Shown here: positions 1 to 64,000 of the stretch, piece by piece
Layout of the letters: each line of letters starts with the position of its first letter
How positions within the stretch are numbered: position 1 is the first letter of the stretch
Source of the DNA: Mustelus asterias
Taxonomy: Eukaryota
Length of the DNA stretch: 64,000 bases
Direction: 5' to 3'
Assembly (NCBI RefSeq): GCF_964213995.1
Contig: NW_027590186.1
Span: 1 to 64,000 of the forward strand
The notes under the pieces: model-generated
Told to the model about the DNA's origin: nothing
The model's input: only the letters and a program-made list of their open reading frames with translations
The model's database searches: none
Translations under genes and position numbers: made by a program

Positions 1-220
1 GGGGTGGTCAGCTCGGGGTCGGGGGGTGGTCAGCTCGGGTCAGGGTCGGGGGGTGGTCAGCTCCGTGTCATGGTCGGGGTTGGTGATCTCGGGGGTCGGG
101 GTGCGGTGGTCTTCGGGGGTCGGGGTGTGGTGGTCTCCGGGGTCGGGGTGGTGGTGATCTCCGGGGGGTCAGGGGTGGTGACCCCAGGAGTCGGGGGTGG
201 AGATCTTGGGGGTCGGATCT
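1..220. repeat. G-rich low-complexity tandem repeat (GGGGTC/GGGGTGGT-like units)
   Basis: Direct reiteration of ggggtcgggg/gtggtg units; the ORFs over it are Gly- or Pro/Thr-rich artefacts. Confidence 0.8.
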
Positions 221-657
221 CAGGGGAGTTTCCTGATGGGGTCAGCACGATTATCTTGTGGGGGAGGGTGTATTTCCGGTAGATTTGCATTGGGGACACC
301 AGGGTTCAGGTAATCCTNNNNNNNNNNNNNNNNNNNNNNNNNNNNNNNNNNNNNNNNNNNNNNNNNNNNNNNNNNNNNNNNNNNNNNNNNNNNNNNNNNN
401 NNNNNNNNNNNNNNNNNNNNNNNNNNNNNNNNNNNNNNNNNNNNNNNNNNNNNNNNNNNNNNNNNNNNNNNNNNNNNNNNNNNNNNNNNNNNNNNNNNNN
501 NNNNNNNNNNNNNNNNNNNNNNNNNNNNNNNNNNNNNNNNNNNNNNNNNNNNNNNNNNNNNNNNNNNNNNNNNNNNNNNNNNNNNNNNNNNNNNNNNNNN
601 NNNNNNNNNNNNNNNNNNNNNNNNNNNNNNNNNNNNNNNNNNNNNNNNNNNNNNNNN

Positions 658-1410
658 CTCTCTCTCTCCGCCTCTGTCTCTCTCTCTCCGCCTNNNNNNN
701 NNNNNNNNNNNNNNNNNNNNNNNNNNNNNNNNNNNNNNNNNNNNNNNNNNNNNNNNNNNNNNNNNNNNNNNNNNNNNNNNNNNNNNNNNNNNNNNNNNNN
801 NNNNNNNNNNNNNNNNNNNNNNNNNNNNNNNNNNNNNNNNNNNNNNNNNNNNNNNNNNNNNNNNNNNNNNNNNNNNNNNNNNNNNNNNNNNNNNNNNNNN
901 NNNNNNNNNNNNNNNNNNNNNNNNNNNNNNNNNNNNNNNNNNNNNNNNNNNNNNNNNNNNNNNNNNNNNNNNNNNNNNNNNNNNNNNNNNNNNNNNNNNN
1001 NNNNNNNNNNNNNNNTCTCTCCGCCTNNNNNNNNNNNNNNNNNNNNNNNNNNNNNNNNNNNNNNNNNNNNNNNNNNNNNNNNNNNNNNNNNNNNNNNNNN
1101 NNNNNNNNNNNNNNNNNNNNNNNNNNNNNNNNNNNNNNNNNNNNNNNNNNNNNNNNNNNNNNNCTCCTCTCTCTCCGCCTCTGTCTCTCTCTCCGCCTCT
1201 GTCTCTCTCTCTCCGCCTCTGTCTCTCTCTCTCTCCGTTTCTGTCTGTCTCTCTCTCTCCGCCTCTGTGTCTCTCTCTCTCTCCGCCTCTGTGTGTCTCT
1301 CTCTCTCTCTCCGCCTCTGTCTCTCTCTCTCCGCCTCTGTCTCTCCCTCTCTCCGCCTCTGTCTCTCCCCCTCTCCACCTCTGCCTCTCCCCCTCTCTCT
1401 CTCCCTCCGC
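658..1410. repeat. (CT)n-rich minisatellite (CTCTCTCCGCCTCTGT units), interrupted by assembly gaps
   Basis: Visible repeat units between N runs; its 3' end doubles as the polypyrimidine tract of the acceptor at 1411-1412. Confidence 0.85.
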
Positions 1411-1412
1411 AG

Positions 1413-1549
1413 GCCGTGCTCTGGTGGACTATTGCTCCCTCAAGTTCATTCTGCAGCAGCTGCCGAGCCTTTCCTGGCTCTCCACCTTCATCCCGGGATT
1501 CATCAGGATTCCCAAGTGGGTCCTTACCCTGACCTCCAGTAAATTTTAA
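1413..1549 (+). CDS. DHRS1: Last coding exon of dehydrogenase/reductase SDR family member 1-like gene
   Basis: Polypyrimidine-CAG acceptor ends at 1412. The phase-1 exon reads (G)RALVDYCSLKFILQQLPSLSWLSTFIPGFIRIPKWVLTLTSSKF*, with TAA at 1547-1549. This matches my recollection of the DHRS1 C-terminus (GRPVQDYLSL...WLASYLPSFLRVPKW...TSKF). Upstream exons are not visible (gaps or outside the window). Confidence 0.8.
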
Positions 1550-1764
1550 ACCTCCCCATGACCCTCCACCTCTTCCCTTCCTCTCCCTCGCCCCCCCCCC
1601 CCACCCCCACCCCCCACCCAGGAGCGCTGGGCATTTCCCCGGGGAACCAGTCTCCTCACCCAATCTGGCTTTGGCCACTAACCCGCCCACAGCCTCAGGC
1701 CTCCTGGTGCTTTCAGCCCCCACCCGGATTCCCGGGTGTCACCCTCGGGAGCCTTGGGTGACAC

Positions 1765-2555
1765 AGAACAGGACAGGCCCTTCGGCCCATCACATTGTGC
1801 TGGACGTGATGTCAATTTAAACCAGTCCATTCTACCTGCCCTCGGTCCCGATCCCGCTATTCCGTGCATATTCCTAGAATTATACCGCGCTCTGGCACAA
1901 GGGACAAAGAAAGTTACAACACAGGAACAGGCCCTTCGACCCTCCAAGCCTGCGCCGATCATGATGTCTGCTTAACCTAAAACCGTATGCACTTAGGGAA
2001 TCCATATCCTTCCATTCCCATCCTATTCATGTATTCGTCTAGTTGCCCCTTAAATGCCGCTATTGTACCTGCTCCTGCCACCTCCCCGGGCAGCGCCTTC
2101 CAGACATTCACCATCCTCTGTGTAAAAACATGCCTCGCACATCTCCTCTAAACTTTTCCCCACACACCTTAAACCTATGTCCCCTAGTCTTAGAATCCCT
2201 ACTGCACAGAAGGAGGCCATTCAACCCATCGAGTCTGAATTGACAACAATCCCACCCAGGCCCTATCCCCGTAACCCCACATATTTACCCCGCTAATCCC
2301 CCTGAGACTAAGGGGCAATTTAGCATGGCCAATCCTCCTAACCTGCACATCTTTGGATACTCGGGGACAATTTAGCATGGCCAATCCACTTAACCTGCAC
2401 ATCTTTGGAGTGTGGGAGTACTTGACTTTTCTGCCCTAGGAAAGAGCATCTGACTATCCACTCTGTCCATGCCCCTCATAATCCTCTATCAGGTTGCCCT
2501 CTCAGGTTCTGTCGTCCCAGTGAGAACAAACCAAGTTAATCCAACCTCTCTTCAT
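1765..2555 (-). mobile_element. CR1 LINE 3' fragments with a nested SINE
   Basis: CR1 3' end/ORF2 tail motifs (tctgactatccactctgtccatgcccctcata; ggcccttcggccca). Confidence 0.75.
2199..2420 (-). mobile_element. HE1/V-SINE-type SINE fragment
   Basis: Reverse complement of the ccaaagatgtgcaggttagg..ggccatgctaaattg core. Confidence 0.8.
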
Positions 2556-2556
2556 A

Positions 2557-2870
2557 GCGAACAGTGGTTAGCACTGCTGTCTCTCAGCGCCAGGGACCCA
2601 GGTTCGATTCCTGGCTTGGGTCACTTGTCTGTGCGGAGTCTGCACATTCTCCCCATTTCTGCGTGAGTTTCCTCTGGGTGCTCTGGTTTCCTCCCACAGT
2701 CCAAAGATGTGCAGGTTAGGTGGATTGGCCATGCTAAATTGCCCCTTAGTGTCAGGGGGATTAGCAGAGTAAATACGTGGGGTTACGGGAATAGGGCCCA
2801 GGTGGGATTGTGGTCAGTACAGACTCAATGGGCTGAATGGTCTCCTTCTGCACTGTAGGGATTCAGTGAT
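2557..2870 (+). mobile_element. HE1/V-SINE-type tRNA-derived SINE
   Basis: A/B box-like head (cagtggttagcact..gggttcgattcc), V-SINE core and CR1-like tail. Confidence 0.85.
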
Positions 2871-2874
2871 TGAG

Positions 2875-5385
2875 AAGAGGCCCTTTGGCCCATCGAGTCC
2901 GCACCAACACATTAGAAACACCTGAACTCCCACCTAATCCCATCTGCCAGCACTTGGCCCGCAGCCCTGAATGTTATGAATGTTAAAGGGTGTGAGGCAC
3001 CCCGTCTCCACCACCCTCCCAGGCAGCGCATTCCAGACCCTCACCGCCCTCTGAGTAAAAATGTTTTTCCTCACATCCGCTCGAAACCTCCTGCCTCTCA
3101 CCTTGAACCTTTCTGCCCTCGTGACTGACCCTTCAACTCAGGGGAACAGCTGCTCCTTATCCTCTCTGTCCATTCCCCTCCTAATCTTGAATACCTCAAT
3201 CAGGTCTCCTCAGTCTTCTCTGCTCCAATGAAAGCAACTCAAGCCGATCCAACCTCTCTTCATAACTTAATATTCCATCCCAGGCAGCATCCTGGTGAAT
3301 CTCCTCTGCACCCCTCCAGTGCATTCACATCCTATAATGTGGTGACCAGAACTGCACTCAATACTCCAGCTGTGGCCTCCTACAACGATACAACTCCATC
3401 ATTACCTCACTGCTTTTGTAATCCATGCCTTGATTGATAAAGGTAAGTGTCCCATGTCTTTTTCACCACCCTACCAACATACCCTTCCAGCTTCAGAGAT
3501 CTGTGGACAAACACGACAAGGTCTCTTTGCTCCTCAGAACTGCCTGGTGTCCTACCATTCATTGAGTACTTTCTTGCCAACTTACTCCTTCCAAAGTGCA
3601 TCACCTCACACTTTTCAGGGTTAAATTCCATCTGCCACTTATCTGCCCGTTTGACCATTCCGTCTATATCATTTTGTAGCCCAAGACACTCAACCTCACT
3701 GTTAACCAATCTTAACCAAACTGTTAGCCAATCTTTGTGTCATCTGTAAACTTACTAATCCTACCCCCCCCCCTCCCGTCCATAGTCATCAATGTCATTT
3801 ATATAAATGACGAATAATAGGGGGCCCAACACAGATCCCTGTGATACACCACTGGATACTGGCTTCCAGTCACTAAAAGAAGTTTAACAACACCAGGTTA
3901 AAGTCCAACAGGTTTATTTGGTAGCAAAAGCCACACAAGCTTTCGGAGCTCCAAGCCCCTTCTTCAGGTGAGTGGGAATTCTGTTCACAAACAGAGCATA
4001 TAAAGACACAAACTCAATTTACATGAATAATGGTTGGAATGCGAATACTGACAACTAATCAAGTCTTTAAGAAACAAAACAACGTGAGTGGAGAGAGCAT
4101 CAAGACAGGCTAAAAAGATGTGTATTGTCTCCAGACAAGACAGCCAGTGAAACTCTGCAGGTCCACGCAACTGTGGGAGTTACAAATAGTGTGACATGAA
4201 CCCAATATCCCGGTTCAGGCCGTCCTCGTGTGTGTGGAACTTGTCTTTATATGCTCTGTTTGTGAACAGAATTCCCACTCACCTGAAGAAGGGACTTGGA
4301 GCTCCGAAAGCTTGTGTGGCTTTTGCTACTAAATAAACCTGTTGGACTTTAACCTGGTGTTGTTAAACTTCTTACTGTGTTTACCCCAGTCCAACGCCGG
4401 CATCTCCACATCATTCCAGTCACTAAAGCAGCCTTCAGTCATCACCCTCTGTCTCCTACAACTGAGTCACTTTTGAATCCACTTTATCAGATTACCCTGT
4501 ATCCCATGTGCAGTTACCTTCTTTACAAGCCTCCCATGTGGGACCTTGTCAAAGGATTTGCTGAAATCCATATAAACTACATCAACTGCATTACCGTCAT
4601 CTACACACCTGGTCGTCACCTCAAAAATTTCAATCGCATTTGTTAGGCATGACCTCCCTCTGACCAAGCCATGCTGACTATCCCTGATCAAGCTTTGCCT
4701 CTCCAAATGGATGCTCTCCTTCAGAATTTCCTCCAATAATTTCCCTACCATTGACGTGAGACTCACTGGTCTATACAAAACAACAAAGAAAATTACAGCA
4801 CAGGAACAGGCCCTCCAAGCCTGCACCAACCATACTGCCTGTCTGAACTAACACCCCGTACCCTACTGGGGACCATATCCCTCTATTCCCATCCTGTTCA
4901 TGTATTTATCAAGACGCCCCTTAAAAGTCACTACCTCCCCTGGCAGCGGGTTCCAGGCACCCACTACTCTGTGTAAAAAAAACTGCCTCATACATCTCCT
5001 TTAAACCTTGCCCCTCGCACCTTAAACCTGTTCCCCCTAGTAATTGACTCTTCCACCCTGGGAAAAAGCTTCTGACTACCCACTCTGTCCATGCCCCTCA
5101 TAATCTTGTAGACTTCTATCAGGTCCCCCCTCAACCTCCGTCGTTCCAGTGAGAACAAAGCAAGTTTCTCCAACCTCTCCTCATAGCCAATGCCCTCCAT
5201 ACCAGGCAACATCCTGGTAAATCTTTTTTGTACTCTCTCTAAAGCCTCCACATCCTTCTGATAGTGTGGCGACCAGAATTGAACACTATATTCCAAGTGC
5301 GGCCTAACTAAGGTGCTATAAGGTTATAGTTCCCTGGTTTATCCTCCAACCCTTCCTAAATAGCTGAACCACATTAACTGTTCGT
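2875..5385 (-). mobile_element. Degenerate CR1 LINE ORF2 (RT) with nested Penelope element and nested CR1 3' end (about 4777-5321)
   Basis: ORFs 3407-3709, 4467-4829 and 4988-5296 give CR1 RT motifs (YRPVSLTS, QHG..RSCLTN, VDVVYMDFSK.FDKVPH, WQMEFN..KCEVMHFG, LERVQKRFTRM). Confidence 0.9.
3878..4413. mobile_element. Penelope-like element relic with inverted pseudo-LTRs and 14-bp TSD
   Basis: About 130-bp inverted repeat (3878-4008 vs 4243-4373); hammerhead-like core ctgaagaagg..ccgaaagc; TSD TTCCAGTCACTAAA at 3864-3877 and 4414-4427. Confidence 0.8.
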
Positions 5386-5696
5386 GTTCATATTCATGTG
5401 CTTATCTAAAAACCCCTTAAACGCCCCTATCGTATCTGCCTCCACTACCACCCCTGGCAGCGCGTTCCAGACACCTACCACTGTGTAAAAAAAAACTTGT
5501 GCCTCACATCTCCTTTAACTTTCTCCCACTCTCACCTTCAGTGATTGGACATGATACTAGGCGGAGAAATTTTGATTGGGTAACTAAACCCCCCCACTAC
5601 CCAACTCCGGTAGAGTCGAATCCCATCCACTCCCCCCGCCCCTAACTTCACCCGATCCACATTGGCGATGGTGTTGGGGAAAGTGGCAGGGGGGGA

Positions 5697-6285
5697 CATA
5701 AGAACATAACTAGGAGCAGGAGTAGGCCATCTGGCCCCTCGAGCCTGCTCCACCATTCAATAAGATCATGGCTGATCTGTTTGTGGCCTTAGCTCCACTT
5801 ACCCACCCGCTCACCATAACCCTTAATTCCTTTACTGTTCAACACTTTATCCTTGCCTTAAAAACATTCAATGAGGGAGCCTCAACTGCTTCACTGGGCA
5901 GGGAATTCCACAGATTCACAACGCTTTGTGTGAAGAAGTTCCTCCTCAACTCAGTCCTAAATCTGCTCCCCCTTATTTTGAGGCCATGCCCCCTAGTTCT
6001 AGTTTCACCCGCCAGTGGAAACAACTTCCCCGCTTCTATCTTATCTATTCCCTTCATAATCTTATATGTTTCTATAAGATCTCCCCTCATTCTTCTGAAT
6101 TCCAATGAGTATAGCCCCAGTCTACTCAGTCTCTCCTCATAAGCCAACCCTCTCAACTCTGGAATCAACCGAGTGAATCTCCTCTGCACCCCCTCCTGTG
6201 CCAGTGTATCCTTTCTCAAGTATGGAGACCAAACCTGTACACAGTGCTCCAGGTGTGGCCTCACCGGTACCTTGTACAGCTGCAA
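5697..6285 (-). mobile_element. CR1 LINE 3' end
   Basis: ORF 5839-6300 (VRPHLEHCVQVWSP..RRMRGDLIETYKI) and (cataagaa)n tail. Confidence 0.9.
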
Positions 6286-7587
6286 CGGCAGGTGGAACAA
6301 TCATTGCAGCAGTCCACTATGCGTGTTTGCTTGCTCGCTATCTCTGTCCGATCGACCTCCTGTGTTTGCCCTCCACCTGGTGGTGTCAACTCCTCAGGGC
6401 GTCTTGGAGGTGGGCGTACCCACTCGGTGGATAGCTCCAGTCAAGCCCTTGCCCTCACCCCCCCCCCCCCCCCCGCCCCCAACCCGTCCCTCCCTCCCCT
6501 GACGTGACCCTCACAAAGCAGCCACCGCAGTCTTGACTGGACCTGGAGGGTCACCCGACGCTGGCTTCCCATGGAGGAGTACCCCCGGGCTGGGGAGTGG
6601 GATGCAGAAACCAACGCAGGGATAGAACGTGAATGGCCTTCCCTGGTTGCCCCCGCCAGACTCTTTCTTTCCTCTTCCCCAGCCCAACTCTCTCTCCACA
6701 ACTGCTATCCTTCACCCCCCCACATCTGCACCGGTCGCGCTGTGTGTGTGGGCACTGACACTCGAGACTGCCTGGCTTCGCTGAGAATGATGACGGGTTT
6801 TTTGGCAATAAAAGGATCTTTTGTAAACCTTTGCGACTGCCTCAGTGTGTGTCTGTGTGTGTGAGAGAGTGATTTTTGTGAGTGTGTGTGTGTGTGCACA
6901 CAAACATCTCTGCCTCTGCTGGCTCCATGGGTCTCTCACACATGCCTTGAAGTTGGAAGGTGGCCTCCTCAAGTTGACCGTTCGATCCAGTGCCAAGGAA
7001 GTGTTTGTACTGTTGGAGGGGGAGCGAGTCTTGCAAGGGACGGTGATCCCACGGCTGCGATTGGAAAAAGAGTCTGTGTGGGGAAGAGATTGCCGCAATG
7101 TCCTGGAGTCAACACCTTCCAAACCTGCCACCTTGACTGTCTAGAAGGACAAGAGGTAGCAGACACATGGAGAACACCACCCACCTGCAAGTTCCCCCTC
7201 TGAGCCCCACTCACTGTCCCGACTTGGAAATATATCAGCCGTTCCTTCACTGTGGCTGGGGTACAAACCCTGGAACTCCCTCCCTAATGGCACTGTGGGT
7301 GTTACCCACACCACACAGGGACTGCAGTGGGTTCGAGAAGGGTGGTTCTCCCACCACCATCTCGAGGGGCAATTGGGGATGGGCGATAAACACTGGGCCC
7401 GGCCACTGATGCCCGCGTCCGCAAACACATTGTTAAAAATATCACCAAAATGTTAATTTGGCATTTTATTGGATGGTGCTGTTCGCAAATTGGCTGCTGC
7501 CATTTCCCCACACAGCCAGGTTATTTTTTTAAAATGAGCATTTTCCTGACAATGGTTCTGAATCTACACCGGGCAAGAAATATACGC

Positions 7588-7866
7588 CATGGTAAATTGT
7601 CCCTTAGTGTCCAAAGATATGCAGGTTAGGTAGATTGGCCATGGTAAATTGCCTCTTAATGTCCAAAGATGTGTGGGTTAGGGGGATTGGCTATGCTAAA
7701 TTGTCCCTTACTGTCTAAAGATGTGTGGGTTAGGGGATTGGCCATGATAAATTGTCCCTTCGTGTCCAAAGATGTGTAGTTTAGGTGGATTGGCTATGCT
7801 AAACTGCCCCTTAGTGTCCAAAGATGTGTGGGTTAGGGGGATTGGCCATGCTAAATTGTCCCTTAA
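7588..7866 (+). repeat. Tandemly amplified SINE core subunit (about 50 bp, 5-6 copies)
   Basis: Repeated gtccaaagatgtg..ggttaggggg attggccatgctaaattgtcccttag units. Confidence 0.75.
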
Positions 7867-8339
7867 TTGGTTGGGGGAATTCAAGGTTGCGGCGAGAAGG
7901 CTGGAAAGTAGAGTTAGCGAGCATTCAGATGGGCCATGAGCTAATTCGAGGGGGCAGCAGGCTGGAAGGGCTGAATGGCCTCTGCTCCTATTTCTTACGG
8001 ACAAAGGAGAGATTGCAGAAACTGGGGTTGTATTCGCTGGAATGGAGAAGGGTAAGTGTTGATTAAAGTTTACAAGCTTCAGGGGAACTGATTAGGGTTA
8101 GATAGAGGGTGCTATCTCTGCTATTTGGTGACTGAAGGTTGGACAGGCGTGGACAGAGCCTAAGTGTTCGAACTAGACCTAACGGGAGAAAAATTGGGAA
8201 ATGCTTGGACGCACAAGAGCAACTGATGCTGGGTCAATTATTAATCTTAAGTCTTGCAACGGAGAGATTGGTATCCATGGACGTGGGGCGAAGGTGGCGT
8301 ATGGAATTAGTTACAATCAACTCCAAGCTCACCGAATGC

Positions 8340-8678
8340 AGGAAACGGGCCGGAGAAGGGACTGAATGGCCGCCTCCTGTTCCTGTGTAACAGGCTGGAG
8401 AAGGGGCTGAATGGCCTCCTCCTGTTCCTGTGTAACAGGCTGGAGAAGGGGCTGAATGGGGCCTCCTCCTGTTCCTGTGTAACAGGCTGGAGAAGGGGCT
8501 GAATGGGGCCTCCTCCTGTTCCTGTGTAACAGGCTGGAGAAGGGGCTGAATGTGCCCCCCCCGCCCTATTACTGTGTAACAGGCTGGAGAAGGGGCTGAA
8601 TGTGCCCCCCCCCCTCCCCGCTATTACTGTGTAACAGGCTGAAGAAGGGGCTGATTGGGACCTACTCCTGTTCCTGAT
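8340..8678 (+). repeat. About 42-bp minisatellite derived from a CR1/SINE 3' tail
   Basis: About 7 copies of ggctgaatggcctcctcctgttcctgtgtaacaggctggagaagg. Confidence 0.85.
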
Positions 8679-8719
8679 ACTAAAGGGCAATTTAGCATCG
8701 CCAATCCACCTAACCTACA

Positions 8720-9525
8720 CTCCACCACCATTGGGAACATTCTTTCTGAATCTAACCTGTTAGAATTTTATAAGTTTCTATGAGATTTCCCTCTCATTCT
8801 TTTAAACTTCAGTGAATATAATCCTAACTGACTTACTCTCTCCTCATATGACAGACCTGCCATTCCCAGGAATCAGCTGGTAAACCTTCGCTGCACTCCC
8901 GCTATAGCAAGGACATTCTTCCTCAGATAAGGACACCAGAACTGCACACAATACTCCAGGCGTGGCCTCAACAACGCCCAACACAATTGCAGCAAAACAT
9001 CCCTATCCCTGTACTCAAATCCTCTCGCTATGAAGGCCAACATACCATTTGCCTTCTTTACTGTCTGCTGAACCTGCGGGCTTTCAGCGACTGATGCACG
9101 AGGATTCCATGGTCTCGCTGAGTATCCACCTCTCCCAATTTACACCCATTCAGGTGATAATCTGTCTTCCTATTATTGCGATCAAAGTAGATAACCTCAC
9201 ATTTATCCACATTATACTGCAGATGCTATGAGGAGAAATTTCTTCACCCAGAGCATGGTGAATGTGTGGAATTCACTCCCACAGAAAGTAGTTGAGGCCA
9301 AAACATTGTGTGATTCCAAGAAGAAATTAGATATAGCTCTTGGGGCTAAAGGGATCGAGGGGTATGGGGGGGGGGGGGGTATTGGGGGGGGGTATGGGGG
9401 GGGGTGCGGGGGGGTATGGGGGGGTGCGGGGGGGTGCGGGGGCGGGGGGATTCAGGATATTGAATTCGATGATCAGCCATGACCAAAATGAATGGCGGAG
9501 CGGGCTTGACGGGCCAAATGGCCGA
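8720..9525. mobile_element. CR1 fragments (minus strand 8720-9225, plus-strand 3' end 9226-9525 with G-rich expansion)
   Basis: RRNFFTQSMVNVWNSLP motif on the plus strand; ORF2 tail on the minus strand. Confidence 0.75.
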
Positions 9526-9528
9526 CTT

Positions 9529-9835
9529 GGCAGCACGGTAACACAGTGGTTAGCACTGCTGCCTCACAGTGCCAGGGACCCGGGTTCGATTCCCAGCTTG
9601 GGTCACTGTCCATGTGGTGTCTGCATGTTCTCCCCGTGTCTGCTTGGGTTTCCTCCAGCTGCTCCTGTATCCATACCCAGTCTGAAAGACGTGCTGGTTA
9701 GGGTGCATTGGCCATGCTAAATTCTCCCTCAGTGTAACCCAAACAGGCGCCGGATGTGGTGACGAGGGGATTGTCACAGTAACTTCATTGCAGTGTTAAT
9801 GTGAGCCTACTTGTGACACAAATAAATAAACTTTA
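9529..9835 (+). mobile_element. V-SINE-type SINE (variant tail ending aaataaataaactt)
   Basis: tRNA-like head plus V-SINE core. Confidence 0.8.
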
Positions 9836-9959
9836 AAAATTTATCTTCATTGCACATTCGTTACATACACAGCAATTAAGCTTTTACATTTTAACAGCAA
9901 ATAAAAACTCGGTCTTTTACTATAATGACTGATTCATTAATTGTAACTCAATTAAGGGT

Positions 9960-10602
9960 CACTGCTTATTCAATCACCATGATGCCCCCTCCGTGGCCAA
10001 TTCCTGAACGCTCCCCCGTGCACATCCACTCCCCTTGGCAGAGATTCACCCCCCCCCCCGCGATCACCCTCCCCCATGCAAAGCTCCCCCCTTGGCGTCC
10101 ACCCTCCTTGCATAAGCACCCAGTCATTATAAATACCCCTTCACTAAGCCCCACCCTCACCCATCCCCTTGGCACTGCCCATGGTACACTTATGGTGCTC
10201 AACTGGGCACTGCCAGGGTGCCAGGAGGGTACTGAATGTGGCATTGCCCAATGGGCACTGCCCCTGACCACCATGGTGGCTTCAATGGCCTCTGATCCCA
10301 CACACACAGCCCCCCCCCACACAACACACCCAGTGTGGCCCAAGCACCTGGTCCCCGCTGGTGAAGACTAGTAGTGATTCTCGGCGATGTGATGTCTCGC
10401 CAGCGAGTGGGGGAAGCAGCCATGCTGAACCCACCAATCACATTGTAATGTCGGCAACTCTGTGCAAATAACCTTCACTCCCTTTCTGGGAATAAAGCCG
10501 GCAAAACACGAGCCGGGAAGATAGCAATCCTTTAGTCTCGCACGCTATCTTCCTGGCTCACCGGTCTAATCGAGCGGCGAGTCGAGCCGGTAAGATCGCC
10601 CC
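9960..10602. repeat. GC-rich interspersed element with internal hairpin; inverted paralogous copy at about 18585-19320
   Basis: Clear inverted homology to 18585-19320; internal IR agccgggaagatagc..gctatcttcctggct at 10511-10558. Class uncertain, possibly a non-autonomous DNA transposon. Confidence 0.55.
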
Positions 10603-11064
10603 CTGTATCTTTCTTTCACACTCAGACTGAACAATCAGCCTTATTCTTGAGGCAGATTTCACAGAATATAATGTCCTCTCGCTGATCAAAATCAAAGAAG
10701 AAATTCTTAGTTTAAACAATTCCTGCTCGCTACACAGATTCCACAAGCATTGAGGTGAATACAGTGTGGTAACAACAAAATGACAACAATACAGTTCAGT
10801 AACAACAAAACAAACTTTTCTAAACTTCATCTTTTTTTTGTTATATTCCTCAACCTAATTATTTTAATTTGATCAGTTTTTGTTAGGGATGGGTAACTTC
10901 TGTTCTTTATAAACTGGTTCACTCATTTTGTTAATTCTACATGGGCTCGGAGAATCAGAACCCAGACTTTATCATCCTTACTCTTTTTCTCCCTTTGCCA
11001 CCACTCCCTCTGTTTTGCGGGAGGGTCGTGGGGATTCCAATCAGAACTAATCATTTCATCATAA

Positions 11065-11240
11065 AAGTAAAATACTGCGGATTCTGGAATCTGAAACAAA
11101 AACAGAAAATGCTGGTAAGTCTCAACAGGTCTGACAGTATCTGTGGAGACAGAATAGAGCCAATGTTTCGAGTCTAGATGTCCCTTCATAAGAGCTCTTA
11201 TGAAGTGTAATCCAGACTCAAAACGTTGGCTCTATTCTCT
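11065..11240. mobile_element. Penelope-type pLTR relic, palindromic around agagctct
   Basis: Inverted repeat agaatagagccaatgtttcgagtc..gactcaaaacgttggctctattct; related copies at about 42355-42450, 50530-50617 and 52825-52990. Confidence 0.65.
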
Positions 11241-12609
11241 TAACATTGTGTCGATAAGTTTCTTGTTCTTAGTTTCCAAATAGCAGGTAAGAGACCTGTC
11301 CGGTCCCCACTCGAGCTCTGATTATAATCCTATCCATGCTTGGATAGGATTATAACCATTAGAATGTACGCTCAGAGGTCTGCTTTCCAGTCCAGTGCTA
11401 CTTGGAGTATACCGTCACTTCACCGACTATCAGGTCACAAATATATGATAAAATAATTTAAATAATGCCTGAGAACGCTTTGAACCAACTACCTATCATC
11501 ATTTGTTGATTGGTCCGACCCCCTTTTTACAGATTCAGGAATCTCACCAGCTGAAACCAGCCGGTCCTGGAATAAGTTTAATTCTAACTCATTCTGAGTA
11601 AATATTCTCACCAGGTCCTCTGTCAGGGCCCTGCTAAGCAGCTTTAATGGTCCGTGATTGCAGAAACTGAGCAGTCACAGGAATGTGGTCAAGATAGTCC
11701 AGTCCCATAATGCCTCACATTCAATCTGCAGTCCTTCAGTTATAAGAGAATATGTGGCTGTATGTAGCTGCCTCGGCCACGATCAGCGCCAACACTGCCT
11801 TCCTGAACTGCTACAATGCCTGAGGTGTAGGTACACCCACAGTGCTGTTAGGGAGGGATTTCCAGCTACACATTCCAGACTTTCACTAGACTGTAGGTGG
11901 ATACCAGATTGATATATTCCATTCAACCACACCCAAGGTGAGTTATTCCAATTTCTTTATTGTCCAGGAAAGTATATTCACAATATCTTTAAAACAGAAA
12001 TTAAACATTCAGGTAATTTCAGGTATTAACACATTCTGTTAGTTTGTTCTTTATTGTCAATGTCAGGCTGGGGTTGTTCCTCTTGGAGCAAAGGAGGTTG
12101 AGGGGAGATTTGATAGAGGTGGACAAGATTCTGACAGGTTTAGATAAGGTGGACAAAGAAAAGCTGTTCCCATTAGCTGATGGAACAAGGACGAGGGGGA
12201 CGCAGATTTTGGTTCAGAGGTGCAGTGGGGGGATGTGAAGAAGAATATTTTGATGCAGCGAATGGTAATGACCTGGAACTCGCTGCCGACGAGGGAGGAG
12301 GAAGTGGAGACAATAAACAATTACAAAGGAAATTGGATGAGCACTGGGAGGTTTCAAACAGAAATGCTGACGAAATATCTCTAAACTTTCTAACACCCTG
12401 TCACTCTGATCCTTGTGAAATTTAAAACCAGGTATTCGCAACAAGACTCAAAGAGCATCAGCCCACTGGAGGCAAAGTCGTGAGACCGGCCAGTCCAGCA
12501 GAAAGAAACCCTCCGACCCTCCCCATTGACCAACTGTGAGAATGAACAAAACGCAGCTCTGGATGTAATTGAGAGCAGAAACAATGACAGCAGAATCCAA
12601 CCCCGAATA

Positions 12610-13368
12610 TCATTCATGAACGTGTTGGTGTCTCAGCAGGGCAAATGAAGCTCTGAATCCCTTCCCACACTGAGAGCAGGTGAACGGTCTCTCTCCAATG
12701 TGAACTCGCTGGTGTCTCAGCAGGTGGGATGAAACTCTGAATCCCTTCCCACACTGAGAGCAGGTAAAGGGCCTCTCCCCAGTGTGAAGTCGATGGTGTG
12801 CCAGCTGGGTGGATAACTGAGTGAATCTCTTCCCACACTGAGAGCAGGTGAACGGCCTCTCCCCAGTGTGAACTCGCTCGTGTGTCCGCAGGGTGGATGA
12901 ATGACTGAATCCCTTCCCACACTGAGGGCAGCTGTACGGCCTCTCCCCAGTGTGAACTCGCTGGTGTGTCTGCAAGTGGGATAACTGAGTGAATCCCTCC
13001 CCACATTGAGAGCAGATGAACGGTCTCTCCCCAGTGTGAACTCGCTGGTGTGTCCGCAGGTTGGATAACCGAGTGAATCTCTCCCCACACTGCGAGCAGG
13101 TGAACGGTTTCTCCCCAGTGTGAACTCGGTGGTGTGTCTGCAGGTCGGATGAGTGAGTGAATTCCTTCTCACACACAGAGCAGGTGAACGGTCTCTCCCC
13201 GGTGTGAACTCGCTGGTGTCTCTGCAGACTGGATGAGTGACTGAATCCCTTCCCACACACAGAGCAGGTGAATGGTCTCTCCCCGGTGTGACTGCGTCGA
13301 TGAGTTTCCAGATCAGATGGGACTTTGAATCCCTTCCCACAGTCCCCACATTTCCACGGTTTCTCCAT
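12610..13368 (-). CDS. C2H2 zinc-finger-only protein ZNF-1 (252 aa, 9 fingers)
   Basis: ATG in ACCATGG context at 13368 ([12 protein letters not shown]); 9 CX2CX12HX3H fingers with TGERP linkers; TGA at 12610-12612. Confidence 0.9.
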
Positions 13369-14529
13369 GGTGCGGGTGTCCTTGTGACTCTCCAGGTTAA
13401 ACAATCAGTTGAATCTCACACAGAACAGTCTCTCCCCACTGAGAATGCTGTGATGTATTTTCAGGCTGTGTAACTGGTTAAAGCTCTTTCCACACTCATT
13501 GTGCTGGAACACTTTCACTCAAGGGTTGTTTATGTGTCTTGGTGCTTTTCCAGTCACACTGATCTTTAAAATCTTTTGAAGCAGCAAGAAACATTTCTCC
13601 TTCTCGAATCAAAGGTCGATAATATTCAGGTCTCGATAAATTGAGTGACTCTGTTAGATGTTGTTGTGATGTTTGTTCTGGGTATTTGTCTGTAAATCCT
13701 CACCTTCTGATATCCTGTAAAAGGAATTTACAAAAGTAATTATTGTAAGTACAGGATAGAAATTCAGAACAGACAATTCTAGTTTCTATGGAACATTCTT
13801 TCCTCTCTCATTCCCCAAAAGCTGTAAATCTCCATCCCACACACTCTCCCTCCATTCTCACTCTGCTGTATCTAATATTCACCCTCCCAATTCTCCTGAA
13901 CATTCTGATTCAGACTGATTGACAGATTTATGCGAACTGCTTCCTGTCCCAGACACAGAGATCTGAAAATCTCCATGCAGGCTGCCATACACATAAATGT
14001 CTATATGACTGGACTAAAAATGTGTGGAATATACAGAGTGGATTCACTTCTTTTCCATTCAGTGGGTAAGGGTGGACAAGTTGCCAGGACCCAATCATGT
14101 CCTTGTTCTTGTGTGGTGACCAGATTTGCACACAGTATTCTAGCTGTGTGCATTGTGCATAACTCCATCATAACCTCCTTTTCTTATATTTTCTGCCTTG
14201 GCTAATAAAGGGAAGTATCCCAAATCCCTTCTGAACCATTTCATTAATCTATCCTGCTGTCTTCAGGGTCTGATGGAAATGCACCCCAAGATTCTTCTGG
14301 TCCTCTGTACTTCCTGGGGACCAACCATTCATTGTATGTTCCCTTACCTTGTTAGTTCTCCCAAAATGAATTACCTCATACTTTCCAGGGTTAAATTGAA
14401 TTTGCCATTGCTCTGTTCATCTAACCAGCCCATCTGCATCCTGTTGTAATCTGAGGCTTTGCTCCTCACTATTTATTACACCTGTGAAATTACTGATCAT
14501 AATTCTGACACATTTGGATCATTAAGGCT

Positions 14530-14850
14530 CGACGGCACGGTGGCAATATTAGATACAGCATTGCTGCATCACAGCGCCAGGGACTCGGGTTCAAATCCGG
14601 TCTTGGGTCACTGTCTGTGTGGAGTTTGCACATTCTCCAGTGTCTGTGTGGGTTTCCTCCAGGCATAAGGTTTCCTCCCACAGTCCAAAGATGTGCGGGT
14701 TAGGTTGATTGGCCATGTCAAATTGACCCTAGTGTCAGGGGGATTATCAGGGTAATCTGAGGGGTTCTGGGAAGAGGGCCTGGGATTGTAGTCAGTGCAG
14801 ACTTGATGGGCCGAATGCCCTCCTTCTGCACTGTAGGGATTCTATGATTA
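14530..14850 (+). mobile_element. HE1/V-SINE-type SINE
   Basis: Head, core and tail as in the other copies. Confidence 0.8.
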
Positions 14851-15109
14851 ATGTGCACAATATTAATTTGCTCCCCTTATATGTCAGACATCACCTGGGG
14901 AAGTCAGACCATCCTTTTAGCCAGACAAATAAATGTGTCAGCTGAGGGAGCAAAGGATGTCAATGTCTTTAAGAGAGAGAGAAACCTGGGCCAACCTTTC
15001 CAGAGTCTGTAGCCTCCCTGGATTCACTTCCTTTCCCTTCAGTTGCTCCAAGGCCCCAATTTTCCCCCAGAGTAAGAAAATAAATGGAAAAGGGGGAGGG
15101 AAGAAAGCG

Positions 15110-15600
15110 TTTTACTCACAGATGTTGATGATAGGAGAAGTTTTCGTCTGTCTGAAGCTCAATATTCACTCAGACAGAGGAGCAGTAGCAGCTTTGCTGG
15201 GCAACAGTGGAAGCTCCATGCAACAATTGACACAAGGCCCGGACTCTGGTTGGCTGGAGGACCAGTGCCCATCCGGTCCTCCACGCGTTGCCATTGGTCA
15301 ATCTGTCGCATGTAGACAATGAGGGGGCGGAACCCGAGCCCACGTGGGGGTGGGCGGGGCTTTGACCGCCAGCCGCGCTGAGCTGGCGTCCAATCCGCAG
15401 TATTTCGCTTCTGTAACCAGCGATATTGCTGCCAATGGGACACTGTGTGCTGCGAACGCCCCTCTGAGTCATTGTGACGGCACAATGGAGCCCTGCCTGA
15501 ATCAGCCAATAGCAATCACTCTGCTCCGCGGTGACGTCTCCGGGTTCAGGCGCGCGGACCCGGGAGCTCCGCCCCCACCCATTGTTCCCCAGTCTGTACA
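15110..15600. promoter_or_regulatory. CpG-rich bidirectional promoter of ZNF-1/ZNF-2
   Basis: CpG-rich; GC boxes (gggcgggg), several CCAAT boxes, CRE-like gtgacgtc and cattgtgacggcacaatg; minus-strand first-exon donor CT|GTGAGT near 15119. Confidence 0.7.
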
Positions 15601-15667
15601 TTCCACACATTGTTAGTCCAGTCAGATAGACATATATCTGTCTGGCCGCCTGCATGGGGATTTCCAG

Positions 15668-15747
15668 CTCTCTGTGTCCAGGACAGGAAGCAGTGAGCAT
15701 GGATCTGTCAATCAGCCTCAATCAGCACCTTCAGGAGAATTGGGAGG
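15668..15747 (+). other. Conserved 5' exon of the ZNF genes carrying a short uORF (MDLSISLNQHLQENWE..)
   Basis: TTTCCAG acceptor, ATG at 15699, GG|GTGAAT donor; near-identical copies upstream of ZNF-1, -3, -4, -5 and -8. Confidence 0.6.
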
Positions 15748-16251
15748 GTGAATATTAGATACAGCAGAGTGAGAATGGAGGGAGAGTGTGTGGGATGGAG
15801 ATTCACAGCTTTTGGGGAATGAGAGAGGAAAGAATGTTCTATAGAAACTAGAATTGTCTGTTCTGAATTTCTATCCTGCACTGACAGTGGTGACTTTTAT
15901 AAACTTCTTTTACAGGAGATTAGAAGATGAGGGTTTACAGACAGAAATCTTAAACTAAAGTTCACGTCAATATCTGACAGTCACTAAATTCATCCGGACC
16001 TGAATACCATCGGCCGTTGAATCTAGAAGGAGAAATGTTTCTCTGTTCTGTCTGCGTCAGAAGATTTTAAACATCAGTGTGGCTGGAAAAGCGCCGACAC
16101 ACATAAACACAGCTGAGTGAGAGTGTTCCAGTGTACAGATGTGGAACCAACAGTAACACAGCCTGAAAAAAACATTGCAGCATTCAGAGCAGGGACAGAT
16201 TGTACCCGTGTTATATCAATGCATGACGAAAGATACAAGGATACCCACACC

Positions 16252-17382
16252 ATGGAGAAACCGTGGAAATGTGGGGATTGTGGAAAAGGATTCATGTCCC
16301 CATCTGAGCTGGAAATTCATCGACGCAGTCACACTGGGGAGAAGCCATTCACCTGCTCTGTGTGTGGGAAGGGATTCATTCATTCATCCCACCTGCTGAG
16401 GCATAAAGTCACTCACACCCTGGACAGACCCTTTAAATGCTCTGACTGTGGGAGTGAATTCAAAAGCTCTGGAAAACTGGTGTCCCACCAGTGCATTCAC
16501 ACTGAGGAGAGACCGACCAGCTGCTCTCACTGCTCAAAGAGGTTTAAAACATCATCCAACCTGCAAATACACCAGCAAGTTCACTCCAGGGAGAGACCGT
16601 TTACCTGCTCTGAGTGTGGGAAGGGATTCACTGCTTCATCCTACCTGCTAAGACACAAAGTCACTCACACCAATGAGAGACCCTTTAAATGCTCTGACTG
16701 TGGGAGCGGCTTCAAAAGGTCTCGGGAACTGATGGCCCACCAGCGCATTCACACTGAGGAGAGACCGTTCAGCTGCGCTCAGTGTGGAAAGGGATTCACT
16801 CAGTTATCCGCACTGCAGCTACACCAGCGAACTCATACTGGGGAGAAGCCGTTCACCTGCTCTGTGTGTGGGAAGGGATTCACTCGGTCACACAGCCTGA
16901 TAAAACACAATCTCACTCACACCAATGAGAAACCCTTTAAATGCTCTGACTGTGGGAGTGGCTTCAAACGTGCTGAGAATCTGATGTCCCACCAGCGCAT
17001 TCACACTGAGGAGAGACCGTTCAGCTGCTCTCACTGCACAAAGAGGTTTAAATGGTCAAACGGCCTGCGGGAACACCAGCGAGTTCACACCAGGGAGAGA
17101 CCATTCACCTGCTCCGTGTGTGGGAAGGGATTCACTCAGTCATCCGCCCTGCTGAAACACAAAGTCACCCACACCCAGGAGAGACCCTTTAAATGTTCTG
17201 ACTGTGGAAGTGGTTTCAAAAGTTCTCGGGCACTGATGTCCCACCAACGCACCCACACTGAGGAGAGACCGTTCAGCTGCTCTCACTGCACAAAGAGGTT
17301 TAGAAGGTCATCCCACCTTCAGAAACATGAGCGAATTCACACTGGGGAGAGGCCATTCACCTGCTCTCTGTGTGGAAAGTGA
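16252..17382 (+). CDS. C2H2 zinc-finger protein ZNF-2 (13 complete fingers; premature TGA inside finger 14, ancestral frame continues to 17514)
   Basis: ACCATGG start at 16252; CGK*F nonsense codon (GGA>TGA) at 17380-17382; the rest of finger 14 and all of finger 15 are intact in frame, ending HK* at 17512-17514. Confidence 0.88.
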
Positions 17383-17764
17383 TTCAGTGATTCATACTAC
17401 CTGCTGACTCACCAGCGAGTTCACACTGGGGACAGGCCATTCACCTGCTCTGTGTGTGGGAAGGGATTCATTCAGTCATCTCACCTGCTGAAACACCAGC
17501 GAGTTCACAAGTGATGACACGGGTTGGATTCTGCTGTTGATCTCATCCAGGACTGAACCATGTTCATTCTGACAGTTGGTGAAGTGGGAGGGTCAGAGGA
17601 TTTCTTTCTGCTGGACTGGACGGTCTTATGGCTTTGCTTCCAGTGGGCTGATGCTCTTTGTGCCTGGGAGAGCACATTTCACTGAAATGATCCACAAAAG
17701 CTGATGAAGGATATTTATTTTATCTGGATAGTAAATAGTGTTTTTCCCACTGCTACAGTTAGCT

Positions 17765-18390
17765 CTGAAATAAACACAGAAAGAACTGGAAAATCGCAGC
17801 AGGTCTGGCAGCATCTGTGGAGAGAGAAACAAAGATAACTTTTTATGTTCAATGCAACTCTACTTCAAAACAAAAGAGAGGGAGAAATGTGATGGGTTTG
17901 ATGCTGCTGAGAAAGGGGGGAGGGGCAGGTAGAACAAAAGGGAAAGTCAGGGATTGGTTAGAGGGTGGGTGAGATTAAATGACAAAAATGTCCTGGAACA
18001 AAAGGCAAAGGGAGAGGTAATGGTTGTGGTAAAGAAACAAAGCATTGGTCCACAGTAAGTGTTAATGGCAGAATAAAGGACAGCTCTGTCTGGAAGCAAA
18101 AAAAAACATGAAAACAAGATGCAGACTGGCACTCGGCAAAAAACAACAAATCAAAATGTAGGAGAGAGTTCAGGGTGTGAAGTTGTTGAACTCAATGTTG
18201 AGTCCAGAAGGCTGTAAAGTGCCTCATCGGAAGATGAGGGGCTGTTTGTCCAGCTTGTGTTGGGCTTCTCCGGAACATTGCAGCAGGCCGAGGACAGAAA
18301 TGTGAGTGTGAGAGCAAGGTGGTGAATTCTAATGGCAAGCAAGCGGAAGGTCAGGGTCATGCTTGTGGGCTGAGCGGAGGTGTTCCACAA
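17765..18390 (-). mobile_element. Penelope-like element 3' fragment (GIY-YIG endonuclease C-terminus plus pLTR)
   Basis: Minus frame reads EHLRSAHKHDPDLPLACH*NSPPCSHTHISVLGLLQC...LIFR*GTLQPSGLNIEFNNF, typical of the PLE endonuclease end. Confidence 0.8.
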
Positions 18391-20212
18391 CTCTATCGTG
18401 ACTGGAGCTTTATTTCAAAATGGATCCTGTATTCACCTAAATGCTTGTGGAATCTGTAGCGAGCAGCAACTGTTTAAACTAAGAATTTCTTCTTTCCTTT
18501 TGATCAGCTAGAAGAGATTATATTCTGTGAAATCTGCCTCAAGAATAAGGTTGATTGGTTCAGTCTGAGTGTGAAAGAAAGATACAGGGGGCGATCTTAC
18601 CGGCTCGATTTGCCACTCGATCAGCGCGGTGAGCCGGGAAGATAGCGTGCGAGGCTAAAGTATTGCTATCTTCCTGGCCCTGTTTTGCCGGCGTGAATGG
18701 TTTTGTGACCAGAAAGAGGGTGAAGGCTAATTGCATAGATTTGCTTACATTGCAATATGATTGCCGGGTTCGGTTCGGTACAGTTGCCCCCCCCCCCACC
18801 GCCCCCCCCCCCCCCGGTCAGCCGGTGAGACATCACACCGACGAGAATCACTACTGGTCTTCACCAGCGGGGACCAGCCGCTTGGACTACGCTGGGGGGG
18901 GGGGGGGGGGGGGGGAGTGGGGGGGGGAATCAGAGGCCAATGAAACCACCAGGTGATGGGGGGGGATATCTGGGCAGCGCAAATTGGGCAATGCCACACT
19001 GGCATGCCCACCTGGCATCGTAGCAGTGCCTGGTTGCGTGCCCTAAGTGCACCATGGACGGTGCCAAGGGGGTGGGGCATGTGTGGTGGTGGGGCCTGGA
19101 GAGGTATTTAACATGATGGAGGGGTTTTTGCAAGGGGGGTGCTTGTCAAGAGGGGAGCTCTGTATGGGGGGGTGGTGTGATTGGCTTGGGCGGGGGGGGA
19201 ATCTCTGCCAAGGGGGTGGGGGGGAGGGTCGTTCAGGGGCAGGGCATGTCGGTGTTCTGACAGAGGATGCATCGGGAGGGTCCCGATGCTCCGATGCCGG
19301 CGACCCATCCAGGGCTAAAAAAATAAAATTGTAAACATTAAATAAGTGCCTTTGTAACTGCAGAATAAAACCAATCGGGGTAATGCAGAGCTAATGAGAC
19401 ACACCTCTTGACAATGGTATAAATCCCTCATCATTTCATGTGTGTTTTGATGTTGCATATATTATATAATTACAGAGTAAACTTTATTAAATAAAATATG
19501 AATTAAAAAAAGAAAAGAAACAAGATCAAGATATACAAATCAGCATATAAAATGTCAAAACATACAAAAAGAAAAAAAGAATTAAAAGTGGTTAACAATA
19601 AGGCAACATCATTTGTCTAAAAATCTGTAACATTTTTACCGTCTGTAACAATGCCAGTCAGCAGATTTGTTCCACAAACGATTTAAATTTCTGGATATTG
19701 AGGAATTTCAACATCAGGTCATTTTGTGTTTATCATTTTCCCCGGCACCTATAATAAACCCAAAAAACTTCACAGCAGAACCACTTGTCAGTTGTTTCAT
19801 CTCTTTAGTTGGATGTTGATACTTCTTAACCTTTTCATCCCATGCTTTTTCCAGAGAATTCATGTTATCTTCAATCTTGTTGTGATATCAACAGCCGCAA
19901 CTTCTTTCCCATTGCTGATCAGCATGTCGGGTTTATACAGTTGTTTTATCGGCCGTTCTTATTGGGGGTCCTGAAATAACTTTAAAATGATGTGTGTGTG
20001 CATACTCCTCCAATTGATGCAAGATCTTATTGTGTCTGAGGATTCTGGCATTTTTGGCAAAAGGACAAGAGCCTCAAATATGTCCAATCGTTTCATTCAC
20101 GGAGTTGCAACTTCAGCATAATTCACGACCTCCGGATTTTCCAAATGCTAAAAAAATTCTTGCCGGGTATGCATTACTTCTAATCAGAGTATTAATAAAA
20201 TTTGACTCCTTA

Positions 20213-20497
20213 AGACCATAAGACATAGGAGCAGAATTAGGCCACTCGACCCATCGAGTCTGCTTCGCCATTCAATCATGGCTGATTTTTTCTCATCCCC
20301 ATTCTCCTGCCTTTTCCCCATCACCCCCGATCCCCTTGTTAATCAAGAACCTATCTATCTCTGTCTTAAAGATACTCAATGACCCGGCCTCCACAGCCTT
20401 CTGCAGCAAAGAGTTCCTCAGATTCACCACTCTCTGGCTGAAGAAATTCCTCCTCATCTCTGTTTTAAAGGATTGTCCCTTAATTCTGAGGTTGTGC
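20213..20497 (-). mobile_element. CR1 3' end inserted in the R2 relic
   Basis: (cataaga)n tail and CR1 3' UTR. Confidence 0.8.
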
Positions 20498-20805
20498 TTT
20501 TACAAAAGTTAAAGTTCAGCCAGTGATTAGAAACCAGGTCGAGGAAGTAGGAAATGCCAATTCCTTGGTAATTTAAGGTGGACCATTTGTGAGCTTAAAA
20601 TTGATGCCAACCCAAAATTGGACTTTCTTCATGACCTGCTTTTTGATGGAAAGCATTTGGCGGGTCCAAATCACTTCAATTTTGTCATTGTATAGTGCAC
20701 AAATACAACGGAAAGAGAGCTTGCAGGCTCCAAGATACAAAGAAAAAAGCAAATGCAGTCGTCATTATAAAATAATGCCAATAGTCAAAGAAATAGTCAA
20801 AGAAA

Positions 20806-21160
20806 TTTGATGGGTATAGATAGAGTGAATGCAAGCGGGCTTTTTCCGCTGAGGCTAGGGGAGAAAAAAACCAGAGGGCATGGGTTAAGGGTGAAAGGAG
20901 AAAAGTTTAAAGGGAATATTAGGGGGGGCTTCTTCACGCAGAGAGTGGTGGGAGTGTGGAATGAGCTGCCGGATAAAGTGGTAAATGCGGGGTCAGTTTT
21001 AACATTTAAGAAAAACTTGGACGGGTTCATGGATGAGAGGGGTGTGGAGGGATATGGTCCAAGTGCAGGTCAGTGGGGCTAGGCATAAAATGGTTCGGCA
21101 CAGACAAGAAGGGCCAAGAGGCCTGTTTCTGAGCTGTAATTTTCTATGGTTCTATGGTTC
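20806..21160 (+). mobile_element. CR1 3' end
   Basis: ORF 20807-21082 (TRGHGLRV..FFTQRVVGVWNELP); (tctatggt)n tail. Confidence 0.85.
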
Positions 21161-21161
21161 T

Positions 21162-23500
21162 AAAAGAAAATTACAGCACAGGAACAGGCCCTTCAAGCCT
21201 GCACCAACCATGCTGCCTGTCTGAACTAAAACCCCTTACCCTTCCGTGGACCATATCCCTCTATTCCCATCCTATTCATGTATTTGTCAAGACGCCCCTT
21301 AAAAGTCACTACCATATCCGCTTCCACTACCTGCCTCGGCGACAAGTTCCAGGCAGCCACCACCCTCTGTGTAAAAAATCTGCCTCGTACATCTCCTTTA
21401 AACCTTGCCCCTCACACCTTAAACCTATGCCCCCTAGTAATTGACTCTTCCACCCTGGGAAAAAGCTTCTGACTATCCACTCTGTCCATGCCTCTCATAA
21501 TCTTGTAGACTTCAATCAGGTTGGCCCTCAACTTCCGTCGTTCCAGTGAGAACAAACCAAGTTTCTCCAACCTCTCCTCATAGCTAATGTCCTCCATACC
21601 AGGCAACATCCTGGTAAATCTTTTCTGTACTCTCTCGAAAGCCTCCATATTCTTTTGATAGTGTGGCAACCAGAATTGAACACAATATTCCAAGTGTGGC
21701 CTAACTAAGGTTCTATAAAGCTGCAACATGACTTGCCAATTTTTAAACCCAGTGCCCCGGCTGATGAAGGTAAGCATGCTGTATGCCTTCTTGACTACCT
21801 TCTCCACCTGCATTGCCACTTTCAGTGACTTGTGTACCTGTACACCCAGATCCCTTTGCCTATCAATACTCTTAAGGGTTCTGCCATTTACTGTACATTT
21901 CCTATCTGTATAAGACCTTCCAAAATGCATGACCTCATGTTTGTCCAAATTAAACTCCATCTGCCATCTCTCTGCCCAAGTCTCCAACTGATCTATATCC
22001 TGCTGTATCCTCTGATGGTCCTCATCGCTATCCACAAATCCATCTTTGTGTCGTCCGCAAACTTACGAATCAAACCAGTCACATTTTCCTCCAAATCATT
22101 TATATATATTACAAACAGCAAAGGTCCCAGCACTGATCCCTGAGGAACACCACTTGTCACAGCCCTCCATTCAGAAATGCACCCTTCCACTGCTACCCTC
22201 AGTCTTCTTTGACCGATGATGTGGAGATGCCGGTGTTGGACTGGGGGAAGCACGTAAGAAGTCTCACAACACCAGGTTAAAGTCCAACAGATTTATTTGG
22301 CAGCACTGGCTTTCGGAGCCCCAAGCTCCTTCCTCAGGTGACTCACTCACCTGAGGAAGGAGCTTGGGGCTCCGAAAGCTAGTGCTGCCAAGTAAACCTG
22401 TTGGACTTTAACCTGGTGTTGTGAGACTTCTTACTGTTCTTTGACCGAGCCAGTTTTGTATCCACCTTGCCAGCTCACCTCTGATCCCATGTGACTTCAC
22501 CTTCTGCACCAATCTGCCATGAGGGACCTTGTCAAAGGCTTTACTGAAGTCCATGTAGACAACATCCACTGCCCTGCCCTCAATCATCTTCGTCACTTCC
22601 TCGAAAAACTCGATCAAGTTCGTGGGACAAGACCTCCCCTTCACAAAACCATGTTGCCTCTCACTATTACGTCCACCTATTTCCAAGTGGGAATAAATCC
22701 TGTCTCGAAGAATCCTCTCCAATAATTTCCCTACCACTGATGTTTGGCTCACCGGCCTGTAATTACCTGGATTATTCTTGCTACCCTTCTTAAACAAAGG
22801 AACAACATTGGCTATTCTCCAACCCTCTGGGACCTCCCCTGTAGCCAGTGAGGATACAAAGATTTCTCTCAAGGCTCCAGCAATTTCCTCCCTTGCCTCT
22901 CTCAGTATTCTGGAGTATATCCCATCAGGCCCTGGGGACTTGTCTCCCTTAATGTTTCTCAAGAACCCCAATACCTCCTCCTTTTTGACCTCAACATGAC
23001 TCAAACTATCTACACACCCTTTCCCAGACTCAACATCCACCAAGTCCTTCTCTTTGGTGAATACTGACACAAAGTACTCATTTAATACCTCGCCCATTTC
23101 CTCTGGCTCCATGCATAGATTCCCTCCCTTGTCCTTGAGTGGGCCAACCCTCTCCCTGGCTACCCTCTTGCTCTTTATATATGTATAAAAAGCCTTGGGA
23201 GTTTCCTTAATCCTGCTGGCCAATGCTTTTTTGTGACCCCTTTTAGCCCTCCTTACTTCTTGCTTAAGTTTCTTTCTACTTTCCTTGTATTCCACACTTG
23301 CTTCGTGTGTTCCCAGCCTCCTAGCTTTGACAAATGCTTCCTTTTTCTCTTTGACTAGGTTCACAATATCTCTCGTTATCCAAGGTTCCAAAACTTGCCA
23401 TACTTATCCTTCATCCTTACAGGAATGTGCCGGTCCTGAATCCCTATCAACTTACACTTGAAAGCCTCCCACGTGCCAGATGTTGATTTGCCCTCAAACA
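21162..23500 (-). mobile_element. CR1 LINE ORF2 (RT), 5'-truncated
   Basis: ORFs 22408-23391, 21993-22253 and 21412-22035 with [24 protein letters not shown] and FADDTK motifs. Confidence 0.92.
22217..22436. mobile_element. Penelope pLTR fold-back insertion with hammerhead cores; 12-bp TSD
   Basis: About 180-bp near-perfect palindrome; TSD TTCTTTGACCGA at 22205-22216 and 22437-22448; CTGAGGA-A-GGAGC..GCTCC-GAAAGCTA at 22351-22381. Confidence 0.8.
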
Positions 23501-23840
23501 TTAAGTGTATACATGTGTATTGCACAATACCCATCGCCTGAGGATATGTTAAAGGACGGAGTTCAGCTGGGTAACAGCGCTGGGGAAGAAGCTGTTCCTG
23601 TAGCTGGTCATACAGGTCAAATACATCTGTAGCGCCTCCCAGATGGCAGGGGAACAAACAGTCTCTGACTGGAATCTCTAGTGATGCGGAGATATCTCCA
23701 CAGACAGCATTTGTGATAAATGTCCTGGATGCCGATGATGCATTGGGCAGTTTTGACTACCCGCTGCAGAGCTTTCTGGTCAGAAATGGAACAACTGCCG
23801 TACCAAACCGTAATGCTGTTTGACAAGATCCTCTCTATCC
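23500..23840 (-). mobile_element. Rex1/Babar-type non-LTR fragment
   Basis: ORF 23617-23826: SITVWYGSC..KALQRVVKTAQ..LPSGRRYR. Confidence 0.75.
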
Positions 23841-24636
23841 TCGCCTTCCCTGATGACCCGGAGACTTCTCAACTGGTTACACTTGGTATCTAAATCTGTA
23901 CCGCTAAATTGGAATGATGCCAACACCACTGATTCATTTCTAGTTTTCAAAGTAAATCATTTCTTAAAAACTGCAATTGGCACCACCCTCTCCAATTTCG
24001 GCAAGGCGAGACCTCCATTTCTAGTCTTGGCACATCAAATGTCATCGGCAATATGGTTAGGCAGATGTAAAATCTCTTTTGCCGCCTTGCTAATAACATT
24101 CTGCAATGAAATACGTCTATTTTGTGAGGTTTCATTTAAAATGAGATGATAATAAAACCAGGGAATAAAATAAGTCTTTAAAATATGAAATTTCTCTGAG
24201 GGTTACGCTTCTGATTACTGTCCATGTTTTTAACAGGTCTTCCCAAACTATATCCTTTCAACCTAACCAAGGGGCGAATCGAGCACCTAAATATTTTTCC
24301 ATTTGACCGGGTTCCATTAAATTCCAATTAGAGTCATTAATCTGGTTTGATATTATTGAAGAGAAAGATTTGATTTCAAGATAAAAACTAGCTGTTTTCT
24401 TCATATTGAGGATTTAATGAAGTATAGTGAAACTGAGTAGATGTTTTATATAAATGTTGGATAATATACAGTATGTTGGGAAAGTTCAAACAGCATGATT
24501 TCAGCTTCATCTCAAATATAGATTTAGTGCATTGGAATATGTTCCAAACTGTGGTGCACTGAATCGGCTTTCAGTGACAGAGATAGGAAATGGATTTTTA
24601 AAAATTGTACTCCCTTATTTTACTATCTGTTGGCGA

Positions 24637-24945
24637 CATGGCGGTACAGTGGTTAGCACTGCTGCCTCACAGCGCCTGGGACCCGGGTTGGGTCACAGTC
24701 TGTCTGGAGTTTGCACATTCTCCCCGTGTCTGCGTGGGTTTCCTCCGGGTGCTCCGGTTTCCTCCCACAGTCCAAAGATGTGCAGGTTAGGTTGATTGGC
24801 CACGCTAAAATTGCCCCTTAGTGTCAGGGGGACTGGCTAGGATAAATGCATGGGGTTATGGGGATAGCCTGAGTTGGATTGTGGTCGGTGCAGACTTTAT
24901 AGGCCAAATGGCCTCCTTCTGCACTGTAGGATTCTGTGATTCTAT
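24637..24945 (+). mobile_element. HE1/V-SINE-type SINE
   Basis: Full head, core and tail. Confidence 0.85.
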
Positions 24946-25149
24946 CCAGCTTCCCTTTCAATGTATTCACGCTCTTCACTTCAACCATTCAGAGTGATTG
25001 ATTCATTATTGTCACATTCGAGTCATCGAGGTTTACAGCATGGAAACATACCCTTCGACCCAACTTGTCCAAACCACCCAGTTTTTACCACTAAGCGAGT
25101 CCCAATTGCCTGCGTTTGGCCCCTGTCCCTCTTACCAATGGGTACAATG

Positions 25150-25790
25150 GGTACATTGGGATACAGTGAAAAATATTGTTTCTTGCAAGCCGTTGCAGAC
25201 AAAACACACCGTTCAGAGTACATAGGGGAGAAGGAAAGTAGAGGGTGCAGAATAGTGTTACAGTTACCGATAGGGTGAAGGGAAAGATCAGCTTAATGTG
25301 TAATAGGAAGAAGCTGTTCTGGAGTCTGTTGGTACGTGATCTCAGACTTTTGTATCCTTTTCCCAATGGAAGAGAGGAGGTCCGGGGTGCGTGGGGTCCT
25401 TAATTACGCTGGCTGCTTTTCCGAGGCAGCAGGAAGTGTAGACGGAGTCAATAGACGGGAAGCTGGTTTACGTGATGACTGAACTACGTTCACAACCCTT
25501 TGTTTCTTGCGGTCTTGGTCAGAGCTGGAGCCACACCAAGCTGTGATGCATCCAGAAAGAATGCTTTCTATGGTGCACCTGGAGAAGTTGGAGAGAGTCA
25601 TAGCTAACATGCCAAATTTCCTTAGTCTTCTGAGAAAGGAGAGGCATTGGTGGGCTTTCTTAACTATAGCGTCGGCATGGAGGGACCAGAACAGGTTGTT
25701 GATGATCTGAACACCTCAAAATTGAAGATCTCGAACCATCTCCACTTCATCACCTTTGATGTAGACAAGGGCATGTCCTCCATTACATTT
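25150..25790 (-). mobile_element. Rex1/Babar-type non-LTR fragment
   Basis: ORFs 25404-25610 (RCTIESILSGCITAW) and 25091-25366 (YKSLRSRTNRLQNSFF). Confidence 0.8.
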
Positions 25791-26275
25791 CGGTCGCCCT
25801 TCAGTCTTCTCTTTTCCAGGGAAAAGCAGCCTCAGACTTTTCTGAGGGTTAAAAGCTCTCAGCTCTGGGATTATTCTTGTCAATTTACGTTGCTCCATCT
25901 CCAGTGCCTCTCTTTCCTTCTTCTAAATGCAGATCACTAATTTTGACAGGGCTCCCAGTTTATTTTAACCCTGGTTCTAAACAAGTTGGCCATAACCTCG
26001 CTGGTTTTCAATTATATCCCTCTGGAATGGAACCCTATATATGGGCCCCACACTTTAGGAAAGATGTGAACTCGCTGGGGTGTCAGCAGAGTGGATAACT
26101 GAGTGAATCCTTTCCCACACAAAGCAGGTGAATGGTCTCTCCCCAGTGTGAACTCACTGGTGAATTCACAGGTTTGATGAGCTTTAAAACCTCTGTGCAG
26201 TGAGAACACCTGAATGCTCTCTCCTCCGTGAGACTGCACTGGTGGGACACCAGTTCTGCAGACCTTGTGAAGTCA

Positions 26276-26786
26276 TAGAGCTTTCCAGCATGGAAACAGG
26301 TCCTTTGGCCCAACTTGTCCATGCCCCCCCTTTTTTTTAAAAGCCCTAAGCTAGTCCCAATTGCCCGCATTGGGCCCATAACCCTTTCTACCCATCTTAC
26401 CCATGTAACTGTCGAAATTGTACCTGCCTCTACTACTACCTCTGGCATCTTGTTCCAGACACTCACTACCCTCTGTGTGAAAAGGTTGCCCCTCTGGACC
26501 CTTTTGTATCTCTCCCCTCTCACCTTAAACCTATGCCCTCTAGTTTTAGACTCCCCTACCTTTGGGAAAAGATATTGACTATCTACCTTATCAATGTCCC
26601 TTATTATTTTCCTTATTATAAGGTCACCCCTCAGCCCCCTACGCTCCAGAGAAACAAGTCCCAGTCTATCCAGCCTCTCCTTATAACGCAAATCATCAAG
26701 TCCCGGTAGCATCCTAGTAAATCTTTTCTGCACTCTTTCTCGTTTAATAATATCTTTTCTATAATCGGGTGACCAGAACTGTACAC
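26276..26786 (-). mobile_element. CR1 3' end inserted into the decayed finger tail of ZNF-3
   Basis: CR1 motifs in ORF 26083-26733; AGTCA duplicated at 26271-26275 and 26787-26791; the finger sequence resumes on the far side. Confidence 0.85.
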
Positions 26787-26877
26787 AGTCACTCCCCCAT
26801 TCAGAGCATTGAAAGGGTCTCTACTTGGTGTGAGTGACTTTGGGTTTCAGCAAGCTGGATAACCAAGTTAATACTTT

Positions 26878-27663
26878 CTACACAGAGCAGCTTAACGGTC
26901 TGTCCCCAGTGTGAACTCGCTGGTGTTTCCGCAGGTCGGATGACCGAGTGAATCTCTTCCCACATTGAGAACAGGTGAATGGTTTCTCCCCAGTGTGAAC
27001 TCGCTGGTGTCTCTGCAGCGTGGATGACCTTTTAAACCTCACTGAACATTGTGAGCAGCTGAACGGTCTCTCCTCAGTGTGAATGCGCTCATGCTCTCGA
27101 AGAACTGCAGCACTTTTGAAGCCGCTCCCACAGTCAGCACATTTAAAAGGTCTCTCATTGCTGTGAGTACCTTTGTGTTTCATGAGGCTGGATGAAGCAG
27201 TGAATCCCTTGCCACACATGGCGCAGGTGAATGGTTTCTCTCCAGTGTGAACTCGCTGATGTACCCGCAGGTTGGATGACCTTTTAAATCTCTTTGTGCA
27301 GTGAGAGCAGCTGAACGGCCTCTCCTCAGTGTGAACACGTTGATGGGACACCAGTTCCCAAGAACTTTTGAATCCGCTCCCACAGTCAGAGCAGTTGAAG
27401 GGTTTCTCACTGGTGTGAGAGAGATTGTGACTCAGCAGCTGGGATGAGCGAATGAATCCCTTCCCACACATGCTGCAGGTGAACGGCATCTCCCTGATAT
27501 GAACTTGCTGGTGTGTCAGCAAGTCGGATGACTGAATGAATCCCTTCCCACACATGCAACAGGTGAATGGTCTGTCCCCAGTATGAATGTGTCGATGAAC
27601 TTCAAGCCGAGATGGGAATCTGAATCCCTTCCCACAGTCCCCACATTTCCACGGTTTCTCCAT
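26878..27663 (-). CDS. C2H2 zinc-finger protein ZNF-3 (261 aa, 9 fingers)
   Basis: MEKPWKC start; stop inside a 10th finger; decayed fingers continue to about 26065. Confidence 0.88.
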
Positions 27664-28249
27664 GGTGCGGGTGCCCTTGTGACTCTCCAGGTTTGGCTAT
27701 CAGTTGAAGCCTCGTCCACATACAGAACATGGGTACAGTCTCTCCCCACTGTGAATGCTGAGATGTTTTTTTCAGGTTGTGTAACTGGTTAAAGTTCTTT
27801 CCACACTCAGCGCACTGGAACACTGTCTGTAAATCCCCACCCTCTGATATCCTGTAAAAGGAATTTACAAAAGTCATCAGTGTCAGTACAGGAGAGAAAT
27901 TCAGAACAGACAATTTCTATGGAACATTCTTTCCTTTCTCATTCCCCAAAAATCATAAATCTCCATCCCACACACTCTCCCTCCATTCTCACTCTGCTGT
28001 ATCTAATATTCACCCTCCCAATTCTCCTGAAGGTGCTGATTGAGGCTGATTGACAGATCCATGCTCACTGCTTCCTGTTCTGGACAAAAAAAGCTGCAAA
28101 TCTTCAAGCTGACAGCCACGTTAAAGCTTTACAATTGGACATAAATGAGCATGTAATACACTGTATCACCTGGTTAGAGAAACATGAAGAATGTGAGGAG
28201 GATCTTTATTGAAGCAGCGAATGGTGACCTGGAAGTTAAAAATTCAACT

Positions 28250-28680
28250 CCAGAATGAGAAAAGAAATGGAAGCGGGGAGAGAAGAAAGTGTTTTACTCA
28301 CAGATGTCGGAGAGACAGGAGGAAGTTTGAGCCTGTCTGAAGCTCAATGTTCAAGAGAGGGAGCAGCAGCAGCTTTGCTGGGCAGGAATGAGCAACTGAA
28401 CAAGCTCATTGTCCACTTCCGCATTCAGACAATGGGGAGCTCTGATTGGCTGGAGGACCAGAGTCCTTCCGGTCCTCCAACTCCCCCATTGGTCAACACC
28501 TCAGCATAAGGACCAGGGGGTGGGCACTCTACCGCACGTGCGCAGCTTCCCCTCTCCCTTGGACATGCGCAGCCCTGGGCCTTGGGGGAGTGGACAGAGT
28601 AAAACTTCCTCCTGTGAGTAAAACACTTTCTTTTCTCCCCCTTTCCATTTCTTTTCTCATTCTGGGGGAAATTGGGGACT
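28250..28680. promoter_or_regulatory. Bidirectional promoter of ZNF-3/ZNF-4 with mirror-image first exons/introns
   Basis: Inverted copies of the donor/intron block (28252-28303 vs 28612-28664); CCAAT, ETS-like cttccgg and NRF1-like cacgtgcgca/catgcgca motifs. Confidence 0.7.
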
Positions 28681-28809
28681 TGCAGCAACTGAAGGGAAAG
28701 GAAGTGAATCCAGTCTGTACATTCCACACATTGTTAGTCCAGTCAGATAGACATATATCTGTTTGGCCGCCTGCATGGAGATTTCCAGCTCTCTGTGTCC
28801 AGGACAGGA

Positions 28810-29207
28810 CAGTAAGAAGTTTAACAACACCAGGTTAAAGTCCAACAGGTTTATTTGGTAGCACAAGCCACTAGCTTTCGGAGCTCCAAGCCCCTTCATC
28901 AGGTGAGTGGGAGTTCTGTTCACAAACAGGGCATATAAAGACACAGACTCAATTTACAAGATAATGGTTGGAATGCGAGTCTTTACAGGTCATCAAGTCT
29001 TAAAGGTACAGACAATGTGAGTGGAGAGAGGGTTAAGCACAGGTTAAAGAGATGTGTATTGTCTCCAGACAGGACAGTTAGTGAGATTTTGCAAGTCCAG
29101 ACAAGCTGTGGGGGTTACAGATAGTGTGACATGAACCCAAGATCCCGGTTGAGGCCAACCTTGTGTGCGGAACTTGGCTCTCAGTCTCTGCTTAGCGATT
29201 CTGTGTT
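28810..29207 (-). mobile_element. Penelope-like fragment inserted into the conserved ZNF-4 5' exon; 8-bp TSD
   Basis: GGACAGGA at 28802-28809 and 29208-29215; PLE C-terminal relic (..AKFRT..GLNRDLGFMSHYL*) plus pLTR. Confidence 0.8.
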
Positions 29208-29836
29208 GGACAGGAAGCAGTGAGCATGGACCTGTCAATCAGCCTCAATCAGCACCTTCAGGAGAATTGGGAGGGTGAATATTAGATACAGCAGAGTGAG
29301 AATGGAGGGAGAGTGTGTGGGATGGAGATTCACAGCTTTTGAGGAATGAGAGAGAAAAGAATGTTCCATAGAAACTGGAACTGTCTGTTCTGAATTTCTG
29401 TCCTGCACTGACATTGATGAATTTTTACAATCATTTTTACAATAATTACTTTTGTAAATTCCTTTTACAGAATATCAGAAGATGAGGAATTAAAGACAAA
29501 AACTCAAAACTAACATCACATCAACATCTGACGGAGTCATTCAATTTATCGGGACCTGAATATTAGCCACATTTGATTCTAGAAGGAGAAATGTTTCCAT
29601 GTTCTTTCTGCTTCAGAAGATTTTAAACATCAGTTTGACTGGAAAAGCACTGAGGCACACACACACACACACACCCGAGTGAGAGTGTTCCAGTGCACTG
29701 AGTGTGGAAAGAGCTTCAACCAGTTACACAGCCTGAAAATACATCGCAGCATTCAGAGCGGGGAGAGACTGTACCCGTGTTCTGTGTGAGATTTAACTGA
29801 TTGTTTAACCTGGAGAGTTACAAGGACACCCGTAGC

Positions 29837-30598
29837 ATGGAGAAACCATGGAAATGTGGGGACTGTGGGAAGAGATTCAGGTTCCCATCTCTGCTGGAAA
29901 CTCATCGACGCAGTCACACTGGGGAGAGGCCGTTCACCTGCTCTGTGTGTGGGAAGGGATTCAGGTTCCCATGTGAGCTGGAAACACACCATTACAATCA
30001 CACTGGGGAGAGACCGTTCACCTGCTCTGTGTGTGAGAAGGGATTTACTCGGTTATCCCACTTGCTGACACACAATCTCACTCACACCAATGAGAGACCG
30101 TTTCAATGCTCTGACTGTGGGAGTGGCTTCAAAAGCTCTTGGGAACTGGTGAAACACCAGCGCATTCACACTGGGGAGAGACCGTTCACCTGTCCTGTGT
30201 GTGGGAAGGGATTCACTACTTCAGCCGGTCTGCACAATCACAATCTCACTCACACCCAGGACAGACCCTTTAAATGCTCTGAATGTGGGAGTGGTTTCAA
30301 AAGCTCTCAGTATCTGATGAGACACCAGCGCATTCACACTGAGGAGAGACTGTTCAGCTGCTCTCATTGCTCAAAGAGATTTAAAACGTCGTACTCCCTG
30401 CTGACACACCAGCGCATTCACACTGAGGAGAGACCATTCAGCTGCTCTCACTGCACAAAGAGATTTAGAAGGTCATCCAACCTGTGGGAACACCAGCGGG
30501 TTCACACCGGGGAGAGACCATTCACCTGCTCTGTGTGTGGGAAGGGATTCACTTATTCATCCAACCTGCTGACACACAAAGCCACTCACGCCAATTAG
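29837..30598 (+). CDS. C2H2 zinc-finger protein ZNF-4 (253 aa, 9 fingers)
   Basis: MEKPWKC start; TAG in a linker (GAG>TAG). Confidence 0.88.
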   Translation: MEKPWKCGDCGKRFRFPSLLETHRRSHTGERPFTCSVCGKGFRFPCELETHHYNHTGERPFTCSVCEKGFTRLSHLLTHNLTHTNERPFQCSDCGSGFKSSWELVKHQRIHTGERPFTCPVCGKGFTTSAGLHNHNLTHTQDRPFKCSECGSGFKSSQYLMRHQRIHTEERLFSCSHCSKRFKTSYSLLTHQRIHTEERPFSCSHCTKRFRRSSNLWEHQRVHTGERPFTCSVCGKGFTYSSNLLTHKATHAN

Positions 30599-31408
30599 AG
30601 ACCCTTTAAACATTCTGACTGTGGGAGTGGCTTCAAAAGCTCTCGGAAACTGATGATCCACCAGCGCATTCACACTGAGGAGGGGCCGCTCAGCTGCTCT
30701 GTGTGTGGGAAAGGGTTCAGTGATTCATCCCAGTCTGCGGGCACACCATCGAGTTCACACTCGGGATGGACCATTCACCTGCTCTGTGTGTGGGATGGGT
30801 TTCACTCAGTCATCCCACCTGTGGATGCACCAGCGAGTTCACACCAGGGAGAGACCATTCACCTTCACTCCGACATCCAGCTGCTGAAACACAAAGCCAC
30901 TCACACCAAGGACAGACTCTTTAAATGCTCTGACTGAGAGGCTGGACTCAAAAGCTCTCAGGAACTGATGATCCACCAGCGCATTCACAGGGGAGAGGCC
31001 GTTCAGCTGCTCTGACTGTGGGCATGGCTCCAAAAGCTCTGACTAACTGGTGTCCCGCCAGTGCATTCACACTGAGGAGAGACTGTTCCCCTGCTCTCAC
31101 TGCACAAAGAGGTTTAGAATATCTTCAGCTGAAACACCAGTGAGTTCACACTGGGGAGAGACTATTCACCTGCTCTGTGTGTTGGGAAAGGATTTCCTTG
31201 GTTATCCAGCCTGCGCAGACACAAAGTCACTCACACCCAGGAGAGACCCTTTAAGTGTTTTGACTGTGGGAGTGGCTTCAAAAGCTCTCGGGAACTGATG
31301 TCCCACCTGTGAGTTCACACTGGGAAGAGACCATTCACCTGCTCTGACTGTAGGAAGGGATTCACTCGGTCAACAAACTTAGTGAAACACCAGCAAGTTC
31401 ACAAGTGA
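30599..31408 (+). pseudogene. Decayed finger tail of ZNF-4 (about 9-10 frameshifted fingers)
   Basis: Finger-like fragments in several frames (ORFs 30653, 30705, 31050), ending at the family terminal motif cacaagtga. Confidence 0.8.
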
Positions 31409-31491
31409 TTCGAGTTCTGGGATTATTCTTGTGAACCTTACTTGCCCCTCCTCCAGTGCCTTCACTTCCTTTTTCTAAATGGAGATCACAA

Positions 31492-33277
31492 ATAGAACGT
31501 AGAACAGTACAGCACAGGAACAGACCCTTCAGCCCACCATGTTGTGTCGAACATGAAGCCAAATTAAACTATTCCTTTCTGCCTGCCCTTGGTCCATATC
31601 CCTCTATTCCTTGCATATTCATGTGCTTATCTAAAAGCCCATTAAAGATAATGGGCCTCATCCACCCCTGGCAGCGCGTTCCAGCCACCTACCACTCTCT
31701 GTGTTATAAAAGTTGCCCCTCACATCTCCTTTGAACTTTCCCCGTCTCTCCTGAAGTGCATGCCCCCTAGTAATAGACATTTCAACTCTGGGAAAAAGAT
31801 TCTGACTGTCAACCCTATCTATGTGTGCAGTATTGGTCCCCTTATATGAGGAAGGATATATTGGCATTGGAGGGAGTGCAGAGAAGGTTCACCAGGTTGA
31901 TACCGGAGATGAGGGGTTTGGATTATGAGGAGAGGCTGAGGAGATTGGGTTTGTACTCGTTGGAGTTTAGAAGGATGAGGGGGGATCTTATGGAGACTTA
32001 TAAGATAATGCGGGGGCTGGATAGGGTGGAGGCGGAGAGATTCTTTCCACTTAGTAAGGAAGTTAAAACTAGAGGACACAGCCTCAAAATAAAGGGGGGT
32101 CGGTTTAAGACAGAGTTGAGGAGGAACTTCTTCTCCCAGAGGGTGGTGAATCTCTGGAATTCTCTGCCCACTGAGGTGGTGGAGGCTACCTCGCTGAATA
32201 TGTTTAAAGCGCGGATGAATGGATTCCTGATCGGTAAGGGAATTAAGGGTTATGGGGATCAGGCGGGTAAGTGGTACTGATCCACGTCAGATCAGCCATG
32301 ATCTTATTGAATGGCGGGGCAGGCTCGAGGGGCTAGATGGCCTACTCCTGCTCCTATTTCTTATGTTCTTATGTTCTTATGTCTCTTATCATTTCATAGA
32401 CTTCTATCAGGTCTCCCCTCAGCCTCAGCTGCTTCAGAGAAAGCAACCCTAGTTTGTCCAGCCTCTCCTTATAGCTCGTACCCTCTAATCCAGGCAGCAT
32501 CCTGGGAAACCTCTTCTGCACCCTCTCCAAATCCTCTACATCTTCCTGTAACGTGGCAACCAGAATTAAATACAATATTCTGAGTGCGGCCTAACCAAAG
32601 TTTTATAAAGCTGCAACATGACATCCTTACTCTTGTACTCAATAAAGGCAAGCATGCCATATGCCTTCTTTACCACTTATTTATTTTTGTGGCCAATTTC
32701 AGGGAACTGTGGATTGGAACCCCAAGATCCCTCTGTGCATCAATGTTGTTCAGGGACCTGCCATTAACTGTATACTTATCCTTAATATTTGATCTCCCAA
32801 AGTGCAGTATCTCACACTTGCCCAGATTAAACTCTATCTGCCATTTCTCCAACCATATCTCCAGCTGATTTATATCCCACTGTATCGTTTGACAACCTTC
32901 TACATTATTTACAACTCTATCTAGCTTTGTGTTGTCTGCAAACTTACTAACCCACACATCCACATTTTCATCCAAGTCATTTATATTTATCACAAACAGC
33001 AGAGGTCCCAGTACGGATCCCTGTGGAACACCACTAGTCACTGACTTCCAGCCAGAAAAACACCCTCCACCACTACTCTCTGACTTCTATGGGCAAGTCA
33101 ATTCTGAATCCAAGCGGCCAAGTCACCGTGAATCCCATGCATCTTAATCTTCTGGATGAGCCGACCATGAGGGACCTTGTCGAAAGCCTTACTAAAATCC
33201 ATGTTCACAACATCCACTGCTCTACCCTCATCGATCACCTTCATCATCTCCTCGATAAAATCGATCCAGTCAGTAAG
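31492..33277 (-). mobile_element. CR1 fragment with nested plus-strand CR1 3' end (about 31823-32380)
   Basis: ORFs 32670-33041 and 32369-32575 (-) and 31825-32280 (+). Confidence 0.88.
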
Positions 33278-35099
33278 ATGTTGACGGTGCTCCCACTGCA
33301 GTCCTGTGATGAAAATATAGACTGGTTGGTGAAATGTAGATAACAGGTAGAATTGATATCTAATGAGGACTTTATACTTTAGAATTGAATACAGGGCTCA
33401 TTGTTACTAACGGGGAAAGAAGGGTTAAAACCCTTACCGAGAACCCTTTTCACACACACGTGGACATCTCTGAATCTGACGCACACCAAATGGAACGTTA
33501 CACAAGGGGCTGGAATTCACTGGAATTTCTTAACAACCTTTCAATAGAAATGTCCTGGTACCGACTGTGACAAAGGACACAACAGACAGCAAGAACCAGG
33601 AGGAACCTTTAACACAGAGAATGTTAATAACCTTGTTCAGGACACCGGTGCCAGGCACAGGAGGATCCCAGGAAAAACGAAACATTTAATTTCTGTCTGT
33701 TTCACAATTCTAAATGACTGATTCTTTAACAAAGGAATGTTTAAAAACAGCATTGTGATATTCCAAGGTCAGTGTGTCTGGGAAAGGGGCACACTGATGT
33801 GTTTTTATTTTAAACGGGAGGATCCATTGAAAAGCAGCTCTGGACGATACGAGCACCTCCTGACCTCCTTTCAATTCATTTCAAATCACCCATCACTTTC
33901 CGTGGAATATTCTTTATTCTTTCCTGGGATGTGGACACTGCTGGCAAAGCCCCAGCACACGTTGCTCATCTCCTAATTGCCCTTGAATGGAGTGACTTGC
34001 TCAGCCATTTCAGAGGGGCAGTTAAGAGTCACCCACATCGCTGTGTGGGTCTGGATTCACACGTAGGCCAGACCGGGTAAGGATGGCAGATTTCCCTCCC
34101 TAATAGGGAGCATTAATAGGGTGAACTGGATGGGTTTTTACAACAATCGATGATAGTTTCATGGTCAATGTTACTGAGACTACCTTTGTATAATTCCAGA
34201 TTGATTCACTGAATTCAAATCCCACCAGCTGCCTGTCCCCAGATCCTTTGCTGCGTCTCTGCATTACTCGGCCAGCGACATTCCCACCACCTCCCCCTGA
34301 ATGGAATATTCCACAACCCCTTCGTTAAACAGGAAGGAGAAAAGAGAAAGGCTTTGACCTTTGGATGACCTCATCACCAACTACAGAAACCTTAAAGCTG
34401 ACCATTCTGTAAAAGTTTATAAACTTTATTTTTATAAAACACAGAGTAAGAAACAGGTGAAAAGTAACGATGGACGTTCCGACTGACATCAGAAACATTG
34501 ATTGACCGGATAAACACTCACTGCATCACAGAGCGATCCTCAACCATTAAAGAATTGACCCACAATAAGGAATGAGAGAGCCTTATAAAAAGGGGCAGGA
34601 GTTTACACAGAGAGGTGACACCCACAGCTGCTCAGGATGATGGAATTCAGTTCAGGAAGGGGATAAAGTGAGAAGCTTTTGCGATTCAAGACAGAAGTAT
34701 TGAACAATCTGGAATCAGTGCTTCTCGAGCTTGCTGACCAGCCGAACACTTCAATTAATCTCATCATAAAAACCCCCCAGTGTAAATAACATGGATTTGG
34801 CTGATAAATGTTGAAGTGTTGATTCAGAGACACAAGTTTTGACTTCCCATTTGAGCCTGGGGCACCTTTCTGTCTCTCTTGCTCGTGTCAGTGACAGCCA
34901 GGCGATGGAGCTGAGAATAATGGGGCCTGCACCCCAGTTGGGCATTGCCCCCCATGGGCGTCGCACTAACAGAGAGACAAGGAGGAGGACTGACTGGGAA
35001 ATGAGCCTCCAACCAATCAGGGCACCGGAGGAGGTGACCGGGGCTGATGGTGACGTGACCCCCGGGGTTCAGTGTCCCTGTGTCCAAAGCGGGGAGTCA

Positions 35100-36795
35100 G
35101 TCAGTCTTCACAGTAGAAGACATGAGTAATATCCCAACAATTCAGGAAAGTCAGGGGGCAGAGTTGAATATGGTTGCCATCACAAAGGAGAAAGTGCGAG
35201 AGAAACTAAAAGGTCTGAAAATTGATACATCTCCGGGCCCAGATGGGCTACATCCTAGAGTTCGAAAGGAGATAGCTGAAGAAATAGTGGAGGCGTTAGT
35301 TATGATCTTTCAAAAGTCACTGGAGTCAGGGAAAGTCCCAGAGGATTGGAAAATCGCTATTGTAACCCCACTGTTCAAGAAGGGAACAAGAAAAAAGATG
35401 GAAAATTATAGGCCAATTAGCCTAACCTCAGTTGTTGGCAAAATTCTAGAATCCATCGTTAAGGATGAGATTTCTAAATTCTTGGAAGTGCAGGGTCGGA
35501 TTAGGACAAGTCAGCATGGATTTAGTAAGGGGAGGTCGTGCCTGACAAACCTGTTAGAGTTCTTTGAAGAGATAACAAATAGGTTAGACCAAGGAGAGCC
35601 AATGGATGTTATCTATCTTGACTTCCAAAAGGCCTTTGACAAGGTGCCTCACGGGAGACTGCTGAGTAAAATAAGGGCCCATGGTATTCGAGGCAAGGTA
35701 CTAACATGGATTGACGATTGGCTGTCAGACAGAAGGCAGAGAGTTGGGATAAAAGGTTCTTTCTCAGAATGGTAACCGGTGACAAGTGGTGTCCCGCAGG
35801 GTTCAGTGTTGGGGCCACAGCTGTTCTCTTTATATATTAACGATCTAGATGACGGGACTGGGGGCATTCTGGCCAAGTTTGCCGATGATACAAAGATAGG
35901 TGGAGGGGCAGGTAGTATTGAGGAGGTGGGGAGGCTGCAGAAAGATTTAGACAGTTTAGGAGAGTGGTCCAAGAAGTGGCTGATGAAATTCAACGTGGGC
36001 AAGTGCGAGGTCGTACACTTTGGAAAAAAGAATAGAGGCATGGACTATTTTCTAAACGGTGACAAAATTCATAATGCTAAAGTGCAAAGGGACTTGGGAG
36101 TCCTAGTCCAGGATTCTCTAAAGGTAAACTTGCAGGTTGAGTCCGTAATTAAGAAAGCAAATGTAATATTGTCAATTGTCTCAAGAGGCTTGGAATACAA
36201 AAGCAGGGATGTACTTCTGAGGCTTTATAAAGCACTGGTTAGGCCCCATTTGGAGTACTGTGAGCAATTTTGGGCCCCACACCTCAGGAAGGACATACTG
36301 GCACTGGAGCGGGTCCAGCGGAGATTCACACGAATGATCCCAGGAATGGTAGGCCTGACATACGATGAACTTCTGAGGATCGTGGGATTATATTCATTGG
36401 AGTTTAGGAGGTTGAGGGGAGATCTGATAGAAACTTACAAGATAATGAACGGCTTAGATAGGATGGACGTAGGGAAGTTGTTTCCATTAAAGGGGAGACT
36501 AGGACGCGGGGGCACAGCCTTAGAATAAAAGGGAGTCACTTTAGAACAGAGATGAGGAGAAATTTCTTCAGCCAGAGAGTGGTGGGTCTGTGGAATTCAT
36601 TGCCACAGAGGGCTGTGGAGGACGAGACGTTGAGCGTCTTCAAGACAGAAATTGATAAATTCTTGATTTCTCGAGGAATTAAGGGCTATGGGGAGAGAGC
36701 GGGTAAATGGAGTTGAAATCAACCATGATTGAATGGTGGAGTGGACCCGATGGGCCGAATGGCCTTACTTCCGCTCCTATGTCTTATGGTCTTAG
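35100..36795 (+). mobile_element. Young 5'-truncated CR1 LINE, nearly intact RT region
   Basis: ORFs 35080-35775 and 35779-36528 are in frame, separated by a single TAA; (tcttatg)n tail. Confidence 0.93.
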
Positions 36796-38487
36796 GGGAC
36801 AGAGGAGCTGAAGAGAATCCAGTTGTGTCCAGAACATTGTGAACATCCCTTTACTCTGGTTGTCTTTGATCCTCAAGTCATTTTCTGTTTGTTTTAACCA
36901 TGTTCTGTTTCATCAATAAACTTTTATCAGTAAAAATATTTGATTGTTCTGGACTTTTCCTGATGAGATTGATGCACTTTAGGGAAAGTGGGTGAGAGGG
37001 GTTGGCAGGCTCTTTAACAGAAAGTGAGTCCCTCTAAGGTAATTGGCAAAGGAGCCAGAGGGGGAGATGAGATTTTATTTTTGACTCAGCGATGTTAGAA
37101 AATGGGGTTCAGGGAGTCAATTAACCCTTTCTCCCCTTTTCCCAAACTCTGAAATGATTCCCAGTGATAACCCTTATTGGTGACAGTGGTTAGATTTTAT
37201 TCAGTATCAATAAGAGCTGACACAGGCTAATGTCTGAGCAGTCGTATCAAAGTGCAGCAGCATTACCATTACACTCTGGGTAGAAGCAGCATCTCCACGG
37301 AAATGCTCCCTGCTCTGCCCCAGATGCCATGGCACCAGTCAATGCAATATGTAAAACCTCGACAAATCTCTGTGCTCGGGGAATCCCTTCTTATACTTTT
37401 TTACATCACAAAGTCTATGAAGACTGATTTAACCCAATCATTGCCCAGCTAACATTTCTGCTGAAGTTTGGCCCCTTTTACACCTTTCAGATCAATAAAA
37501 CATTTGGTCAATGACCCAAACCACAATTTCCCATCCTGTCACCTGTCAACCATCCTTACCCAGAGCGTAATCACAACAGGAATAAAAACAGGAGAAGTGT
37601 AACAATCAAATTCAATATAAATGCACAGCCAGTCATAGATTCATTAATTAGCAAGAAAATCCCAAGTAGGGGATCTCCCAGGATTCTTAAAGTCCACACC
37701 GTGAAGGGGAGGAAAATTATGTCGCTGACACTCACTCAATTTCACTCCATTATTTTCCAGTTCTGTTCTGGCCCCGCCTGGGGTAACATCTGATCGATCT
37801 TTTTTCTTCTGAAGGAGCACCGTGAGTTCTAGGTTACTTGTACATAAGGACAGATGCTTCAAGCAACAGATCAAGCATGGATGTAAAAGATTCTCCAGCT
37901 CTCTCTTTACCCCTATCCGAGTTGTGGACAGTTCTTACTCAGTATTATTTCTTCCAAGCCCTTAATTGTCCTAATCTATAATATTATCATTTTACCTTTC
38001 CTCACTTTGTGTCCATGTGCAGTGTGTTTAATTGGACCCTGATTGTTTTGAACTCAGTTTCTCTCTGGAGTGTGTGTCAATGCCTTGATGATGTCACAAT
38101 GTTGTCTCAATCCCCTGGCCACATTAACCATTTCATCTCCTGCTGTGTCTCAAGTAGCTGTGTGTGTTTGGGACCCGCTCCTCACTCCATCTCACCATGA
38201 ATTTAGGCTTGCTATTTTTCACATGTAACAAATCACATCTGCACACTCACTCCGCTATCCCAAAATCATGTCACACATTCTTAACTCTCAGATGTGCTGA
38301 CGAAAGGATCAAAGTGAGTGTCTGTCTTTCTTATCTCCCCTTGTTATGGTCTGATATTTCATGCAGTGACCGGGCTTTCAAATGTGGATTTCTTTAAAAC
38401 AAAGTTCATGGATGTCGGAGTGTTTCACAGACCAAATATTATGCTGGCCTTCACTGATTTACAACTCGGCTAATACAAAGAACAACA

Positions 38488-38810
38488 TGGCAGTACGGTG
38501 GCACAGTGGTCAGCACTGCTGCCTCACAGCACCAGGGATCCAGGTTTGATTCCTGGCTTGGGTCACTGTCTGTGTGGAGTTTGCACATTCTCCCTGTGTC
38601 TGCGTGAGTTTTCTCCAGATGCTCCGGTTTCCTCCCACAGTCCAAAGATGTGTGGGTTGGGTTGATTGGCTGTGCTAAATTGACCCTAGTTTCTGGGGGA
38701 TTAGCAGGGTGAACAGGTGGGGTTACGGAGAAAGGCTGGGATTATTGTCAGTGCAGGCCCGATAGGCTGAATGGCCTCTTTCTGTACTGTTGGGATTCTA
38801 TTCTATGAAT
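38488..38810 (+). mobile_element. HE1/V-SINE-type SINE
   Basis: Head, core and tail. Confidence 0.85.
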
Positions 38811-38823
38811 ATAATGAAGCTAA

Positions 38824-39512
38824 TGTAATGGGCATCTTGTTGATTTTCAGCCTGGGCTAATACAGTGACCTGGAGTTTTATAATCCTTTTGGAATTGTTG
38901 GGTGGAGCCTGATTGAAAGGTCAGTGCTGTCTTTGGACAGTTTTTTTTTAACAGGAGAAAGTTTTAGTTTCATTTTGTCACAAGCTGTCTGGACTGCAAA
39001 CTGAAAGCAGTGTTTGTCGTCTCTCTCTCTAGAATGAAGATTCCGCTGCCTGAGAGTTGCCAGCTGGAACATAGAAGCAAGCAGTCTCTCTCTCTCTCGG
39101 TTTTGGAAGTTCCAGGACAGGGAAGGCAGAGTTTGAATTCAACATTTTAAGCGCTAATTCACAGCAGGTGTTAAAAAGCTGCCAAATCCAGCATCACGTG
39201 AGCATACCTGCTTTCTGTGCAAAACCTAGAATGGGGTGTATATTTGTAGGGATTATTTGATTTGGAACACTAAGCTGCACTGGTTGATATAAGCAAGATC
39301 ATGGTTGCTTTTTATTGCAATTGGTAAAAGTTATGCTATTTTTTCTAATTATATTTTAACTGTGTTCTTAAATTAACTTTGTTTGATAAAAGCTTCCTAG
39401 TGGGTCACTTGAATCGTACCTGGAGTGAAACACCTTACACTCACTCGAGTGCAAATCTTCTGGCGAGGCTGATTTTCTAAAACACCTTGGATTTCTGACC
39501 TGGATCATAACA
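38824..39512. mobile_element. Probable solo LTR
   Basis: TGTAATG...CATAACA inverted termini around about 690 bp of non-coding DNA; no clear TSD. Confidence 0.45.
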
Positions 39513-40209
39513 CATTTCACCCACATTCAAGGTGAGTTATTCAAATTCCTTTATTGTCCAGGACAATATGTTTGCAATATTTTTAAAACAGAAATTCGAC
39601 CTCCACAGTTAATTTCAGGTATTAACGTATTCTGTTAGTTTGTTCTTTATTGTCGATGTCAGGCTGGGGTTGTTCCCCTTGGAGCAAAGGAGGTTGAGGG
39701 GAGATTTGATAGAGGTAGACAAGATTCTTACAGGTTTAGATAAGGTGGACAAAGAAAAGCTGTTCCCATTCGCTGATGGGACAAGGACGAGGGGGACATT
39801 GATTGAAGATTTTGGGTCAGATATGCAGGGAGAGATGTGAGGGAGAATATTTTGATGCAGCGAATGGTAATGACCTGGAACTCGCTGCCTACGAGGGTGA
39901 GGGAAGTGGAGACAATAAACAATTACAAAGGAAATTGGATGGGGCATTTGGGGGATTTCAAAAATAAATACTGACGAAATATCTCTGAATTTCCTAACAC
40001 CGTCTTACTCTGTGATCCTTGTGAAATCTGAAACCAGGGATTCGCAACAAGACTCGAAGAGCATCAGCCCACTGGAGGCAAAGTCATGAGACCGGCCAGT
40101 CCAGCAGAAAGAAACCCTCCGACCCTCCCCATTGGCCAAGAATGAACAAAATGCAGTCCTGGATGTAATTGAGAGCAGAAACAATAACAGCAGAATCTAA
40201 TCCCCATAT

Positions 40210-41136
40210 TCACTTGTGAACTTGTTGGTGTGTCAGCAGGGTGGATGAATCACAGAACTCCTTCCCACACTGAGAGCAGGTGAATGGTCTCTCCTCGGTG
40301 TGAACTCGCTGGTGTGATTGCAGGGTGGATAACCGAGTGAATCCCTTCCCACACACGGGGCAGGTGAACGACCTCTCTTGAGAGTGAACTCGCTGGTGTC
40401 TCCGCAGATTAGATAACTGAGTGAATCCCTTTCCACACTGAGAGCAGGTGAATGGCCTCTCCCCAGTGTGAACTCGCTGGTGTGACTGCAGGGTGGATAA
40501 CCGAGTGAATCCCTTCCCACACACGGCGCAGGTAAATGGCCTCTCCCCGGTGTGAACTTGCTGGTGTGTCTGCAGGTTTGATAAATGAATGAATCCCTTC
40601 CCACACTGAAAGCAGCTGTATGGCCTCTCCCCAGTGTGATCTCGCTGGTGTGTCTGCAGGTTGGATAACTGGGTGAATCCCTTCCCACACTGAGAGCAGG
40701 TGAACGGTCTCTCCCCAGTGTGAACTCGCTGGTGTGCCCGCAGTTGAGATAACTGAGTGAATCTTTTCCCACATGCAGAGCAGCTGAATGGCCTCTCTCC
40801 TGTGTGAACACGCTGGTGTCTCTGTAGGTTGGATGACTCAGTGAATCCCTTCCCACACTGAGAGCAGGTGAATGGCCTCTCCCCAGTGTGAACTCGCTGG
40901 TGTGTCCGCAGGCTTGATATCTGAGTAAATCCCTTCCCACACTGACAGCAGGTGAATGCACTCTCACCAGTGTGAACTTGCTGGTGTCTCTGCAGAGTGG
41001 ATGAATCAGTGAATCCCTTCCCACACACCCAGCAGGTGAACGGCCTCTCCCCAGTGTGGCTGCGCCGATGAGCTTCCAGTAGAGAGGGCGCTTTGTATCT
41101 CTTCCCACAGTCCTCACATTTCCACGGTTTTTCCAT
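40210..41136 (-). CDS. C2H2 zinc-finger protein ZNF-5 (308 aa, 11 fingers)
   Basis: [10 protein letters not shown] start; 11 intact fingers; ends HK*. Confidence 0.9.
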
Positions 41137-42589
41137 ATTGTCGGTCTCCTTGTATCATTGCAGGTCAATCATTTGAAGCCTTGTCCACACAGAGAACACG
41201 TGTACAGTCTCTCCTTGCTGTGAATGCTGCAATGTATTTTCAGGCTGTGTAACTGGTTAAAGCTCTTTCCACTGTCAGTGCACTGGAACACTCTCACTCA
41301 GGTGTGTGTTTGTGTCCCGGTGTTTTTCCAGTCACACTGTTGCTTAAAATCTTGCAGTGGACAGACCGGTCAAACATTTCTCCTTCCCATTCAGAGGCTG
41401 AGGATATTTAGTATCCAAGGAATCGAGTGACTCTGTCAGATCGAGATGTGATAGTTGAGATTTATCAGTGTGATTCCTCTTCTAATATCCTGTAAAAACA
41501 ATTTACAAAATTCATCACAGTCAGTACAGGATAGAAATTCAGAACAGACAATTCTAGTTTCCATGGAACATTCTTTCCTCTCTCATTCCCCAAAAGCTGT
41601 GAATCTCCATCCCACACACTCTCCCTCCATTCTCACTCTGCTGTATCTAATATTCACCCTCCCAATTCTCCTGAAGATGCTGATTGAGGCTGATTGACAG
41701 ATCCATGCTCACGGTTTCCTGTCCTGGACACAGAGAGCTGAAAGTCTCCATGCAGGCTGCCAGTCCAAAAGAAATATGGCTACATTCTCGATAAAAATGT
41801 TTTAAATGGATTGTTTCAGTTAGTGAAGATACAGGGGGGTTGTGACTGATGATGATATTGAACTTGCTGCCAACGTGGGTGATCAATAGAGTTTTACAGC
41901 ATGGAAAGAGGCCCTTCGGCCCATCGTGTTTGTGCCGGCCATCAAGCACCGTTCTATTCTAATCCCATTTTCCACACTTGATGTGTAACCTTCCATACTA
42001 TGGCATTGCAAGAGCTTATCTAAATTCTTCTTAAATGTGATGATGATTCCCACCTCTACCACCCTTTCAGGCAGTGAGTTCCAGATTCCCACCACCGTCT
42101 GAGTGAAAAAGCTTTCCCTCACATCTCCTATAAACCTACTGCCCCTGAACTTAAATCCAGGCCCCTGGTTATTGACCTCTCTACTAAAGAGAAAAGTTCC
42201 TTCCTGTCCCCCCTATCTGTGCCCCTCAGAATTTTATACACCTCAATGTTAGGCTGGATAACTTGTTCTCCTTGGAGCAAAGTAGATTGATAGAGGTGTA
42301 CAAGGGTACATGGAGGTGTCAAAGTTTACATGCTCTGTTTACACGTGTACAAGCTCTGACCATGGGTCATCCAGTCTCGAAACGTTGGTTCTATTCTCTC
42401 TCCACAGATGCTGTCAGATCTGCTGAGATTTTCCAGCATTTACTGTTTTACTTTCCCTTTCTTTTTCCTTCTCTGTCACCGCTCTGCCTCATCAATAAGA
42501 CATTGGGACTCAGAGGGTTGATGCAGTTTGATGGACAAGTTGTCTCCATTCTGAACACTGGGGAACAAGCTCCTCCCACTGATTGACAA

Positions 42590-43010
42590 CATTGCCCTTT
42601 ACAAACATGGCGGCCACACGTGCGCACTGCTGCATATTGCCCCCAATAAAGATGGCGAACGTTAACCCGAAACGAACATGAGGAGCTGCAGCCCCGCTCG
42701 GTGCAAACTGGGTCCGGGAAGCTCTCTTCCGCATTTTGCGACTCTCACAACATGCTTACACAGCGTTTCCACCCACCAGGACGATCCATTGCTCTCTCCG
42801 TACCGCCAATCACCTCGAACAGATTTCCGAGCCCAAAATAACCGTTTTCCATCGCCTTTACTCACACTGCGCATGCTCGAGTCAAAGTTGGCCCCGCCCC
42901 TCGTTTGCTCCTAATGGTTGGAGGACCAACCGCTCCTGATCGGGCCTCCAGCTCTGCCCCCTCTTCCCATTGGTCCACGCTGCCGTCAATCAGCCGGGCA
43001 TTGTGACGGT
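42590..43010. promoter_or_regulatory. CpG-rich promoter module upstream of ZNF-5
   Basis: YY1-like (aacatggcggc, aagatggcg), NRF1-like (tgcgcatgc), GC and CCAAT boxes; inverted homology to 48760-48910. Confidence 0.65.
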
Positions 43011-43044
43011 GACTTGCTGCTTGTCCAATAATCACAGTGACAGA

Positions 43045-43233
43045 GTCTCAGTGTAACAATGACACACACAGGCTCCAATACAATCAGAGTGGGGATGGAG
43101 CACAGAGACAACACAGCAAAGCACTGACTTACTCTGAGTGTAACAATGACACACACAGGCTCCAATACAATCAGAGTGGGGATGGAGCACAGAGACAACA
43201 CAGCAAAGCACTGACTTACTCTGAGTGTAACAA
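43045..43233. repeat. 87-bp tandem duplication (about 2.2 copies)
   Basis: Direct repeat; appears as a 29-aa repeat in the overlapping ORFs. Confidence 0.85.
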
Positions 43234-46200
43234 ATACAATGCTTGTTCAAATAATAAGAGTCACGTTGCAGTATGTTAGTGAACACAGCATTTGATCCAA
43301 TGTAATGGTAATACAGTCAGTATCTCGTGCACCATAACCAAAGTTTAAGTTTCATTTGATAGTGTGAGTGAGTCATGGTCCATTGATATAATGTATTTAG
43401 ATTCCGGTGTGTGTTACTCTGCCACTGTCAGTATCAGACAATAACCTGTCTGTTATTCCAATTCTGCTGTATTTTACAACTGCAGCTCCTGGGGCTGATT
43501 GGAGTCTGGTATAATAATCAGAAAGGTCGGTTTCAGTGTCTCTGAGGTCATTTTAACTGCAGGTAATCTGACATTAAGGGAGACAAGAGGCCCAACAAAC
43601 ATTTGATTATAATAGGAGGACAAAGTGTAAGGGAACAATGATATTTTACGGTGTCTGTGTTATGGTGAGTGTCACTGGGAGGTGAGTGATAAAATACAAG
43701 TGGAAACATCATGACAGAGACACATGTGACTGACTCGGCCTGACTGAGAGCTGTTATACTCGAGGCGAGAATAATGAGGATATGGGGAACTCCAGGGATT
43801 CCTGATATCTGAGGGGAATCTGTTAGAGGAACTGAAAATAATCAGTTCCTTCTCATGGTTATCTCCAGTTCGCAAGTTACAGAGACACACAGGAAAGAGA
43901 TCTGACAGCTCATCAAACCCAATGTTTAAATCTTCTGTTTGAGACACATTATGACCGAAAAGATCAAATATTAAAACCTTCGGAGAGAAACATTCAGAAT
44001 GTCACAAAGATGAGTGAACTGTCCAATTAATCCCATTCACCATAACTCTGCCAATTTACCTTCTGCAAGTATTTATCCAATTCCCTTTGAAAGGTACTAC
44101 TAAACCTGCTTCGAGCACCTGTCAGTTTGTGCATTCCAGATCATATCAAGTTATTGTGTAAAACATTCTCCTTATCACCCCCTCCAGTTCTGTTGTCAAT
44201 TAAGTTAAATCTCTGTGTCCTCTGCTTACAGACCCTCCTGCACCGGGGAAATAGATTCTCTCCATCGACAAACCCTTGTGCTCCTGGGAGATAATTTCTC
44301 TCCATTGACACTATCATAAATCATTTGTCATTTTAAACACCTCTCCCCATTACATTCCCTGATCTAAGGTGGATAACCCATGTTTTTCCTGCCCTGAAGA
44401 ATTATATGGACTCAAAATGTTAACTGTTTCTCTCTGAACAGATGCCGCCGGATCTGCCGGGTTTTTCTGCTTCTCTCCCTGTTTTTCCTTCGAAAATCAA
44501 TCAGAAACTCTTCATGATTTTGAACAGCTCGATTAAATAGGAACACACAAAGCCTGAGAGAGATACAGAGGAAGGGAGAGACAGAAAGACAGAGAAAAAT
44601 TGAGAAAGATTTAAAAAGCAGAAAGATGAGGAAGGTCAAAGATAAAAGCTGAGAATCAGAGGAAACAAGCAATACAGAGAGAATGCTCTGTATATAAGGG
44701 AGCAGGCTATCAGTTCCCAGCTATGGGAAGCAGAGGGAACTCAGTAACTGATCCACAGACACAGCTGGTTATATCTGAGAATGGAAACTCTGAACAGAAA
44801 TAACTGGCTCATTTGTAAATGTCACCACAATGTGACCTGTGAGATTCTGCCCTGACTCTGTGGACAGATATCGGCCGCATTGACAGATGTTCTCACCAGA
44901 TTGTGGTCCCTGGATTTATTTTCTGCTCAGAAGTGAGATGTGAGGTTTGGAACCGGCAGCAGGGAAACAGGAAGTTGTGATACCTGAGAATGAAACAGCC
45001 GGCGTCAGTTTGATGTTATCACCGTGAACAGTCTTCCTGTCTGTGAGGGTGAACTCACTCTGACAGCATCAAGAACAACCACACAGATTGCTGCCGCTCT
45101 CAGCATTACATTCACCTCCATTCCCATTTTAAACAATAAAGGAGATTATTTGGACTTTTAACACATTCACTGAATTGGGAGATGGACTGAGGGTCATCAC
45201 TGGGAGAAATGAGGAGGAATTAGAGAACAAATGAGTTTTCCCAAAGAGGGTTATTAGAAAAGAGGAGATTTAAAGTGAGTCAGGGCCTGTCAGAGGAAGT
45301 GGGAGAGAGAAACAGAGAGGATTGAATCTCCATCAATTAGATGTTTTCTCAGACAGCGAAGAGAGATGAAGTGTGTTTGTGCTTTTTGAGAGAGAGGTAA
45401 TGAGAGAGAGAAAACAATGAATAAGTTTAAGCAGATCTGAAATAGGAAGGTTAAATGAGTGAGTGTTTGAAAGAAAGATAGAGAGACGTTAAGTGATGAA
45501 GACAGTTTCTGAGAGGAGAGAGGTGAAGTGAATGTGAGAGAGGAGCGAGGTTAGAGTGTAAGAGAGGTGGAAGGTAAGGTAAGTGTGAGTGAATGCCTGG
45601 AGAGAAAGAGAGATGTTCAGTGAGTGTGAGAGAGATGAGAGATGTTAAGTGATTGAGTTTCTGAGGGAGAGGAGATGCTAAGTGAGTGAATGTCTGAAAG
45701 AGAGGAGAGCAGGTTCACACCCAGGGGTCACTGAGAATGATCAAAATAAGATCACCCAAAAAACTACCAACAGGAAACTTCAGCTGAACACATCACTCAT
45801 TCTTAAATGGTCAGTCAGGGCTCTGTTGCTGCTCAGCTTCTCTCTGTTCTGTTTCTAATGGTTAAAGGCTGATAGGAGTGAGGTTTATTTAAAAGGATAG
45901 TGTATGGGAAGCACACAACAAAACTGAGAATTTTTGGATCCACACTGCAGCTCCTTCTCTATCTGGGAATCAAATTGTTGTCTAATTGTCCCAGCAGTTA
46001 ACAGGCTCCTTTGAACGTCTCCAGCTGCTACTTTGATGCAGACTTCAACCAATTTATTTAAAGCCAGTTTCTGTTCAATAAACCAGGACTGACACACACA
46101 CACATTAAAATGTTTTAGACTTTTTTGCATTTTTAGTCTGGAAACCTAAACCTGCCGTTTCACTCTCAGTCAGGAATAGATCCCAGTTTTACACCAATCT

Positions 46201-46618
46201 TTGACAGCACGTTTCCAGCATTCACCATTGTTCTTCCTAACTCTAAACACAGTTGTAAAAGAGCTTCTGTTCCGTGTCTCGGAGCTCGGAACCATGGAAA
46301 AGAACGACTGGGACACATTTCTTACACACCTCAGGATTCACCCACACGGGGACTTTGCTGTCAGTGAAAAGTGACGAAAAAGACCAAAGTGCTGTGTGAC
46401 CCTCTCAGCGTGACCCTGAAGGACTGGGTCAAGAATGAAGTTCTGTTCCTACTGTGTGATCCTCCCTCAGATTGCCCTTTCTGAGCTCCAGCCTGGTGAC
46501 GTTAAACACTCAAATGAAAAAGACAAAAATCTACAACAATGATTCAATCAAATGTCTATTTCACATTTATTCAGAATATCAAACCTCAACAGAAGAAAAA
46601 AGTCAGAGTGAAGATGAT

Positions 46619-47767
46619 TCAGACCTGGATATGATTAACAGCATCGATAAGTGTAGAATCCAAACCTTGCAGTCGTTTGTGAACTCGCCGGTGTGTTAGC
46701 AGGTGGGATGACTGAACAAATCCCTTTCCACAGACATTACAGGTGAACGGCCTCTCCCCAGTGTGAACTCGCTGGTGTTTCAGAAGATAAGAGAAATGAG
46801 AAAATCCCTTCCCACAGACAGAGCAGGTAAATGGCCTCTCCCCACTGTGAACTCTCTGATGTGTCAGCAGGTTGGATGACTGACTGAATCCCTTCCCACA
46901 CATGGAGCAGGTGAACGGCCTCTCCCCAGTGTGAACTCGCTGGTGATTCAATAGGTTGGATGAACGAGTGAATCCCTTCCCACATACGGAGCAAGTGAAT
47001 GGCCTCTCCTCACTGTGAACCTGCTGCTGTGTCAGAAGGTTGTATGAACGGGTGAATCCCTTCCCACATTCAGAGCAGGTGAACGGTCGATCCCCTGTGT
47101 GGAGTTGCTGGTGTATCAGAAGGTTGGATGAATTAATGAATCCCTTCCCACAGTCTGAGCAGGTGAAGGGCCTCTCCCTAGTGTGAATTCTCTGGTGGTT
47201 CAATAGGGCAGATGGATGGCTGAATCCCTTCCCACACACACAGCAGGTGAATGGCCTCTCCCCAGTGTGAGTATATTGGTGCGTCAGCAGATCTTTTTTA
47301 TTTTTAAAGCTCTTCTCACAGTGGGAACAATTAAAAAGTTTGTTATCAGAGTGAACAAGTTGATGTGTCTGCAAGTGGGATGACTGAATGAATCCTTTCC
47401 CACACACACAGCAGGTGAACGGTCTCTCCCCAGTGTGAATACGTTGGTGCGTCAGCAGATCTTTTTTGCATTTAAAACTCTTCCCACAGTCAGAACATGG
47501 AGACAGTCTCTCATCAGTGTGAACAAGTTGGTGTGTCACAATGTGGGATGAGCGAGTGAATCCCTTCCCACACACAGGGCAGGTGAACGGCCTCTCCCCA
47601 GTGTGAACCCGTTGGTGAGTCAGAAGGTTGTATGAATGGGTGAATCCCTTCCCACAAACAGAGCAGGTGAACGGTCTCTCCCCAGTGTGACTGCGCTGAT
47701 GAACTTCCAGTTGTGATGGGAAACTGATTCCTTTCCCACAATCCACACATTTCCACTGTTTCTCCAT
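46619..47767 (-). CDS. C2H2 zinc-finger protein ZNF-6 (382 aa, 13 fingers, finger 9 degenerate H>Q, 18-aa read-through tail)
   Basis: MEKQWKC start; the family stop TGA is replaced by CGA. Confidence 0.9.
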
Positions 47768-48599
47768 GGTGCTGGTGCCCTTGTGTTTCTCCAGGTTGGA
47801 TGATCAGTTCAAGCCTCATCCACACACACAACATACACGTAGTTTCACCCTGCTGTGAACTGTGATTTTTTTTCAGGCTGTGTAACTGGTTAAAGCTCTT
47901 TCCACAGTCGGTTCACTGGAACACTCTCACTCGGGTGTGTGTTTGTCCTGCTGCTTTTCTGGTCACACTGATGTTTAATTTCTTTGCCCACAGGCAGAAC
48001 AGACAAATATTGCTCCTTCCATATTCAAAGACCGATCATATTCAGCTCCGAAGGAACTGAATGACTTTGTCAGATGTGATGTTCGGTTTGAGTTTTCTGT
48101 CTGCCATTCCTTCACTTTGAATATCCTGTAAAAACAGTTTAGAAAAGTCATCACTGTCAGAACAGGATAGAAACTCTGAACAATTCTAGTCCTACTGGAA
48201 CATTTTTTCCTTTCTTGTTCCCCCAAATCTGTAAATCTCCGTCCCACACACTCTCCCTCCTCCCTGCGCTGAAATCCAAACCCATCTCACCATTTCTTTC
48301 CTCCACTCCCAGTTTTCTCCCTCCCTCTCCTCTGTCTGGGTTCAGTTCTCCAGCTCCTGTCTGCAGACTGACAATAAAACCAATGGGTCTTATTGGGGGT
48401 GTTGGGGCCTCCAGCGGGTGTTTGTGAATCCTCCCCGCCCACCTCCCAGGGTTTCCTTCCTTCCCAGAGATCAGAGTCCTCATTGATTTGAGGCCAAAGT
48501 GTAACCTCTTATTTATTGTCCCCCTCCCCCATCCTCTGATGTGAACCATCCTCCAGTGGCTGAGCCAGGATGGGGCCGTTAACCTGGGCCTGTTCCCGG

Positions 48600-49180
48600 G
48601 AGGGAGGGAGGGAGAAGCCCCGCAGCTGCAAACCAGGGAGCTGACAATGATTCTGAAGGGTTTGCGGATCCACAAAGTGTTTCCAAATCCTCCCAGCCAC
48701 CGCCTAACGCTGACTCCGCTTCTCCGGGACAAACAAGCGCCAAGGACAGCAATGACACTGCGCATGCTCCACATCACAATGCCCGGGCACTGATTGACGG
48801 CAGCTCCGGACCAATAGGAAGAGGGGGCGGGGCTGGAGGACCGAGCGGGAGCGGCTGGTCCTCCAACCAATCGGAGTGAATGAGAGGCGGGGCCTGTAGC
48901 ATGCGCAGTGCGGGTAATGACGACGGATGGACGGTTTTAACTCGGTAGCGAGATCAATACGAGGTAGAGGGCGGCGTGCGAGGAATGATAAATGTGGCGG
49001 GTGGGTGGAGAGGCTTTGTAAACATGTTGTTCAAACCCAAACCCCGGAAATGAACTTCCCGGTTCCCCCCCTTTGTACCAAATGGAGCGGCAGCTTGTAG
49101 TGTTAGACCCGGGCTGACTGCCGCCATTGAGGCTGCATGTGGGAGGCCGGCAGGGATTGTGATCGGAGAGTGAAGCCCTG
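48600..49180. promoter_or_regulatory. CpG island / bidirectional promoter of ZNF-6 (and possibly ZNF-7)
   Basis: High CpG; two NRF1-like sites (tgcgcatgc near 48759, gcatgcgca near 48899), CCAAT boxes, GC boxes, ETS-like ccggaa, YY1-like gccgccatt. Confidence 0.7.
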
Positions 49181-49345
49181 ACGTCACAATGGAATGGGTG
49201 AGAGTGTGAGGTCACAATGGAATGGGTGGGAGTGTGAGGTCACAATGGAATGGGTGAGAGTGTGATGTCACAATGGAATGGGTGAGAGTGTGACGTCACA
49301 ATGGAATGGGTGAGAGTGTGATGTCACAATGGAATGGGTGAGGGT
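49179..49345 (+). repeat. 28-bp tandem repeat x6 (TGACGTCACAATGGAATGGGTGAGAGTG)
   Basis: Six direct copies; each has a CRE or CRE variant and a GG|GTGAGA donor-like motif. Confidence 0.88.
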
Positions 49346-49394
49346 TCCAGATGAGCTGACACTGGGCTGGAGTCGGGCGATGGCACTGACATGT

Positions 49395-49700
49395 GGCCCG
49401 GTGGCACAGTGGTTAGTGCAGCTGCCTAACAGCGCCAGGGACCCGGGTTCAATTCCAGCCTCGGGTCGCTGTCTGTGCAGAGTTTCTACATTCTCCCCGT
49501 GTCTGTGTGGGTTTCCTCCGGGTGTTCCGGTTTCCTTCCACAGTCCAAAGATGTGCAGGTTAGACAGATTGGCCATGATAAATTAACCCTTGGTATCAGG
49601 GGGATTAACAGGTAAATATGTGGATAGGGCCTGGATGGGATTGTTGTCGGTGCAGGCTCGATGGGCTGAATGGCCTCCTCCTACAATGTATTTTATGATT
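49395..49700 (+). mobile_element. HE1/V-SINE-type SINE
   Basis: Head, core and tail. Confidence 0.85.
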
Positions 49701-49825
49701 CATTACTGTTAATTAATTAATTACTTTGAATGAAGGTGGTCTTGATGATGATGTGGACGTGGTTGGAAGCTCATATTGGGATGAACTATTTCACCCTGGT
49801 TGTGAACAGCCTGTTTCAGCCTCAG

Positions 49826-50196
49826 ACAGTAAGTAATCTCACAACACCAGGTTAAAATCCAACAGGTTAATTTGCTGGCATAAGCCACAGGATTTTGGAG
49901 CGCTGCTCTTCATCAGGTGAGTGGGAGTTCTATTCACAAACAGGGCACAGAGACACAAACTCAATTTACAAAATAATGGTTGGAATGTGAGTCTTTACAG
50001 GTAATCAAGTCTTAAAGGTACAGACAATGTGAGTGGAGAGAGGGTGAAGCACAGGTTAAAGAGATGTGTATTGTCTCCAGCCAGGACAGTTAGTGAGATT
50101 TTGCAAGCCCAGGCAATTTGTGGGGGTTACAGACAGTGTGAGTTACAGATAGTGTGACATGAACCCAAGATCCCGGTTGAGGCCGTCCTCATGTGT
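49826..50196 (-). mobile_element. Penelope-like fragment
   Basis: Same family as 28810-29207 (THEDGLNRDLGFMSHYL* plus pLTR). Confidence 0.8.
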
Positions 50197-51104
50197 GATT
50201 GACAGATCCATGCTCACTGCTTCTTGCCCTGGATGCAGAGAGCTGAAAATTTCCATGCAGGCTGCCAGACAAATAAATGTCTACATTACTGGAGTAAAAA
50301 TGTGTGGAATATACAGACCGAATTCACTTCACTCCCTTCAGTTGCTGCAAGTCCCCAATTTCCCCAGAATGAGAAAAGAAATGGAAAGGGGGAAACATTG
50401 ATTTCCTCCCAGATGTTGTCCAGAAGAGGAAGTTTCAATCTGAAGCTCATTGGACAACTTCCGCATTGTGACGTCACAATGGAGCCTGCCTGAATCAGCG
50501 AATAGGAATCTCTCTTCCGACATCAAGAGCTGATGTTTCTTGTCTCGATGACCCTTTGTCAAAGCTCTGAAACATCAGTTCTTTTCTCTCCATACAGATG
50601 CTGCCAGACCTGCTGAGAATGGGGAGACAGTGTGTGGGATGGAGATTTACAGCTTTTGGGGAATGAGAGAGGCAAGAATGTTCCATAGAAATTGTCTGTT
50701 CTGAATTTCTATGCTGTACTGACACTGATGACTTTTGTAAACTCGTTTTACAGGATATTGAAAGAGGAATCACAGGCCGAAATCTCAAACGTCATGTCTA
50801 GACGTGACAGAGTCATATTCCTTGGGACCTCAATATCATCGGACTTTGAATCCAGAAGGAGAAATGATTGTCCAGTCTGTCGATTTGAAAAGATTTGAAA
50901 TGTCAGTGTGAGTGAAAAAGCATCAACACACTGCCACACTTGAGTGAGAGTGTTCCACTGCACTGACTAAAGAGCTTTAACCAGTTACACAGTCTGAATA
51001 AATATCACACCATTCACAGCGGGGAGAGACTGTAATCTTGTTCTGAGTGTGGGCGAAGTTTCAACTAATTGTCCAGTCAAGAGAGAGGTAAGGACACCTG
51101 CACC

Positions 51105-52283
51105 ATGGAGAAACCATGGAAATGTGGGGACTGTGGGAAGGGATACAGAGCCCCATCTAAGCTGGAAGCTCATCGACGCAGCCACACTGGGGAGAGACCA
51201 TTCACCTGCTCTCAATGTGGGAAGGGATTCACTCGATTATCCCTCCTGCAGAGACACCAGCGAGTTCACACTGGAGAGAGGCCATTTTCCTGCTCTCAAT
51301 GTGAGAAGGGATTCAGTCAGTTATCCGACCTGCAGAGACACCAGCGAGTTCACACTGGGGAGAGGCCGTTCACCTGCTCTCAGTGTGGGAAGGGATTCAC
51401 TCAATTATCCACCCTGCGGACACATGAACGAGTTCACACTGGGGAGAGGCCATTCACCTGCTCTCAGTGTGGGAAAGGATTCATTCTGTTATCCAGCCTG
51501 CGGATACACCAGCGAGTTCACACTGGGGAGAAACCATTCACCTGCTCTCAGTGTGGGAAGGGATTCATTCAGTTATCCAGCTTGCAGAAACACCAGCAAG
51601 TTCACACAGGAGAGAGGCCGTTCACCTGCTCTCAGTGTGGGAAGGGATTCATTCTGTTATCCCTCCTGCAGAGACACCAACGAGTTCACACTGGGGAGAG
51701 GCCATTCAACTGTTCTCAGTGTGGGAAGGGATTCACGAACTCATCCATCCTGCGGACACACGAACGAGTTCACACTGGGGAGAGACCGTTCACCTGCTCT
51801 CAGTGTGGGAAGAGATTCACTCAGTCAGCCGACCTGCAGAGACACCAGCTACGTCACACAAGGGAGAGGCCGTTCACCTGCTCTCAGTGTGGGAAGGGAT
51901 TCATTCTGTTATCCAGCCTGCGAATACACCAGCGAGTTCACACTGGGGAGAAACCATTCATCTGCTCTCAGTGTGGGAAGGGATTCACTAACTCATCTGA
52001 TCTGCGGACACACCAGCGAGTTCACACAGGGGAGAGGCCGTTCACCTGCTCTCAGTGTGGGAAGGGATTCACTCAGTCATCCCACCTGCAGAGACACCAG
52101 CGAGTTCACACTGGGGAGAGACCATTCAACTGTTCTCAGTGTGGGAAGGGATTCACTCAGTCATCCAACTTGCAGACACACCAGCGAGTTCACACTGGGG
52201 AGAGGCCATTCACCTGCTCTCAGTGTGGGAAGGGATTCAGAGTTTCATCCCACCTGCTGAGACACCAGCGAGTTCACGAGTGA
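51105..52283 (+). CDS. C2H2 zinc-finger protein ZNF-7 (392 aa, 14 fingers)
   Basis: ACCATGG start at 51105; 14 intact fingers; ends HE*. Confidence 0.92.
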
Positions 52284-53379
52284 TTCCAGAGGTTGGATTC
52301 TGCTGTTATTGTTTCTGCTCTCAATTACATCCAGGACTGCATTTTGTTCATTCTCACAGTTGGTCAATGGGGAGGGTCGGAGGGTTTCTTTCTGCTGGAC
52401 TGGCCGGTCTCATGACTTTGCCTCCAGTGGGCTGATGCTCTTTGAGTCTTGTTGCGAATACCTGGTTTTTAGATTTCACACGGATCACAGAGTGACAGGG
52501 TGTTAGGAAGTTATAGAGGTTTACAACATGGAAACAGGCCCTTCAGCCCAACTTGTCCATTCCGCTCAGTTTTTACCACTAAGCTAGTCCCAATTGCCCG
52601 TATTTTGCCCATATCCCTCTATACCCATCTTACCCGTGTAACTGTCTAAATGCTTTTGAAAAGACAGTATTGTACCCACCTCTACCACTGCCTCTGGCAA
52701 CTCGTTCCAGACACTCACCACGACCTGAGTGAAAAACTGCCCCTCTGGACCCTTTTGTATCTCTCCCCTCTCACTTTAAACCTCAAACTAAGAACAAGAA
52801 ATGTATCGATAAAATGATTAGAGAACAGAGCCAACATTTTGAGTCTGAATGATACTTCATGAGAGCTGTTATGAAGGGTCATCCATTATCGAAACCTTGG
52901 CTCCATTCTTCACAGGTGCTGTCAGACCTACTGAGATTTTCCAGCATTTTGTGTTTTTGTTTCAGATTCCGGTATCTGCAGTATTTTACTCTTCTGATGA
53001 AATGATTAGTTCTGATTGGAATCCCCATGACCCTCCTTCAAAACAGAGGGAGTGGTGGCAGAAGGAGAAAAAGGATCAGGATGATAAAGTCTGGGTTCTG
53101 ATTCTCCGAGCCCATGTAGAATTAACAAAATGAGTGAACCAGTTTATAAAGAACAGAAGTTACCTATCCCTAACAAAAACTGAACAAATTAAAATAATTA
53201 GGTTGAGGAAGAGAACAAAAGAATTCATAGATAAAGTTTAAAATCAACTTTGTTTTGTTGTTAGAGAAGTTTTTAAAAATTATGTAAAGTGATGTAACTG
53301 TGTGCCAAGTTTCTTCTCACTCCCCACCCCTTTCGGTTCTGTAGAAAAGTTAACCCTTTCAGCAGACAGTTGATTTAGT

Positions 53380-56075
53380 CATGGAGTCATAGAGGTTTCC
53401 AGCTTGGAAACGGGCCCTTCAGCCCAACTTGTCCATGCCGCCCCTTTTTTAACCCCTGTGCTCATCCCAATTGTCCACGTTTGGCCCATATCCCTCGACA
53501 CCCATCTTACCCATGTAACTGTCTAAACGCTTTTTAAAAGACAAAATTGTACCTGCCTCTACTACTACCTCTGGCACCTTTTTCCAGACACTCACCACCC
53601 TCTGTGTGAAACAAGTGCCCCTCTGGACCCTTCTGTATCTCTCCCCTCTCACCTTAAACCTATGCCCTCTAGTTTTAGACTCCCCTACCTTTGGGAAAAG
53701 ATATTGACTATCTAGCTGATCTATGCCCCTCATTATTTTATAGACCTCTATAAGTTCACCCCTAAGCCTCCTACATTCCAGGGAAAAAAGTCCCAGTCTA
53801 TCCAGCCTCTCTTTATAACTCAAATCATCAAGTCCCGGTAGCATCCCAGTAAATCTTTTCTGCAGTCTTTCTAGTTTAATAATATCCTTTCTATCATAGG
53901 GTGACCAGAACTGTACACAGTATTCCAAGTGTGGCCTTACCAATGTCTTGTAAAACTTCAACAAGACATTCCAACTCCTGTATTCAATGTTCTGACCAAC
54001 ATGCAGAATGCCTTCTTCACCACTCTGTCCACCTGCAACTCCATTTTCAAGGAGCTATGTACCTGTACCCCTAGATTTCTGTTCTGTAACTCTCCCCAAC
54101 ACCCTACCATTAACTGAGTAAGTCCTGTCCTGGTTCGATCGCCCAAAATGGATTACCTTGCATTTATCTAAATTAAACTCCATCTGCCATTCGTCAGCCC
54201 ACTGGCCCAATTGATCAAGATCGCGCTACAATCCTAGATAGCCTTCTCCACTGTCCACAATGCCACCAACTTTGGTGTCATCTGAAAACTTACTACACAT
54301 GCCTCCTACATTCTCATCCAAATCATTAATATAAATGACAAATAACAGTGGACCCAGCACCGATCCTTGAGGCACACCGCTGGTCACAGGCTCCAGTTTG
54401 AAAAACAACCTTCTACAACCACCCTCTGTCTTCTGTCATCAAGCCAATTTTGTATCCATTTGGCTAACTCACCCTGGATTTCATTAGATTTAACCTTAAG
54501 CAACAACCTACCTTGCGGTACCTTGTCAAAGGCCTTGCTAAAGTCCACGTAGACAGCATCACCTGTACTGCCCTGATCTACCTTCTTGGTTACCCCTTCA
54601 AAAAACTCAATCAAATTTGTGAGACATGATTTTCCACTCACAAAGCCATGCTGACCGTCCCTAATCAGTCCTTGTGTCTCCAAATGCCTGTAGATCCTGT
54701 CTCTCAAATACCTTCTGACAACTTACAGATGTGAATCACACCGCCCTTTAGTTCCCAGGCTTTTCCCTGCAGCCCTTTTTAAACAAAGGCTCCACATTTG
54801 CCACCCTCCAATCTTTAGGCACCTCACCCGTGACTATCGATGATTCAAATATCTCTGCTAGGAGACCCGCAATTTCCTCCCTAGCCTCCCACAGTGTTCT
54901 GGGATACACTTCATCAGGTCCCGGGGATTTATCTACCTTGATGCGCTTTGTGACTTCCAGCACCTCCTTCTCTGTTATAAGTACACTTCTCAAGACATCA
55001 CTTTATTTCCCCAAGTTCCCTAACATCCATGCTTTTCTCAACAATAAATAATGATGAAAAATATTCATTTATGATCTCACCCATCTCTTGTGGATCCGCA
55101 CATAGATGACCTTGTTGATCCTTAAGAGGCCCTACTCTCTACCTAGTTACTCTTTGGCACTTTATGTATTTATAGAACCTCTTTGGATTCTCCTTTGCCT
55201 TATCTGCCAAAACAATCTCGTGTCCCCTTTTTGCCCTCCTGACTTCTCTCTTAATTCTACTCCTACACCCTCGAAACTCTTCAAGGGATCCACTTGATCC
55301 CAGCTGCCGATGCATGTCATGTGCCTCCTTCTTCTTGACGAGGGCTTCAATATCTCGAGTCATCCAGGGTTCCCGACTTCTACCAGCCTTGCCCATCACT
55401 CTAAGAGCAATGTGCTTACCCTGAACCCTGGTTAAAACACTTTTGAAAGCCTCCCACTTACCAGACGTCCCTTTGCCTTCCCACAGACTCCCCCAGTTAA
55501 CTGTCGAAAGTTCCTGCCTGATACCATCAACATTGGCCTTTCCCTAATTTAGAATTTTAACTTTTGGACCTGACCAATCATTTTCCATAGGTATCTTAAA
55601 ACTAATGGAATTATGGTCACTGGTCCCAAAGTGATCCCTCACTCACACTTCTATCACCTGCCCTTCCTTATTTCCCAAGAGGAGGTGAACTTTTGCCCCT
55701 CTCTAGTCGGGCCATCCACATACTGAATGAGAAATTCCTCCTGAATACACTCAACAAATTTCTCTCCATCCAAGCCTCTAATACTATGGCTGTCCCAGTC
55801 AATGTTGGGAAAGTTAAAATCCCCGACTATTACCACCCAATTTTTCTTGGAACTATCTGTAATCTCCTTACATATTTGCTCCTCAATTTCCCACCGACTA
55901 TTTGGGGGCCTATAGTACAACCATATCAAAGTGATTTCCCCCTTCTTTCTCATTTTGACTCAGTAGGCGAACCCTCGGATATATCCCCTCTCAGTACTGC
56001 CGTGATGTTTTCCTGAATCAAAAGTGCAACTCCCCCTCCTTTCTTTCCTCCTGTTCTATCTTTCCTCTGGCATCT
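53380..56075 (-). mobile_element. CR1 LINE ORF2 (partial APE endonuclease plus RT), degenerate
   Basis: ORF 55654-55953 (YYRPPN..GDFNFPNIDW) and RT ORFs 53449-55399. Confidence 0.9.
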
Positions 56076-56964
56076 TGTTTTTAACTTGTTTTTAAATCAC
56101 CCAGAAACTCGTGTCTATTTTAGTTTATAATTGTGGATTTATTGGAGCCAGTTAAATGTGGAAATTTTAAGCATACCCTGGAGGAATTTGGAATAACTGA
56201 GAATTTTATTTTGTTGTCACCTCAACACCAGATAAAGAACAAAGAGTTTGCAGGTGGTAACGTGTTTGGGATTTTAAATTAACAAAGATTAGATGTTGCT
56301 GATAAAATCAGGCCTTGGAAGTTGGCTTAAAAAGGGTTAAGTTACAATGAAGGATCTTGCATCTTATTTTAATCAAGGAGTTGTGAGCTTGTAGTGCTCT
56401 GTCGCTTTAAGAAGTTATAGCTGCGAGAGAGAATGCTGAGGATTCATTGTTTGAAATTTACAAGCTGTGAGAATCTGTGTGTTTTGTTTGTTTTTGTGTG
56501 GATGTTTGTAGATGTGTTTTATCATTGTTTTGGGCTACATTTGTTAAGGTTTATCTTTCTGGGGAATTAACCTTACCTTGAGTCTTTAATTAAAGGCATT
56601 TTTGGGAGTTTAAAAACAGAATCAGAAGAATGCTTAAGTAATTAATTTTGGTTATTATTGTAAAGCACATGCTAAGTTTCTCTGTTGGTGTGTGGATGAT
56701 ATTTGTGGGTTGAACGCTTTAAGCTTTGAGGTTTTTTGTCTGTGATTTAAATCAAACAGATTTTTAAAATGGAAGTGTAATGAATAAAGCTTTTTTTTTC
56801 AAAAGTTATGAACCTGGAGCCATATTTACTGTCCAGAGACAGGATTCCAGGATATTTTACTAAACATGTGGGAATTTTAATCCAGATAAAACTCACTCAT
56901 GAAATTGAGAGTTTTAATTTGTCATGGTTATTGTAAGGGGAAGTTTTCTCACTTCCTACCAGCA

Positions 56965-57497
56965 TGAAAGACAAGCAGACATGAGTACAGTACAAAAAGG
57001 CAACACAAATTTTATTCTCTGTTTAAAATAACAAAACCGCAGGCCTGGGGAGAGACAGCTGCTCGTCAACTGCTCTGCCTGGCCATTATGCGCTTTACAG
57101 TTTATAGGGTTTTGAACTTCATGCCAAACATATGGTAATAGGTTCAACATTTACGACAAGTTACATGATCAGTACCAGCTCATAACACAAAGCAGTGGCA
57201 CAATAGCGAGATATTAAAACAGCCATTATAGATAGGTGGAGCTGATCCCATTTCCCCTGGGCTGATCTGTTTCTGGAGGGCTCCCTTTGTGATTTGAGCT
57301 TCTTGCATAATCTAATCAGTTGAGCTATTGTCTGTGTTTCCCTGCTTGGAGTCTAAAGTGATTAAGGCTGTCTGAAGTGATTAGGGGGTGCAAGGAGCCT
57401 CTCCATGAGTCATCGCATTGCTGTGAACTGTTGACAATATTTTAAAATAAATTTGATATACACACGTAAAAATATCCATGATATTAAGCATAAAGGT
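56965..57497 (-). mobile_element. Possible solo LTR
   Basis: On the minus strand, a purine-rich gaagggggcga tract precedes it, AATAAA lies near the end and it terminates ..ctttca. Confidence 0.35.
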
Positions 57498-57673
57498 CGC
57501 CCCCTTCAGTTATTTAAAATTTGGTACATATGAAACGATTCTGACCAATCCTGTGTTGGATTGATCTTGGGTTAAACTTCCTGTCAGGTCCAAAGATTTA
57601 ATCCTGACACAATTAACACAATGAAAAGGAAAATTCTGGAATTGGATACTGAAGAACAGAGTTTAAAAGGAGA

Positions 57674-58122
57674 GATTATTAAATAGAAATGTTCCCAGAC
57701 CGTGTGGTCATTAGATTGAAACAAAGGAAGGGTGCTGACATCCATTTGAGAATTTTTAATCCACCCCTTTTCAAACTGAGTCTATGTACAAAGAAAACCC
57801 CAAGGATGGTAGACGAGGGGGTCTGGAAAACATCATGATGGGGGCACCTATCTGTCCATGAGATGATCACAAAGCCCCATAATGCCCAGATACTAATTTT
57901 ATTGAACCTATAATGTATGTAATCGATCACCATTCTGATTGGATTGTGTCCAGCCGGGATGGGCTGAGTAACTGGATAAGAATTGATGATATTCTTTATT
58001 GGGTGGAGTTGCACATGGTCAGCCCCTGTGGCTTCTCCCCGCTGGCGTAACTCAATAAACTGTTTGTCGATTGAATCAGGTCTGAGTGTTGAATGATTCT
58101 TCTGAGTTCATTCCCCACAACA
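57674..58122 (+). mobile_element. Possible LTR
   Basis: Purine tract aaaaggagaga upstream, AATAAA near 58055, ends ccccacaaca. Confidence 0.4.
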
Positions 58123-58275
58123 CACTGGGTACATTACCACTTCATCCTCGGGAGTGGCCTGATAGGCCGTGGTCCAGACTACATGTGGACTTTGGGGGGC
58201 CTTTCATGAATCACATGTTTTTGCTTGTTGTAGATGCACATTCAAAATGCTTGGAAGCACAGATCATGAGTAATA
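58123..58275 (+). mobile_element. Gypsy-type integrase fragment
   Basis: PLHPREWPDRPWSRLHVDFGGPF..FLLVVDAHSK. Confidence 0.8.
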
Positions 58276-58944
58276 TTCCAGGGCAATTAGGACTAGCTTA
58301 GTGGTAAAAACTGGGCAGCATGGACAAGTTGGGCCGAAAGGCCTGTTTCCATGCTGTAAACCTCTACGACTCTAACTACCTTTTTTGTGGCCTGAAGTTC
58401 CCACAATTGGAAAGCAGCCAGATTAGTTAAATAGACAGCATTAATTGTGAGACAATTAAATAATAAATGATTCATTAATACATATGTTATAAAGGCTGGA
58501 AATATAAATTTGAACACAGGTTTATAACTTTTAGAATTATAAACACTTTAAGAATGGTTAAAATGCTGTGGGAATTATAAGATGTTCCCTTCCCATGCTG
58601 ACAGAATAAAGAAAGATGAAAGGACTTGTTAACCTTGACTGGAGGGAATGAATCGGCTCCTGTTCAAGATGTCTCAACATTGAATGACTGATGTGAACCA
58701 ATTATCAGTCAACACTTGGGCTACCCCAAGCTAAGAGATATCGTTTGAGAGAAAGGTATGTCTTAAAATTAAGACAATATGTGCAATTAGCTAAAAACCA
58801 AATCAATTTCATTATTGACAAGTTATAGACCAATTGGCTAATTCCTAACAATTAGCTGAGGATGGCTTTCTACATTTTGAAAGTATAAAAAAGGGGATTC
58901 GAGAAACCAATCTGGTAGAAGTTTTTAAAAGTTAACTTTTTTTA

Positions 58945-59230
58945 TAGTTTGTTTATTAGTGTCACACATAGACTTACATTAACATTGCAATGAAGTTACT
59001 CTGATAATCCCCCAGTCGCCACACTCTGGTGCCTGTTTGGGTAAACTGAGGAAGAATTTAGCATAGCCAATGTACCCAACCAGCACGTCTTTCGGACTGT
59101 GGGAGGAAACCGGAGCACCCAGAGGAAACCTGCACAGACACGGGGAGAATGGGCGAACTCCGCACAGCCAGTGACCCAAGCCGGGACTCGAACCCTCTGC
59201 TGTGAGGCAGCAGTGCCTCACACTGTGCCC
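58945..59230 (-). mobile_element. V-SINE-type SINE
   Basis: Reverse complement of the 9529-9835 type. Confidence 0.8.
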
Positions 59231-60086
59231 TACAGAGAGACGTTGAGAGCTGTTAGTTTTACAAGTTATCCACGTTTTCAGAGCCATCACTTCATGTCCT
59301 GGTTTGAGAAGGATGGAGAAGTTGAAGTTAAGCTCTCCTCCTTTTGCTGTTGATCGATACTTTGCTTTTTTATCTTTCTGACTCGTTACATTTTTAATGG
59401 TTAATAAACTTTCTGAATTCACCATTTAAAGTGTTCTTTCTTGCCATATGGTTAAGTCACTGGAACCTGGTGTGATTTACGATTAGGGAGGTTATTGTAA
59501 ACAAGAGAACCCCCATAAATCTTAGTTCAAACAAATCAAAGTTCTTACAAATGGAATGTTATCCTTTATTCTGAGAGAAATTGAACATAGAAGTAAAGAT
59601 GTTATGCTTCAGTTGTGCAGGGCGTTGCTGAGATTGCACCTTGAACACAGGGTACAATTTTGTCTCCTATTAAACAAAGGATATAAATACATTGGAAGCA
59701 GTTCAGAGGAGGTTTACAAGATTGATTCCCAATCCAGTAGTGTGAAACATTAACACTGTTTCTCTCTCCACAGATGCTGCAAGACGTGTTGTGTTTTTCC
59801 AGTCCTTTCTGTATTTATTTTAAATCTACCTGTAGTGGTAGGAAAAACACTATTTACTATCCAGGATAAAATAAATGTCCTTCATCAGCTTTTGTGGATC
59901 ATTTCAGTGGCAATGTGCTCTCCCAGGCTCAAAGAGCATCAGCGAACTAGAAGCAAAGTCGTGAGACCGGCCAGTCCAGCAGAAAGAAACCCTCCGACCC
60001 TCCCACTTCACCAACTGTCAGAATGAACATGGTTCAGTCCTGGATGTGATTAACAGCAGCAATAAAACAGAATCCAACCCCTGTCA

Positions 60087-60545
<459 letters not shown>

Positions 60546-60559
60546 TCAATTAAATCTCA

Positions 60560-60667
<108 letters not shown>

Positions 60668-61402
60668 TCAGGTGTGTCTGTGTCTTGGTGTATTTCCAGT
60701 CACATTTATGTTATAAAAAATTCTGACGCAGACAGAACATTAAAAGATTTCTCCTTCAAGATTGAAAGGCCAATGATATTCGGGTCCCAATCAATCAAAT
60801 GTCTGTCAGATGTTGATGTGACGTTTGATTCGAGATTTCTGTCTGTAAATCCCCACCTTCTGATATCCTGCAAAAGGAGATTACAAAATTCATCAGTGTC
60901 AGTACAGGACAGAAATTCAGAACAGACAATTCTAGTTTCTATGGAACATTCTTTCCTCTCTCATTCCCCAAACGCAGTAAATCTCCATCCCACACACTCT
61001 CCCTCAATTCTCACTCTGCTGTATCTAATATTCACCCTCCCAATTCTCCTGAAGGTGCTGATTGAGGCTGATTGACAGATCCATGCTCACGGCTTCCTGT
61101 CCTGGACACAGGGAGCTGAAAATCTCCATGCAGGCTGCCAGACAGATGTCTATAATACTGGATAAAAGTGTAACATACAGGACATTACTTGAGTAGTGGT
61201 AGAGCAGGGATTTGAGGAAGATTTATATTTAGGTAGGGAGAGCACATGATCTAGAACTCGCTGCCTATGAGGATGGTGGAACAGAAGATTCAATCATTTC
61301 AAAATGAAATTGGATGGGTACTTGAAGGAAATAAAACTTGCAGAGGAATGTTGATAGAGAGAAAGAACAGGATTCTACAGAGAATCAATCTGCAGTCCAT
61401 AA

Positions 61403-61561
61403 GATGACGTGGAGATGTCGGCGTTGGACTGGGGTGGGCACACAACACCAGGTTCATCAGGTGAGTGGCCATTCACCTGATGAAGGAGCAGTGCTCCGAA
61501 AGCTCGTGCGATCAAATAAACCTGTTGGACTTTAACCTGGTATTGTGAGACTTCTTACTGT
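61403..61561 (+). mobile_element. Penelope pLTR relic with canonical hammerhead core
   Basis: cac-CTGATGA-A-GGAGCA-G-TGCTCC-GAAA-GCTC-gtg at 61474-61508. Confidence 0.7.
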
Positions 61562-61631
61562 TTATAAGATGTACAGGTTAGGTTGATTGGCCATGCTCAA
61601 TTGCCACTTAGTGTCCCAGGATGTGTGGGTT

Positions 61632-61848
61632 GGGGGGGCAATGCTCGGGGGGGGGCAATGCTCAGGGGGGGGCAATGCCCGGGGGGGGCAAAGCCCGGGG
61701 GGGGCAAAGCCCGGGGGGGGGGGCAAAGCCCGGGGGGGGGGCAAAGCCCGGGGGGGGGGGCAAAGCCCGGGGGGGGGGGGGGGCAAAGCCCAGGGGGGGG
61801 GGCAAAGCCCAGGGGGGGGGGGGGGGCAAAGCCCAGGGGGGGGGGAGG
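61632..61848. repeat. G-run minisatellite (GnCAAAGCCC), G-quadruplex-prone
   Basis: About 11 units with G7-G14 runs. Confidence 0.85.
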
Positions 61849-61850
61849 GA

Positions 61851-62945
61851 CAGAGAGATAGTAAAAGTTTTTACAAATATATAAAAAGGAAAAGAGTAGC
61901 TAAAGTAAATGTTGGACCCTTAGTAGATGAGAAGGGGGATTTAATAATGGGAAACGAGGAAATGGCTGAGGCCTTAAACAAGTTTTTTGTATCAGTCTTC
62001 ACGGTAGAGGACACAAATAGCTTACCGAAAATTGACGGTCATGGGACTGTAGGGGATGAGGTCCTTAAAATGATTACTATTACTAAAGAGGTAGTGCTTG
62101 GGAGGCTAATGGGACTAAAGGTAGACAAGTCCCCGGGCCCGGATGGAATGCATCCCAGGGGACTGAAATAAATGGCAGAAGTAATAGAGGATGCGTTGGT
62201 TGTAATTTATCAAAATACGCTGGACTCTGGGGAAGTGCCGGCTGATTGGAAAACAGCTAATGTGACGCCACTGTTTAAAAAAGGAGGTAGACAAAAGGCG
62301 GGTAACTACAGGCCGGTTAGCTTAACGTCCGTAGTTGGGAAATTGCTGGAATTCATCATTAAGGAAGAAATAGCAGGACACCTGGAAAAAAATGGTTTGA
62401 TCAAGCAGACGCAGCATGGATTCATGAAGGGAAAGTCGTGTTTGACAAATTTACTGGATTTTTATGTTGATGTAACGAGTGCGGTTGACAGAGGGGAACC
62501 AGTGGATGTGGTGTTTTTGGATTTCCAGAAGGCGTTCGATAAGGTGCCTCACAAAAGGTTGCTGCAGAAAATCAGGGTGCACGGAGTTAGGGGTAAAGTG
62601 TTAGCGTGGATTGGGGATTGGCTATCTAACAGGAAGCAGAGAGTTGGAATAAATGGGTGCTTTTCTGGTTGGCAGTTGGTGACTAGTGGCGTGCCACAGG
62701 GATTGGTGCTGGGGCCTCAAGTATTTACCATATGCATAGACGATCTGGAGGAGGGGACCGAGTGTTGGGTAACAAAGTTTGCGGATGACACAAAGATGAG
62801 TGGGAAAGTGAATTGCGTGGAGGATGCGGTAAGTCTGCAGAGAGATTTGGATAGGCTAAGTGAGTGGGCGAGGATCTGGCAGATGGAGTATAGCGTTGGT
62901 AAGTGTGAGCTTATCCACTTTGGAAGGAATAATAGTAAAATGGAA
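61851..62945 (+). mobile_element. CR1 LINE RT fragment
   Basis: ORFs 61587-62171 (3' part) and 62172 to about 62945 with full RT motifs; truncated at both ends. Confidence 0.9.
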
Positions 62946-63143
62946 GCTGCAATGCTGCCCCCTGTTGTTCACTTCTCCCAGTCTCAGCATTGCAGAGTGT
63001 TTAAACAAGAATGGCACATTCAGCACCATGGAATGAGAACATTCGGACTAACTCTTCGTTATACAATTGTTCTGTTTGTATTAACAGTTCACAATCCAGG
63101 TCACAGATCTGATTCAGTGAGAGGAGGTGAGAGTGCCTTTGCA

Positions 63144-63182
63144 GGTTTTTGTACGGGCTCACTGCGCCTTTGTAACAGTGTG
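63144..63182 (-). promoter_or_regulatory. Recombination signal sequence, 23-bp spacer
   Basis: Heptamer CACACTG (63182-63176), 23-nt spacer, perfect nonamer ACAAAAACC (63152-63144), directly after YHCALSP. Confidence 0.95.
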
Positions 63183-63489
63183 GGGCTCAGCGCACAGTGA
63201 TACACGGCAGAGTCAGAGACATGGACCCCAGTGATATTTAAAGGAACTGTTTTCTTGTCCTTGTCCAAATCAGCAGAAAACCGGTCAGGGAAATCTGGAG
63301 ACTTTTCTCCGCCCCCCGTGCTATATTTCTGCAGTAAATATCTCGGAGCTTCCCCGGGATACTGGATGTACCAGAAGAGATTTGGAAAAGCATCCGTTGT
63401 TGTGTAATTACAATTCACTATTACGTTCAATCCTTCCTGAACCGTTAATTCAGCCGGGTCCTGGGAAACTGAATCTTGGCCATTGATTC
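63183..63489 (-). CDS. TRAV: T-cell receptor alpha/delta variable segment, V exon
   Basis: TTGCAG acceptor; reads GINGQDSVSQDP..VIVNCNY..LFWYIQYPGEAPRYLL..DRFSA..VPLNIT..VSDSAVYHCALS with the conserved Cys, Trp and Cys; open frame. Confidence 0.92.
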
Positions 63490-63574
63490 CTGCAACAAAA
63501 TGTAGAATGTGTGAGAAATCTGTGAACAAATATAACCCATGAAACACACACTGAGGATCTGAGCTCAGACTCAC

Positions 63575-63620
63575 CGGGCAGCGTGGTCATTGTTATCAGT
63601 AAAGCACACAGGAGATACAT
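63575..63620 (-). CDS. TRAV: TCR V leader exon (MYLLCALLITMTTLP/G)
   Basis: ATG at 63620; 46-nt phase-1 exon; GTGAGT donor; 85-nt intron in frame with the V exon. Confidence 0.9.
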
Positions 63621-63674
63621 GGTTCCTGATTGGACAGTAAGCAGCGACAATGTTTACAATAAGTTGCTGCCTCT

Positions 63675-63784
63675 AGTCTTATATCACAGAGTGAACTCAG
63701 ATCAGAGGCAGCTTCAAGTATTCAGAAACAGGGAGGCGTTTCTCAGTGCTGCGATTGGTTCATCTCCCTGAGCTGACGTCAGCT
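63675..63784 (-). promoter_or_regulatory. TCR V promoter (TATA-like, CCAAT, palindromic CRE)
   Basis: TATAAG near 63680, CCAAT near 63755 and AGCTGACGTCAGCT at 63771-63784; CRE-like elements are known in TCR V promoters. Confidence 0.65.
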
Positions 63785-63789
63785 GCGAA

Positions 63790-64000
63790 TCATAAAATCC
63801 CTGCAGTGCAGAAGGAGGCCATTCGCCCCATCGAGTCTATACCGGTCACAATACCACCCAGGCTCCACTCCCGCAACTCCATGTATTTACCCTGCGTATC
63901 CCCTGACGCTCGGGTCAATTTAGCATGGCCAATCAACCTAACCTGCACATCTTTGGACTGTGGGAGGAAACAGGAGAACCCGAAGGGGACCCACGTAGAC
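63790..64000 (-). mobile_element. HE1/V-SINE-type SINE (runs off the window)
   Basis: Reverse-complement core and tail. Confidence 0.8.

Follow-up and report, generated by a model that had tools for sequence, protein, structure and literature searches.

Why an intact TCR alpha/delta V gene should lie beside an array of zinc-finger (ZNF) genes, with its recombination signal sequence (RSS) pointing into that array, is the question raised by the window analysed here (64,000 nucleotides at the start of contig C154), together with the question of which J and C segments, if any, such a gene could join.

All the elements of the complete TRAV-type gene in the original prediction (leader, intron, V exon, 23-RSS, and CRE) are present by sequence (Table 1). 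A split leader precedes an open V exon in which the tryptophan and the two cysteines are present, as in functional TRAV/TRDV genes, and the minus-strand frame is open over 117 aa, ending in YHCALS. The 23-RSS differs from the consensus at one of 16 positions and is the sole RSS in the window at ≤ 3 mismatches (63182–63144; spacers of 11–13 or 22–24 tested), while the CRE octamer occurs four times in the window, its promoter copy being conserved in array relatives. The best single-domain PDB matches of the V domain are TCR alpha chains. In run X2 (a related organism; RNA is a guess), one contig shows a ~ 92% relative with exactly the 85-nt intron removed. When contigs of runs X2, X4, X5, and X7 were compared with the V, the matches listed held one splice joint and zero J-like loose ends. 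Neither the V nor any of the cassettes described below yielded a V-J or V-D-J transcript. Nor was any run recorded as RNA listed as containing the V, which counts as evidence neither way. Runs X5 and X7 resemble DNA libraries (adapter, chimeric ends). Against 57–64 kb, the matches of the X2, X4, X6, and X8 contigs are dominated by repeats.

The surroundings also agree largely with what had been proposed, as the RSS faces left towards eight C2H2 arrays at 12.6–60.7 kb, the V lies ~ 2 kb upstream of the eighth array on the same strand (2.3 kb from the RSS to a likely splice acceptor at ~ 60870, placed by eye), and J and C segments are absent from the window. KRAB, SCAN, and BTB domains gave no Pfam match in the 294 ORFs scanned (31 long ones and, from the non-repeat DNA left of 58 kb, the majority of the 364 ORFs with ≥ 28 aa), and within that set the ZNF arrays are finger-only. 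The DHRS1 gene assigned to the window could not be recovered: the same 294 ORFs held no SDR match, six frames contained no convincing DHRS1 motif (the SDR motifs used being TGxxxGxG, NNA, and YxxxK), and no PF00106 match fell on C154 among the 18 scored out of 175 candidates. The ZNF arrays continue rightward past the V, with 21 arrays in C154:1-144,000.

Table 1 Features of the window, with positions counted from its first nucleotide
Feature	Position	Strand	Basis or remark
ZNF array 1, 9 fingers	12616..13350	-	sequence motif
ZNF array 2, 13 fingers, stop in 14th	16270..17508	+	sequence motif
ZNF array 3, 9 fingers	26911..27645	-	sequence motif
ZNF array 4, 9 in-frame fingers, then stop and frameshift	29600..31402	+	sequence motif
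ZNF array 5, 11 fingers	40216..41118	-	sequence motif
Duplicon core: V, ZNF arrays 6–8, and one array beyond the window	43500..64000, on to ~ C154:67,800		97–99.9% to C71, C87, C89, C104, C105
ZNF array 6, 12 motif matches	46679..47749	-	sequence motif
ZNF array 7, 14 fingers	51123..52277	+	sequence motif
ZNF array 8, 5 in-frame fingers and one upstream finger out of frame	60093..60652	-	sequence motif
LINE-like repeat in which the V piece has its left junction	61900..62900		putative class, from resemblance to an RT frame at 35.1–36.0 kb
Piece originating in a tandem V pair (dense V arrays)	62142..64000, on to C154:65,658	-	96% to C315/C1630 in the window, 91% beyond
23-RSS, CACACTG-23-nt spacer-ACAAAAACC, facing left	63144..63182	-	read from sequence
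TCR alpha/delta V exon, 307 nt, open	63183..63489	-	100% aa identical at 13 places
GT-AG intron, 85 nt	63490..63574	-	sequence; skipped in run X2 contig
Leader exon, 46 nt, phase-1 donor	63575..63620	-	ATG at 63620
CRE octamer TGACGTCA in V promoter	63774..63781		in 12/12 listed duplicon copies and 5/5 comparison rows

The V gene sits in a piece of ~ 3.5 kb that derives from a tandem V pair, ends on its far side in an orphan 23-RSS with an 8–10-nt V stub, and is joined to ZNF DNA and amplified within a duplicon of 24–35 kb. Left borders of the duplicon, obtained by comparing DNA stretches of individual scaffolds, lie at ≤ 27.5, ~ 33.3, ~ 43.5, and ~ 44.9 kb. The V was found in 13 copies, 12 of them intact (13 of 150 scored matches are 100% identical in amino acids); the 12 listed copies are 0–5 nt away from the window sequence over 701 nt, and the thirteenth, on C89, has lost its ATG. 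From each of its two array relatives the duplicon V is set apart by ~ 10 coding positions. The upstream junction of the V piece is identical in all nine copies read, and a misjoin between 61.2 and 63 kb was tested for and not found, as five of five other scaffolds align at ~ 99% through the junction. The suggestion that V and ZNF genes expanded together by segmental duplication is borne out by this shared, 13-copy duplicon. Direct observation covers the source pair, the two junctions, the copies, and the cassettes with their strands; as to their origin, two joins probably set ZNF DNA on both sides of the V, one at a 2-nt microhomology beside the RSS of the upstream V and the other inside the LINE, and repeat-driven duplication may then have spread the V-ZNF block. 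A V among ZNF genes is ordinary in itself, because scattered TCR alpha/delta V exons have already been published for sharks (PMC12227049, in its available text, where the terms "zinc finger" and "ZNF" have 0 occurrences).

The whole genome contains exactly 19 C-delta exons and two C-alpha TM exons. The former carry the CLxxxFxP signature, a connecting peptide, and a TM exon, and the latter CLxTD, both being signatures published in the accessible part of PMC10322711. In all 19 delta cassettes the C exon is kept with a stop-free TM exon, the C-delta exon is open (14 distinct sequences), and 3–5 same-strand J motifs are present, at least one with a 12-RSS. Upstream of J, most cassettes have a D plus an IgH-type or NAR-type V: a D with 12/23 RSS in seven, the 5′ 12-RSS of a D in four more, and an open IgH-type V with 23-RSS in seven, where a V was counted as V exon plus 23-RSS (leader exons outside the count) and the upstream DNA read was too short in four of the 19. 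Open V, D or its RSS, J, and C follow one another on the same strand and in 12/23 order in 7/19 cassettes, the arrangement of an Ig-type minicluster. The IgH-type V is broken in three cassettes, including that on C154, some cassette J's carry in-frame stops, and in the class-A cassettes (n = 3) the interval from the supporting V to the first J yielded neither a D nor an RSS.

C-delta identities are 84–100% within the genome and ≤ 55% to other sharks, and it is on these distances that a recent expansion is argued, not on the tree, which lacks resolution and neither supports nor rejects a single clade (p-AU 0.128). Three copies on one scaffold differ by 5–9 nt in 309. Open C-delta frames are weak evidence, because 48 variable columns would lack a stop by chance with a probability of 0.13, and pN/pS spans ~ 0.3 to 1.3 over seven pairs. 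Eight NCBI models labelled Mustelus asterias match exons of this genome at 84–100% but are not independent support, as they probably represent the same loci. The V-D-J-C-delta cassettes (~ 40–55 kb) may have spread as units by a duplication similar to that of the V-ZNF block, and rearrangement would be expected to stay mostly inside each cassette, as in the Ig miniclusters of sharks.

With these cassettes placed, the three positions originally proposed for the V can be judged. A J-C cluster does lie to its right on the same scaffold, a delta cassette at C154:714–768 kb (655 kb away), but the V is not inverted relative to it: both are on the minus strand, with the V downstream of C. TRDV3, in comparison, is an inversional V on the opposite strand to its J-C. 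A strict orphon is at odds with the setting, the IgH/TCR complex itself, and with a delta cassette on the same scaffold. To the left the scaffold has no J-C cluster and stops 63 kb from the V. A join between the V and the C154 cassette would put the V-D-J-C gene on an excised circle of ~ 677 kb and remove DNA to the right, with the eight ZNFs staying on the chromosome. The somatic excision predicted for the ZNF cluster and DHRS1 fails for the C154 copy (eight ZNFs spared, DHRS1 not found), but is geometrically sound for a twin on C71, where the V (+ strand, 15.165 Mb) and a J-alpha/C-alpha array (+ strand, 18.37–18.43 Mb) stand in deletional order. This twin could join J-alpha by deleting the intervening 3.2 Mb, including ZNF genes (four arrays in nine sampled 10-kb pieces). 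Unordered scaffolds of lesser size than C71 carry 16 of the 19 cassettes and 12 of the 13 V copies, so the C154 V may face a usable partner past the contig end.

We consider it probable that the V is an intact TCR alpha/delta segment within a recent ZNF-bearing duplication, inside an antigen-receptor region with 19 delta J-C cassettes and two alpha J-C arrays, and that the C154 copy is likely a passenger, rarely used productively. As a tentative extension, to which we give somewhat less than even weight, there may be ~ 19 working, Ig-like delta miniclusters (NAR-type and IgH-type V, D, J, and C-delta) freed from the alpha locus, with the two alpha arrays served by floating V's that ZNF duplicons carry around the chromosome. 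It is possible, though rather doubtful, that the cassettes are real and mostly inert by-products of the duplication that expanded IgH clusters and ZNF genes, with one or two forming the true locus. The broken V's, the J stops, the pN/pS near 1 in several pairs, the chance of 0.13 given above, and mosaic relationships typical of segmental duplication would all fit such inertness, but C and stop-free TM exons are kept throughout, seven cassettes retain open V, D or its RSS, J, and C in order, and C-delta exons of classes A and B are both open at 25–30 nt apart in 309 (two pairs counted).

It seems unlikely that the V of the duplicon works as part of a shared V pool, amplified in dosage, with its 12 intact copies joining J-alpha arrays or delta cassettes over long ranges, whether deletionally or inversionally, and removing or flipping ZNF genes in T cells. 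Such use is favoured by an RSS, CRE, and splice sites close to consensus in 12 of 13 copies, by the deletional order and ZNF content at C71, by a 93% relative 31 kb upstream of the C436 cassette, by the relative spliced in run X2, and by white shark V exons spread over ~ 9 Mb (available part of PMC12227049). A further argument is the human IGL locus, where ZNF280A/B and PRAME lie as passengers between V and J and are lost on rearrangement (PMC9282919); that bystander loss is shown in B cells, whereas the shark case is one of geometry, at the C71 twin only. Against it, the copies are too young for their intactness to show selection, the geometry is wrong on C154, and no joined transcript was seen in the contigs of the four runs.

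An assembly artefact, in which uncollapsed haplotypes or misjoins inflate copy numbers, is very improbable: most copies are on small scaffolds and C71_12.27/C850 and C110/C111 are 99.9% and 99.6% alike over 19 kb, but 14 distinct C-delta exons are not alleles of one diploid locus, three C-delta share one scaffold, each C-alpha is present once, an N run was met in just one of the loci read, and cassette flanks diverge. At 12–82 kb, five of the six closest pairs tested share no ≥ 98% block, and the sixth has one at + 20 kb and none at + 60 kb (single 10-kb windows, which would miss haplotypes shifted by large indels); this loss of flank collinearity between the most alike cassettes argues against haplotigs. 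An artefact could lower the cassette count, not abolish the pattern.

No precedent for a 19-cassette TCR delta layout was found in the literature searched, which left subscription journals and bioRxiv supplements outside its scope; additional C-delta genes may be mentioned in the papers that reportedly describe nurse-shark TCR delta (Criscitiello 2006, Ott 2021, Deiss 2019). In cartilaginous fish, Ig genes in miniclusters are usually contrasted with TCR genes in a translocon, as far as the available texts of PMC6795676 and PMC12227049 go, the latter describing the TCR alpha/delta part of the elasmobranch AgRC as a translocon. The region resembles the AgRC portrayed there, in which IgH clusters and V's of the NARTCR, IgH, and TCR alpha/delta types are scattered in either orientation across megabases, but in table S1 of that source no species has more than a single C-delta and a single C-alpha model, against 19 and two here. 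Self-contained, many times repeated V-(D)-J-C cassettes recall Ig miniclusters (same two sources, in part), from which the present units differ in being TCR delta, with several V's and 3–5 J's each, and in that rearrangement within the cluster is a prediction. The accessible part of PMC3457774 offers further parallels in the galliform second delta locus and the tandem TCR-mu clusters, where VH-type V's with D-J-C-delta were moved or duplicated as a unit and double-V chains occur; those tetrapods have two C-delta units, not 19 among IgH and ZNF genes, and TCR-mu is a separate mammalian chain. The new result is a set of 19 delta J-C cassettes in an antibody-like cluster layout, of putative function, where sharks reportedly have one locus, and it indicates that the cluster form is open to a TCR locus, which probably adopted it recently. 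Working cassettes would open three questions to testing: by what means a T cell restricts itself to a single delta chain when up to 38 alleles are available, whether chains combining IgH-V with delta are assembled inside a cassette and not by trans-rearrangement, and how the alpha-beta and gamma-delta fates are kept distinct without delta nested before J-alpha.

The two separate J-alpha/C-alpha arrays hold 138 and 33 J motifs. C-delta was found neither on C546, where a run of 200 N's at 129.55 kb leaves a gap 8.5 kb ahead of the first J, nor ahead of the J-alpha array on C71. Neither the canonical order trdc-(traj)n-trac (PMC10322711, available part) nor a single C-delta with a single C-alpha is present in this genome. 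Two TRA J-C arrays with delta not nested before J-alpha are shared with the newt, in which TRA and TRD are separated, with two TRA loci and up to two TRDC; its TRD, as described in the available text of PMC12698447, differs in having 1–2 copies and no D or VH-delta. The PF09291 profile recovered C-alpha in none of 17 candidates, C-alpha being too divergent for the profile, not absent. Among 28 PF00227 candidates there was no match on C71 or C154; two exons on C185 may be PSMB5.

Scaffold C154, whose first 64 kb form the window, measures 817 kb in the 3.68-Gb genome G000. The complete RSS-bearing V gene of the original prediction was found in all its parts: a leader exon, an 85-nt intron, a V exon in an open reading frame of 117 residues and a 23-RSS with one mismatch, all on the minus strand, with a CRE located ~155 nt upstream of the ATG. 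TCR alpha chains were its best single-domain structure matches. Among sequencing runs recorded as RNA, none contained this stretch. In a contig from a sequencing run of a related organism (X2; that it is RNA is a guess), the 85-nt intron is exactly skipped in a ~92% relative, and this splice joint supports the V gene model, not use of the window's copy.

The J-C cluster proposed to lie on the right exists on the same scaffold as a delta cassette (a C-delta exon with its own J segments, here with a D and V's upstream) in the C154:714.5–740.0 kb region. Inversion of the V relative to it, one of the three suggested alternatives, does not apply, both being on the minus strand; read from right to left, the V's, D, J's and C-delta of the cassette are followed by the window's V 655 kb beyond C-delta, and the RSSs of the two point away from each other. 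In such a layout RAG cutting would place both coding ends on the middle fragment. A V-to-cassette join would then yield a ~677-kb circle bearing the joined gene, while the chromosome would retain a signal joint together with the eight ZNF genes left of the V. Two perfect 23-RSSs, 61 nt apart, were also noted at C154:767,543 and 767,604, behind a NARTCR-supporting V.

Features of the window's V gene and of the delta cassette on scaffold C154
Feature	Position	Strand
Leader exon of the window's V	63620–63575	minus
V exon of the window's V	63489–63183	minus
V's of the cassette	756–773 kb	minus
D of the cassette	740.0 kb	minus
Five J's of the cassette	725.6–739.8 kb	minus
C-delta of the cassette	714.5–718.2 kb	minus

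Using a basking-shark C-delta region as query, 19 C exons and 19 stop-free TM exons were found in G000, and the same 19 C-delta exons were recovered with the genome's own exon. All are open, 14 are distinct, and they bear the delta signature published in PMC10322711. Every C-delta exon is accompanied within 22 kb by 3–5 J motifs on its own strand, of which one or more carry a 12-RSS. In the cassettes of C436, C119 and C96 a supporting V-delta directly precedes the J's, and a NAR-type V was seen in two of the three. The other 16 cassettes form a second class; where enough DNA was read, their C is preceded by 4–5 J's, a D and, furthest out, an IgH-type V carrying a 23-RSS (V open in 7, broken in 3; 4 not read far enough upstream). 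One C71 cassette (C71_11.04) has other, partly broken V's instead, and that of C138 has, ~21 kb upstream of C-delta and ~0.4 kb from D-delta, an open VH-type V in which no RSS was found at the threshold used and which is unlike the IgH-type V seen elsewhere in the class.

An assembly artefact may lower the cassette count, but not remove the pattern. The three C-delta copies on C71 differ by 5–9 nt in 309, only two cassette pairs are ≥ 99.3% alike across the whole 19 kb upstream, and 5/6 of the closest pairs have no ≥ 98% block common to their flanks at 12–82 kb; the C111/C71_11.04 pair shares such a block at + 20 kb and lacks it at + 60 kb. Each C-alpha is present once. Distances suggest that the expansion is recent, and the C-delta tree did not resolve it. 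The pN/pS is about 0.3–1.3, and the chance of no stop in the 48 variable C-delta columns is 0.13; as DNA the many-cassette locus is well supported, with a putative function.

A word-limited protein search, not a census, gave one C-delta model each in catshark, sawshark and whale shark, and no number near 19. In the sevengill shark, two C-delta-bearing models (P0170, P0173) lie on one contig and are sisters in the tree, so C-delta duplication is not unique to G000; the pair is a second duplication, probably an independent one. Shark TCR loci are described as translocons in reviews and a 2025 paper (PMC6795676, PMC12227049), and nothing on a shark with many delta cassettes turned up in the literature searched. 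Duplicated delta units are already known in tetrapods, along with tandem TCR-mu clusters (PMC3457774), and TRA/TRD are separated in newts (PMC12698447).

Two J-alpha/C-alpha arrays, 76% alike round the C exon, were found on C546 (138 J motifs and C-alpha) and C71 (33 and C-alpha). No C-delta lies ahead of J-alpha at either; C546 has a gap (129,550–129,749) 8.5 kb before the first J. The distance from C to TM exon is 12 kb in the C71 array vs. 1.9 kb on C546. ZNF arrays stand immediately in front of the C71 array (C71:18.33–18.43 Mb), and four lie between the V segments and the 138-J array at C546:68–94 kb; ordinary V-J-alpha joins would therefore delete the latter, if the scaffold join is right. 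The predicted excision of ZNF genes by joining fails for the C154 cassette and holds geometrically for the C71 copy of the window's V (plus strand, 15.165 Mb), with the J-alpha array at 18.37 Mb ahead in deletional order. In the interval between them, 4 ZNF arrays were met in 9 sampled 10-kb pieces, which by rough extrapolation suggests about a hundred. At human IGL, ZNF genes are known to be lost as bystanders (PMC9282919), a likeness that for the C71 copy is one of gene order. As originally put, the V-ZNF finding is ordinary, and part of its geometry is wrong.

Numerous C1-set exons, probably IgH, occur on C71 (20.4 Mb) and on many of the small scaffolds, accompanied by V exons in either orientation (13 of the 150 scored matches fall on C71). 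This matches the IgH-plus-V layout of the antigen-receptor complex, in which, according to PMC12227049, TCR alpha/delta V exons lie between IgH clusters, over ~9 Mb in white shark. Proteasome-family exons at C185:264.8–267.8 kb, on a scaffold also with C1-set exons, are possibly PSMB5, a marker of the complex.

The V exon is protein-identical at 13 places on 13 scaffolds (13/150 scored matches). A core of ~43.5–67.8 kb is shared at 97–99.9% identity with 5/5 other scaffolds read widely, their left borders differing, and three further scaffolds have the same two ZNF arrays at equal offsets; the proposed co-expansion of V and ZNF by segmental duplication is therefore right. A misjoin at 61.2–63 kb is excluded, since the core shared with the five scaffolds spans it. 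Twelve V copies are intact (0–5 nt differences from the window in 701), only that of C89 having lost its ATG; given how young the copies are, their being intact does not show selection.

Eight C2H2 arrays lie left of the V and others to its right, giving 21 in the first 144 kb of C154; Pfam searches found no effector domain in a chosen subset of 294 ORFs. DHRS1, placed there by the original prediction, was not found in five tests. A 259-codon open frame without Pfam match (48160–48936, minus) crosses a CpG-rich stretch that is probably a promoter region, and two CRE octamers lie close to it at 49179 and 49291.

The window's V has 92–95% relatives on other scaffolds, within dense V arrays where it is the second V of a tandem pair; C154:62,142–65,658 is a 3.5-kb piece of that pair. 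At its upstream junction, identical in 9/9 copies read, a ZNF 3′ flank is fused to the final 8–10 nt of the pair's first V together with the RSS of that V, leaving an orphan 23-RSS with a stub of the lost V at C154:65,610–65,658. The junction has a 2-nt microhomology and adjoins the embedded heptamer TACTGTG of the lost V; heptamers of this kind have a role in V replacement. A germline RAG cut would fit one of the three possible registers of this single event. The downstream junction falls within a LINE-like repeat.
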